The notes below the pieces were generated by a model. It had not been told where the DNA came from, did no database searches, and saw nothing but the letters and a program-made list of their open reading frames with translations. The translations under genes and the position numbers were made by a program. This document shows, piece by piece, positions 1 through 64,000 of a DNA stretch of 64,000 bases. Position 1 is the stretch's first letter, and each line of letters opens with the position of its first letter. The stretch is from Squalus acanthias (Eukaryota): contig CM059432.1 in the NCBI GenBank assembly GCA_030390025.1, positions 8,804,001 to 8,868,000 of the forward strand, written 5' to 3'.

Positions 1-1233
1 GAGGCGCGCAGATATCTCAGAGGGCTGTGGGGCTGGAGGAGGTTACAGAGATAGGAAGGGGCGAGGCCATGGAGGGATTTGAAAACAAGGATGAGAATTT
101 TGAAATCGAGGCGCTGCTTAACCGGGAGCCAATGTAGGTCAGTGAGCACAGGGGTGATGGGTGAACGGGACTTGGCACGAGTTAGGACACGGGCAGCCGA
201 GTTTTGGATGAGCCGAAGTTTACAGAGGATAGAACGTGGGAGGCCGGCCAGGAGTGCGTTGGAATATTCAAGTCTAGAGGCAACAAAGGCATGGATGAGG
301 GTTTCAGCAGCAGATGAGATGAGGCAGGGGCGGAGTCAGTCGATTTACGGAGGTGGAAATAGGCGATCTTAGTGATGGCGGATATGTGGTCGGAAGCTCA
401 TCTCGGGGTCAAATATGACATCAAGGTTGTGAACAGTCTGGTTCAGCCTCAAACAGTTGCCAGGGAGAGGGATGGAGTCAGTGGCTAGGGAACGGAGTTT
501 GTGGCGGGGACTGAAGACAATGGCTTTGGTCTTCCCAATATTTAGTTGGAGAAAATTTCTGCTCATTCAGTACTGGATGTCAGACAAGCAGTCTGACAAT
601 TTAGAGACAGTGGAGGGGTCGAGAGAAGTGGTAGTGAGGTAGAGCTGGGTGTTGTCAGCATACATGTGGAAACTGATGCTGTGTTTTTGGATGAAGTCGC
701 TGAGGGGCAGCATGTCGATGAGAAATAGGAGGGGGCCAAGGATAGATCCTTGAGGGACACCAGAGGTAACAGTGCGGGAGCGGGAAGAAAAACCATTGCA
801 GGTGATTCACTGGCTACGATTAGATAGATAAGAATAGAACCAGGCGAGTACAGTCCTATCCAGCTGGACGACGGTGGAGAGGCGTTGGAGGAGGATGGAG
901 TGGTCAACCATGTCAAAGTCTGCAGACAAGTCAAGAAGGATGAGGAGGGATAGTTTACCTTTGTCACTGTCACATAGGATGTCATTTGTGACTTTGATGA
1001 GAGCCGTTTCGGTACTGTGGCAGGGAAACCTAATTGGAGGGATTCAAACATGGAGTTCCGGGAAAGATGGGCAAAGATTTGGGAGGCGACAATACGTTCA
1101 AGGACTTTGGAGAGGAAAGAGAGGTTGGAGATGGGGCGGTAGTTTGTAAGGACGGAGGGGTCAAGTGTTGTTTATTGAGGAGAGGTGTGATGATGTCATA
1201 TTTGAAGGAGAGGGACAGTACCTGAGGAGAGAC
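1..1233 (-). mobile_element. L2-clade LINE, degenerate RT region
   Basis: Minus-strand translation gives L2 RT motifs (WMSRNFLQLNIGKTKAIVF; frameshifted GVPQGSILGPLLF and YADDTQLY-like segments). The element resumes after the CR1 insertion at about 2524-2570 and 2730-3005. Confidence 0.85.
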
Positions 1234-2523
1234 ATTTCAGTATGGATTTCAAAAGGGAAAGTCTTGCTTGACCAACCTCATTGAATTTTTTGGAGAGGTA
1301 ACAGAGGGAATAGACAAGGGTAATGTAGTAGATGTAATTTATCTAGATTTTCAAAAGGCCTTCGATAAGGTACCTCATAATAGACTAATGAATAAGGTCA
1401 GAGAATGCAGAGTCAGGGGACAAGTAGCAGAAGGGATAGCTAGCTGGCTTCAAGACAGGAAGCAAAGAGTAGGAGTAAAGGGTAGCTATCCACAGTGGCA
1501 GAAGATGGGTAGTGGTGTTCCACAAGGATCAGTGCTGGGACCACTGTTGTTCCCAATTTATATTAACGATTTAGACTTTGGAATCAAAAACACAATTTCT
1601 AAATTTGAAGATGACACCAAATTGGGTGAGTCAATATTGAGGAGGACTGCAACAAAATACAGGAGGACATTAATAAACTTGCAGAATGGGCATATAATTG
1701 GCAAATGAAATTCAACACAGATAAATGTGAGGTATTACATTTTGGTAGGAAGAATAAGGAGGTCACTTATTACTTGGAGGGTGCGAGTCTGGGTGGGGTA
1801 GAGGAGCAAAGGGATCTCGGAGTACAAATACACAAATCACTAAAAGTAGTGACACAGCTTAGCAAGGCCATAAAAAAGCAACCTAGGGTTTATTCCTAGA
1901 GGGATAGAATTGAGAAGTAGTGACAGTTATGCTAAACTTGTATCGAACCTTGGTTAGACCACACTTGGAGTACTGCGTACAATTCTGGTCGCCATATTAT
2001 AAAATGGATATAAAGGCACTGGAGAGGGTGCAGAGAAGATTTACAAGGATGATACCAGAAATGCAAGAGTATACCTAACAGGAAAGAATGAGCAGGCTGG
2101 GTCTCATTTCGCTTGAAAAAAGAAGGCTGAGGGGTGACCTGATTGAGGTCTTTAAAATTATGAAAGGTTTTGATAGAGTAGATACAGAGAGAATGTTTCC
2201 ACTTGTGAGGAAGAGCATAACTCGAGGCCATCAATATAAGATAGTCACCAAGAAATCCAATAGGGAATTCAGAAGAAACTTCTTTACCCAGAGAGTGGTG
2301 AGAATGTGGAACTCGCTATCACAGGGAGTGGTTGAGGCAAATAATATAGATGCTTTTAAGGGGAGGCTGGACAAGCTTATGAGGGAGAAGGGAATAGAGG
2401 GTTATGCTGATAGAGTTAGATGAGGAAAGACGGGAGGAGGCTCGTGTGGAGCATAAATGCCGGCATGGACTGGTAGGGCCGAATGGCCTGTTTCTGTGCC
2501 GTATATCCTATGTAATCCTATGT
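1234..2523 (+). mobile_element. 5'-truncated CR1 LINE inserted in L2
   Basis: RT motifs YLDFQKAFDKVPH, SGVPQGSVLGPLLF, KFEDDTKLG; C-terminal FFTQRVVRMWNSL; CR1-type 3' hairpin and ATCCTATGT terminal repeats; several frameshifts. Confidence 0.95.
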
Positions 2524-2571
2524 AGCCGTTAACAATATCAGCTAACATGGGAGCCAGGAAGGGAAGTTGGG

Positions 2572-2728
2572 TGTTTTTTTATTCGTTTATGGGATGTGGG
2601 CGTCACTGGCAAGGCCCAGCATTTATTGCCCATCCCTAACTGCCCTTGAGAAGGTGGTGGTGAGCCGCCTTCTTGAACCGCTGCAGTCCGTGTGGTGAAG
2701 GTACTCCTGCAGTGCTGTTAGGGAGGGT
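2572..2728 (-). mobile_element. 3' end of a CR1/L2-group LINE (same family as 10005-10400)
   Basis: Reverse complement matches the tail AAGAAGGCGGCTCACCACC...GGGCAATAAATGCTGG..CCCACATCCC at 10305-10400. Confidence 0.75.
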
Positions 2729-2729
2729 C

Positions 2730-3005
2730 TTTAGTGGGAATAGGGTCAAAGGAGCAGGAAGTGGGTCTCATGGACAAGGTGAACTCGGAGAGGGCATAAG
2801 GGGAGAAAGGAGAAAAACTAGAGAAAGATGCGAGTTCAAGGCTAGGGCGGGGGGGGGGAACCTTAGAGGAAGTTTGGCCTGGTGGGTTAGGGGAAGGGAG
2901 GGAAGTGGCAGAGGCAGCTGGTCGGATGGTCTCAATCTTAGTGACAAAGAAGTCCACGAACTCCTCGCACTTGCTGTTGGAGGTGAGGGTGGAGGAGACA
3001 GGAAA
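2730..3005 (-). mobile_element. L2 LINE continuation
   Basis: Translation CEEFVDFFVTKIETIR...MRPTSCSFDPIPT is typical of the L2 ORF2 region upstream of RT. Confidence 0.8.
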
Positions 3006-3341
3006 CAAAAATTGATAGTGCCAATGGCTCGAAGTTCCCTGTAGCAGGCACCGATTAGTGCCTACTGTTAGTTAGACTTGCCCTTGCCCGTTTAATGTTG
3101 ACGATATTTTGCCCTGCAAGTTGCTGTCAGTGGGAGGTGGAAAGAGCGCGGCGCCTGCTACAGGACATCTGAGTGAACAGGACAAGCAACTGTGTGTCGC
3201 CTTAATCAATCAGATTGATGGATTGTGAAAGTAACATCGCAAGGACAGAGAAGGAAGTGTAAATTAGAGTAGGTGAATTCAATGTCAAATCAGGTACAGA
3301 AAGAGAAATAAAGAGAGGGAAAGAAAGATTGGATTAAGAGA

Positions 3342-3568
3342 TCATGATGTGGAGATGCCGGCGTTGGACTGGGGTGGACAAAAATGAGAAGTCGCACAAC
3401 ACCAGGTTATAGTCCAACAGATTTATTTAATTTTACAAGCTTTCGGAGCTGTCGCTCCTTCGTCAAGTAAGTTGCTAACTTACCTGACGAAGGAGCGACA
3501 GCTCCGAAAGCTTGTAAAATTAAATAAATCTGTTGGACTATAACCTGGTGTTGTGCGACTTCTCATTT
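3342..3568. mobile_element. Penelope-like (family 1) fold-back insertion
   Basis: About 93-bp near-perfect inverted arms (3380-3570) plus a 38-nt unpaired tail; direct repeat TTGGATTAAGAGA at 3329-3341 and 3569-3581. Confidence 0.85.
3480..3517 (+). ncRNA. minimal type I hammerhead ribozyme motif (PLE-associated)
   Basis: TTAC-CTGACGA-A-GGAGC-GACA-GCTCC-GAA-AGCT-T-GTAA: core CUGANGA/GAAA, stem II GGAGC/GCTCC, stem I TTAC/GTAA, palindromic stem III. Confidence 0.75.
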
Positions 3569-4630
3569 TTGGATTAAGAGAGAGAGAGAGAAAAGAGCCC
3601 GAAAGAAAACATTAAAAAAATGTAATTTAAAATTTAAAAAAATCTCCAGCAACAATTAAAACCTGAAGGAATGAGTCTCCACAATTGTAATAGTAAATTT
3701 TCAGTGCCAGAGAGGTTGACTGGCAGTAATTAACACTTACCACATCGTTAAAAGGTTACTTAGACTTGAAATGACTTGACCTGTCTGTGGCGAGTTTAGT
3801 TCGTATCTACCGCGCACATACAGCAACTTCACGCCGTTCAATGCGTTTGAATGCGGAGCCAGACAGCGAGATGCCGTTTACCCGAAGCTAACGCCGGAGC
3901 GGTGCATCTCCGACAGCAACTTTACGATTTCCGTGTTTATTCACCCTCGTCGCTGTGGCATTTGCGCATAAATAACATCGAGCGCCGTTAGCCTCACCGT
4001 TATTTTGACAGCAAATTAATTGCCAAATGTGTACATAGCTTGACAGACGAGCAAACGGATTAGCGAGTGTTAGAAATCTTTACCATGAACAGCAACGTTT
4101 AAGGGACCATCAACATGACGAAGTGACTGAGAATTAATTTGAAAACAACTGCAAGAGAATCACCATGTGCTGTTACTAGCTCTTTAAGGTTTCAACAAAG
4201 ATTCCTCATTAGACTTCCCGCAGCACTAATTGATAAACTGAAAACTCCCACCTGCTGTAAATGCCTTTTGATCTTGCTGGGTTTAAAGGCTCCTTCTATA
4301 CTGGAACCATAGTGTGTTGCACCAGAATGAAAGGGCACAGAACAGATGGGCAGATGGCTCAACCTTTGTTTAACTGTTTGATTTATAACTGGCTTGATCT
4401 CCATGACAATCGCAAAACCATAAATGCAAATCTACTCTTCAGCAAAGCTGCCAAGAAAAATACTTAAAAGGCAAGACCAAGTCAATCTTCGTGAACATCA
4501 GGGTACAAAAAATCTGAGTTTCTTTCTGTGACAGGTATATCTAAAATAAAATAAAAATCAAATCAGAGCTGAACACTAGCGTTTAATAGTTGTCTCTCTC
4601 TCTTCAGAGACACTTGATTATAGTTACAAT

Positions 4631-5427
4631 GGGGTAGATTTTTGTGATGCTGTAACATGGGTGATAACGAGTCAGTAGCCCGCTTTATATCTCACCATTT
4701 TTATTATTATTTCAATTGAAAAAAGCGCCTTGGGATGTAGAGGAGACCAAACGCAGATTGGGTGACCGCTTTGCGGAACACCTCCACAAGCATGACCCCG
4801 AGCTTCCGGTCGCCTGTCACTTTAATTCTCCGCCCCACTCTGACCTCTCTGTCCTTGGCCTCCTACATTGTTCCAATGAAGCTCAACATAAGCTCGAGGA
4901 ACAGCACCTCATCTTTCGATTAGGCACTTTACAGCCTTCCGGACTCAACAATGAGTTCAACAATTTCAGACCATAACCTCTACCCCCATTTTTTCAGATG
5001 GCAGCTGTTGATGTTTCTGCCATTCCCATTTACACCTCCTCTAGACTCATCTTTTGTTTCTTTACTTGTCCCATTACCATCTCCTTTTGCTTTGTACAAT
5101 CATCCCTCTTGTCATTTAATCTCTCCTGCCTTCCACCCTATCACAGACCTTCCCTTTTGTTCTTTCCTCCCCCCATCCCTTTCCCTGTCCCTACACTTGC
5201 TTAAAACCTGTTACATCTCTAACTTTTTCGGTCCTGACGAAAGGTCGTCGACCGAAAACGTTGACTCTGTTTCTCTCTCCACAGATGCAGCCTGACCTGC
5301 TGAGTGTTCCCTATATAAATGCAAGTTTTTGTTGCTGAAGTCGATGGGAACACAAATCGGGAGAGATGTAAAACGGGCTGCCGAGTCAAGATTACCCGTG
5401 CTACACCACCACACCAAGATCTACCCC
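4631..5427. mobile_element. PIF/Harbinger-type MITE with nested Penelope fragment
   Basis: Termini GGGGTAGATTTT and AAGATCTACCCC; AAT duplicated at 4628-4630 and 5428-5430; the two ends are imperfect inverted repeats over about 80 bp. Confidence 0.7.
4739..5310 (+). mobile_element. Penelope-like element (family 2) 3' fragment: GIY-YIG endonuclease C-terminus, 3' UTR and hammerhead-like motif
   Basis: ETKRRLGDRFAEHL...PVACHFNSPPHS...EQHLIFRLGTLQPSGLN is the characteristic PLE GIY-YIG C-terminus; CTGACGAAAGGTCGTCGACCGAAAACGTTGAC near 5235. Confidence 0.9.
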
Positions 5428-5496
5428 AATCTATTACTGGAATTTGGAATAGAATTTCTTACTATTCGACTGAGGGTCACTTCTCGATCAAGTTGC

Positions 5497-6330
5497 AGTA
5501 GCGATTTTCTCAATGGGGAGCTTTTGGAGGCGGGGCTCCCACTTGTCGGGTTTCAGTCCCGCCTCCATCGATTTGTGGCCAACCCACGCTATTTTCCCTT
5601 GATTGACCTTGTTAAGCCCGCCCAGCGGGCTTCACAGGCCAATTAAGGGAAAGCCGGTTGCAGAGAACATCAATGTATGATGTTCCATCTGTCCAAAAAT
5701 TTTGACAGATGAATTGTCATCGTTTGACAGCTCTGTGAAGCTGTCAAACACTGACATTCTCTGTAGTTTGATGAGGTCTTGAATTCAAGACCTCATCAAA
5801 CCTCTTTCTTTTGTAGAAATGAGATGGTTGTTGCATTGGAGAATGCAACGGCCATCTGTCATCTCTACCGCGGAGGGTCCGAGACTCTCCGCATACCCAC
5901 CGCCTGAAGCCTGCAGGAAGAAACAAAGGTAAGTACACTTTTACTAACACTTTGCACTTACCTCAGATACTCACCTCTCCACACTTGCACCCATCACTTA
6001 CCTCAACAGCACACTTTTGCACCCCCCTCCCCCCCGCCCCCGACCCCTGCAGACCCAGGACTCGCCTCGCTGGCGGGTTTTGGAGCCTTCAGGAAGCCCG
6101 CACTTGTGAGGGCAAAATGGGGATAATCCTATTTTCTGCCTGTTAACTAACTGTTTTAATCCCTTCCCGCCTCCAAGGAGATGGGACCCGGCGTGGGTCG
6201 GCTACCCGCCTCCTGGCAAGATGGCACGGAGGCAGGTTGGGGGTGGGATGGGCACCCACCCCCAAATTCTGCCATTTTCCCGGCAGTCCCACCTCCATAC
6301 CCGCCTCCCCAGGGCTGGCAAGACCGCGCC
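5497..6330. mobile_element. non-autonomous DNA transposon (Harbinger-like), paralog of 54682-55494
   Basis: Both ends and internal blocks (e.g. TTTGACAGCTCTGTGAAGCTGTCAAACACTGAC) match 54682-55494 in reverse orientation. Confidence 0.65.
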
Positions 6331-6661
6331 CATGGAGTGCACTTGCAGTGGGATCATTAATGCCAGCCTCTCCTGTCACAAGTAAGAAAGACTCCCTCAG
6401 CACTGCACTGGAGTGGCAGCCCTAGATTTTGTGCGCAAATCCCTGGAGTGAGACTTGAACCCACAGCCTTCTGACTCAGAAACGAGAGTGCTGCCCACTG
6501 AGGAGCTCAAGGCTGCATCCATCTCTAATTGTGGGGAGAGGTGGGCCTTCTCCTTGAACCTCTACCGTCCTTGTGGTGATGGTGTCTCCAGATGTGTAAG
6601 CATGAATTCTTGAGAGGTTTTTTTTTGTGATAAATTTTAATCAGTAGCAAAATTAAAAGTG

Positions 6662-6819
6662 ATGTGGAGATGCCGGCGTTGGACTGGGGTGGACAAATGT
6701 GAGAAGTCGCACAACACCAGGTTATAGTCCAACACTTCACCTGATGAAGGAGCAGCGCTCCGAATGCTTGTGATTTCAAATAAAGCTGTTGGACTATAAC
6801 CTGGTGTTGTGCAACTTCT
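6662..6819. mobile_element. Penelope-like (family 1) asymmetric fold-back insertion
   Basis: Same tail and arm sequence as 3342; TSD CAAAATTAAAAGTG at 6648-6661 and 6820-6833; hammerhead-like CTGATGAAGGAGCAGCGCTCCGAAT. Confidence 0.85.
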
Positions 6820-7316
6820 CAAAATTAAAAGTGTTCACTTCAAGCCGCGCTCTCACCCTGGTTCGAGAGGGACTATGGCTTCGCACCAGAGTCCTCTGTG
6901 TAATCTGATTTAGATCAACTGTTTTCCCTTCTAATTATATGTAAACAACTCTCTTGGGTCTGCCAAGGCTGCCAGTTTACGGTAACTCAGGTGCTGTGAG
7001 CGCACACTTAGCTATCTCATTCTGTAGTACAATAAGCTCATCAGTGACATGCAGATTGGTCTGGCCCTGAAAAGCACCTCAAGCAAATTTCGATCAGTTT
7101 GCCTCGCGTTGAGCTGTTCCACTTGTGGCTCTCACGTTCATGCACCAGCTCCCTCAACAACAACAAACAACGCTGGCAGGGATTCAAAGTAGATGCGCGC
7201 ACGCTCTGGGGAGGAGGGGCTGGAGAGAGAACAGCAAAGTGGACAAGCACATCCCAAGGCATCGGCGGCGGGTTTTTTCTCAATAGAATAACTGCTTTGC
7301 AACAGGAGAATATGAA

Positions 7317-7850
7317 ATAGAACCATAGAAGATAGGAGCAGGTGTAGGCCATTCGGCCCCTCGAGTCTGCTCCGCCATTCGATGAGATCATGGCTGATCA
7401 TCCAAACTCAGTACCCTGTCCCTGCCTTCTCCCCATATCCCTTGATGCCTTTAGCTTTAAGAAATATATCTAACTCCTTCTTGAATATATTTAATGACTT
7501 GGCCTCAACTACCTTCTGTGGTAGAGAATTCCACAGGTTCACCACTCTCTGGGTGAAGAAATTCCTCCTCATCTCAGTCCTAAATGGCTTATCCCTTATC
7601 CTTAGACTGTGACCCCTGGTTCTGGACTCACCGACCATCAGGAACATTCTTCCTGCATCTAGTCTGTCTAGTCCTGTCAGAATTTTATATGTTTCGATGA
7701 GATCCCCTCTCATTCTTCTAAACTCCAGCGAGTATAAGCCCAATCGACCCAATCTCTCCTCATATGTCATTCCTGCCATCCCAGATATCAGCCTTGTGAA
7801 TCTTCGCTGAACTCCTTCCATGGCAAGAACATCCTTCCTCAGATAAGGTG
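7317..7850 (-). mobile_element. CR1 LINE 3' fragment
   Basis: ORF 7408-7866 (LERRRMRGDLIETYK-like, FFTQRVVNLWNSLP); same subfamily tail as 19322 and 30882. Confidence 0.95.
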
Positions 7851-7859
7851 CAGGACTTT

Positions 7860-9660
7860 GGGGCAAAAGGGGAACGGAATGGCTGAAAGTCGAGACCGAG
7901 GGAACCTTTCCTTTTATGGTTGCAGCACGTTAAAAGGCAAATAAGACCTGGGCAATTTTAACATGCAGGCCGCCAGCCAACCGTGGCGAGCCCGGTGCGG
8001 CCGGAGCAGGTGGCAGCTTCAAATCCCACTGCCGTCTTCATCCTGCCTCCTCCAAGTGATTTTGCCCTGGTTGGGCTTGTTAAGCTTGCCATCAGCCGGT
8101 TTCCTTAAAGGGTCCACGGCCACATTCATTTTGACAGTTCTACTGTCCAGTGTTCTACAGCATTGAGCTGCTTCAAGCACTGACGAGCACTGCACAGAGG
8201 TGCACGGCTGCACCCAGGCTCTCCCATGACTCCCTCCACTAGTACGCAGGGAGGTTCTCTTCCCTTCAAATGGGCGGAAGAGACCTCCCCAGGCCACCAA
8301 CACAGCCTGGTTGCACATTGCACAGGAGGGCAGAAGCAGGGATGTTGTCAGGAGGACCAGACTGCAGTGGCGCAAACCTTTCAATGATCTCAGTAGATCA
8401 CAAAATGTTATTGCAAAGCCACACTCAACCTCATCCTGCTGTGCCACTCATCACATCCCCATCACTCTGCCTTTCCTACCCTACTCCTGCACATCCTTAC
8501 TCACACCAACTTAGCTTGCACCTCCACCCATCCCTCTCTATCTACATTATCACTTCCCCATCTCACTAGCCACCCCTCACACTCACCCTCATCCTAGTGC
8601 AATCACACCAACTAACAACACACAAGGGTAGGCACTTGGGTGTTTTATGCAATGTTCATGTAAAGTTTCTGTTAATTTGGTGTCAAACATACCTTTATTT
8701 TCAACACTTTACCTTCTTGGACAGATTTGTGTGCACCATTGGAAGTGGCTTAGTGAGTTCCAGTGAATGGTGAGACATAACATCCCCCTGCCCCGCGCCC
8801 CCCCCCCCCCACACCCCCCAATGGTGACGAGTGTGAAAGGAATGGCTTGGGCATTGTAGGGATGCTTTATGGTGCTGGTGTGGGATGGTGCCAACCTGGC
8901 ACATCATGTGGCAGCCAGGATGTGCAGCGTCAAGTGAAGTAAATCTGGCCATGGTGAGGCCATCCCTGGTTCCCGGGAAACAATGTGGTCGGGCGCTGAT
9001 GCTCTGTGTCCTGTGCAAGCATCAGGTGATTGCGGAGAAGGAAGGTGTTGGTGCTGCTGGTGTGCCTGGTGATGCTGATGTGCCTGGTGATGTTGGTGTT
9101 GGGGCTGATCGTGGTGGGATTCCGAGGACCAAGGTGAGATTTTTTCAAGGACACCGATGTTGCTGGAATAGATGGCAGCTGAAGTTGAGATGACAGAAGC
9201 GATCTGTCAGTGTTGAGAGAGCTTGCTCCAAGGAGGTGCCAGTGGATAGAGAGTTTACTCCAAACATTTCAAAACTGCATACAGCTCAAAAGTGTCTTCC
9301 AAATCCTGAAGGCTCAAGCTTCTGACATTGGAAAGTGAACAGCTGTGAAATGGGAGCTTTTATACCACTTTTGCAGCTGTCACCTATTCACATCAATGGA
9401 GAGTCACAGAGAACCCGACACACTGACCTGACGTGAACCCCGAGCGACGGAACCTCGTGGAAAAGTTGGAAAAATGGCGAGAAGATGTTGAAATGCTGTT
9501 CAACTACCTGTAAAGACCCTCTTAACGATCTCAATTGGCTGACCCGCCTCTTAGTGCCAGGCAGACCCCGCACTTGTTAAACTGACACGGAGGCGGATTC
9601 AGAGTGTGATCCCGACCCGTCTCCAAACCCGCCCTCTGAGCGCCGGCAAAGTTCCAGCCA
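7860..9660. mobile_element. degenerate Harbinger-type element with Myb/SANT-like remnant
   Basis: 8200-8400 (+) reads AWLHIAQEGRSRDVVRRTRLQWRKPFNDL, resembling the Myb/SANT DNA-binding ORF of Harbingers; right end AAGTTCCAGCC resembles the other local TIRs. Boundaries are approximate. Confidence 0.55.
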
Positions 9661-10004
9661 CAGAGTAGAATCCTATCATATGAAATGAATCCGGAGAGGG
9701 ATAAAAATTCTGAGCGACCAGGTTTTTTTTATAATAACAAGGAATAAGAACATAAGAATTAGGAGCAGGAGTAGGCCATACGGCCCCTCGAGCCTGCAAT
9801 CAATAAGATCATGTCTGATCTTTGACCTCAACTCCACTTTCCCGCCCTATCTCCATATCCCTTGATTCCCCTAGAGTCCAAAAATCTATCGATCTCAGCC
9901 TTGAATATACTCAATGACTCAGCATCACAGCCCTCTGGGGCAGAGAATTCCGAAGATTCACAACCCTCTGGGTGAAGAAATTCCTCCTCATCTCAATCTT
10001 AAAT

Positions 10005-10400
10005 TCACACCCTCCTCCACTGGCGTACCGTGGCTGCAGTGTGTACCATCCACAAGATGCACTGCAGCAACTTGCCAAGGCTTCTTCGGCAACACCTCCC
10101 AAACCCACGACGTCTACCACCTAGAAGGACAAGGGCAGCAGGCGCATGGGAACACCATCACCTCCAAGTTCTCCTCCAAGTCACACACCATCCTGACTTG
10201 GAAGTATATCACAATTCCTCCATCGTCACTGGGTCAAAATCCTGGAACTCCCTCCCTAACAGCACTAATGGAGCACCTTCATCACACGGACTGCAGCGGT
10301 TCAAGAAGGCGGCTCACCACAACCTTCTCAAGGGCAACTAGGGATGGGCAATAAATGCTGGCCTTGCCAGCCACACCCAGATCCCAGGAACGACTAAAAA
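10005..10400 (+). mobile_element. 3' fragment of a CR1/L2-group LINE nested in CR1
   Basis: ORF2-like C-terminus VAAVCTIHKMH...SKSWNSLP...LQRFKKAAHH, then AATAAA and an A-rich end; the host CR1 resumes at ATGGCCGACCCC. Confidence 0.7.
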
Positions 10401-12351
10401 GAAAATGGCCGACCCCTTATCCTGAGACTATGCCCCCTACCTCTAGACTCCCCGACCAGTGGAAACAACCTCTCAGCATCTATCCTGTCAATCCTCCTCA
10501 GGATCTTATATGTTTCAATGAGATCACCTCTCATTCTTCTAAACTCCAGAGAGTATAGGCCCAATCTACTTAAACTCTCCTCATAGGACAACCCTCTCAT
10601 CCCAGGAATCAATCTAGTGAACATTTGTTGCACCGCCTCCAAGGCAAGTATATCCTTCCTCAGATAAGGAGACCAAAACTGTGCACAGTACTCCAGGTGT
10701 GGTCTCCCCAAAATCCTGTACAATTATAGCAAGACTTCCTTACTCTTGTACTCCAACCCCCTTGCAATAAAGGCCAACATGCCATTTGCCTTCCTAAATT
10801 GCTTGCTGTACCTGCATGCTAACTCTCTGTGTTTCCTGTATGAAGACACCTAAATCTCTCTGAACACCAACGTTTAATAGTTTCTCACCATTTAAAAATA
10901 TTCTGGGGGAAAAATTCCTCCTCACAGCTTATTTTCCCACCTAGCTTTGTATCGTCAGCAAACTTGGATACATTACACTCGGTCCCTTCATCTAGGTCAT
11001 TAATATAGATTGTAAATAGCTGAGGCCCCAGCGCTGGTCCTTGCAGCACTCCACTAGTTACAGCCTGCCAACCCGAAAAAGACCCGTTTATCCCTACTCT
11101 CTGTTTTCTGTCCATTAACCAATCCTGTATCCATGCTACTATATTACCCCTAACCCCATGAGCCCTTATCTTGTGTAACAACCTTTTATGTGGCACCTCA
11201 TCGAATGCCTTTTGGAAATCAAAATATACTACATCCACTGGTTCCCCTTTATCTACCCTGCTAGTTACATCCTCAAAAAACTCTACAATAAATTTGTCAA
11301 ACATGATTTACCTTTCATGAAACCATGTTGACTCTGTCTAATCATATTATGATTTTATAAGTACCCTGTTACCACTTCCTTAGTAATGGATTCCAGCATT
11401 TTCCCGACGACTGATGTCAGGCTAACTGGCTTGTAGTTCCCTGTTTTCTCTCTCCCTCCTTTCTTGAATAGCAGGGTTACATTTGCGACCTTCCAATCCC
11501 CTGGGACCGTTCCAGAATCTAAGGAATTTTGGAAGATCACAATGCATCCTCTATCTATGCAGCCATCTCTTTTGGAACCCCAGGATGTAGGCTATCAGAT
11601 CCAGGAGATTTGTCGGCTTTTAGTCCCATTAGTTTCTCAAGTACTATTTCTCTACTGATATTAATTACTTTAAGTTCCTCACTCTCATTAGCACCTTGGT
11701 TACCCACTATTTTTGGTATGCTTTTTGTGTCTTCTACTCTGAAGACAGATAAAAGGGCTGAATTTTCCATGGTGGTAGCTGGCGCGATCGGTGGCGGGTC
11801 GGGTGGGAAAGTTGATTTTTTTTTTTAACAGCGGGTCAGGAACCCGCTGTCATCTCGCTCCCACGCGCCTTTCCCACAGGCGCATCTGTCAGCATGGAGC
11901 TGACCCGACCTGTAGCGGCGGGGGACCCAATTGAAGTCATTATGAGGTACTTTACAGGCACTTAACAGCCTTTCCCTATCACTACTTTTTAAATTTCCCT
12001 GCATAGCCACGGGATTCACACAGCTCGGGAACCGCGTCTGTCAACCTGAGGCGGGAGTTCAGTGGCCATTGCTCCAGCTGATTACTTGACAGCATGGAAA
12101 ACAAATCAAAATAAAAACATGTTGATTACATCAGCTAACAGATTGATGGAGATTCTGTTCTACTTGAAAAGCTACTGGTAAATGTTAATTCAGAAATTCC
12201 TGAAGGGATGTAAGTGCTACCCTGGGTGGTGAGGGAAATATATTTTTCACTGGCCATTCTTGGCTGTTGCCTTCCAACTCAACAGTAATTGCAGTGAATT
12301 GATCTGCACTATAAAAGATGACATATATATCAATTAAATAAATGTTTGTAA

Positions 12352-12447
12352 TAAAAACAGAAAATGCTGAAAATACTCAGCAGGTCAGGTTGCATTTGTA
12401 GAGAGAGAAACAGAATTAACGTTTCAGGTCGATGACACTTCGTCAGA
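12352..12447 (-). mobile_element. Penelope-like family 2 terminal fragment with hammerhead-like motif
   Basis: Reverse complement reads CTGACGAAGTGTCATCGACCTGAAACGTTAATT followed by the family 2 tail. Confidence 0.75.
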
Positions 12448-12832
12448 ATAAATGTATGTGTTGTTTCTGGTCAGGTTTTTCTCACAGTATACTGTGATTG
12501 TCCAGTTACACATTAAATCAAGTCATCAACCGTAACAATTTCATTCTCATCACTCATTCCACTGGTTCAATTTGCTTTCAGTCCCTGAACATGACTAGTT
12601 TAATTTTTCAGTCTGAGACTTTAGGGCGAATTTCTGCGGAGGTTCTCTCACTTGTCCATTGTTAACTTCAACCGAAGAGCTGCAGAAATCCCAGAAACAC
12701 ATTGTAAGCACCACTTACACTGTTTGTCAGGGATTCCACAGCTGCTCCGCTGAACTTGCATAAGATTGTAAATCCACCCCTTTACAATTACATTTAAAAT
12801 CTGCTTAATTTTATATATTACCTATACACACA

Positions 12833-13333
12833 CATAGAGTCATAGAGTCATAACGGCACAGAAGGAGGCCATTCGGCCCATCCAGTCCGTGCCAGCTCTC
12901 TGTAGAGCAATCCAGTCAGTCCCATTCCCCCGCTCTATCCCCGTAGTCCTGCAAGTTTATTTCCCTCAAGTGCCTATCCAGTCTCCCCTTGAAAACATTG
13001 AGTGTCTCCGTTTCCACCACTTCCGTCGGCAGCGAGTTCCAGGTCATCACCATTCGCTGTGTAAAAAAGTTTTTCCTCACATCCCCCCTGTATCTCTTGC
13101 CCAAAACCTTAAATCTGTGTCCCCTAGTCCTTGTACCATCAATTAGTGGGAACAGCCTTTCCCCCTCTAGCCTATCCAAACCCGTCATAATCTTGTACAC
13201 TTCTATCAAATCACCCCGCAACCTCCTTTGCTCTAATGAAAACAAATCCAGCTGCTTCAACCTGTCCTTGTAGTTAAGATCCCCCATCCCCGGAACCATT
13301 CTGGTAAATCTCCTCTGCACCCTCTCAAGGGCC
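12833..13333 (-). mobile_element. CR1 LINE 3' fragment
   Basis: ORF 12916-13320 is a CR1 ORF2 C-terminus; (GACTCTAT)n tail. Confidence 0.92.
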
Positions 13334-15010
13334 TAATCATCTTTTATTTGTACCAGTTACTGATACAAAAGTCTTTCGATTTGTGACTAAAGCACCAATA
13401 ACTTCACAATTAATGTACTTTTTTAATTATGTTCTTGATCGTATTTGTAGATAGAGTCATATTACTTAATGATAATTTATTTAAATATTTCTTTGTTCCT
13501 CATATATAACTTTTATTATATGATTGTACAGTAAAGATTCAACACCCACTACATTAGATTGAACTTAAAATTTAATGTGGCCAGGGTACCTTTAAGGATC
13601 CCGGCTTAAAACACGTCATGAGTGATGTCACCAGACCCGCTCCATCCAAAATGGGCCGGGTAACACGCTGGGCGGGCTTAATAGGCCCCATTAAGGTAAG
13701 TTGATTTTGTACAGCGGGATGGAGCCAGCAGCGGGGTCGGAACCCGCCACGGATACCGTGGCTGCACCAGACCCGCTAAGGTAAGGAAAATTCCGGCCAA
13801 AATATTTGTTTAAAGTCTCTGCCTTTTCCTTAATCCCCATTATAATTCCTCCTGTCACAGCCTCTAAGGGACCAATGCTTACTTTTGCTACTCTCTTCCT
13901 TTTTACATACATGTAGAAGCTCTTAAATCTGTTTTTATATTTCTTGCTAGTTTACTCTCAATCTATTTTCTCCCTTTTTTTATCAATTTTCTGGTCATCC
14001 TTTGCTGGTTCCTAAAGCTCTGCCAATCCTCAGACTTACTATTATTCTTCGCAACATTATAAGCCTCTTCTTTTAATCTAATATTATCCTTAACTTCTTT
14101 AATTAGCCACGGATTGATCACTTTTTCCATGGAGTTTTTTAGTTCTCAATGGAATACTGTAGAAACAACCTACTGTGGTACTATAATACATATATATTAT
14201 ATCTGGAATCTTCTTGTAATCTACTCCAAATAAAACCATGGTAAAACCACAGTAATGGTATCACACAGGAGACTAATACCGTCTTGTCAATGTAGTGGTC
14301 TCCAACACTGAGGATTGGAACTGTTTCTGACAATTACAACACAACTTGTAATTTATAACTAAAAATAACATAAACAGAATAAGTAACAAATCACAGGCGG
14401 TGAGCTCAAGGCTATAATCTAATTTCAGCATTCAGGGTGATGTTTATAAATCACTAAAGCTTTGCTTTTGTGCTTTGTGAAATCCGTTGAATTCGTGGAG
14501 TCGATTCCAGTCTCCTGACTCACTCCCAGGTATTCAGTATTCACTGTGTAACACTTAAAGCCTACAAGACTGTAAAACAAAGGAGAGAAGGATGTCTACT
14601 CACAGAGGTAGGGAGTGAAAGTTCTCTTCACAAAGTGCAGTACTGAAAGCCTCACATGTCAATTGAAGTAGGAGATTGTTACAACAGGCTGGCCTGGTCA
14701 ATCTCCAAGCACTGCAGAAGACCCTGGAGTACTGGGAGATTGTTCAGGCTAGCCTGGGTCATTGATGGAGTCTGGAGGGATAGACCTACCACTGAAAAGG
14801 TTGGGATTCTTCCCACGTAGTTCCAGATGGATAGAGTGTTCCTAATCGAATAAACAGCCAGAAGGTTACCACTGCTAGCTAGTATAGTTGGTTAAACTCC
14901 AGCAATAACTCTGCACACATGCTGACAAGGCCCCGCATATCCTTGGAGCCCTGAGAAAGTGGTGTTGAGCCTTCTTCTGTAGCGATTATATTTACAATTG
15001 AGTGGCACTG

Positions 15011-15478
15011 ATTGATTCCTGGGATGAGAGGGTTGTCCTATGAGGAGAAATTGAGTAGATTGGGCCTATACTCTCTGGAGTTTAGAAGAATGAGAGGTGA
15101 TCTCATTGAAATATATAAGATTCTGAGGGGCATTGACAGGGTAGTTGCTGAGAGGTTGTTTCCCCAGGCTGGAGAGTCTAGAAGGATAAGGGTTTGGCAA
15201 TTTAAGGCTGAAATGAGGAGGAATTCCTTCACTCAGAGGGTGGTGAATCTTTGGAATTCTCTGCCCCAGAGGGCTGTGGATGCTTAGTCGTTGAATATAT
15301 TCAAGGCTGAGATGGATAGATTTTTGGACTCTAGGGGAATCAAGGGATATGGGGATCGAGCGGGAAAGTGGAGTTGAGGTCGAAGATCAGCCATGATCTT
15401 ATTGAATGGCGGAGCAGGCTCGAGGGGCCGTATGGCCTACTCCTGCTCCTAATTCTTATGTTCTTCTGGTCTTATGTA
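15011..15478 (+). mobile_element. CR1 LINE 3' fragment
   Basis: IPGMRGLSYEEKLSRLGLYSLEFRRMRGDL...; 3' hairpin and TTCTTATG tail. Confidence 0.93.
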
Positions 15479-16152
15479 TGCGAGGCCACTTCTGGATGTA
15501 TTTCTGAAGGCCCCCAGCCTTCAGCTCATCCACCTTCTGAATCATATATTATGGGTCTGGAGTTATGTGTAGGCTGGACCAGGTTCCCTTTACTGAAGGA
15601 TATTAGTGAATCAGCTATACTATTACAATAAATAAATCTCACAGTTTGCCATGGTGGGATTTAAAGTCACGATTTGTAGATTGCTAGTGCAATACCATAG
15701 CCACTACACTGTGGTACTGTTAGGATAGACAAAGCCAGCAGTCTTTGTCTCTACACCAGGAATCAGAAGCCTGGACACCAGAGTCAAGGCGTATAAATTT
15801 ATTGGAGGAAATGATACTCACAGGCAACACAAGTGGTGATATGAAGGCAGCGGGAGACCTTATGTTACAGTCACTGAGCTCAGTAATAGGATGATAAGCC
15901 CTCGAATTCCTAACCACATTACAAAGTCTTGCTTCTCATACCCTAGCTCAGACCATTACCTTATGTTCTGCATTCTGTGAACTTTACCCTCAGTTTACAT
16001 TGGCTCAGCTGTCCAGAGGTTAGCTACCTCTGTTGGGTCCAGTTAGTACCAGTTAGCGGAGGCCTTCAGCTCACCTATCTCCAAGGTCTTCAGAACAGAG
16101 TCTGAGCTCCTTGCGTGATCAGATACAGGGGCTCAGAGCATTCCATCACCTT

Positions 16153-16565
16153 GTGTCAGCCAGTGGCTCAGTTGGCAGCACTCTCACTCTGTGGGTCAAG
16201 AAGATTGTGGGTTCATAGTCCCACTCCAGCGACTTGAGGGTAAAAATCTAGGTTGACACTGAGGGAGTGCAGCACTGTCGGTAAGTGCTGTCTTTTGGAT
16301 GAGACGTTAAACCGAGGCCCCGTCTGCTCTCCCAGGTGGACGTAAAAGATCCCACGGCCACTATTTTGAAGAAGAGCAGGGGAGTTATCCCCGGTGTCCT
16401 GGTCAATATTTATCCCTCAACCGACATCACTAAAACAGATTATCTGGTCATTGTCACATTGCTGTTTGTGGGAGCTTGCTGTGTGCAAATTGGTTGCTGT
16501 GTTTCCTACCCTAACCCTAACCTTTGGGATGTCTGGTGGTCATATAAATGCAAGTCTCTCTTTCT
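16153..16565 (+). mobile_element. tRNA-headed DeuSINE-type SINE (SacSINE1-like)
   Basis: Box A-like TGGCTCAGTTGG and box B-like GGTTCATAGTCC; conserved core GATGAGACGTTAAACCGAGGCCCC...GAAGAAGAGCAGGGGAG; tail ATATAAATGCAAGTC. Confidence 0.75.
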
Positions 16566-16814
16566 CCCTGCATGATAAAGTTAGGGAAAAGATACTTAGC
16601 AGTATAAACAGGGCAGACTAGGAGGTTTCTGCTAGCAGTGGAACAGCCAGTCATGCACCAGATATATAAAGTTGTTCTAAATTCACATTCACACCTTGAT
16701 AATTGTGGCCTGATGTTGGGACTTCCCTGATGTTGAATGATGGCCTGTACTGCCCAAACCAGAAGTACACTATTGAGCTACACAGACTGCCTGATCACAA
16801 AACCTATTTGCAGT

Positions 16815-17295
16815 CAGAATAAAATGGCAGAACTGAAAACAACAACTTGATCAAAGAGATAGGCATTAAGTAGCGATTTAATGAGGGTAGAGAGGTAGAG
16901 AGGTGGAGAGGTTAAGGAAGGGAATTCTATAGCTTGGGGGCCGAGGCAGCTGAAGACACGGCCGCCAATGGTGGAGCGAAGGAAATCGGGGACGTGCAAG
17001 AGGCCAAAATTGGAAGAGCGCAGAGATCTCGGAGGTGTTGTAGGGCTGAAGGAGGTTACAGAGATAGGAAGGGGGCGATGCCATGGAAGGATTTGAACAC
17101 AAGGATGAGAATTTTAAATCGAGGCGTTGCCAGACCGGGAGCCAATGTAGGTCAACGAGCACAGGGGGTGATGGGTGAACGGGACTCGGTGCGAGTTAAG
17201 GATACGGGCAGTAGAATGTTGGATGAGCTCAAGTTCATGGAGGGTGGAAGATGGGAGGCCGGCCAGGAGAGCCTTGGAATAGTCAGGTCTGGAGG
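16815..17295 (-). mobile_element. L2 LINE 3' fragment
   Basis: DLHWLPVWQRLD and STIGGRVFSC motifs; matches the other L2 tails in the window. Confidence 0.85.
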
Positions 17296-17489
17296 TGACA
17301 ATCACTGCACTTTGCTGGAGAAATGGCCCTGCTTTTATCGGGAGAAGATGCTGTAGTTTCCATCTTGAGGTCCAAGGCTTTGACATCCTTCTTAAAGTGT
17401 GGTGCTCAGACTTGAACAGAATACTATAGCTGAGACCTAATCAGTGATTTATAAAGGCTTAGCATAACTTCCTTGTTTTTGTACTCTAT

Positions 17490-18412
17490 GGCCTAGAAAT
17501 TCGGTAGCGTTCATTTTTGGGCGCCTTACCCACACAGTGCTAACAGCCCACGCTCAAATGGGAAGGTCCAAGGAGCCCGGGATGTTGTGCCTCAGACCTC
17601 ATTCTCATGTAGATGGCGCAGTGGTAGGAGCTCTCACAGGTAGTTGGGTACGGTAGCATAGTGGTTATGTTACTGGACAGCAATGTGGTTGACTCTTAAC
17701 TGCCCTCTGAAATGGCCTAGCAAGCCACTCAGTTGTATAAGGTGGCTCACCACCACCTGCTCAAGGGCAATTAAGGATGGGCAATAAATGCCGGCCTTGA
17801 CAGCGATGCCCACATCCCATGAACGAATAAATTTAAATAAAGTGAATGGGGAAGAAGATTGCGGGGGCCTGGAGGAAGAACGGCTGGACCTCGGAGTCCG
17901 ATCGGAGGGCTGTCAGGGGTCGGGGAGAAAGATTGCGGGGCTCTGGAGTATTGTTAGGGGTGTCGGGAGTGCTGTCGGTGGGGGGCTTGGTGCTCGGGGC
18001 CGGGATGGGGGGGAGATCAGGGGCCTGGAGGTCATTGTCGAGAGTGAGGTCGGAGATCTCGGGACTGGGAGCGGCGGTGATTATGGTAAGCACTTACCTT
18101 TTTTTTAGTTCCGAGTTGTTTAGTGTTGGTTTTCCCAGAAGCGATCAGCACTGGCTCAGGCTGCCTCAGACACAAACCAAAATCGCAAGAGGGAGCAGAA
18201 ACGGGCGTTAGGCCCCTTATTTGCATCTGTTAGTGGTCTAACGCCTGCTTCAGACATGGTTAAAGGACACCTCTTGTTTGGCCCTTTACTAAGATGGCGT
18301 CCGGCTCGGCCCGCACCAGAATTATGCGCGAGCGGCGCAGACGCCATTTTGGACACAAAACAGCGCCCGTAGAGCCAAAAAACCGGGCACTACGGAGACT
18401 AATTTCTAGGCC
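17490..18412. mobile_element. PIF/Harbinger-type non-autonomous element
   Basis: Perfect 12-bp TIR GGCCTAGAAATT/AATTTCTAGGCC; TSD TAT at 17487-17489 and 18413-18415; splits a CR1 fragment (about 17385-18780, minus strand); contains a nested SINE at about 17646-17832. Confidence 0.85.
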
Positions 18413-18430
18413 TATGCCTCTATTTATAAA

Positions 18431-18711
18431 AGTGAGAAGTCGCACAACACCAGGTTATAGTCCAACAGTTTTATTTGAAATCACAAGCTTTCGGAGCGGC
18501 TGCTCCTTCGTCAGGTGAAGTAAAGGAATACAAATCGACAAAGCATATATAGATAGAGAACAATGCCTGTGTAACGTACAATGGCAGATGACTACATTTA
18601 ATCCTCCTGACTGCCTTTTGTCACACCTCGGCAGATAAACAATCAGGTCAGCCAGGAAGGCACCACATCAAAGACATAGCAAAATACAACTGAGACAATC
18701 TCCGCATCATG
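18431..18711 (-). mobile_element. Penelope-like (family 1) insertion, one arm plus tail remnant
   Basis: TSD GCCTCTATTTATAAA at 18416-18430 and 18712-18726; hammerhead motif on the minus strand at about 18481-18520. Confidence 0.8.
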
Positions 18712-19321
18712 GCCTCTATTTATAAAGCCCAGGATCCTGTACGCTTTTTTAACAGCCTCATCAACATGTCCCGCCACCTTTTGCTAGAAATACCGACCAC
18801 AGAAAAAAAAATCATGAACATATTTCAATGTCACTACACATAGCAACCGGAGCAATTCTTCTCCTTTGATCTCGCGATTGAGTTATGTTACCGTCCACTG
18901 CACACCTTAATGTCAATTCTGTGCTGCAACATCTGGGAACGATTTTCATTTATCAAACATACTTAGCTCATTAACGAAGTGTGACACACTTACCTGGTAA
19001 GATACTCATGAGTCAATTAAATTTTCCTAATTAATTCATGGTGAACATTTTCTCTAACATTTAGCCGGCAACTCACACTCTATAACATGGTGTTAATCTT
19101 TGGAATGACACTGCTCAAAGCTGAGGTAGGTTGCTCTGACAGGATGGACCGCTCTGCTAATTGATGGGACAATATAAAGGACAAATGTTCATAGCTTTCA
19201 GATAAGAAGAGAAAGGATTTGCAGTTATAACGTGCTTTTCACATCCTCGGGATGTTGCAAAGAACCTCACAGCAAATTCATTACTTTTGAAGCATAAGAG
19301 ACTGTTTCATAGAATTGCATA

Positions 19322-19915
19322 CATAGACATAGAAACATAGAAACATAGAAGATAGGAGCAGGAGTAGGCCATTCGGCCCCTCGAGCCTGCTCCGCCATTC
19401 GATGAGATCATGGCTGATCATCCAAACTCAGTACCCTGTACCTGCCTTCTCCCCATAACCCTTGATACCTTTAGCTTTAAGAAATATATCTAACTCATTC
19501 TTGAATATATTTAATGACTTGGCCTCAACTACCTTCTGTGGTAGAGAATTCCACAGGTTCACCACTCTCTGGGTGAAGAAATTCTTCCTCATTTCTGTCC
19601 TAAAGGGCTTACCCCTTATCCTTAGATTATGACCCCTGGTTCTGGACTCTCCGACCATCAGGAACATTCTTCCTGCATCTAGTTTGTCCAGACCTGTCAG
19701 AATTTTATATGTTTTGATGAGATCCCCTCTCATTCTTCTATACTCCAGCGAGTATAAGCCCAATCGACCCAATCTCTCCTCATATGTCATTCCTGCCATC
19801 CCAGGTATCAGCATAGAGTCTACAGCATAGAAACAGGCCATTCGGCCCAACAGGTCCATGCCGGCGTTTATGCTCCACACGAGCCTCCTCCCACCCATCT
19901 TCATCTCACTATCAG
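19322..19915 (-). mobile_element. two adjacent CR1 3' fragments (19322-19812 and 19812-19915)
   Basis: ORF 19428-19810 is a CR1 C-terminus with (TTTCTATG)n tail; the second tail matches 2420-2520. Confidence 0.88.
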
Positions 19916-20013
19916 TATATTGGCAAGAGTGCTACCAACTGAGCCAAGGCTGACACCTTGAGCCTTGTTCTGTAGGCAAATGCAGCAGGCTATTGAAACA
20001 CAGCAAGATCCTG

Positions 20014-20490
20014 TGTATGAAGGGGCTGTCTTATGAAGAAAGGTTGAGCAGGTTGGGCCTATACTCATTGGAGTTTAGAAGAATGAGAGGGGATCTTATT
20101 GAGACATACAAGATTCTGAAGGGGGCTTGACAGGGTAGATGCAGAGAGGATGTTTCCCCTCGTGGGGGAATCTAGAACTAGGGGGCATAGTTTCAGAATA
20201 AGGGATCGCCCATTTAAAATGGAGATGAGGAGGAATTTCTTCTCTCAGAGGGTCGTGAATCTTTGGAATTCTCTTCCCCAGAGAGCTGTGGAGGCTGGGT
20301 CATTGAATATATTTAAGGTGGAGATAGACAGATTTTTGAACAATAAGGGAGTCAAGGGTTATGGGGAGCAGGCAGGGAAGTGGCGTTGAGGCCAAGATCA
20401 GATCAGCCATGATCTTATTGAATGGCGGAGCAGGCTCGAGGGGTTAAATGACCTACTCCTGCTCCTACGTCTTATGTTCTTATGTATTAT
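20014..20490 (+). mobile_element. CR1 LINE 3' fragment inside a minus-strand DeuSINE-type SINE
   Basis: ORF 20150-20389; SINE pieces at about 19965-20010 and 20495-20790. Confidence 0.9.
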
Positions 20491-20904
20491 GTATCCCCCA
20501 AACAGCAATGAAATAAATGACCAGGTAATCATTTTTGTTTGAGAGATAACTGGTGGCTAGAACTCCCCAACTCTTCTTTGAATAGGATCCATAGGATCAA
20601 TTATATCTATATGAACAAACAGGGACCTGGTTTGCCATCTCATCCCGGAGACAGTATCTACACCGAATTAGCATTCCCTCAGTACTGCATTGAAGTCTCA
20701 GCCTAGATTATGGACCTTGAAGTGTGGCTTGAATCCACAACCTTGTCGCTCAGAGGGAATGGTGCTACCACTGAGCCAAGGCTGACAGCCACAGGTTCTA
20801 CCCAATGCTATGTGTCCACAACTGTTGCCCTTTGATGCCCTTACGATGTGACCTGTTTGGTCTCAGTCGGAGGGTTACTACAGTAGAGCTGTTGCAAAGA
20901 GTGA

Positions 20905-21215
20905 CATGCCCAAATACAGTTCACAGCCATCCTCTTGACCTTGCCATCTCACGTGGCCTCTCTACTCACATGGTCTCAAACATAGACAAGTCCATCTCTG
21001 TCTACTTCCTTCTACCCCGTACCACCTATATCCTCCTACCCCCATTTCCTTCTGAGGGAATAAACGCTCCTCCAAGTCATGTAAAGCTGTACTTTCAAAC
21101 TCTCAACTACCGAGCCTTTGGCCCTTCATTCGCCTTAATCATTCTGCAGCTGTCGATCTGCTCAAGCACTCTCTCTCTCTCCTTCACCTTTGGTGCCATT
21201 TTCCCCAGCAAGACC
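20905..21215 (+). mobile_element. degenerate L2 endonuclease fragment
   Basis: HSHPLDLAISRGLSTHMVSNIDKSISVYFL resembles the APE C-terminal GHTLDL...SDH region. Confidence 0.6.
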
Positions 21216-21219
21216 TTTA

Positions 21220-23195
21220 GGGGGAGAAATTCATGTTAGCCGGTAAAGTTGCTGGTGTCACCGGCAACTGGAGTTAATGGCCGCTGAAAATGGCCGCAAC
21301 GCTAATGGAGCAGAATTCATTTGGGGGGATAGAGATCGTTGGCGCAGTGCTGCCATGCAACGCCATCCTGGTGGTATTACTGGAGGCATCCGACCGGAAG
21401 TTCCTGTCACATTCGACGTTCAAGCCTTGCACAACCTCTGGGAGTGAGGCTGTGGCGCTCGCAAGGAATTGTGGGCAATGAAGAGGGCTGTGAATTAAAG
21501 GGGCCATGCACACTGAAGCAATACAAATTAAAATGAAGTGAAACATTGCAGTTTTCAGCCCTTTCTGCCTTTCAATAAAATATTTAACATTAAAAAGAGT
21601 TCCCAAATGTGAATATTCAGCTCTTAAAGCTGAATTCCCTTCCTAACCTCAAAAAATGGGAAAACTGCCTCAGCACTAACGTAAATGGCTCAGCGAGCCA
21701 GGGAAGGGGCACCGAGGGTCTCAAACGCAGCACTCCAGCTTTCTGCAGGGAGTCAACACTGCAAGAGCGGCCCTCTACCCACAGGGGCCAGGAGGCCCTC
21801 CAGAAAGAACGATGTGGGAGTACATCACTAAGGCCATCACTGTCAGCAGTGTCGCCCCCACCACCTGGCTCCAGTGCCCTAAGAAGCTTCATGATCTCAG
21901 ACCACTGGTCAAGGTCAGTGAATGTATCTTCAAAAGCCGTCTCCTACCAACTGCACCACTACCCTCACACACTGCTCAATGCACAACCCCCAATCACTCA
22001 CCTACCAGCAATCTGCACCAATGCTGCGGCACATCTCCCATTCCTAGCCTTACCTTATCCCCTTGGAGGAGACGGTGCAGCCCATTCTTGGCAGGGGCAT
22101 GGTTGAGCCCTTGGCCAGCAGCAAGGCTGAAAGGATACAAGATGCTGGTATCCTCCTATGTTTTCCTTCTCCTGGCATGCACCTCCAGGCTTCCTGTCCT
22201 CCTGTCAGCACAAATCCACCCTTGTGCCTTCCTCATTTCACACACCCAAGAAATGCAGCCTGCCCAACCAGTGGGTCAACAAGAAATGCAGCCTGTCCAA
22301 CCAGTGGGTCAACAAGAAATGCAGCCTGCCCAACCAGTGGGTCAACAAGAAATGCAGCCTGTCCAGCCAGTGGGTCAACAAGAAGAGGCAGCCTGCCCAG
22401 CCAGTGGGTCAACAAGAAGAGGCAGCCTGCCCAGCCAGTGGGTCAACAAGAAATGCAGCCTGCCCAACCAGTGGGACCGCAGGTGGATGATTCCATCCCG
22501 GATATGCCGACCACAAAGGGGCTGTCTGGGATGCATCTTTCCATCTGATTCCTCCTCTTCAGCTTCCTCCTCTTCTGCGTCTTCCTCTTCCCTCTGCAAG
22601 CAGATGCTGTAAATGTGAAATGACAGCACAAGATGCTGCAAATACTCAGTTGGTCAGGCAGCATGTCGACCTGAGACGTAAACTCCACGGATATTTTGTG
22701 ACCTGCTGAGTATTTGCAGCATGTTCTGTCTTTTCAAATGTGTTCACTTACCATCCGAGCCCTTGCAAGCATCCAGCAGCACTCCCAAAACACGTAAAAA
22801 GCCTTTTACATCTATTGCAGCAAGCCACCACTTGAATAAAATTAAAAAACTGTCCAAACCCTTCCATTCACACTTACCTGATTGATGTGTGTGTCCCTTT
22901 AACAGCTGCAGATATCGGCCCTGTCAGCGTCTGTCAGCCTGCTTGCACGGCAAGTTAACCTGCCGTGCTCAGGACCCAGTGCTGACTTGAACGTTAGGGT
23001 TGAAGTTCGCGTAGGTGACGTCACCACGCCGCCATTTTTTTTCAGGGCGCTGCCAGTTACCAACAGCGCGAAGGGGGCAACCAATGTGGTGGTCGCCGCA
23101 GGGGCCGCCTCCAGCTGGTGCAAGAGTGGCAGCCGCCAATTTTTTCAGGGATCGCTGGCGCTACCAGGTGGCGGTAAGGACAGCAATTTCTCGCC
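21220..23195. mobile_element. internally deleted Harbinger element with convergent Myb-like and transposase remnants
   Basis: Termini GGGGGAGAAATT and AATTTCTCGCCC; plus strand WEYITKAITVSSVAPTTWLQCPKKLHDL (Myb/SANT-like); minus strand acidic EEEDAEEEEAEEEESDG...GRHIRDGIIHLR resembles a Harbinger transposase C-terminus. Confidence 0.7.
22248..22475. repeat. 33/32-bp tandem repeat, about 7 units
   Basis: Unit AAGAAATGCAGCCTGCCCAACCAGTGGGTCAAC, with a variant beginning AAGAAGAGGCAG. Confidence 0.95.
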
Positions 23196-23523
23196 CTTTT
23201 TCTCTGTTAAAGGCACTATATAAATGCAAATTGTTATTGTTGTTTCAATTTTGGAACCACAATGGATCAGAATTTGGCTGAAATTCAGTTCTAGAAGTAC
23301 AGTATAACAACACCAATTTACTTCAGAATTGTCCAACACCAGAGCAGATAAAACTACTTGCTGTGGTGACCGTATTCTAGGTACCATTGGGATTCAGCTG
23401 CCAGATAACACACGCTAGTTTAGGTTCTTGAATTGAGGGCCACATTAAAGTGTAACATAAATGAGACAGGACACACATAGAACAAAGAAGAAAATAAAAG
23501 AGGTAAATTCCCCAATGGCTCAA

Positions 23524-23792
23524 CTTGTTGTTTCGTATGATGGAAGAAGCTTATTATGGGATGTCTAGTTTGGCTGTCCATTCGATGGCCTCCTGAGATG
23601 CCGAGTGGAGAAATGAGGTGCCTCCCGCGACAGATCTCAGTGGGCAGGTTGATGCGATGTGTTCCATGGTCTGGGACTCGTGGCCACAGTCGCACTTCGG
23701 GGTCGTCCCTCATCTTCCACTTGTGGAGCTGGTGGGCGCATCGTCCACGCCCTGTGTGGATTGGGTTGAGCGCCGTCCACACTGTCTTCGAG
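23524..23792 (-). mobile_element. Vingi-type LINE, 3' part
   Basis: WTALNPIHTGRGRCAHQLHKW...CDCGHESQTMEHIASTCP (CCHC knuckle, across a frameshift), then stop codons and a CATACGAAACAACAA end. Confidence 0.75.
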
Positions 23793-23888
23793 CAGCCGCT
23801 GACACATCAGTTTCCAACCAGTCGATTCAGTGGAATGTCCTATCAGTGTTGCCATGGCGTATATGTCTGCAGTGAAACGCCTGTTTGA

Positions 23889-24185
<297 letters not shown>

Positions 24186-24842
24186 CACACACACACTGTG
24201 TCGGGTCCTTGATATCTCGACAATAAGACGAGCAGATTGAGGACTTGTTACTAACTGAGTGGAATCCATCTGAGAACTGAGATCCCACAACTTTTTAAAA
24301 GATGGATCTACAAGATGTCCAAGTCTGACAGGACAGAAAATTCTATTATATCACAGGGTCCACTTCAACCATCCAGGGCAGTGAGTCCCTGTAACATTGG
24401 ATTTTAACCTATGGGAAATATTCTGATAATCTGTTATTGTCACGGGGCAAAGCAGCATTGTTACTTTAACATCAATTTAATCAGACTCAGTGGACAATCC
24501 GATCTCCAAAGGGAAACGTCTCCTTAAAGCTGATGGTGTCGGCAGTTCTGCAGCTCATTTCTCAGTGTGAGCGTGTCAGAATGAAAAGCTTTAACAACAG
24601 CCGATGTTTCACAAAGGGAGACCTCACCAGACCAAAGGCCATTGGTGGAGTTTAATGGGCTGTTTGTGTCACTGGGCTACAGGAGGCCATTTTTAACCGA
24701 AGGAAAACTGGTCACAGCAAACAGAGAGTTTAACAGACTATCCCTGGTCCACTCAAACCCCCACCTTCTCTCTCTCTCACTATTTATGGGCACTGCTGCA
24801 GTAATTGCTCCTCTGAAAAAAAATATATTTTTTTTTTAAAAA

Positions 24843-25158
24843 GGGCAGCACGGTGGCATAGTGGTTAGCACTGTTGCCTCACAGCGCCAGGGACCCGGGT
24901 TCGAATCCAGCCTCGGGTGACTGTCTGTGTGGAGTTTGCACATTCTCCCTGTGTCTGCGTGGGTTTCCTCCGGGTGCTCCGGTTTCCTCCCACAGTCCAA
25001 AGATGTGCGGGTTAGGTTCATTTGGCTATGATAAATTGACCCTTAGTGTTAGGGGGGATTAAATACGTGGGGTTACGGGGATAGGGTGGGATATGTGTCG
25101 GTGCAGGCTCGATGGGCCGAAATGGCCTCTATCTGCACTGTGGGGATTCTGTGATTCT
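24843..25158 (+). mobile_element. full-length tRNA-derived V-SINE (HE1-like)
   Basis: Box A TGGCATAGTGG, box B GGTTCGAATCC, V-domain GTGTGGAGTTTGCACATTCTCCC...GGGTTTCCTCCGGGTGCTCCGGTTTCCTCCCACA, CR1-like tail GATGGGCCGAAATGGCCT...GATTCTGTGATTCT. Confidence 0.9.
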
Positions 25159-25560
25159 GAGGTCAAAGCCAGGGACCTCTGCTGTTGGGTCAGTGATGAG
25201 GTGTTGCTTCTTTTTGTTGCATGAGTCCCACGATTCCCTCCATCTGAATAGTGGGTCGATACCAGCTGCATGAATATTGGCTGCTGTTTCCCAGAATGGC
25301 CGGCGCAATTTTAAGCGCTTTCGTGGTGGGTTTTTCAAGCCTTTGTGAATGGGAAGGTCGGTGTCACTCATGGATTTTTCCATCTCGGAGCCTGGTGGCA
25401 TTGCGGGGAATGGCAGGCGGGGCGATGTGGGACAGCACCGGCAGCCACTCAGGTGGAGTGGACTTGAGCATCCCTGACACCATCCTCATGGCGGTGTTTA
25501 GCTGCAGGACCATGAGGCAGCAGAGTAGACTAGGGCCACTGTTGCGCTGCGAAGTGTTCA
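25159..25560 (-). mobile_element. Vingi-type LINE, upstream part
   Basis: TLRSATVALVYSAA...QLNTAMRMVSGMLKSTPPEWLPVLSHIAPP...LPIHKGLKNPPRKRLKLRRPFW...VPGFDL, which continues at 23792 (RRQ.WTALN). Confidence 0.75.
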
Positions 25561-25962
25561 ACTGAGCAATGGAGTGTGAAACCGAGTCTGGAAGGTCCCA
25601 GAGCAGATCTCAGTTTGTGGTGAGTTTATTGCTCTAAGCTAGATGGTGATATGGAAAAATAACTTTCCAAATTGCTATCCAGTGCCTCCTTCTGGAAAGC
25701 ATATGTGGATATCAGTCAAAGATGGAATCGGTTTCAGCTATAGGATCCTCCAGGGTGCAATAGCCCGTTGTCACTCAGTATCCTGGCTCCCAAATGAAGA
25801 ATGGCTACTTGGATGAGGTACCTAAGGACTGCTGGTGTTCGGGAAATTATGCACTGTTGTAACAAAAAAATGCTTTCAGGAGAGAAGAGAAAATTGGAGA
25901 GGTGGGGAAAATAAATGAGGTGGGCTACATGTATTTAAGATTAAAGGAGTTGATAGGGTAGA

Positions 25963-26701
25963 TAGCGAGAAATTCGGCATGCTAATGTCCCCAGTTAGCG
26001 CCTGGCGGGGGCACTCAGGCAGTAGCGCCGCGGCGGGGTAAATCCCGCGCCGCACGATATATTCGCCGGCCCCATAGCGCCGGCGATAACAGTTAGCGCC
26101 TCAGCACCTTTCGCCATGCAGATCGTGACATCAGTGAGCGTGCAACGCTCGCTGGGCGCTTGATCTGCAAACTTCAGTAGCGCCCCCCGCCTTACGCCGA
26201 CAGCGCCAGGGAGCGGATGCATGAACCAGCTGGCTGGCGGCTGGTGGGGCGCTACTTAAAGGGATACACCCCAGCTGTTCCAAAGGTCAATTATGAGTGG
26301 CGGAGAGCACAGGATGTATCTGTAGCCAAATAAAGGCTGCTTAGTCCCCAGAGTGTTGCAGGCCATCAAAGGACTTTGCATTTCATCCCACAGCATATCG
26401 CCGTTCTGCACTCCCCGAATCACTGGCGGCTGATGTGCAGACTCCAGTGACCCTCTCCTTTAATGGCTGGAAGGCGCCTGCGCCAGTGTCCACTCCCGAT
26501 TACACAACACCTGATATTCGTTATCGCTTGGAGCTTAACGCCACTCACCTAGGCCATTAGTATCTGATTTAGCGCTGCCCTGCATTCTTTGAGTGCTGAG
26601 ACTGAATTTAACGGGCGGCGCGATTGTTTAGCACCTGGCGCTAAACATCCAACTTCTCAAAAATTAGCTCCCCAACTGGGTTGATGCCGAATTTCTAGCC
26701 C
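25963..26701. mobile_element. Harbinger-like non-autonomous element inserted in a CR1 3' fragment
   Basis: Inverted termini AGAAATTCGGCAT / ATGCCGAATTTCT; CR1 sequence on both sides (25935-25962 and 26705-27025). Confidence 0.7.
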
Positions 26702-27132
26702 ACAGTACTATTTCCTCTGGTGGGGGGAGTCCAGAACAAGGAGGCATAAACGTAAAATTAGAGCTCGGCCATTCAGGGGTGATGTCAGGAAGTACTTCTT
26801 CACACAAAGGGTGGTGGGAATCTCGAACTCTCTCCCCCAAAAAGCTGCGGCTGCTGGGTCAATTGAAAATGTCAAAACTGTAACTGAGAGATTTTTGTTA
26901 GGCAAGGGTATTAAGGGTGATGGAACCAAGGAGGGTAGATGGAGTTAAGATACAGATCAGCCATGATTTAATTGAATGGCGGAACAGGCTTGTGGGGCTG
27001 AATGGCCTCCTCCTGTTCCTATGTACAAAGAGGTGATAGCCAGCTGCACGTTATTAACTACCGCCCGAGAGGACTGTATAACCCCATAACTGCTTTGCAT
27101 TGCACCACAGTGCCTCGAATGTAATTTAATGG

Positions 27133-28030
27133 TGTAGGATCGATTCCTCCCCCCAGCGGTAAAAATATTGGACTATGAAAGATAAAAACCCAGAAGTGCA
27201 CAGCCCGCAAAAAGAGCTGGGCAGTAAAGGGTTAATTCAAACATTGCAGCTGAAACTACGAACCTTCAAGAGACTGGATCACAGACAATCTAATGTACGA
27301 ATCTCAAGTCTGAACGAGAACATTCGCATCTTCATGTACCTTAAGGGGTTTCATTGTCCACCACAGACCATGGCCCCCGAATAACGAGTTTCAGTGCAGG
27401 CCTGGACAATGGGCCGGGCCTCGAACCTTTTGAATATGAATGCTAACAGAAACCAACAACTTTGCACATGCAGTCACTTTGGGAGGGTTGCGTTGTCAAA
27501 AAAGATATCTCAAATCAATGGACAATAGCAGGAATAATTCACACATTTTGATATGGCCATCATATGCTCAGGAAGGGGCCAGGAAACAGCGAACAGAAAG
27601 ATTCGGGCCCTACAATCAACTCCAGGAGACAGCCGATCGGGAGTGGTGATTGTATGTTTCAGTCAAATCATAGAGGGGGCTTTTGTGATTGAATCTGAGT
27701 AAGTTTGTGAGTTTCAGTCAGATCACAATAAGGGTTTTGTGATTGAGTCTGGGTAACTTTGTATGTAACAGTCAAATCGCGGACGGGTTTAACTGTGTCA
27801 TATTGTGTCGATGCAAATGACCCTTGCGTAGGGGTTTGTATTTTGGGGTTGTCAGTCTAATATAAATCGTAGGGATTTATACTGGGGAAGTAATTGTGTG
27901 TGTGTGTTCAATAAACGAACGAATCAAAGCTTGAGCCAAAACCCTGTGCCGTGTGTATTTTGTTCTTATAAATCCTGACGTCCAAGAACTGTGTGTAACC
28001 GGGGACCGGTATCGGAGAAAACCCCTTACA
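27133..28030 (+). mobile_element. solo LTR (ERV- or Gypsy-type)
   Basis: Starts TGTAGG, ends CCTTACA; 4-bp TSD ATGG at 27129-27132 and 28031-28034; TATAAA at 27861, AATAAA at 27910; about 55-bp tandem repeats at 27652-27790. Confidence 0.75.
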
Positions 28031-28061
28031 ATGGTATTGCTTATGAAATGGTAAAGATAAT

Positions 28062-28336
28062 TCATCCCTCTTTTGGATGAGACATTAAACCGAGGCCCCA
28101 TCTTCCCTCTCGGGTGGACGCAAAAGATGCCACGGCACTAGTTCCAAGAAGAGCAGGGGAGTTCTGGTCATGATCACATTGCTGTTGGTGGGATCTTGCT
28201 GTGCGCAAATTGGCTGCCGCCTTTCCGACCTTACAACAGTGGCTACATTTCAAAAAAGTATTTAATTGGCTGTAAAGCGCTTTGGGACGTCCTGGCGTTG
28301 TGAAAGGCGCTATATAAATGCAAGTCTCTTTTTTTT
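28062..28336 (+). mobile_element. DeuSINE-type SINE 3' part
   Basis: Matches the core of 16153-16565 and has the tail AAAGGCGCTATATAAATGCAAGTC. Confidence 0.75.
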
Positions 28337-29451
28337 TATATAACGTCTGCGCAATTTCGCTGGAACTAGCGAGCGGCGAATCTCTTCGCCAATACATTTA
28401 CAATCTTGTTACACATCGGCAATCGGAGGAATCCTTACTTCCCCCGCAACGTTAATTCCTGTGTGAACATGTCCGGGAGTTGTGCGCCACGCTGCCACCT
28501 GCAATTCACTGAATTGCCCGTGGCCCGCTTGCTTTGGCACACGTCGCCAGCACTGCCACCTCAGAGGACCATGCTGCCCTTTTCTTTTTCTTCGTTGTGA
28601 GACGTTGCTTCACTCCGGGGACCCATTCGTTCTCCTGGATTCCCCTTTTAATGGCCGTGAGTGAAAGGGGAAAAGGCCCGTTAACTGTTCACCGCTGTGA
28701 GAAGCCGCCTTCTCCTGATAATTCCAACGCACCAAGTGCGAAGGAGCGTCGGTAATGAATGCAGATGGCAATATGATACTCGTTGGATGCCGGGATCCTA
28801 CTCACGGCACCGCCGAATAAAAAAACAGATTGATCTGCGAGAGAAATGGAGCCCGGTTACACCGTTACGATGATGTTACTGTTCAGATAAATGGTGCCAG
28901 TGAAAATTCAACCCAGTCGGTTTTATTATCTTGAATTTGAATTGTATGTGACAAGCAGTCGCTACTCGTGTGAGCAGGGTTCTGCAGTGTATTGTTAAAT
29001 AGATAATGGGGTGATGCTGTGCATGTATTGAGAGCGTGTATGACATACCAGTAGGATACCCAGGACATTGACTGTACATAATGAGGAGCCCCCTGCACAG
29101 TGTAATGTCTGTTATAAGTAGTTCATTCACCACTGAATGGCAGAGAGAGACTTCAACACATAATTATCAAGTCATCTCACGTAGCACGGTAAATCTGATG
29201 CTCTGCACACACTGCCAGTTATACGGAATATCGTTCAGGTAAATATTTAAACACCTAAAGAGCCATGGATGTCGACCTGTGGTTTAGTGAAATAGACCTG
29301 ACGAGAGGCGGACCAAACTTCCCAACCCTTGAGGGCTCAAAATGTGGACAAATGGCTGTGGGGAGACTGTGCTGTGCAGGGGCCGGCATTAGAATGGGGA
29401 TACCAAGAAGGACAGTGATCCACGCATTGAATCAAAGGAACATTAGCAACA

Positions 29452-29675
29452 GGAGGGGGTCGTTCGGCCCGACTGCCTGCCTGCCTCTCTTCCGCGGCCA
29501 CGTTCGCGTCCGGGTGGCCCTGGAGATGGAGCACGTGGTGTCCGCCGGCACGCTCGAGGCCTTCCGCAACCGGTGGGCACCGCAGGGACTGGAGTGCATC
29601 ATCAACCCCAGTAACCAAATTTTAATTTAATTTGTTAATTTCATTTGTTGTGTTTTTTGTTAAGTTACAGTTTTA
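29452..29675 (+). mobile_element. L1/Tx1-clade LINE 3' end
   Basis: CLPLFRGHVRVRVALEMEHVVSAGTLEAFRNRWAP resembles a Tx1 ORF2 C-terminus; followed by a T-rich 3' UTR. Confidence 0.65.
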
Positions 29676-29684
29676 GTTGATCGC

Positions 29685-30092
29685 ACCAAAACAGGAGGAG
29701 GCCATTCAGCCCCTCTAGCCTGTTCCGGCATTCAATTAGATCACGGCTGATCTGTATCTTAACTCCATCTTACCCGCCTTGGTTCCATCACCCCTTGCCT
29801 AACAAAAATCTCTATCAATCGGAGTTTCAAAATTTTCAATTGACCCCCAGCCTCAACAGCTTTTTGGGGGAGAGAGTTCCTGAGTTCCACCACCCTTTGA
29901 GTGAAGAAGTGCTTCCTGACATCACCCCGGAGTGGCCTGGCTCTAATTGTAAGGTTATGCCTCCTTGTTCTGGGCTCCCCCACCAAAGGAAATAGTTTCT
30001 CTCTATCTAGCCCATCAACTCCTTTAATCATCTTAAACACCGCAATTAGATCACTAATTAATCTGCTATACTTGAGGGAATACAAGCCTAGC
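29685..30092 (-). mobile_element. CR1 LINE 3' fragment
   Basis: LGLYSLKYSRLISDLIAVFKMIKG...FFTQRVVEL; 3' hairpin. Confidence 0.9.
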
Positions 30093-32573
30093 CCATGGGG
30101 AGGGGGAGTAAAGGGGAAAAACTGATTAGCTCTGCAGCAGACTGAATTCATACTGGGGGAGAAATTCAACTAACGGCCGCCCGTTTTTCCAAAATCGGCA
30201 CTGGACCTCAGAGTTTCATGGCATGATCTGGCATGCCCAAGCTGCACCGGAATTGCGTTGGGCGCCTGTCAGGAACCCAACCACAGATGCAGAGGAGCGC
30301 TCCAATCAGAGACATGTCTCCACCAGAGCTCCGCTTGAGCAGATAACTGCCATCTTAAGGCAAGAGAGGTGACTTTGCCATAACAGGTCCAGAGGTGTCC
30401 TGCAATAAAGCCGCCACCAGAGTCTTTGTTTGCTCCCTAACGTTGCTCGGGCAATCCTTAGAGCCACCACGGGGGGGGGGGGGGGGGGAGGAAGTAACAG
30501 AAGAGCAGAATGTGTAGCAGGAAGCTAATGATGGCAAGGGAATGCAATGCAAGAGCAGAGGCAGGATTAATCACTAGCTCCTTGATAGCTTTTCAAATTT
30601 AGGCAGTGCCAGGTGACACCACATTTAACTGAATCTGCAAAGTAGGCAAATTGCCTCGTTAGCACAAAATAGTTATCTGAAAGGTCTCAACACTTTCAGT
30701 ACCTTGTATTCCCTCGACTATAGAAGATTAAGGGGTGATCTAACTGAGGTGTTTAAGACAATTAAAGGAGTTAATAGGGTAGATAGACAGAAACTATTTC
30801 CTCTGGGGGCGGGGGGGGGAGTCCAGAACAAGGGGGCAGAACCTTAAAATTAGAGCTCAGCCGTTCAGGGGGTGATGTCAGAAACATAGAAACATAGAAG
30901 ATAGGAGCAGGAGCAGGCCATTCAGCCCCTCGAGCCTGCTCCGCCATTCAATGAGATCATGGCTAATCATCCAAATTCAGCACGCTGTCCCTGCTTTCTC
31001 CCCATATCCCTTGATCCCTTTAGCCTTAAGAAATATATCCAACTCCTTCTTGAATATATTTAATGAATTGGCCTCTACTGCCTTCTGTGGTAGAGAATTC
31101 CACAGGTTCACCACTCTCTGGGTGAAGAAATTCCTCCTCATTTCTGTCCTAAATGGCTTACCCCTTATCCTTAGACTGTGACCCCTGGTTCTGGACTCCC
31201 CGACCATCGGGAACATCCTTCCTGCATCTAGTCTGTCCAGTCCTTTCAGAATTTTATAAGTTTCAATGAGATCCCCTCTCATTCTTCTAAACTCCAGCGA
31301 GTATAAGCCCAATCGACCCAATCTCTCCTCATACGTCATTCCTGCCATCCCAGGTATCAACCTGGTGAATCTTCGCTGAACTCCTTCCATGGCAAGAACC
31401 TCATTCCTCAGATAAGGCGATCAAAACTGCACACAATACTCAAGATGTGGTCTCACCAAGGCCCTGTGCAACTGCAGCAAGACATCCTTGTTCCTGTACT
31501 CAAACCCTCTCGCTACGAAGGCCAACATACCATTTGCCTTCTTAACCACCTGCTGCACCTGCATGCTTACCTTCAGCAACTGGTGCACAAAGACACCCAG
31601 GTCTGGTTGCACTTCCCCTTCTCCCAATCTATTGCCATTCAGATAATAATCTGTCTTCCTGTTTTTGACACCAAAGTGGATAACCTCGCATTTATCCACG
31701 TTATATTGCATCTGCCATGCTTCTGCCCAGTCACCCAACCTGTCTAAATCATACTGGAGTTTCTCGGCATCCTCCTCACAGCACACATGCCCACCCAGCT
31801 TTGTGTTGTCTGCAAACTTGGAGATATTACATCTAGTTCCCTTGTCCAGATCATTAATATATATTGTGAATAGCTGGGGTCCCAGCACCGATCCCTGCGG
31901 TACCCTACTAGTCACTGTCTGCCACTCAGAAAAAGACCCGTTTATTCCAACTCTTTGCTTTCTGTCTGCCAACCAGTTCTCTATCCAAGTCAATACCTTG
32001 CCCCCAATCCCATGTGCCTTAACTTTACATGCTAATCTCTTATGCGGGACCTCATCGAAAGCATTTTGAAAGTCCAAATACACCACATCCACTGGTTCTC
32101 CCTTATCTATTTTACCAGTTACATCCTCAAAAAATTCCTGTAGATTAGTCAAGCACGATTTACCTTTTGTAAATCCATGTTGACTTTGTCCGATCCTGTC
32201 ACTGTTTTCCAAGTGCTCTGCTGTTACATCTTTTATAATGGACTCTAGCATTTTCCCCACTACCGATGTCAGGCTTAATCTGTAATTCCCCGTTTTCTCT
32301 CTACCACCTTTTTTGAATAGTGGGGTAACATTAGCTACCCTCCAATCCATGGGTATTGTTCCAGATTCCATCGAATGTTGGAAGATGGTCAGCAATGCAT
32401 CTACTATTTATAGGGCCACTTCCTTAAGTACCCTAGGATGTAGATTATCAGGCCCTGGGGATTTATCGGCCTTCAATCCCGCCAATTTCCCTAACACCAT
32501 TTCCCTACAAATACTGATTTCTTTCAGTTCCTCCCTTTCATCAGACCCTATGTTCCCCGACATCTCTGGGAGG

Positions 32574-33767
32574 TTATTTGTGTCCTCCTTTGTGAAGACA
32601 GAACCAAAATATGTATTTAATTGTTCTGCCATTGTTCCCCATTATAAGTTCCCCTGATTCTGACTGCAAGGGACCTACGCTTGACTTCACCAATCTTTTT
32701 CTTTTCACATATCTATAAAAGCTTTTACAGTCAGTTTTTATGTTCCCTGTAAGCTTCCTCTCATATTCTATTTTCCCCTTCTTAATTAATCCCTTTGTCT
32801 TCCTTTGTTGAATCCTAAACTGCTCCCAATCCTCAGGTTTACTGCTTTTTCTGGCCAATTTATATGTCCTCTCCTTGGATCTTGTGCTATCCCTAATTTC
32901 CCTTGTTAGCCACGGTTGAGTCACCTTTTTTGTTTTATTCTTATGCCAAACTGAGATGAACAAATTCTGTAGTTCATCCATGCGGTCTTTGAATGTTTGC
33001 CATTGCCTATCCACCGTCAACCCTTTGAGTGACATTCCCCAATCAATCCTACCCATGTTGCGCCTCATACCATCGTAGTTTCCTTTATTTAAATTCAGGA
33101 CCCTAGTCTCTGAGTCAACTACTTCACTCTCCATCTTAATGAAGAATTCTATCATATTATGATCGCTCCGACCCAAGGGGCCTCGCACAACAAGATTGCT
33201 AATTAATCCTTTCTCATTACATAATACCCAGTCTAAGATGGCCTGCTCTCTGATTGGTTCCTCGACATATTGGTCCAGGAAACCATCCCATAAACACTCC
33301 AGGAATTCCTCCTCCACAGTATTGTTACTAATTTGGTTAGTCCAATCTATATGCAGATTAAAGTCACCCATGATGACTGCTGTGCCCTTATTGCACGCTT
33401 CTCTAATTTCTCTTTTAATGCCATCCCCAACCTCCGCATTACTGTTTGGAGGTCTATATATCACTCCCACTAACGTTTTCTGCCCCTTGGTATTTCTCAG
33501 TTCTACCCATACAGATTCTACATCATCAGAGCTAATATCCTTCCTTACAATTGTGTTAATCCCCTCTTTAACCAGCAATGCTACCCCACCTCCCTTTCCT
33601 TTTTGCCTATCTTTCCTGAATATTGAATACCCCTGGATGTTGAGTTCCCAGCCTTGGCCACCCTCGAGCCATGTTTCCATAATCCCAATCAAATCATATT
33701 TGTTTACCTCTATTTGCGCAGCTAATTCATCCACCTTATTCCGAATGCTCCTCGCATTAAGACACAA
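32574..33767 (-). pseudogene. CR1 ORF2 apurinic-like endonuclease domain
   Basis: 397-aa ORF with APE motifs; frameshifted relative to the downstream RT. Confidence 0.9.
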
Positions 33768-34041
33768 AGCCTTCAGGCTTGTTTTTTTTAACGCTCTTAG
33801 ACCTATTAGAATTATTATTTACTGTGGCCATGTTTGATTTAAACCGTTGTTTTCTCTGACTGCCACTTTTGTTTTTCTCCTTCCTATCGTTTGCTTTTAT
33901 CCTTGTTTCCCTTTCCTCTCTCTCCCTGCTCAGATTCCCAACCCCCTGCCACTTTAGTTTAAACCCTCCCCCAGAGCACTAGCAAACTCTCCCCCTAGGA
34001 CATCGGTCCCGGTCCTGCCCATGTGCAGACCGTCCCGTTTG

Positions 34042-35885
34042 AACATAAGAACATAAGAACATAAGAAATAGGAGCAGGAGTAGGCCAATCGGCCCCTCGA
34101 GCCTGCTCCGCCATTCAATAAGATCATGGCTGATCTGATCCTAACCGCCAATCTACTATCTATCACAGAACCATCTCCTGCATCTAACAGAATTGCACAC
34201 ACGAAATAGGAGCAGAATCAGGCTACACGGTCCCTGGGCCTGCTACGCTACCCACAGGGCCATGACCGATCCGAACCTAGACTCATGTCCAAATTCCTGC
34301 CCGCTCCCCGTAACCCTTAATGCCCTTTACTTCTAGGAAACTGTCTATTTCTGTTTTAAATTTATTTAATGATGTAGCTTCTACAGCTTTTTGTGGCAGC
34401 ATATTCCATGGACCTACCACCCTCTGAGTGAAGTAGTTCCTCCTCATCTCAGTTTTGAAAGAGCAGCCCCTTATTCTAAGACTATGTCCCCTAGTTCTAG
34501 TTTCACCCGTCATCGGGAACATCCTCCCCGCATCCACCCGATCCAACCCCTTCACAATCTTATATGTTTCAATAAGATCGCCTCTCATTCTTCTGAACTC
34601 CAATGAGTAGAGTCCCAATCTACCCAACCTCTCCTCATATGACCACCCCCTCATCCCCGGGATTAACCGAGTGAACCTTTTTTGCACTGCCTCGAGAGCA
34701 AGGATGTCTTTCCTTAAGTAAGGACACCAAAACTGTATGCAGTATTCCAGGTGCGGTCTCACCAATACCTTGTACAACTGAAGCAATACCTCCCTATTTT
34801 TATATTCTATCCCCCTAGCAATGAAAGCCAACATTCCATTTGCCTTCTTAATCACTTGCTGCACCTGCATACTAACCTTTTGAGTTTCGTGCACCAGGAC
34901 CCCCAGATCCCTTTGCACTTCAGTACTCTCCAGTTTCTTGCCATTAAGATAATAAATTGCTCTAGGATTTTTCCTGCCAAAGTGCATCACCTCACACTTT
35001 CCAGTGTTGTATTCCATCTGCCAAATCTCTGCCCACTTACTTAGCCTGTCTATGTCCCCTTGCAGGTTTTTTATGTCCTCCTCACTCACTACTTTCCCTC
35101 CCATCTTTGTATCATCTGCAAATTTTGATATGTTACACTTGGTCCCTTCCTCCAAATCGTTAATATAGATTGTAAAGAGTTGGGGACCCAGCACTGACCC
35201 CTGTGGAACACCACTAGTTACTGATTGCCAGTCTGAGAATGAACCATTTATCCCAACTCTTTGCTTTCTGTTAGATAGCCAATCCTCTATCCATGCCAGA
35301 ATATTACCCCCAATCCCGTGATTTTTTACCTTAAGCAATAATCTTTTGTGTGGCACCTTGTCAAATGCCTTTTGGAAGTCTAAATACACTACGTCCACTG
35401 GTTCCCCTTTATCCACTCTGTATGTTACTTCCTCAAAGAACTCCAGCAAATTTGTCAAACATGACTTCCCCTTCGTAAAACCATGCTGACTTTGTCCTAT
35501 TAAATTATAATTATCCAAATGTCCTGTTACTGTTTCCTTAATAATGGACTCCAAAATTTTACCTACCACAGATGTTAGGCTAACCGGTCTATAGTTACCA
35601 GCCTTCTGTCTACTGCCCTTTTTAAATAAGGGTGTTACATTAGCAGTTTTCCAGTCTGCCGGGACCTTAGCGGAATCCAGGGAGTTTTGAAAAATTATTA
35701 CCAATGCATCTACAATCCCTACCACCACTTCCTTCAAGACTCTAGGATGTAAGCCATCAGGTCCAGGTGATTTATCCGCCTTGAGTCCCATTATTTTACC
35801 GAGTACCACTTCCTTAGTGATTTTGATCGTGTTTAGCTCCTCTCCCCCTATAGCCCCCTGTTTGTCCAGTGTTGGGATATTCTTA
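34042..35885 (-). mobile_element. young 5'-truncated CR1 with uninterrupted 508-aa RT ORF, nested in ORF1 of the host CR1
   Basis: ORF 34283-35809 runs to its natural stop; GTTTG duplicated at 34037-34041 and 35886-35890; (TTCTTATG)n tail. Confidence 0.95.
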
Positions 35886-37391
35886 GTGTTTGTACTGGTC
35901 TCACCTCCCCCAGAACCGGTTCCAATGTCCCAGGAATTTGAATCCCTCCCCCTTGCACCATTCCTCTAGCCACGTATTCATCTGAAATATCCTTCTATTT
36001 CTACTCTGACTAGCACGTGGCACTAGTAGCAATCCGGAGATTACTACCTTTGAGGTCCTATTTTTTAATTTACCTCCTAACTCCCTATATTCAGCTTTTA
36101 GGACCTCATCCCCTTTTTTACCTATATCGTTGGTACCTATATGCACCACGACAACTGGCTGTTCACCCTCCCCTTCCAAAATGTTCTGCAGTCGCTCTGA
36201 GACATCCTTGACCCTTGCACCAGGGAGGCAACACACCATCCTGGAGTCTCGTTTGCGGCCGCAGAAACGCCTATCTATTCCCCTTACAATAGAATCCCCT
36301 ATCACTATAGCTCTACCCCTCTTTTTCCTCCCATCCTGTGCAGCAGAGCCACCCCTGGTGCCAGGAAGTTGGCTGCTGCTGCCTTCCTCTGATAAGCCAT
36401 CCCCCCCAACAGTATTCAAAGTGGTATATCTGTTTGAGAGGGCGATGTCCACAGGTGACTCCTGCACTATCTGCCTGCGCCTACTACTCTGTCTGTTGGT
36501 CACCCATTCCCTTTCTGCCTGTACATTCTTTGCCTGCGGTGTGACCAACTGCTCAAACGTGATATCCACGACGTCCTCAGCATCGCGAATGGTCCAGTAT
36601 ATATCCAATCACAGCTCTAGTGCTGTAATGCGGTCTGCCAGTAGCTGTAGCTGGATACACTTCCCGCACACATGGTTGTCAGGGGCACAGGAAGTGTCCC
36701 TGAGTTCCCACATAGCGCAAGAGGAGCATACCATGGGGCCGAGCTCTCCTGCCATGACTTACCCTTTAATTAATTCAAATTAAATTAAATCAAATCAATC
36801 CCACCAATTACAGTACAGTTAAATGATATACTTAAGGGCCCTGGTTTACCAACAGTCCCCGCTAAACCACAGAGAGCTTAGAAACTATAAACCACAGAGT
36901 TTAAGTTTAAAAAGAGAGAAATACTCACCAACAAATCACTTACCTGCTTTCTGGTGATGTCACACTTCGATTACTTTTTACTTCTCTCCCTCCCTCTGAG
37001 CTCGGAGATTGGTCCGCCGACCTGGTCTCTGTCGCCTCTTTTGAGTCCCGCCGCCGCCGCCTGGTTCCCCGCAGGTCCGCTGCCGCTCTGAGCTCAGGAA
37101 GCACTTCTTCACACAAAGGGTAGTGGGAATCTGGAACTCTCCCCCCCCCCAAATAAGCTGCTGAGGCTGGGGGCTCAACTAAAAATTTCAAAACTGAGAT
37201 TGATAGACTTTTGTTAGCCAAGGGGTGATGGAACCAAGACATGAAGATACAGATCAGCCATGATCTCATTGAATGGCCGAACAGACTCGAGGGGCTGAAT
37301 GGCCCACTCCTGTTCCTAAATGTCTTTCATTGGTGCAATTGTATAGGTTGAGAAGGCCAAATATTTCATAATTCTTAATGGTTCCTATGCA

Positions 37392-38152
37392 GCGGGGGTC
37401 CTGTAGGAGGGCGGGGGTCCTGTAGGAGGGCGGGGGGTCCTGTAGGAGGGTGGGGGGTCCTGTAGGAGGGCGGGGGGGTCCTGCAGGAGGGCGGGGGTCC
37501 TGTAGGAGGGCGGGGGGTCCTGTAGGAGGGCGGGGGTCCTGTAGGAGGGCGGGGGTCCTGTCGGAGGGCGGGGGGTCCTGCAGGAGGGCGGGGGGTCCTG
37601 TAGGAGGGCGGGGGGTCCTGTAGGAGGGCGGGGGTCCTGTAGGAGGGCGGGGGGTCCTGTAGGAGGGCGGGGGGTCCTGTAGGAGGGCGGGGGGTCCTGT
37701 AGGAGGGCGGGGGGGTCCTGTAGGAGGGCGGGGCTCCTGTAGGAGGGCGGGGGGTCCTGTAGGAGGGCGGGGCTCCTGTAGGAGGGCGGGGGGTCCTGTA
37801 GGAGGGCGGGGGGTCCTGTAGGAGGGCGGGGGGTTCTGTCATTGTGGAGGGCGGGGGTCCTGTAGGAGGGCGGGGGTCCTGTAGGAGGGCGGGGGTCCTG
37901 CAGGAGGGCGGGGTTCCTGTCAGAGGGCGGGGGTCCTGCAGGAGGGCGGGGGTCCTGTCGGAGGGCGGGGGTCCTGTCGGAGGGCGGGGTTCCTGTCATT
38001 GTGGAGGGCGGGGGTCCTGCAGGAGGGCGGGGGTCCTGTCGGAGGGTGGGGGTCCTGTAGGAGGGTGGGGGTCCTGTCCTTGTGGAGGGCGGGCGTTCTG
38101 TAGGAGGCGGGGCGTCCTGTCATTGTGGAGGGCAGGGGCAGGGCGGGGGTCC
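37392..38152. repeat. G-rich minisatellite, 19-21-bp unit
   Basis: Unit G(4-7)TCCTGTAGGAGGGC repeated more than 30 times, with variant units containing TCATTGTGG. Confidence 0.97.
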
Positions 38153-38484
38153 TGGATTGATTATAGGAGATGTGCGGATGGAGATATTCTGGATTTCTGC
38201 TCAACTACCTTTGGACTCTGGGGAGTATTTACATCAAACTCATTTTTCGGGCAGTTTAATTGGAGTCCAGAGCGAAGTCTATGAAAGGAGTCAGCTCAAT
38301 GGACCAAAAAAACACACTGCCAAAGTTTTCTCATGCTTTTATATCCGCAGCAGAAGTGGACAGCTGATAAATTTATGCAGGGCAAATATCAAAACATTAC
38401 AAGAAAGAAAATTGGCCACGAGAGGAATAGGCAGCTGGATTTGTATTCCCCAACTTATTGCCCTCCTGGCTGGCACCCACCTTC

Positions 38485-38980
38485 CACCCTCTGTATACTT
38501 GAGGTCATCCGAAACTCTGCTGCCCGTGTCCTAACTCGCATCAAGTCCCGTTCACCCATCACCCTGTGCTCGCTGACCTACGTTGGCTCCCGGTCCGACA
38601 AGACCTCGATTTCAAAATTGTCATTCTTGTGTTCAAATCCTTCCATGGCCTCGCCCCTCCCTATCTCTGTAATCTCCTTCAGCCCCACAACCCTCCGAGA
38701 TATCTGCGCTCCTCCAATTCTACCCTCTTGAGGATCCCCGATTTTAATTGCTCAACCATCGGTGGCCGTGCCTTCAGCTGCCAAGGCTCCGAAGAGCTGG
38801 AATTCCCTCCCTAAACCTCTCCACCTCTCTTTCCTCCTTTAAGACACTCCTTAAAACCTACCTCTTTGACCAAGCTTTTAGTCACCTGTCCTCATATCTC
38901 CTTATGAGGCTCGGTGTCAAATTTTTGGCTTGGGAGGTTTCGCTATGTTAAAAGGGGTTATATAAATGCAGGTTGTTGTT
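38485..38980 (+). mobile_element. L2 LINE 3' fragment
   Basis: LADLRWLPVRQDLDFKIVILVFKS...RYLRSS...GGRAFSC; tail TATATAAATGCAGGTTGTTGTT. Confidence 0.88.
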
Positions 38981-39349
38981 ACACCTGATGCAAGGTAGCT
39001 GACACCTCTGTGCCCAGGCAGCATTGTCTGTTACCTTCCCAAGCTGATCCGCAACTAGTAAAATTAAGAGATGATGTTGTTTCAGCTAGTGCAGTCAAAG
39101 AGGTTCAATGATAGTTTAGCAGGCAAACTTCCATTCACGAAAATTTACAATCGGAAATTCAAGCTGAAAATTGGTCGGGGAAATGGCCTCGGCTGCATCG
39201 AGCCAGGGAAAGATTTTTGCAACTTTACCAGATGAGAAATGCATGCAGTGATTCCCTGCTCACATTCTGCCCCTCGCTTCACTGGCTAATCTCGATCGGC
39301 CTGCTTTCTTCAGGGACATACTGGAAGGCTAGTAACAGTTGGGAAACGT

Positions 39350-39730
39350 TGGCTGAGGGGAGACTTAATTGAGGTGTATAAAATTAAGAGGGGCCTAGAT
39401 AGGAAGGACCCATTTCCCTTAGCAGAGAGGTCAATAACCAGGGGGCATAGATTTAAGGTAATTGGCAGAAGGATTAGAGGGGAGTTGAGGAGAACTTTTT
39501 TCACCCAGAGGGTGGTGGGTCTGGAACTCACTGCCTGAAAGGGTGGTGGAGGCAGAAACCCTCAGCGCATTTAAAAAGTACTTGGATATGCCCTTGAAGT
39601 TCCGTAACCTACAGGGCTACGGACCAAGAGCTGGAAAGTGGGATTAGGCTGGATAGCTCTTTTATCGGCCGGCACAGACACGATGGGCCGAATGGCCTCC
39701 TTTTGTGCCGTAAATTTCTATGATTCTATA
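39350..39730 (+). mobile_element. CR1 LINE 3' fragment
   Basis: LRGDLIEVYKI...FFTQRVV; TTCTATGATTCTAT tail. Confidence 0.9.
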
Positions 39731-39950
39731 CCAACACAGGTCAGTATATCACAGCTCCTGATTCTTCCCTCTGTGGCGTAAATCCCTGTGAGTAGCGTCC
39801 GTTTGTCTCTTCAACCTTGTTCATCTTCACTGCTTTCAGTTTCCCTTCTCGTGTTTGATCAGGTATCTGCTCCTTTTGTTCTTTCATCCCCCTCCCCCTT
39901 TTCCCAGCTTTATACTTGCTTTAAATCTATTTCATTTCCTGCTTTTTTCC

Positions 39951-39987
39951 AGTTCTGACGAAAGGTCTTCGACCTGAAACGTTAACT
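39951..39987 (+). ncRNA. minimal type I hammerhead ribozyme motif (PLE family 2)
   Basis: AGTT-CTGACGA-A-AGGTC-TTCG-ACCT-GAA-ACGT-T-AACT, within a PLE 3' UTR fragment at about 39760-40052. Confidence 0.75.
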
Positions 39988-40926
39988 CTGTTTCTCTCTC
40001 CACGGATGCTGCCTGGCCTGCTGAGTTTTTCCAGCGTTTTCTGTTGTTATTTTAGCGTCATTCAAAGGTTACACAGGTCTGAGAATCAGTTCTATAGTCT
40101 TGTATCCCTAACTCCAACGGCTGCTCTTCTTGAGTGCGGCTTCCCTTACACCCTCAATGTCTTCTAAAGTACCTCGCAGCTTTAGGCTCTTACTCGCACG
40201 GGTGATGACTTTGTGAAGCTACTGCCTACACTGTGAACTAATGACTCCAAAAATATACTCCATTCCAAATGTGCCGCCAACCCTCTGGTACTTCACCCAA
40301 GCAGTTGCTCTTCAAGTGTGGGACATGACTTTGCAACTTAATTTTACCACCGTGTTCCCCCAGATTTGCTGTAAGTAACTAGATGCGTGGAAATGGTGCG
40401 TTGGGGGGCGGGGGGCGGGATGGGGTTCTGAATAGGGTGGTCATCCATCACGCTGGATTCCTGCTCCCTTGTGGGTGGCGTCGTTCTACTCCAGGCACAT
40501 CTAGCGAATAGAAAGAGCTACAGTAGTTAATAGTCACGGTCCTGGACAAGCAACTTCGAGGTTGCCAGTTCGAATTCTGCTTTGGTAAGTTGTCAAGTTG
40601 AATTCAGTGAAGCTGTACATTGCGTCAGAAAAATAACCATGAAAACTCGTGGGTTGCTGTAAAAACCCAACTATCGGCCTTCGGGGAAGGGAAACCTGCC
40701 CGCCCTGCCTGGTCCGGTCTACGCGTGACTCCAGTCTCACACTGTGCGACTGACTCTTGATACCCGCACGGGAATCTGGAGATTTTTCCCCACTTCTTTT
40801 AGCCTTGTGACACTAGCCCATTATCGTACCCCCTACCTCAGTTATTCCTGTGCAGACCAGCGTTTCAAGCAGAGATCCTCCTGGACTGTATGGCTTACTG
40901 CCACATCACATGGAGTATTTATCACT

Positions 40927-41376
40927 CCGATGGACGGGTCACATTGTCCGCATGTCCGATACGAGACTCCCAAAACAAGCGCTCTACTCGGAGCTCCGGC
41001 ACGGCAAGAGAGCCCCAGGTGGGCAGAGGAAACGCTTCAAGGGCACCCTCAAAGCCTCCTTGAAAACTTGCAACATCCCCACCGACACCTGGGAATCCCT
41101 GGCCCAAGACCGCACAAAGTGGAGGAGAAGCATCCGGGAAGGCGCCGAACACCTCGCGTCTCTTCGCCGGGAGCAAGCGGAAGCCAAGCGCAAACAGCGC
41201 AAGGAGCGCACGTCAACCCAAGCACCCCACCCACCCGCCCCTTCAACCACCGTCTGCCCCACCTGTGACAGAGACTGTAGGTCCCGCATTGGACTCATCA
41301 GTCACCTGAGAACTCAGTTTTAGTGCGGAAGCAAGTCATCCTCGGTTCCGAGGGACTGCCTAAGAAGAAGAAGAAG
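40927..41376 (+). mobile_element. RTE-clade LINE 3' fragment
   Basis: LRWTGHIVRMSDTRLPKQALYSEL...GGQRKRFKGTLK...CPTCDRDCRSRIGLISHLRT; (AAG)n tail; TSD ATTTATCACT at 40917-40926 and 41377-41386. Confidence 0.92.
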
Positions 41377-42389
41377 ATTTATCACTGAACCATCTCAAGT
41401 TGACTCTCCTCAGATTCTGTAACAGAAATGCAGATGTGACGTTATGATCAATTCACTTTTTAAGTTACAATTATGTCTAACCAATACATACATATATGCA
41501 CAAGCTGAGCTTTACGTGGCTAAGGGTCAGACTGTAAACAAGGGCACCTTGCTCTTAACTGTGTTACAAATGGCGAAAACATTGTGTCCTTCCTCCATAG
41601 GAATTGTTTGATGATTTAATGTTGAGATTTCACATTGGAAGCAGAATGCTCACACGGGAGCATTAATATAGGTGAGCATAACCTTAACCCCGAGTCAGAT
41701 TCAGTTAAACTGATTGAATGTAAAATAAAGTGGAGGAAAAAGTCTGACGCACTGTTGCATCCCTGTGCTGTCGTGCGCCCAGCCAGACGTAATGAACAAA
41801 TAGCTATACCCGACCCGCTGTCAGTCAAATGAAATTTCACTGCCGACCCCCCACCGATCCCTTGGTCCTAAGTTGCTCAAGACCTGCAATTGCCATTCAG
41901 AGCTTGGGCATCGCAAGCAAACCAAATTTAGGAATCCGGGTCCGAAATGAAGCCTGCGCTCATTGCGGGCAGCCACAAGGGCCGCCTAAAAAAACAGGCC
42001 CCGACCAATTTAGCAGTGACCTGGACTCCTGTGCAGATCGGTTATTGTTGCTTTCGTATTAGGCCCGTAGATCAAGCAGAATTATGTTAAATTACCCCAA
42101 TGATTCCAAATCTCATAGCAATGAAGAATCCTCTACTCTTCCTGCAACATCACAAGAGGCTCAGAGGCTTTTGACTCAATGTCAGCGATCTAATTATAGT
42201 GGGGGGGGGAGGGAGAAACTACCTTGCATCTGACACATTTTCTATCTACCAAATCAATTGCAGCATCATAGATTTTCATAGAATCTACAGCACAGAAACA
42301 GGCCAATCGGCCTAACTGGTCCGTGCCGGTATTTATGTTCCCCACCAGCCTCCTCCCACCCCTCTCCATCTCACCCTATCATCATTATG

Positions 42390-42612
42390 ATGTGGAGATG
42401 CCGGCGTTGGACTGGGGTGGACAAAAATGAGAAGTCGCACAACACCAGGTTATAGTCCAACAGATTTATTTAAAATTGCAAGCTTTTGGAGCTCTGCTCC
42501 TTCGTCAGGTAGAGTTGCAACTCTACCTGAGGAAGGGGCTATAGCTCCGAAAGCTTGTAATTTTAAATAAATCTGTTGGACTATAACCTGGTGTTGTGCG
42601 ACTTCTCATTTT
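42390..42612. mobile_element. Penelope-like (family 1) fold-back insertion
   Basis: Inverted arms centred on GAGTTGCAACTC; TSD TATCATCATTATG at 42377-42389 and 42613-42625. Confidence 0.85.
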
Positions 42613-42696
42613 TATCATCATTATGGCATCGATGGGTTTATAGTTTGAACAAAACAGTCTAGACTTGATCCCACCCCACTTGCAAACTTGCAAAAC

Positions 42697-43220
42697 TCCG
42701 TAAACTTGAGGTCATCCAAAACTCAGCTGCCCGTGTCCTAACCCGCACCGAGTCCCGTCCACCCATCACCCCTGTGCTCGCTGACCTACACTGGCTCCCA
42801 GTTAAGCAACACCTCGATTTTAAAATTCTCATCCTTGTTTTCAAATCCCTCCATGGCCTCACCCACACACCCCCCGCCCCCGCCGCCCCGCCCATCTCTG
42901 TAATCTCCTCCAGCCCTCCGAGATCTCTGCGCTCCTCTAATTCTGGCCTATTGAGCATCCCTGATTATAATCGCTCCACCAGTGGTGGCCGTGCCTTCAG
43001 CTGCCAAGGTCCTGAGCTCTGGAACTCCCTCCCTAAACCTCTCCGCCTCTCTCCCTCTCTTTCTTCCTTTAAGATGCTCCTTAAAACCTACCTCTTTGAC
43101 CAAGCTTTTGGTCACCTGCTCTAATATCTCCTTATGTGGCTCGGTGTCAAACTTTGTTTGATAATCGCTCCTGTGCAGCGTCTTGGGACGTTTTACTACG
43201 TTAAAGGCGCTGTAGAAATA
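42697..43220 (+). mobile_element. L2 LINE 3' fragment
   Basis: ORF 42774-43124 (LHWLPV...LWNSLP...FKMLLKTYLF); (TTG)n tail. Confidence 0.9.
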
Positions 43221-43314
43221 CAAGCTGTTGTTGTTGTTGCAAAACATCTTTGAAAAATGAATTGTCCTTGCAGCTTTTTAAACAACTGCCCTTTCTCATG
43301 ATAAGATAAGACTA

Positions 43315-43703
43315 GGGTACGGTAGCATAGTGGTTATGTTACTGGACTAGCCTGGCTTAATGATCCGGAGATGTAAGTTCAAATCCCACCTGGGGAATTT
43401 AAATTCAATTAGTTAAATTCATCTGGAATTTAAAACTATTTCAGTAATGGTGACCATGAAACTACCGGATTGTCATAAAATCCCATCTGGTTCACTAATG
43501 TCCTTTAGGGAAGGAAATCTGCCGTCCTTACCCGGTCTGGCCGATATGTGACTCCAGACCCACAGCAATGTGGTTGACTCTTGACTGCCCCTCTGTGGTT
43601 CAAGAAGGCGGCTCACCACCACCTTCTCAAGGGCAACTAGGGATGGGCAATAAATGCTGGCCTTGCCAGCGTCGCCCACATCCCGTAAGCGAATAAAAAA
43701 AAA
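43315..43703 (+). mobile_element. tRNA-headed SINE with LINE-derived 3' tail
   Basis: Box A-like TAGCATAGTGG and box B-like GTTCAAATC; 3' end closely matches the LINE tail at 10297-10400; poly(A) end. Confidence 0.75.
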
Positions 43704-44889
43704 ATCTAACCAAAAGGGATTGCAAAGGGAGTGCGGAGCAGCAAATATGTTAATGCAGAATAAGAGAGAAGTTGGATCCACAGAGCACTTGCAATATATT
43801 CTCTGAATAAATTGAAATCCTGCTGCTTTGTATTCCTATTTCAGTGTGAAATACCACCACAGTCTTCAGAAGGTTAAATGGAAAGTGGGATTAACATTTT
43901 TCATTACATGCTCCTCATTCCTTCTGACAAGACTTGTTTTATTCGGCAAGGATTTAAAATGCAATATACTCGCATTTGATGGAAATTAGTTTTAATGTCT
44001 TAACAAGCCCAGCATATATATTGCTGTCATATACATAGATCACTGTACAAATTGGTGATTCCACTGCCTATATTTGATCTGTCATGTCTGAGAATTATGC
44101 ATGGATTTTGAGAGTCAGGGCTCTGGTGCATAATTGTATTTTGCGCTATGCTTGGGTAAAGGTCTACAGGAGCTTAAGAAATGGATCAAGCTCTGACATT
44201 GGACTGAAAGCAACATCACAAGAGGCCTGGAGACTTTAGTCTGAAAGTCAGTGGTCTATATCTGTGAGCCATGAGCCAAGTCTTCTGTCTCTGCTTCTCC
44301 GCTGTCAGTCTCCACAGTATTGGATCTACAGCCAGGGCTGTATCTACAAGTGGCTGCAACTGAAAGTAAGTCTTTGTTTTATTCCCAGGCGTACTGCAGT
44401 GTGTCATCACACATGTTAATGCGACGAGCCACTGGCTGGCTTTTTTTTTTTCATTGCATCTTGTATCGTTACCCTTTTAGGCGACTTCAAAAAGAGAGCA
44501 ACGTTGCTTTCAAGTTAATCGGCCCTGACTATGTGCACCATCGTCAAGCATTCTTGCCATCTACTTGAAAAGGCCGTATTGTCTCGCAGTAAACTGCTCG
44601 TTTTAGCTTCTAGATGTGGCCACACAGAGTACGTGACATCTGACTTATTGTGCTGCAAAAACCAACGTTAATTGAGTGTCACAAAAAAATGGCAAAATAA
44701 AGTTTCCATTGTACATTGACATTTGAGTTTCAGTACTGATGCCAGGAGGCTGGTCTGAAACCAGACTTTACAGAGTGAAGAAATCATCTTGAAACTATTG
44801 GACGGCTTTGGCCTAAGCTTTTGTTAAATGTTGGTCAAGGACCAAAAACGGCAGAGGCAGCGACTTGCTCGAGAGCCACTTTCACAGAC

Positions 44890-46000
44890 AACTACAACCA
44901 CTTGCATTTATAGAGCGCCTTTAACGTAGTAAAACGTCCCAAGGTGCTTCACAGGAGCGATTATCAAACAATGGGCCAAAAATTCGGCCCTTCCCGGGTG
45001 AGTACGCACTGTGTACTCACCCGTAATGCGTCCCGAAGTGCCGGTTTCCTGCATGCACTGCGCATGCGCGGGAAACCGGAACTTCCGGTCTGGTGAAGGG
45101 GGCGGTTCCTAGGTGAACCGCGTGCGCGGTAGAGGCTGCGCGCACGCAGCAAACTTAGATTTTTTTTCAGGTTTCTACACGAGGGTAAGTATTGAAGAAA
45201 CTACGCTATTAAAAAGGAGGCGCAGGACCCGTTTTCAACAAGGTAAGTAGTTAATTAAGTATAATTTAAAAAAAATTTCAACAGGTTTATCTTTTTTAGA
45301 TACTTTAAAGAAAGGTAAGTTTATTTTTATCACTTTTAAAAAGTATTTTAATTTTTTCAAAAATTTAAATTTTTGTTTAAAGTGGTTAATTTATTTAACT
45401 ATAGTTATTTTATAAATGTGATGGTTTTTTAAAAATTTATTTTAAGTCTAGTTGTTCTTTTGGGGCCGATTTCAATTCACAGATTCACAGGTCTCCTGTC
45501 AAATCTATGAATGAAAGATGGTCTGCTGCCATTGGCTCTCCATGGCCCACGTGATCCCAGGGGATGCATCGCACTAACTACGCCCCTGGGACACGCAAGC
45601 ACTGCGCGCCGGCTCTTGGAGCAGGCCCAGGAGCTGAAGTTCCCGTGGGCCCAAAACACAACGGCAGGCGCGGTAGGAAAGAGCGCGTGCGATCCTTACC
45701 CCCGCGGCAAGCCAGAGAGGCGAATTTCAGGGCCAATATTTGACACCGAGCCACATAAGGAGATATCAGGGCAGGTGGCCAAAAAGCTTGGTCAAAGAGG
45801 TCGGTTTTAAGGAGCGTCTTAAAGGAGAAGAGAGAGCTAGAGAGGCGGAGAGGTTTAGGGAGGGAGTTCCAGAGCTATGGGCCTAGGCAGCTGAAGGCAC
45901 GGCCACCAATGGTGGAGCGATTAAAATCGGGAATGCGCAAGAGGCCAGAATTGGAGGAGCGCAGAGATCTCAAGCGTTGTAGGGCTGCAGGAGGTTACAG
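44890..46000 (-). mobile_element. L2 LINE 3' fragment split by a DNA transposon
   Basis: Reverse complement of the L2 tail on both sides of 44973-45734. Confidence 0.85.
44973..45734. mobile_element. PIF/Harbinger-type non-autonomous element
   Basis: Termini GGGCCAAAAATTCG and CGAATTTCAGGGCC; TSD AAT at 44970-44972 and 45735-45737; GC-rich ends and an AT-rich core. Confidence 0.8.
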
Positions 46001-46552
46001 AGTCCAGACCCTTTTAAGGAAATTCCATTTGCTTACCTTTAGTGATAGCAAATGCGCCATATGTACAATGTTTTAAAGAATACTTTTACAGCACTTTGAC
46101 CATCTCACGTTCTTGCTGCACTGTTCTAACAATGAGATTCCATAAATTTAAGGTTTGCACATCTGAAGGTTCAAAATTTGAATTGTTTGTTATTTGAAGA
46201 TTATACGATAGCCTGGTTTATTACAAATCCCACTGATGATATGAACTTGAATCAGAAACAATGACCAGCAAGCAGAAACAAGCTGTGACTCTGTGTCTCT
46301 CTCTCTATCTTCTACCGGCCCCGGCTTCTCTTTGTGTCTCTTTGTTCCTGCATCTCTCTGGTTTTGAAACACATTCCTCTGTTTCGTGCCTTTCTGTGCT
46401 GTACCGAGGGGGGAATTTTAACTCCCAGGGTGAGCGAGCGGCTGGCCCATATAGGAGCGCCAGCAGGAGGCCGAGCCAATTTTAACGGCTGAGACCTGTT
46501 AACATGTCGCTGGTAGACATCCTGACCAAAACGGCCAGGAAGTTCGTGGGAA

Positions 46553-47334
46553 GCCTACTGTCAACAAGGGCAGACGTCGATGACGAAGTCCAACACCGCC
46601 TTCAGTGTGCCAGTGCAGCCTTCGGTCGCCTGAGGAAGAGAGTGTTTGAAGACCAGGACCTCAAACCCGGCACCAAGCTCATGGTCTACAGAGCAGCAGT
46701 GATACCCGCCCTCCTGTATGTCTCAGAGACATAGACCATGTACAGCAGGCACCTCAAAGCACTGGAGAGGTACCACCAATGCTGCCTCCGCAAGATCCTG
46801 CCAATCCATTGGCAGGATAGGCGCACCAACTTCAGTGTTCTCGCTCAGGCCAACATCCCCAGCATCGAAGCTTTGACCACGCTCGATCAGCTCTGATGGA
46901 TGGGTCACATCGTCCGCATGCCCGATATGAGATTCCCAAAACAAGTGCTCTACTTGGAGCTCCGACACGGCAAGAAAGCCCCAGGTGGGCAGAGGAAACG
47001 CTTCAAGGACACCCTCAAAGCCTCCTTGAAAAAGTGCAACATCCCCACCGACACCTGGGAATCCTGGCCCAAGACCGCACAAAGTGGAGGAGAAGCATCC
47101 GGGAAGGCGCCGAATACCTCGAGTCTCTTCACCAGGAGCAAGCGGAAGCCAAGCGCAAACAGCGGAAGGAGCGCATGTCAACCCAAGCACCCCACCCACC
47201 CGCCCCTTCAACCACCGTCTGCCCCACCTGTGACAGAGACTGCAGGTCCCGCATGGACTCATCAGTCACCTGAGAACTCGTTTTTAATGTGGAAGCAAGT
47301 CATCCTCGGTTCCGAGGGACTGCCTAAGAAGAGA
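46553..47334 (+). mobile_element. RTE-clade LINE 3' fragment with 38-bp flanking direct repeat
   Basis: VDDEVQHRLQCASAAFGRLRKRVF...TKLMVYRAAVIPALLY; same 3' end as 40927-41376. Confidence 0.92.
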
Positions 47335-47734
47335 AGACATCCTGACCAAAACGGCCAGGAAGTTCGTGGGAAACGGCTGCCCGGCCCGGCTGTTAAAATC
47401 AGGTGTCTCGGTGGTTGGTGGCAGGGCCCAGGGCAAGTGCGGGACGTGGTGGGGTGGGGGGGGGGGGGAGGGCAGGGGTGGGAATGGGGATTCGGGAACG
47501 GTAGAGGAGTCTGGGCAGAGGAGGCCTACACTTTCCGTGTGAAGTGCGGAGAAGCACTCCTGCTCCTCCTGGCCCCACAAAGGAAAGAAATAAACTCGCC
47601 TGGAGGAGACACTACTCCTGCTGATCTTCCTCCCACTAGCTTCAACCTGTTGGGAAGGCCACAGCCTCTCGCCCGATCAGGCCAGCGTTAATGTTGGCAC
47701 TAAGTTCCTGAACGACGTCATCTGGACCCGGTAG

Positions 47735-48050
47735 AGAGCCCTACAGCCCTCTGCGTTCCTCCAATTCTGGCCTCTTGCACATCCCTGATTTTCACCACTC
47801 AACCACTGGTGGCCGTGCCTTCAGCTGCCTGAGCCCCAAGCCCTGGAATTCCCTCCCTAAACCTCCCCGCCTCTCTGCCTTTAAGAGGTTCCTTAAAACC
47901 TACCTCTTTGACCAAGCTTTGGTCATCTGCCCTATTATCTCTTTATAGGGCTCAGTGTCAAAATTTTGTCTGATAATCGCTCCCATGAAGCGCTCTGGGA
48001 TGTTTTACCACATTAAAGGCGCTATATAAATGCAAGTTGTCGTTGTTGTT
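47735..48050 (+). mobile_element. L2 LINE 3' tail
   Basis: Matches 42910-43220. Confidence 0.85.
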
Positions 48051-48224
48051 TAAAGACAGACTTCGGGTGTGAGACCTTGACATCTTCAATGATAAAATTG
48101 CAGTCGGAGGGAACAGGGCGGGGTGGGGGGGGGTTGGGGGGTGGGGGAGTGGGCAGAGGATAAGTCTGCTGCTCCATTTTAACTGGGCCCCCCACCTGGT
48201 TTCCACCTTACAAGGATCCTTAAA

Positions 48225-48360
48225 ATTCTGACGAAAGGTCATCGACCTGAAATGCTAACTCTCTCTCTCCACACATGCTAACCTGACCTGCATTTCCTGT
48301 GTTTCCAGCATTTTCTGTTTTTATTTCATAGTTCCAGCATCCGTGGTATTTTGCTTTTGT
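48225..48360 (+). mobile_element. Penelope-like family 2 terminus with hammerhead-like motif and tail
   Basis: CTGACGAAAGGTCATCGACCTGAAA followed by the same tail as 57300-57404. Confidence 0.75.
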
Positions 48361-49055
48361 TCCTTAAAGTATGTCATCTTCTCCCCCAGTTTCTTGCAGT
48401 TACTATACACGATATTCGTTATTGCTTCCTGTCAGGCACCTGTTACCTCCAAAGAGATGGTGCCCTTGGAGGTCCTAATTGAGGAAATCATCCTTGCATC
48501 TGGATATTAGGAGAGGTGACCAAATCTTGGTCAAAGAGGTAAGTTTTAAGGAGCGTCTTAAAGGAGGAAAGAGAGGCGGAGAGGTTTAGGGAGGGAATTC
48601 CAGAGCTCAGGGCCCAGGCAGCTGAAGGCAAGGCCACCAATGGGGGAGCGATGAAAATTGGGACTGTCCAAGAGGCCAGAATTGGAGGAGCAACCTCACT
48701 TCACCAGTTATCGAAAGAGGGGATCGGGGGCAGCATTACTATACACTTGTCCACAGAATTCACTTCCATGACTTGACTTTAGCTTTAACATTGCTTGCTT
48801 TTGGCCTGAGACTTCCCCCCCCCGCCCCTCCCCATTTCACCCAATGTTGTCTTTAGAAAGGCTTGCAAGAACTTAAATAAAAAAACTATTTTCAGTCTTT
48901 CTGAAAGTTTGAAGACTTTTCACCCCCACCCTCCCTCCCGTCCCCTGATGCAGCCACTTGTCTTTAAGTAGCCACAGCCCTTTAAATTTGAATGTCAAAT
49001 GGAGAATGGAGCTGCCGGCGTAGTTTATACATCCCAGGTATTGATCTATAGGAGA

Positions 49056-49761
49056 TAGAGTTGCCAGCTCTGATTACACATATTCCAGGAAGTATCATCA
49101 CATGACCTCCTGCCTCCAACCACCCCGCCCCCACACTCCTGCCATTGGTTGCCCGACACGTCCCTACTCACCTTCCCAGCCAATCAGAAAGTGAACAGGC
49201 TCTTTGTTACCTAATTGGATGATTCTTGACAGTCAGTCCAGCAGCCCCTTTTCCACTGTTACTAATAAACAGAAGCATTCAAAGAAAATGTAAATCAAAA
49301 CACTATTTTTTATTGCCCCGATGATCTTTCTGCTCAGGGAACCATAGGAACAGGAGGAGGCCCTTCAGCCCCTCGAGCCTGTTCTGCCATTCAATTAGAT
49401 CATGGCTGATCTGCATCTTAACCTGCCTTGGTTCCATAACCCTTAATACCCTTGCCTAACAAAAATCTCTCAATCTCAGTATTGAAGTTGTCAATTGACT
49501 CCCCCACCCCCCCCAGCCTCAACAGCTTTTCGGGGAGAGAGTTCCATACTTTGTGTGAAGAAGTGCTTCCTGACATTATCCCTGAACGGCCGAGCTCTAA
49601 TTTTGACGAAATGCCCCCCCCCCCCCCCCCTTGTTCTGAACTCCCCCCACCAGAGCAAATAGTTTCCCTGTATCCACCCTAAATGTTACTCACAGCGGTG
49701 TCCTGCAGATAGTCTTTAATTCCTGGAGACTCCAGGGCCATCTGGAGCGTAGGCGACTCTA
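49056..49761. mobile_element. hAT-type non-autonomous DNA transposon with nested CR1 tail (about 49340-49680, minus strand)
   Basis: Termini TAGAGTTGCCA and AGGCGACTCTA; 8-bp TSD ATAGGAGA / ATAGGAGT at 49048-49055 and 49762-49769. Confidence 0.7.
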
Positions 49762-49949
49762 ATAGGAGTGTGTGAGAGAGAATGTCAGGAGCTTTATTTG
49801 CAAGAGTTAATCGGGTGTTGTATGGCCAAGTTGCAGGTGTGTCAGTGAAAGAACTCCCCCTCTCCCTATTTGCAATAATAGATGTCCTTCCGAAAAATAA
49901 ATATTTTTCTCAAAAACAAAAAGGAATGAAGCCAATCGATTCACAGGGA

Positions 49950-50188
49950 CCATGATGCGGAGATGCCGGTGTTGGACTGGGGTGGACAAAAGTGAGAAGT
50001 CGCACAACACCAGGTTATAGTCCAACAGTTTTATTTGAAATCACAAGCTTTCAGAGCTGCTGCTCCTTCGTCAGGTGAAGGACTTCACCTTCAGACTTCA
50101 CCTGACGAAGGAGCAGCCGCTCCGAAAGCTTGTGATTTCAAATAAAACTGTTGGACTATAACCTGGTGTTGTGCGACTTCTCACTTTT
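49950..50188. mobile_element. Penelope-like (family 1) fold-back insertion
   Basis: Inverted arms plus tail; TSD GATTCACAGGGA at 49938-49949 and 50189-50200; hammerhead motif at 50097-50135 (+) with a mirror copy on the minus strand. Confidence 0.87.
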
Positions 50189-50227
50189 GATTCACAGGGA
50201 GATTAGTGTAGTGTAAAAAATTAGGTG

Positions 50228-50600
50228 AGTGTATAAAATTATGAGGGGCCTAGATAGAGTGGATACAAAGGAACTGTCTCCCTTGGCAGAGAGGTCAACA
50301 ACCAGGGGGCAGAGATTTAAAGTAAATGGTCAGAGGTTTAGAGAGGATTTGAGGAGAAATGTTTTCACCCAGAGGGTGGTGGGGGTCTGGAACTCACTGC
50401 CTGAAAGGGTGGTAGAGGCAGAAACCCTCACCACATTCAAAAAGAACTTGGATGTGCGTTTGAGGTGCCATAACCTACAAGGTAACGGACCAAGAGCTGA
50501 CAGGTGGGATTAGGCTGGATAGCTCTTTGTCAGCCGGCGCGGACACGATGGGCTGAAATAGCCTCTTTCCGTGCTGTAAATTTCTATGATTCTATGATTA
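50228..50600 (+). mobile_element. CR1 LINE 3' fragment
   Basis: ORF 50229-50513; (TTCTATGA)n tail. Confidence 0.92.
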
Positions 50601-51680
50601 TTTGAAGTGTATCGCAAGGGGCCCAACCGCACAGGATATTTTCAGCACCCATCCCGTTTTGCGCGGGGCAATTTTAAAACTGCGACACTGCAGGCAGGAT
50701 GTGTGTATTCTGTATGGGCATGTAACCAGGCTACGCCAAACTAGCAATTTAAATGCATGAGGTTCACTGCAGTCAGAGGCATTTAGGAGTTAATGAAGTG
50801 TTCCAATCTCAACCAGGTGTAACTATTGTATATTTCTTTTATTATTCGTTGAATTATCATAACAATCACACTCTTTCTATGCTGTATTTCCACAGATTTG
50901 TGTGTGCGTGCACGCATACAAGAGAAACAAAGTGGGGGCGGGGGGGGGGAAATTGGTTTTGCGCCAGTAACCGGCGTTAAGTGGGTTGGGTGAGTCTGGT
51001 ACGTATGCCGCACTGATCGCTCCAAATTAGGCCGCGGGCTTCATTTCCATATCACCGTCGAGCCGTGCGCACCAATCGAGTGTCCCGATGCAGCTCGCTG
51101 GTCAGGGCCTTTCTCAGAAAATTGTCGTTCCCGGACGCCAGTTAGTCCCGGGAGGAGGTGGGGTGGGGGTGGGGCAGGGGGGACGGTGGAGGGTGAACAA
51201 GAAGGAGGGGGTGTGGGCGTGGCAGTACTGCTGTGGAGCCGAGGGGAGCATTCTGTCTCCACCTGGCTCCACAATGAAGTAAGTGGAAACAAAGAAGCTC
51301 ACCGGTTCCTTGGCCTCCTCCAGCGGCCCTTTAAGGACCTCTGCTTCAGGGTTTGCCGTAGACCCAGAAAACCTGAGCGCAGCGCATCACCAACCAGTTT
51401 CTTCCACGTTTGACATCGTTGTCTCAAAACATGCCACCCCCAACCCCCACCACCACCGCCCCCCCCCCCCCACCATTAGCATATTCAAGGTGCCCAACGC
51501 ACATTTTAGGCGGGCGTCATGGATACTCAGATTTTAACTGCTGCCAAAATCGCCGGCCTGCACGCTACCGGGGTGGATCAGTCGCGGGAAATCACGCCCA
51601 GATCTTGCTCCCAAAAAGAGGTGCAATAGGACCAAATGTCCCCCCTCCCCACCGTGTAATGATATAGCATAAACACCTTT

Positions 51681-53615
51681 CATAGAATCATAGAATCATA
51701 GAATGGTTACAGCACAGAAGGAGGCCATTCAGCCCGTGACGGCTCTCTACAAGAGCACTTCAGCCAGTCCCACTCCCCCCATCCTTTCCCCGTAGTCCTG
51801 CAAATTTTTTTCCTTCAGGTACTTAGCCAATTCCCTTTTGAAAGCCACGAATGAATCTGCCTCCACCACCCTTTCAGGCAGTGAATTCTAGATCCTAACC
51901 ACTCGCTGCGTAAAAAAGTTTTTCCTCATGTCGCCTTTGCTTCTTCTGCCAATCACCTTAAATCTGTGTCCTCTGGTTCTCGACCCTTCCGCCAATGGGA
52001 ACAGTTTCTCTCTATCTACTCTGTCCAGACCCCTCATGATTTTGGACACCTCTATCAAATCTCCTCTCAACCTTCTCTGTTCTAAGGAGAACAATCCCAG
52101 CTTCTCCAGTCTACCCACATAACTGAAGTCCCTCATCCCTGGAACCATTCTTGTAAATCTTTTCTGCATCCTCTCTAAGGCCTTCACATCCTTCCTAAAG
52201 TACGGTGCCCAGAATTGGACACAATACTCCAGTTGAGGCCCAACCAGTGTTTTATAAAGGTTCCACAACACCAGGTTATAGTCCAACAGTTTTATTTGAA
52301 ATCACAAGCTTTCGGAGCTTACTACTCCTTCGTCGGGTGAAGTAAAGAGATACAGAATCGCCAAAGCATTCTGTATCTCTTTACTTCACCCGACGAAGGA
52401 GTAGTAAGCTCCGAAAGCTTGTGATTTCAAATAAAACTGTTGGACTATAACCTGGTGTTGTGCGACCTCTCAATTTTGTCCACCCCAGTCCAACACCGGC
52501 ATCTCCGCATTATAAAGGTTCATCATAACTTCCTTGCTTTTGTACTCTATGCCTCTATTTATGAAGCCCAGTAACCCATATGCTTTTTTAACAGCTTTCT
52601 CAACCTGCCCTGCCACCTTCAATGATTTGTGCACATATACCCCCAGGTCTCTCTGTTCATGCACCCCCTTTAGGATTGTACCCTTTAGTTTATATTGCCT
52701 CTCCTCATTCTTCCTACCAAAATCTAGCACTTTGCACTTTTCTGCATTAAACTTCATCTGCCACGTGTCCGCCCATTCCACCAGCCTGTCTATGTCTTCT
52801 TGAAGTCTATCACTATCCTCCTCACTGTTCACTATACTTCCAAGTTTTGTGTCATCTGCAAATTTTGAAATTGTGCCCAGTACACCCAAGTCGAAGTCAT
52901 TAATATATATCAAGAAAAGCAGTGGTCCTAGTACCGACCCCTGGGGAACACCACTGTATACCTTCCTCTAGTCTGAAAAACAACCGTTCACCACTACTCT
53001 CTGTTTCCTGTCAATTAGCCAATTTCATATCCATCCCTTTTATTCCATGGGCTTCAACTTTGCTGGCAAGCCTATTATGTGGCACTTTAATAAACGCCTT
53101 TTGGAAGTCCATGTACACACTGTCAACCGCATTGCCCTCATCAACCCTCTCTGTTACCTCATCAAAAAACTCGATCAAGTTAGTTAAACACGATTTGCCT
53201 TTAACAAATCCATGCTGGCTTTCCTCAATTAATCCACACTTGTCCAAGTGGCTTGTCCAGGATTATTGTTTCTAAAAGCTTCCCCTACTACCAAGGTTAA
53301 ACTGACTGGTCTGTAGTTGCTGGGTTTCTCCTTACACCCTTTTTTGAACAAGGGTGTAACATTTGCAATTCTCCAGTCCTCTGGCACCAGCCCCGTATCC
53401 AAGGAGGATTGGAAGATTATGGCCAGTACCTCCGCAATTTCCACCTTTACTTCCCTCAGCATCCTAGGATGCATCCCATTCAGTCCTGGTGACCTATCTA
53501 CTTTAAGTACAGCCAGCCTTTCTAGTATCTCCTCTTATTCAATTTTTATCCCATCCAGTATCTCAACTACCTTCTCTTCCACTATGACTTTGGCAGCATC
53601 TTCTTCCTTGGCAAA
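51681..53615 (-). mobile_element. 5'-truncated CR1 LINE with nested Penelope hairpin
   Basis: RT pieces at 52470-52913, 53011-53247 and 53229-53474; (ATTCTATG)n tail. Confidence 0.93.
52264..52509. mobile_element. Penelope-like (family 1) fold-back insertion, opposite orientation
   Basis: About 100-bp inverted arms, with the tail on the right; TSD TTATAAAGGTTC at 52252-52263 and 52510-52521. Confidence 0.88.
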
Positions 53616-53617
53616 GG

Positions 53618-54020
53618 ATGGGTGAAACTAGAACTAGGGGGCATAATCTTAGAATAAGGGGCTGCTCTTTCAAAACTGAGATGAGGAGAAACTTCTTCAC
53701 TCAGAGGGTAGTAGGTCTGTGGAATTTGCTGCCCCAGGAAGCTACATCATTAAATAAATTTAAAACAGAAATAGAAGTAAAGGGAATTAGGGGTTACGGG
53801 GAGCGGGCAGGAAATTGGACATGAGGCTGAGTTCGGATCAGTCAAGGCCCTGTGGGTGGCGGAGTGGGCCCAGGGGCTGAGTGGCCGGGTCCTGCTCCTA
53901 CTTCTTGTGTTCTTTAGATTTGAGGTTAGGATCAGATCAGCCATGATCTTATTGAATGGCGGAGCAGGCTCGAGGGGCCAATTGGCCTACTCCTGCTCTT
54001 ATTTCTTATGTTCTTATGTA
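53618..54020 (+). mobile_element. CR1 3' fragment (subfamily of 34042-35885)
   Basis: GETRTRGHNLRIRGCSFKTEMRR...; duplicated 3' UTR and TTCTTATG tail. Confidence 0.9.
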
Positions 54021-54681
54021 AGTACTCATTTAGTAACTTAGCCATGCCCAATGTAAGGTTTCCAAAATTTGCAGATCCCCAAAACCTAAGGAAAAAGGAT
54101 TTTGGAACTACCTCAGAGTGATAAAAATGCATTTGGGCCTAACCTATGAGACTGTAAGACCAAAAACCAAGTTTTGCCATTTTAAAAGCATGTCTGGGCC
54201 TGTGAAGGGAGAAAAGGCTGTGAAGGAAGTTGGGTTCGACCTCTGCAAAAGCAGTTTTGGGTATTGCAGTTAAATTGCATTGTCTGGGGAATCGGGATGA
54301 CCTCACTCAAGCCCCAGCAAGCATTAACAAAGGAGACCAAAACTGTGCACAGTACTCCAGGTGTGGTCTCACCAAGGCCCTGTACAGTTGTAGCAAGACT
54401 TCCTTACTCTTATACTCCAACCCCTTTGCAATAAAGGCCAACATGCCATTTGCCTTCCTTATTGCTTGCTGTACCTGCATGTTAGCTTTCTGTGTTTCTT
54501 GCACGAGGACACCCAAATCATTCTGAACACCAACATTTAAAAGTTTCTCACCATTTAAAAAGTATTCTGTTTTTCTATTCTTCCTACCAAAATGAATAAC
54601 TTCACATTTCCCTACATTATACTCCATCTGCCACCTTACTGCCCACTCACTGAGACTATCTATATCCCTTTGCAGACTCGA

Positions 54682-55494
54682 TGGGGGGAATTTTGCCAGC
54701 CCTGGGGAGGTGGGTTTGGAGGTGGGACTGCCGAGAAAATGGCAGAAACAGGGAGCGGCTACTGAAGCCGCCCCCAACCCGTCTCCATGCCATCTTCCCG
54801 GGAGGCGAGTCCCCGACTCACGCAGGGACCCGTCTCCTCAAGGCGGGAAGGGGATTACAGCCACTTAACTGCCTGTTAACAGGTAGTTAACAGGCAGTTA
54901 AGAGGCTTATCCCCATTTTACCCCTTCAAGTGCGGGCTTCCCGACGTTGGGAAACCCCGCCAGGGTCAGCGAGGCAAGCAGTGAGTCTGCAGGGGTGAGA
55001 GGATCGAAAAGTCCGCTGTGGAGGTGAGTGATGGGTGCAAGTGTGGAGAGGTAAGTATGGGAGGTGATTGAAAAGTGTTAGAAAAAGTTTACTTACCTTT
55101 GTTTCTTTCTGCAGGCTTCAACCCTTGGGGATCCGGAGGCTCCTCACGTCCACGGCAGAGATGACAGAGATGTTTTCTGCTCAGGGAAGAGGTTTGGTGA
55201 GTCTTGAGTACAAGGACTCACCAAAGAACAGAGAACGTCAGTGTTTGACAGCTTCACAGAGCTGTCAAATGATGACAATTAATCTGTCAAAAATTTTTGA
55301 CTGATGAAACTTCATACGCTGACGTTCTCTGTCACCGGCTTTCCCTTAATTGGCCTGCTAAGCCCGCAGGGCGGGCTTAACAAGATGAATCAAGGTAAAA
55401 TAGTGTGGGTTGGCCGGACGTCGTTGGGGGCGGGACTGAAACCCGACAACCAGCAGTCCCGCCCCCAACGCGCCCCCATTGATAAAATCCAGCT
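54682..55494. mobile_element. Harbinger-like non-autonomous element inserted in CR1 RT
   Basis: Termini GGGGGGAATTTT and AAAATCCAGCTC; splits CR1 TGCAGACTC|TTTGTG; paralog at 5497-6330. Confidence 0.7.
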
Positions 55495-57182
55495 CTTTGT
55501 GTTCTCCTCACAGCTTACTGTCACACCTAGCTTTGTATCATCAGCAAACTTGGATATATTACACTTGGTCCCTTCATCTAGGCCATTGATATAGATTGTA
55601 AATAGCTGAGGCCCCAACACTGATCCTTGTGGCACCCCACCAGTTACAGCCTGCCAACCTGAAAAAGATCCATTTCTCCCTACTCTCTGTTTTCTGTCCA
55701 TTAACCAATCCTTTATCCATGCTACTATATTACCCCCAACCCCATGAGCCCTAATCTTGTGTAGTAACCTTTCATGTGGCACCTTATCGAATGCCTTTTG
55801 GAAATCCAAATATATTACATCCACTGGTTCCCCTTTATCTACTCTGTTAGTTACATCCTCAAAAAACTCTAATATATTTGTCAAACACGATTTCCCTTTC
55901 ATAAAACCATGTTGACTCTGCCTAATCATGTTATGATTTTCTAAGTGCTCTGATACCACTTGCTTAACAATGGATTCCAGTATTTTCCCGATGACCGATG
56001 TCAGGCTAACGGGCCTGTAGTTCCCTGTTTTCTCTCTCCCAGCTTTCCTGAATAGCAGTGTTACATTTGCAACCTTCCAATCCGCTGGGGCCATTCTAGA
56101 ATCTAGGGAATTTTGGAAGATCAAAACCAATGCATCCACCATCTCTTCAGCCACCTCTTTTAGAACCCTAAGATGTAGGCCGTCAGGTCCAGGGGATTTG
56201 TCGGCTTTTAGTCCCATTAGTTTCTCTAGTACTTTTTCTCTACTTATATTAATTACGTTAAGTTCCTCACCCTCATTAGACCCTTGGTTCGCCACCATTT
56301 TTGGTATGCTTTTTGTGTCTTCTACTGCGAAGACAGATACAAAATATTTGTTTAACGTTTCTGCCATTTCTTTATTCCCCATAATAATTTCTCCTGTCTC
56401 AGCCTCTAAGGGACCAATGTTTACTTTTGCTACTCTCTTCCTTTTTACATACTTGTAGAAGCTCTTACAATCTGCTTTTATATTTCTTGCTAGTTTTCTC
56501 TCGTATTCTATTTTTTCCCTTTTTATCAATTTTTTGGTCATCCTTTGCTGGTTTCTGAAACTCTCCCAATCCTCAGGCTTACTACTATACTTCACAACAT
56601 TATAAGCTTCTTCTTTCAATCTAATGCTATCCTTAACTTCTTTTGTTAGCCACGGTCGGATCACTTTTCCTGTGGAGTTTTTGTTTCTCAATAGAATGTA
56701 TTTTTGTTGAGAATTATGAAATATTTCTTTAAATGCTAGCCACTGGTTATCTACCGCCATACTTTATAATCTATTTTTCCAATCTACCATAGCCAACTCG
56801 CCCCTCATACCTATGTAGTTGTCTTTATTTAAGTTTAAGACTCTAGTTTCGGACTTAGACAAGTCACTCTCAAACTTAATGTGAAATTCTATCATATTAT
56901 GATCACTCTACCCCAGAGGATCCTTTACTATGAGATTGCTAATTAACCCTGTCTCATGACACAATACAAGATCTAAAATTAGGTTAGGTTGATTTGGCTA
57001 TGATAAATTGACCCTTAGTGTTAGGGGGGGATTAATATGTGGGGTTACGGGGATAGGATAGGAAGGGATATGTTAGGGGGAATTAAATACGTGGGATTAT
57101 GGGGATAGGGTGGGATATGTGTTGGTGCAGGCTCGATGGGGATTCTGTGTGAGAAAGCAGGGACAGGGTACTGGATTTGGAT

Positions 57183-57404
57183 TAACAACAGAAAACGCTG
57201 GAAAAACTCAGCAGGCCAGGCAGCATCCGTGGAGAGAGAAAGAGAGTTAACGTTTCAGGTCGATGACCTTTCATCTGATGAAAGGTCATCGACCTGAAAC
57301 GTTAACTCTCTTTCTCTCTCCACGGATGCTGCCTGGCCTGCTGAGTTTTTCCAGCGTTTTCTGTTGTTATTTCAGATTTCCAGCATCCGCAGTATTTTGC
57401 TATC
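57183..57404. mobile_element. Penelope-like (family 2) fold-back insertion
   Basis: About 90-bp perfect inverted arms plus a 35-nt tail; TSD GTACTGGATTTGGAT at 57168-57182 and 57405-57419; CTGATGAAAGGTCATCGACCTGAAACGTT at the centre. Confidence 0.88.
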
Positions 57405-59885
57405 GTACTGGATTTGGATGATCAGCCATGATCGTATTGAATGGTGGAGCAGGCTCGACGGGCCGAATGGCCTACTCCTGCTCCTAGTTTCTAAAATAGC
57501 CTGTTCCCTGGTTGGTTCCATGATGTATTGTTCTAGGAAACTGTCCCGAATGCATTCCATGAACTCATCCTCCAAACTACCTTTGCCAATTTGATTTGTC
57601 CTGTCTATATGAAGATTAAAGTTCCCCATAATTATTGCATTACCTTTGTTACAAGCTCCTACTATTTCTTAATTAATATTCTGTCCAATGGTATAGCTAC
57701 TGTTAGGGGGCCTATATACTACTCCCACCAATGTTTTCTGCCCCTTGTTATTCTTTACCCATACTGATTCTACTTCCTGATCTTCTGAGCCGAGATCCTT
57801 TCTCTCTACTGTCCTTACGTCATCCTTTATTATCAGGGCTACCTCCCCTCCTTTTCCATTCTGCCTGTCTTTTTGAAACGTCAAGTACCCTGGAACATTT
57901 AGTTCTCAACCTTGGTCACCTTGCAACATGTCTCTGTAATGGCTATTAGATCAAACCCATTTATCTTTATTTGTGCCACTAGTTCGTCTATCTTATTACG
58001 AATGCTTCGTGCATTCAGATAAAGAGCCTTTAATTTTTTTTTACCATTATTCCCTGCTTTGACCTTATTCTCTGCTGCACTGCTATCATTAAACTCTCTG
58101 TCCCTTCTTGTCACACTGTGCTTATTTTTACCCAAATCGCTGCACCGCTCTATTGCCTTGACCTTTCTCTTTAGATTTCTAAATTTCCCCATATGTGGCC
58201 CCTCCCCCCCTTTTTTTAGTTTAAAGCCCTATTCATCTACTCTATCCTCCTATTTCTGTACTCACAAGCATGTGACACCGGGAGTAATCTGGAGATTACT
58301 ACCTTTGAGGTCCTACTTTTTAATCTCTTTCCTAGGTCCCTAAAATCTGCCTGCAGGTCCTCATCCCTCTTTCTACCTAAGTTGTTGATACCGATATGGA
58401 CCACGACCTCTGGCTGTTCACCCTCCCCCGCTCAGAATGTTCTGCAGCCGTTCAGTGACATCCTTGACCCTGGCACCAGGGAGGCAACATACCATCCTGG
58501 AGTCATGTATGCAGCTGCAGAAACACCTGTCTGTTCCCCTAACTATTGAATCTCCTATCACTATTGCTTTCCCGATCTTCCTCCTCCCGCCCCTGTACAC
58601 CCGTGGTGCCGTGGACTTGGCTCTAGCTGTACTCCCCAGAGGAACCATCGCCCTCATACTGGTTGGAGAGTGAGATGCACTCAGGGGACTCCTGCACTAC
58701 CTGCCTGTTCCTCCTTGTCTGTCTGACGGTCACCCATTCCCTCTCTGCCTACACACTCTTACGCTATGGGGTGACCACCTCCTCAAACGTGCTATCCAAG
58801 TAGCTCTCAGCCTCATGGATGCACTGCAGTGACGCCAGCTGCTGCTCAAGCTCTGAAATCTGGAGCTCGAGCTCCTCCAGCTGACGACACTTCCTGCACA
58901 TGTGGTTGTCCAGGACAGGGGAAGCGTCCTGGAGTCCCCACATGACACAAGATGTGCATTGCATGGGACCGAAGTGCCCTGCCAAGCCTTTACTTAATAG
59001 ACTATTTAGTAACTTAACAGAAATAAACTTAAGACTTAAAAAAAAACAATCACCAACTACTCACCAGTCAGCTCCTTCCCTTGCGCTGACGTTACTTACC
59101 TCGCTCCCTCACGCTCATGCTCCCTCCGGGCTCTTGGGCTTACCTTTATCTGCTGCCGCTTCTCTCGCTCTCCCGCAGGTCCGCTCTCATGTCGATTAAT
59201 TTAGAGACCTTGGGTTCTGTGGCTCCACTCCTCCTTTTCAGTCAGACGTCTCCACCGCCTTCCTCCTGTCCACCGAATTCCTGCCCTCACGAAATTCCTC
59301 CACTCTGCTCGTGAGTCACTCCGTTTGCGATCTCCCGGCTCTGTCTCCAAGCTCTGGGCTCAAGCTCCTTTCACAACATTAGGAACGTCCCAAAGCGCTT
59401 TACAGCCAATAAAGTACTTTCGAAGAGCCGTCACTGTTGTAATGCGGTTTTTTACAACAATTGGACAGCTTTATGAGCACTTTTACAGATACCAGATTTT
59501 TATTTCCAAGCAGAATTTATACTCTCAAACTGTCCATGGTGGGATTATGAACTCCTAGTTCTCTGGATTATTAGCCCAGGCCTTTGGATTACTGGTCCAG
59601 TAACAGAACCATGGTATTACACTGCCTCTGTAGTGTAGTGTCTCCATTACTGGTCTGGTAATTCAGTATGAGTCATTGGAGTGTGAATACTGATTGATTC
59701 CCCCAACCCCCGCTCCCTAAATAGGAGTCACTGAGGATGCTGTGGCATTGAGACCAGCCAAGACCAGAGGTCGCCTCATTGTATTTTATCAGTAGCACAC
59801 AGAGTAGTGGTGTCCGAGCCACTGAGTCATCAGGGGAAGCTTGAACAATGTTCCAGTTACTAATGAGCCACCTTCAAGAAACATG

Positions 59886-62800
59886 AGTCATAGATAGTCA
59901 TAGAGTTATACAGCACAGAAAGAGGCCCTTCGGCCCATCGTGTCCCGCCGACCATCAAGCCCTGTCTATTCTAATCCCATTTTCCAGCACTTGGTCCGTA
60001 GCCTTGTATGCTATGGCGTTTCACGTGCTCATCTAAATGCTGCTTGAATCTTGTGAGGGTTCCTGCCTCTACCACCCTTTCAGGCAGTGAGTTCCAGATT
60101 CCAACCACCCTCTGGGTGAAAAAGTTTTTCCTCGAATCCCCTCTAAACCTCCTGCCCCTTACCTTGAAACTATGCCCCCTGGTTATTGGCCCCTCTACTA
60201 AGGGGAAAAGTTCCTTTCTATCTACCCTATCTATGCCCCTCATAATTTTGTACACCTCAATCAGGTCCCCCCTCAGCCTTCTCTGCTCTAAGGAAAACAA
60301 CACCAGCCTGTCCAGTCTCTCTTCATAGCTGAAGCGCTCCAGACCAGGTAACATCCTGGTGAATCTCCTCTGCACCCTCTCCAATGCAATCACATCCTTC
60401 CTATAGTGTGGCGACCAGAACTGCGCACAGTATTCCAGCTGTGGCCTAATTAGCGTTTGTACAACTCCATCATAACCTCCCTGCTTATATTCTATGCCTC
60501 AGCTAATGAAGGCAAGTCTCGCATATGCCTTTTTAACCACCTTATCTACCTGTCCTGCTGCCTTCAGGGATCTATGTACATGCACACCAAGGTCCCTCTG
60601 ATCCTCTGTCCTTCCTAGGATCCTACCATTCATTGTGTATTCCCTTGCCTTGTTTGTCCTCCCAAAATGCATCACCTCACACTTTTCAGGGTTAAATTCC
60701 ATTTGCCACTGTTCTGCCCATCTAACCATCCCGTCTATATTGTCCTGTAGCCTGAGGCTTCCCTCCTCGCTATTTATCACTCCACCAATTTTCGTATCAT
60801 CTGCGAACTTACTGATCATACCTCCTACATTCATATCTAAATCATTAATGTACACTACAAACAGCAAAGGACCCATCACCGATTCCTGCGGTATACCACT
60901 GGACACAGGCTTCCAGTCACAAAAACAACCTTCCAGCGTTTTCTGTTGTTTCTTCGACCATCACCCTCTGCCTCCTGCCACTAAGCCAATTTTGGATCCT
61001 ATGTGCCAAATTGCCCTGGATCCCATGGGCTCTTACCTTCTTGACCAGTCTCCCATGTGGGACTTTGTCAAAAGCCTTACTGAAGTCCATGTAGACTACA
61101 TCAACTGCACTACCCTCATCCACACACCTAGTCATCCCCTTGAAAAATTCAATCAAATTGGTCAGACATAATCTCCCCCTGACAAAGCCACGCTGACTAT
61201 CCCTGATTAATCCCTGCCTCTCCAAGTGGAGACTAATTCTGTCCCTCAGAATTTTTTCCAATAATTTCCCTACCACTGGCCTGTAATTCCCTGGTTTATC
61301 CCTACTACCCTTCTTGAACAATGGTACTACGTTAGCTGTTCTCCAGTCCTCTGGCATCTCCCCTGTGTCCAGAGAGGTTCTGAAAATGTGTGTCAGAGCC
61401 CCTGCAATCTCCTCTCTTGCCTCACTCAGCAGCCTGGGATACATCCCGTCAGGGCCTGGGGATTTATCCACTTTTAAGCCTGCTAAAACCGTTAGTACCT
61501 CCTCCCTCTCAATACTAATTTGTTCAAGTATATCACAATCCCCCTGCCTGATTTCTATGCCTACATCGTCCTTCTCCATAGTGAACACAGATGCAAAATA
61601 TTCATTTAAAACCTAACCTACATCTTCCGGCTCTACACTCAGATTGCCACTTTGGTCCCTAATGGGCCCTACTCTTTCCCTGGTTATTCTCTTGCCCTTA
61701 ATATACTTATAAAACACCTTGGGATTTTCGTTTATTTTGCCCGCCAGTGTTTTTTCATGCCCCCTCTTCGCTCTCCTAATTTATTTTTTAAGTACCCCCC
61801 TGCACTTTCTATACTCCTCTAGGGCTTCCACTGTTTTTAGTTCTTTGTATTTGCCAAAAGCCTCCCTTTTTTTCCTAATCCATTCTTGTATATCCCTTGA
61901 CATCCAGGGTTCCCTGGGCTTGTTGGTCCCACCTTTGACCTTTATGGGAACATGTTGGCGTTGTACTCTCTCTATTTCCTTTCTGAAAGACTCCCATTGC
62001 TCTGATGTGGATTTTCCTACAAGTAGCTGATCCCAGTCCACTTTGGCCAGATCCTGCCTTATCATATTAAAATTGGCCTTCCCCCAATTTAGAACCTTTA
62101 TTTCCGATCCATCTTTGTCCTTTTCCATGACTACCTTAAATCTCACCGAATTATGGTCACTGTCAACCAAAATGCTCTCCTACTGACACTTCTACCACTT
62201 GCCCAGCTACATTCCCTAGAATTAGGTCCAGAACCACCCCCTCTCTTGTAGGACTTTCTACATGCTGGCTCAAAAAGCTCTCCTGGATGCACTTTAAGAA
62301 TTCCACACCCTCTAAGCCTTTCACACTCTGACTATCCCAGTTAATATTGGGGAATTTGAAATCCCCTACTATTATTACCCTATTATTTCTACACTTCTCT
62401 GAGATTTGCCTACATATCTGTTCCTCTATCTCCCCCTGACTGTTTGGGGGCCTATAGTACACTCCCAGCAAAGTGCTTGCCCCCTTTTTGTTTTTAAGTT
62501 CTACCCATATGGCCTCATTCGAGGAACCTGCTAAGATATCATCCCTCCTTACAGCAGTAATTGACTCCTTGATTAATATTGCGATACCCCCTCCTCTTTT
62601 ACACCCCCCTCTGTCTTGCCTGAAGATTCTATACCCCGGAATATTGAGCTGCCAGTCCTGCCCCTCCCTCAACCATGTCTCTGTGATAGCAACAATATCA
62701 TACTCCCATGTGTTCATCAACACCTTCAATTCATCTGCCTTACTCGCAAGACTCCTTGCATTAAAACAAATGCCATCCAGCCTTGCCATACTCCCTTGTA

Positions 62801-63160
62801 CCGCTACATATTTGCTCTGCCTTCCAGGCTGACTTGTTTTTTCCTCTATATTTGGCTGTGCATCAGCCCCTACTATAGCTCCACTCCATATCCCATCCCC
62901 CTGCCAAGTTAGTTTAAACCCCCCACAACAGTACTAGCAAACCTCCCCGCAAGGATGTTGGTCCTGTTCCGGTTCAGGTGCAACCCGTCCGACTTGTACA
63001 GGTCCCACCTTCCCCAGAAGCAGACCCAGTGATCCAGGAAACTAAAGCCCTCCCTCCTGCACCAACTCTTTAGCCACGCATTCATCTGCTCTATCCTCCT
63101 ATTCCTATACTCACTAGCACGTGGCACCGGGAGTAATCCAGAGATTACAACCTTTGAGGG
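59886..63160 (-). mobile_element. CR1 LINE truncated within ORF1
   Basis: Esterase C-terminus (YKSDGLHLN) at 62909-63127, APE at 62163-62789, RT at 60499-61588, C-terminus at 59971-60393; (GACTATCTAT)-type tail. Confidence 0.93.
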
Positions 63161-63515
63161 TGATGGTGTGTAATCTGCAATGGAAGCATCCCATTCAAGA
63201 CCTCGAGACTGAGTTGTGCCTGATTTCCTTTCCTAATCCAGTCTTTATCACTGGCAATTCTGATTCTACGCCATCCCTTTCTCCAGAGCAATATTGTAGA
63301 TCACAAGAGAATAGATCCTGTCTTGTTTAGATGAATTTGTTTTTGTAGTTTAGGCCCGTAATGGCTTTTAGATGATTCTGTGCTTCAGATGTGTTTTCGC
63401 CTCCGCAATTCTTTGAAAGTCAAGCGGAAAACCCATCAATTTAATCAAGTCTCTCCGTGTAAGCTGTACATCAGAGCCGTGAACTCTTTACATTCCTACT
63501 ACTTGGGTTTTTTGC

Positions 63516-63535
63516 GTGTGTGTGTGTGTGTGTGT
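63516..63535. repeat. (GT)n microsatellite
   Basis: About 10 GT units. Confidence 0.9.
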
Positions 63536-64000
63536 TGGGGCTGTGTTTGATGAACAAGTGTAGCTAATCGATTTCTAATCTGAATTGTTGGCAGGTCTGT
63601 TCCTCGAGGGCGGTGCCCACTTTTTCTGTTGTTGTTGATCTCGTGTGGAAAGGACATCCTCCGGTGGTTTCAATCACTCCAATTTGTTCTGCTAATCACC
63701 AACAGATGCCGAGTGTGAAAAGAGCGCGACCCGACCAAGCAGCTCGCCAAACCTGACCCTCCCTTGATTCTGTCCATCGCCCCCTTCTTTCTCCCCGGCC
63801 ACAGCGTCCCAGCTCACCGGATCAGCTGCACGATCCCAAAACAAACCCAAACCTTTCGACTCTTTAGAAACCCTGCCTTTCCAAAGAAAGATACACAACG
63901 GAGGGGAAAAAGGCCGGCCCTTAGGCTGCCTTGTCAAGCGCCATCTGTCGTCAGTGTTTGCGGACTGTGAGTTAACGTTTTTGCTGCAAAAACCCTTCAC

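What the first reader, a model, noticed from the sequence alone, without database searches (positions are those of the whole stretch)
3342..57404. Recurrent ~150-280 bp Penelope fold-back insertions with a fixed architecture (hairpin + one-sided 35-40 nt tail + 12-15 bp TSD) in two families
Seen: seven insertions (3342, 6662, 18431, 42390, 49950 and 52264 from family 1; 57183 from family 2), each bounded by a clean 12-15 bp direct repeat. Five are long palindromes with a 35-40 nt extension on one side only. The palindrome centre differs in every copy, while the tail-less arm ends at nearly the same position. Both arms of one copy share copy-specific variants (stem-II loop GACA at 3342; AGTAA at 52264). 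Established: PLEs have pseudo-LTRs, can insert with inverted termini, and carry hammerheads. Inference: these are independent extreme 5'-truncation products rather than MITE copies. Reverse transcription would start internally, about 35-40 nt from the RNA 3' end, and fold back or re-prime to yield the inverted arm with the tail. The result is a high-copy class of compact hairpins that could form dsRNA or cruciforms and carries ribozyme motifs on both strands. About one per 9 kb here gives a rich record of the PLE integration mechanism.
Basis: partly seen in the sequence, partly recalled or inferred. Interest (0 to 1): 0.72.

Follow-up and report, generated by a model that had tools for sequence, protein, structure and literature searches.

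The report
Penelope retroelement mirror-image mini insertions
These short hairpin-shaped insertions are end pieces of Penelope-type jumping genes laid down in a known "inverted copy plus tail" pattern; the new hint is that their centres cluster at a predicted transcription start, as if two copying enzymes ran off the start of one short RNA and their products were joined head to head.

Summary
The seven insertions are real. All have 12-15 bp flanking repeats, and for two of them other repeat copies in the window show the empty site with one copy. Both families carry a minimal hammerhead motif. A family 2 copy sits 260 nt behind a GIY-YIG endonuclease C-terminus; family 1's link to an ORF is only inferred. 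Inverted end, one-sided 30-40 nt tail, TSD and two internal RT starts are already published for Penelope-like elements (PLEs), and this scan reported similar hairpins in two other shark genomes. In 7 of 12 insertions the longer arm begins within -3..+3 nt of a predicted Inr that has a TATA-like box at about -30 in both families. A relative's contigs join +1 to +1 with one extra G. The tail-bearing arm is never more than 3 nt longer than the other (8 pairs). Best model: one capped pLTR transcript is primed from both nicks at two internal sites, both cDNAs run off or stall, and they are end-joined. The TSS is predicted, not measured, and no genome was available. New variant of a known kind; interest 0.4.

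The parts
3329..3581 (.). Family 1 (subfamily b) palindromic insertion 3342-3568 with 13-bp TSD (3329-3341, 3569-3581); 40-nt tail 3342-3381 on the minus arm; centre about 3474-3476
6648..6833 (.). Family 1 asymmetric insertion 6662-6819, 14-bp TSD; short tail-bearing arm (minus, starts about +54), tail-less arm (plus) starts exactly at predicted +1 (6734)
   Evidence: contig of relative X6 stops aligning at 6820
18416..18726 (.). Family 1 insertion 18431-18711, 15-bp TSD; long tail-less arm on minus strand, then last 14 nt of the tail (18698-18711). 18547-18697 has no other copy in the window and is taken as upstream pLTR sequence (unproven)
18521..18551 (-). Predicted family 1 core promoter: TATA box 18545-18551 (-30) and Inr with +1 A at 18521, 7 nt before hammerhead C3
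   Evidence: motif prediction only
42377..42625 (.). Family 1 (subfamily b) palindromic insertion 42390-42612, 13-bp repeat of which 3 nt also match the tail end; 34-nt tail; same centre as 3342; arms differ at 6 positions
49938..50200 (.). Family 1 palindromic insertion 49950-50188, 12-bp TSD; 38-nt tail; centre with a short duplicated arm start, each time preceded by G; hammerhead core intact on both strands
52252..52521 (.). Family 1 palindromic insertion 52264-52509, 12-bp TSD, inside a LINE; arms identical over 95 nt, start at -25 and -14; hammerhead core mutated in both arms; 47-nt extension
57168..57419 (.). Family 2 palindromic insertion 57183-57404, 15-bp TSD; 35-nt tail 57370-57404; centre in the hammerhead core; 9-bp stem between tail and a site 49 nt after C3
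4737..5311 (+). 5'-truncated family 2 PLE: GIY-YIG endonuclease C-terminus (about 4737-4976), 3' UTR, TATA-like box at 5201, hammerhead at 5234
12337..12455 (-). Family 2 single tail-less arm with 9-bp direct repeat; starts at about +2
22596..22740 (.). Decayed family 2 inverted pair; short tail-bearing arm (minus), longer tail-less arm (plus); no clear TSD
39872..40055 (+). Family 2 single arm with about 80 nt upstream: TATA-like box 39920-39926 (-31), Inr +1 at 39951, intact minimal hammerhead at 39955
48217..48368 (+). Family 2 single tail-bearing arm with 8-bp direct repeat; starts at about +2

Best explanation
These are dead-on-arrival insertion products of endonuclease-bearing Penelope-like retrotransposons. 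Shown: TSD-flanked head-to-head copies of the pLTR end, a minimal type I hammerhead, a one-sided tail, and for family 2 a GIY-YIG ORF upstream. Inferred steps: (1) the pLTR promoter (TATA-like box at about -30, Inr just before hammerhead stem I) makes a capped RNA. (2) The PLE protein cuts both strands of an AT-rich target 12-15 nt apart or somewhat less. (3) Each 3' end primes cDNA on the same RNA at one of two internal sites, about +90-100 (tail-less end) and +126-134 (tail end), which bracket one strand of a 9-bp stem. (4) Because these sites lie close to the RNA 5' end, the leading cDNA runs off at +1, like a retroviral strong-stop cDNA, sometimes adding a cap-derived base. The trailing tail-bearing cDNA stops at or before the same point. 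(5) The two cDNA 3' ends are joined by 0-2 nt microhomology or a short templated insert and filled in, giving a 150-280 bp hairpin with TSD. Longer arms come from read-through RNAs.
For: TSDs 7 of 7 against 8 of 1500 null pairs. Paralogous empty sites with one repeat copy: 3 for 57183, 2 for 52264. GIY-YIG C-terminus 260 nt upstream of a family 2 hammerhead; best tblastn E 7e-17; relatives are RT+GIY-YIG proteins. Hammerhead stem I covaries between subfamilies (TCAC/GTGA against TTAC/GTAA). Longer arm starts within -3..+3 of predicted +1 in 7 of 12 insertions (P about 1e-3 to 1e-6 under uniform truncation). TATA-like box plus Inr at this spacing occurs 15 times in 128,000 positions and sits at this spot in both families. 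Run X6 has a joint 18521 to 6734, that is +1 to +1, with one G between, at depth 768 against 26-42 for single-copy contigs; an extra G from the cap is described for full-length L1 insertions (PMC11702581). The tail-bearing arm is never more than 3 nt longer in 8 pairs; the tail-less arm is 11 nt or more longer in 4. Element-target microhomology of 1-3 nt at 5 of 7 tail-less ends. ATT or AAT in 6 of 7 TSDs, background 0.32, matching PAc's ATT preference. PAc cleaves and extends both strands, is modelled as a dimer, and its two RT starts bracket the tail (PMC11167929). A 9-bp tail stem is present in both families at the same offset (29 and 18 of 5000 shuffles).
Against: The TSS is a motif prediction made after seeing the clustering, and the TATA-like definition was widened to fit family 2; no RNA 5'-end data. 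The family 1 TATA box is seen in one copy only (18431), whose upstream part has no second copy in the window. The X6 joint was seen before the hypothesis was formed, so it is no blind test, and it also fits copying of one master hairpin. For family 2 the same spot reads as a splice acceptor, and D. virilis Penelope has a TATA-less promoter with an intron ending at helix I. 5 of 12 insertions do not start near +1. The arms of 42390 differ at 6 positions, and 49950 is not closer to its partner than to 18431. No PLE ORF was found next to family 1 and no PLE RT in the window. Only 12 insertions were examined; no genome is held.
Confidence: 0.6

Rival explanations
1. One primary tail-less cDNA folds back on itself and copies itself; a second short priming supplies only the tail. 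2013.
For: It predicts tail-less arm at least as long as the tail arm (8 of 8 within 3 nt or longer), identical arms (52264, 57183), short palindromic centres (3342, 42390) and the duplicated start at 49950. Self-priming is proposed in PMC3846280.
Against: It still needs a second priming on RNA for the tail. Loop-outs of about 55 nt (6662) and more than 250 nt (18431) with only 1-2 nt of microhomology are large for a snap-back. It does not by itself explain why centres sit at +1.
Confidence: 0.25
2. Some hairpins with a fixed centre are themselves copied as non-autonomous units, from a master hairpin mobilised in trans by the PLE protein or as a MITE.
For: 3342 and 42390 share the centre; one centre junction has about 20 times single-copy depth in run X6.
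Against: Outer ends and TSDs vary from copy to copy; the tail breaks terminal symmetry; copy-specific variants are shared by both arms in 3342 and 52264; the hairpin lacks the upstream TATA-like box; single arms start at the same place without any hairpin (12345, 48227).
Confidence: 0.1
3. The arms come from two different RNAs, or RT stalls at the hammerhead or at a splice site; arm similarity is due to later gene conversion within the palindrome.
For: 42390 arms have different loop II sequences; family 2 starts follow a pyrimidine tract and CAG; minimal hammerheads are thought to dimerise (PMC4209133).
Against: No shared upstream exon is seen in the short family 2 arms; family 1 has no AG at this place; ends lie just after the helix is passed, not before it; none of 19 arms starts at the hammerhead cleavage site.
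Confidence: 0.15

Closest known systems
Canonical EN+ Penelope-like element insertions with inverted pLTR and 30-40 bp tail (Adineta vaga Pen2a, PMC3846280; Craig et al. 2021, PMC8557442; passages read)
   Same: Head-to-head inverted pLTR, one-sided tail, variable TSD, palindromes at the junction, TATA plus Inr-like motif in the pLTR.
   Different: Here both arms are only about 15-270 nt and no ORF is included; TSDs are 12-15 bp against 8-10 bp in Adineta; centres cluster at the predicted start site. That link was not found in the searches.
PAc (Poseidon of Anolis carolinensis) internal RT initiation (PMC11167929; main text read)
   Same: Two RT start sites bracketing the tail, a stem-loop downstream of a hammerhead, both strands extended, ATT-type AT-rich targets, no ends at the hammerhead cut site.
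   Different: In PAc the ORF starts at stem II and the RT starts lie in the ORF; here the arms have stops in all three frames. Family 2 relatives carry the CX2-5CxxC linker of Neptune/Nematis, not Poseidon. The read parts do not treat inverted joins.
L1 twin priming and cap-G at full-length 5' junctions (PMC11702581; passages read)
   Same: Both target ends prime on one RNA, TSD preserved, inversion junction resolved by end joining with microhomology, extra G at complete 5' ends.
   Different: L1's two cDNAs copy adjacent segments; here both copy the same segment, which yields a palindrome.
Minimal hammerheads of metazoan PLEs (PMC4209133) and non-LTR retrozymes (bioRxiv 10.64898/2026.07.22.740005)
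   Same: Type I minimal hammerhead with palindromic positions 15.2-16.2; pairs on opposite strands 100-700 bp apart were already noted in Schistosoma.
   Different: No tandem arrays of these units in the window, and no arm starts at the cleavage site.

Membership tests
EN+ Penelope-like element (family 2) | C-terminal GIY-YIG endonuclease ORF upstream of the terminal repeat | tested here: met
   4737-4961 matches PLE-type proteins, best E 7e-17, 50 hit rows from 81 queried proteins; the 84-aa fragment alone hits 0 Pfam families; relatives hit PF01541, 1 of 5 above the curated cut-off.
EN+ Penelope-like element (family 1) | C-terminal GIY-YIG endonuclease ORF upstream of the terminal repeat | tested here: inconclusive
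   No ORF remnant next to any family 1 copy; the tail peptide search gave one spurious repetitive hit; motif scans of three contig collections gave 0.
EN+ Penelope-like element | Telomerase-related RT in the same ORF | tested here: inconclusive
   Not present in the window. Relatives of the endonuclease fragment are 740-1100 aa proteins, most with PF00078; no tree was built.
EN+ Penelope-like element | Minimal type I hammerhead in the pLTR | tested here: met
   Core, 5-bp stem II, palindromic AGCU/ACGU box and 3-4 bp stem I with covariation; intact in 6 of 16 arms scored. Rfam 0 hits. Cleavage not tested.
EN+ Penelope-like element | Inverted 5' copy and one-sided 30-40 nt tail | tested here: met
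   Tails of 34-40 nt in 5 of 6 measured insertions, 47 nt in one.
EN+ Penelope-like element | Variable TSD in AT-rich target | tested here: met
   12-15 bp, 69% AT against 53% for the window, ATT/AAT in 6 of 7; paralogous empty sites for 2 of 9 sites tested.
EN+ Penelope-like element | Full-length partial-tandem pLTR-ORF-pLTR source copies | not testable with these tools
   No genome held.
Neptune/Nematis clade | CX2-5CxxC linker before GIY-YIG | tested here: inconclusive
   Present in the close relative P0002 (59% identity); the window fragment starts after it.
MITE | Terminal inverted repeats at both very ends, fixed ends and fixed short TSD | tested here: not met
   One-sided tail, ragged ends, TSD 12-15 bp. 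The definition is from PMC8969392 (passage) and general knowledge.
Non-LTR retrozyme | Head-to-tail tandem units each with a hammerhead | tested here: not met
   None of the 8 TRF rows covers these elements; copies are single or inverted.

The most novel reading that the evidence does not exclude
PLEs make a strong-stop-like product. On RNA started at the pLTR promoter, a protein dimer primes from both target nicks at two sites 90-135 nt from the cap; both cDNAs run to the RNA 5' end and are joined head to head. The most common PLE footprint in cartilaginous fishes would then be a full copy of the RNA's first 100-135 nt, not a failed truncation. The centres would map the element's start site and cap, and the length bias would show the order of priming.
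Probability: 0.45. Interest if true: 0.62.

Novelty: new variant of a known kind. Interest (0 to 1): 0.4.

Why it matters
How PLEs form their inverted ends is still open: PMC8557442 names it as a task, and PMC11167929 leaves the steps after priming unvalidated. If the centres mark the capped 5' end, this very abundant class of genomic junctions becomes a direct test between twin priming on one RNA and fold-back self-priming, by arm-length bias, cap-G frequency and sharing of RT errors. It also warns annotators that these hairpins look like MITEs or miRNA precursors but are PLE by-products. No host function is indicated.

Tried and rejected
No whole genome is held, so genome-wide tabulation could not be run. 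Rfam at gathering score: 0 hits. Family 1 motif scans gave 0 in metagenome, genome and viral contigs. The family 2 motif gave 2 metagenome loci, both chance matches in coding-like sequence with no other similarity to the window. Pfam on the window's endonuclease fragment: 0 families. A 30-aa reading of the family 1 tail gave one hit, a repetitive 4818-aa protein, rejected. Arm translations did not match the N-termini of the PLE proteins. No RNA holder listed. Laying contigs at 88% likeness was flooded by repeats: 15 joints were shown and 17,306 not, so no direct empty-site joint was displayed. Only hints remain: an X6 contig stops aligning at 6820 with 94 letters left, and an X9 contig at 18713 with 80 left; those letters were not shown. 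Paralog empty-site test: negative or uninformative for 7 of 9 sites. Hammerhead cleavage as the source of arm ends rejected: 0 of 19 arms start at the cut site. A 20-nt family 2 match at 60931 was left out of all counts. PMC12602865 held none of the six terms searched. Supplement figures and the GenBank file of PMC11167929 could not be read and may bear on the PAc start site and inverted copies. Subscription papers such as Arkhipova 2006 and Repbase reports were not searchable.
Full report
Setting. The window is repeat-rich vertebrate DNA (47% GC). The named protein relatives of its PLE fragment come from skate, devil ray and sevengill shark, so a cartilaginous fish is likely. No genome is held, so all counts rest on 12 insertions in the window plus contigs of four public runs.

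Observation. All 7 listed insertions have exact flanking repeats of 12-15 bp; 8 of 1500 random boundary pairs reach that length. For 57183 three paralogous LINE copies, and for 52264 two, carry the repeat once with both flanks adjacent, so these two are true duplications; 7 of 9 sites tested gave no such paralog. Contigs of two relatives stop aligning at the start of the right repeat at 6820 (X6) and 18713 (X9) and go on with other letters, while a contig of the closest organism (X1) starts inside the 6662 arm. This hints at empty sites but the letters were not shown. Summed depth in the bins that hold arms is 10^5 or more in all 4 runs, against 3-42 for single-copy contigs; this shows a very abundant family but is no copy number. 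Five long palindromes and their tails are confirmed. 6662 is lopsided, and 18431 is one long arm plus 14 nt of tail. Five further family 2 copies were found.

Identity. Each arm, read outward, has CUGANGA, one unpaired A, a 5-bp stem II, GAAA, a palindromic AGCU or ACGU, and a 3-4 bp stem I that covaries between subfamilies. This matches the minimal hammerhead of metazoan PLEs (PMC4209133, parts 1-2 of 4 read). Rfam gave 0 hits. Only 6 of 16 arms scored are intact, and only 49950 is intact on both strands. The family 2 copy at 5234 follows, after a 260-nt UTR, the C-terminus of a GIY-YIG endonuclease. Its relatives (11 of 60 candidates; then 85 of 3112) are mostly RT plus GIY-YIG-type proteins, and P0002 carries the CX2-5CxxC linker that marks Neptune/Nematis (PMC8557442 passages). 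Family 1 has no ORF in the window and no long match to family 2 (best local match 12 nt). Its PLE identity is inferred from the same architecture.

What is already known. An inverted, 5'-truncated pLTR, a 30-40 bp tail on one end and a TSD are the standard PLE insertion (PMC8557442 and PMC3846280, passages and Discussion; PMC8969392 passage). Hammerhead pairs on opposite strands 100-700 bp apart were noted in Schistosoma. In vitro, PAc cleaves and extends both strands, prefers ATT, and starts RT at two internal sites that bracket the tail (PMC11167929, parts 1-2 of 4). Earlier notes of this scan describe similar hairpins in two other shark genomes; they are unchecked AI notes, and my reading was written before I saw them.

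Geometry shared by the two families. Counting from a predicted +1, hammerhead C3 is at +7 (family 1) or +4 (family 2). Tail-less ends are at about +87-94 (one at +79) and +94-104; full tails end at +126-134. In both families 9 nt of the tail are complementary to a site 48-49 nt after C3 (29 and 18 of 5000 shuffles). The letters of the PAc supplementary figure contain a comparable 7-nt pair about 37 nt apart (figure text, order uncertain). In runs X1 and X3, 526 and 353 loose ends with long flanks lie at 12350, the family 2 tail-less end, which fits a fixed start site genome-wide. Element-target microhomology at tail-less ends is 3, 2, 3, 1, 1, 0, 0 nt. Six of 7 TSDs contain ATT or AAT against a background of 0.32.

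Centres are not random. The longer arm starts within -3..+3 of one position in 7 of 12 insertions (3342, 6662, 42390, 49950, 57183, 48227, 12345); the others are 18431, 52264, 22600, 39955 and 5234. By arm it is 11 of 19 within -3..+7 (the offsets of 3342, 42390 and 57183L were read by eye because these subfamilies differ from the ruler). Under uniform truncation over 100-300 nt this has P of about 1e-3 to 1e-6; a decaying null would be less extreme. The copies that reach further upstream show a TATA box at -30 with an Inr (18431) and a TTTAAA-type box at -31 with an Inr (39955); 5234 has a similar box at -29. This pairing occurs 15 times in 128,000 positions, but the motif was defined after the fact. 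Run X6 holds a joint from 18521 to 6734, +1 to +1, with one G between, at about 20 times single-copy depth; 49950 also has G before its arm start. An extra G from the cap marks full-length L1 5' junctions (PMC11702581 passages). A TATA plus Inr-like motif is reported in an Adineta pLTR, whereas D. virilis Penelope has a TATA-less internal promoter and an intron there (PMC2377424 passages). For family 2 a splice-acceptor reading remains possible.

Order of events. In 8 inverted pairs the tail-bearing arm is never more than 3 nt longer. Four pairs are near ties, and in four the tail-less arm is longer by 11 nt or more (6662, 52264, 22600, and 18431 if its middle is element sequence). Fold-back of the tail-bearing cDNA cannot supply sequence it never copied. 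Two primings on one RNA, with the downstream (tail) enzyme trailing, predict ties and this bias, and also shared variants: 1 against 6 differences for 3342, 0 against 5 for 52264, identical arms for 57183. 42390 (6 against 6) and 49950 (2 against 0) do not discriminate, and gene conversion within palindromes cannot be excluded. Fold-back of the tail-less cDNA plus a second priming for the tail fits nearly as well. No arm starts at the hammerhead cut site, as in PAc.

Novelty. The architecture and internal initiation are known. Nine literature searches listed no paper whose title or abstract start links PLE palindrome centres to the start site or describes this compact class in sharks. In one search none of the listed PLE papers contained 'strong-stop'. 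Subscription papers and Repbase were not covered. The retrozyme preprint was read in part 1 of 5 and passages. Verdict: a real and abundant PLE by-product, a new variant of a known kind. The run-off reading is testable and would be useful, but it rests on 12 insertions and predicted promoter motifs. Interest 0.4.

Noticed in passing
window:18676-18687: The putative family 1 upstream sequence shares an exact 12-mer with the end of the family 2 tail (57392-57403); E about 0.5 against the window, so possibly chance.
   Followed up: partly
window:18416-18430 and 52252-52263: Two independent family 1 insertions hit paralogous copies of the same LINE stretch about 40 nt apart (the 18431 target matches 52551), both in sites with TTATAAA.
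   Followed up: partly
window:60931-60950: A 20-nt exact match to the family 2 tail-less end sits where two LINE-type ORF fragments on opposite strands meet.
   Followed up: no
window:22247-22475: 33-bp tandem repeat (6.9 copies, 94%) inside a 310-codon stop-free frame with QEMQP repeats.
   Followed up: no
window:37392-38120: GC-rich 19-bp minisatellite, about 37 copies.
   Followed up: no
window:30703-36760 and 51679-63159: Dense nested LINE fragments with RT and endonuclease ORFs, CR1-like by recall; about 31 of 64 kb have a second copy within the window.
   Followed up: no
window:6737 and 22664: The two mid-length tail-bearing arms, one per family, both stop at the 5' edge of the 9-bp tail stem, as if the cDNA folded on itself there.
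   Followed up: partly
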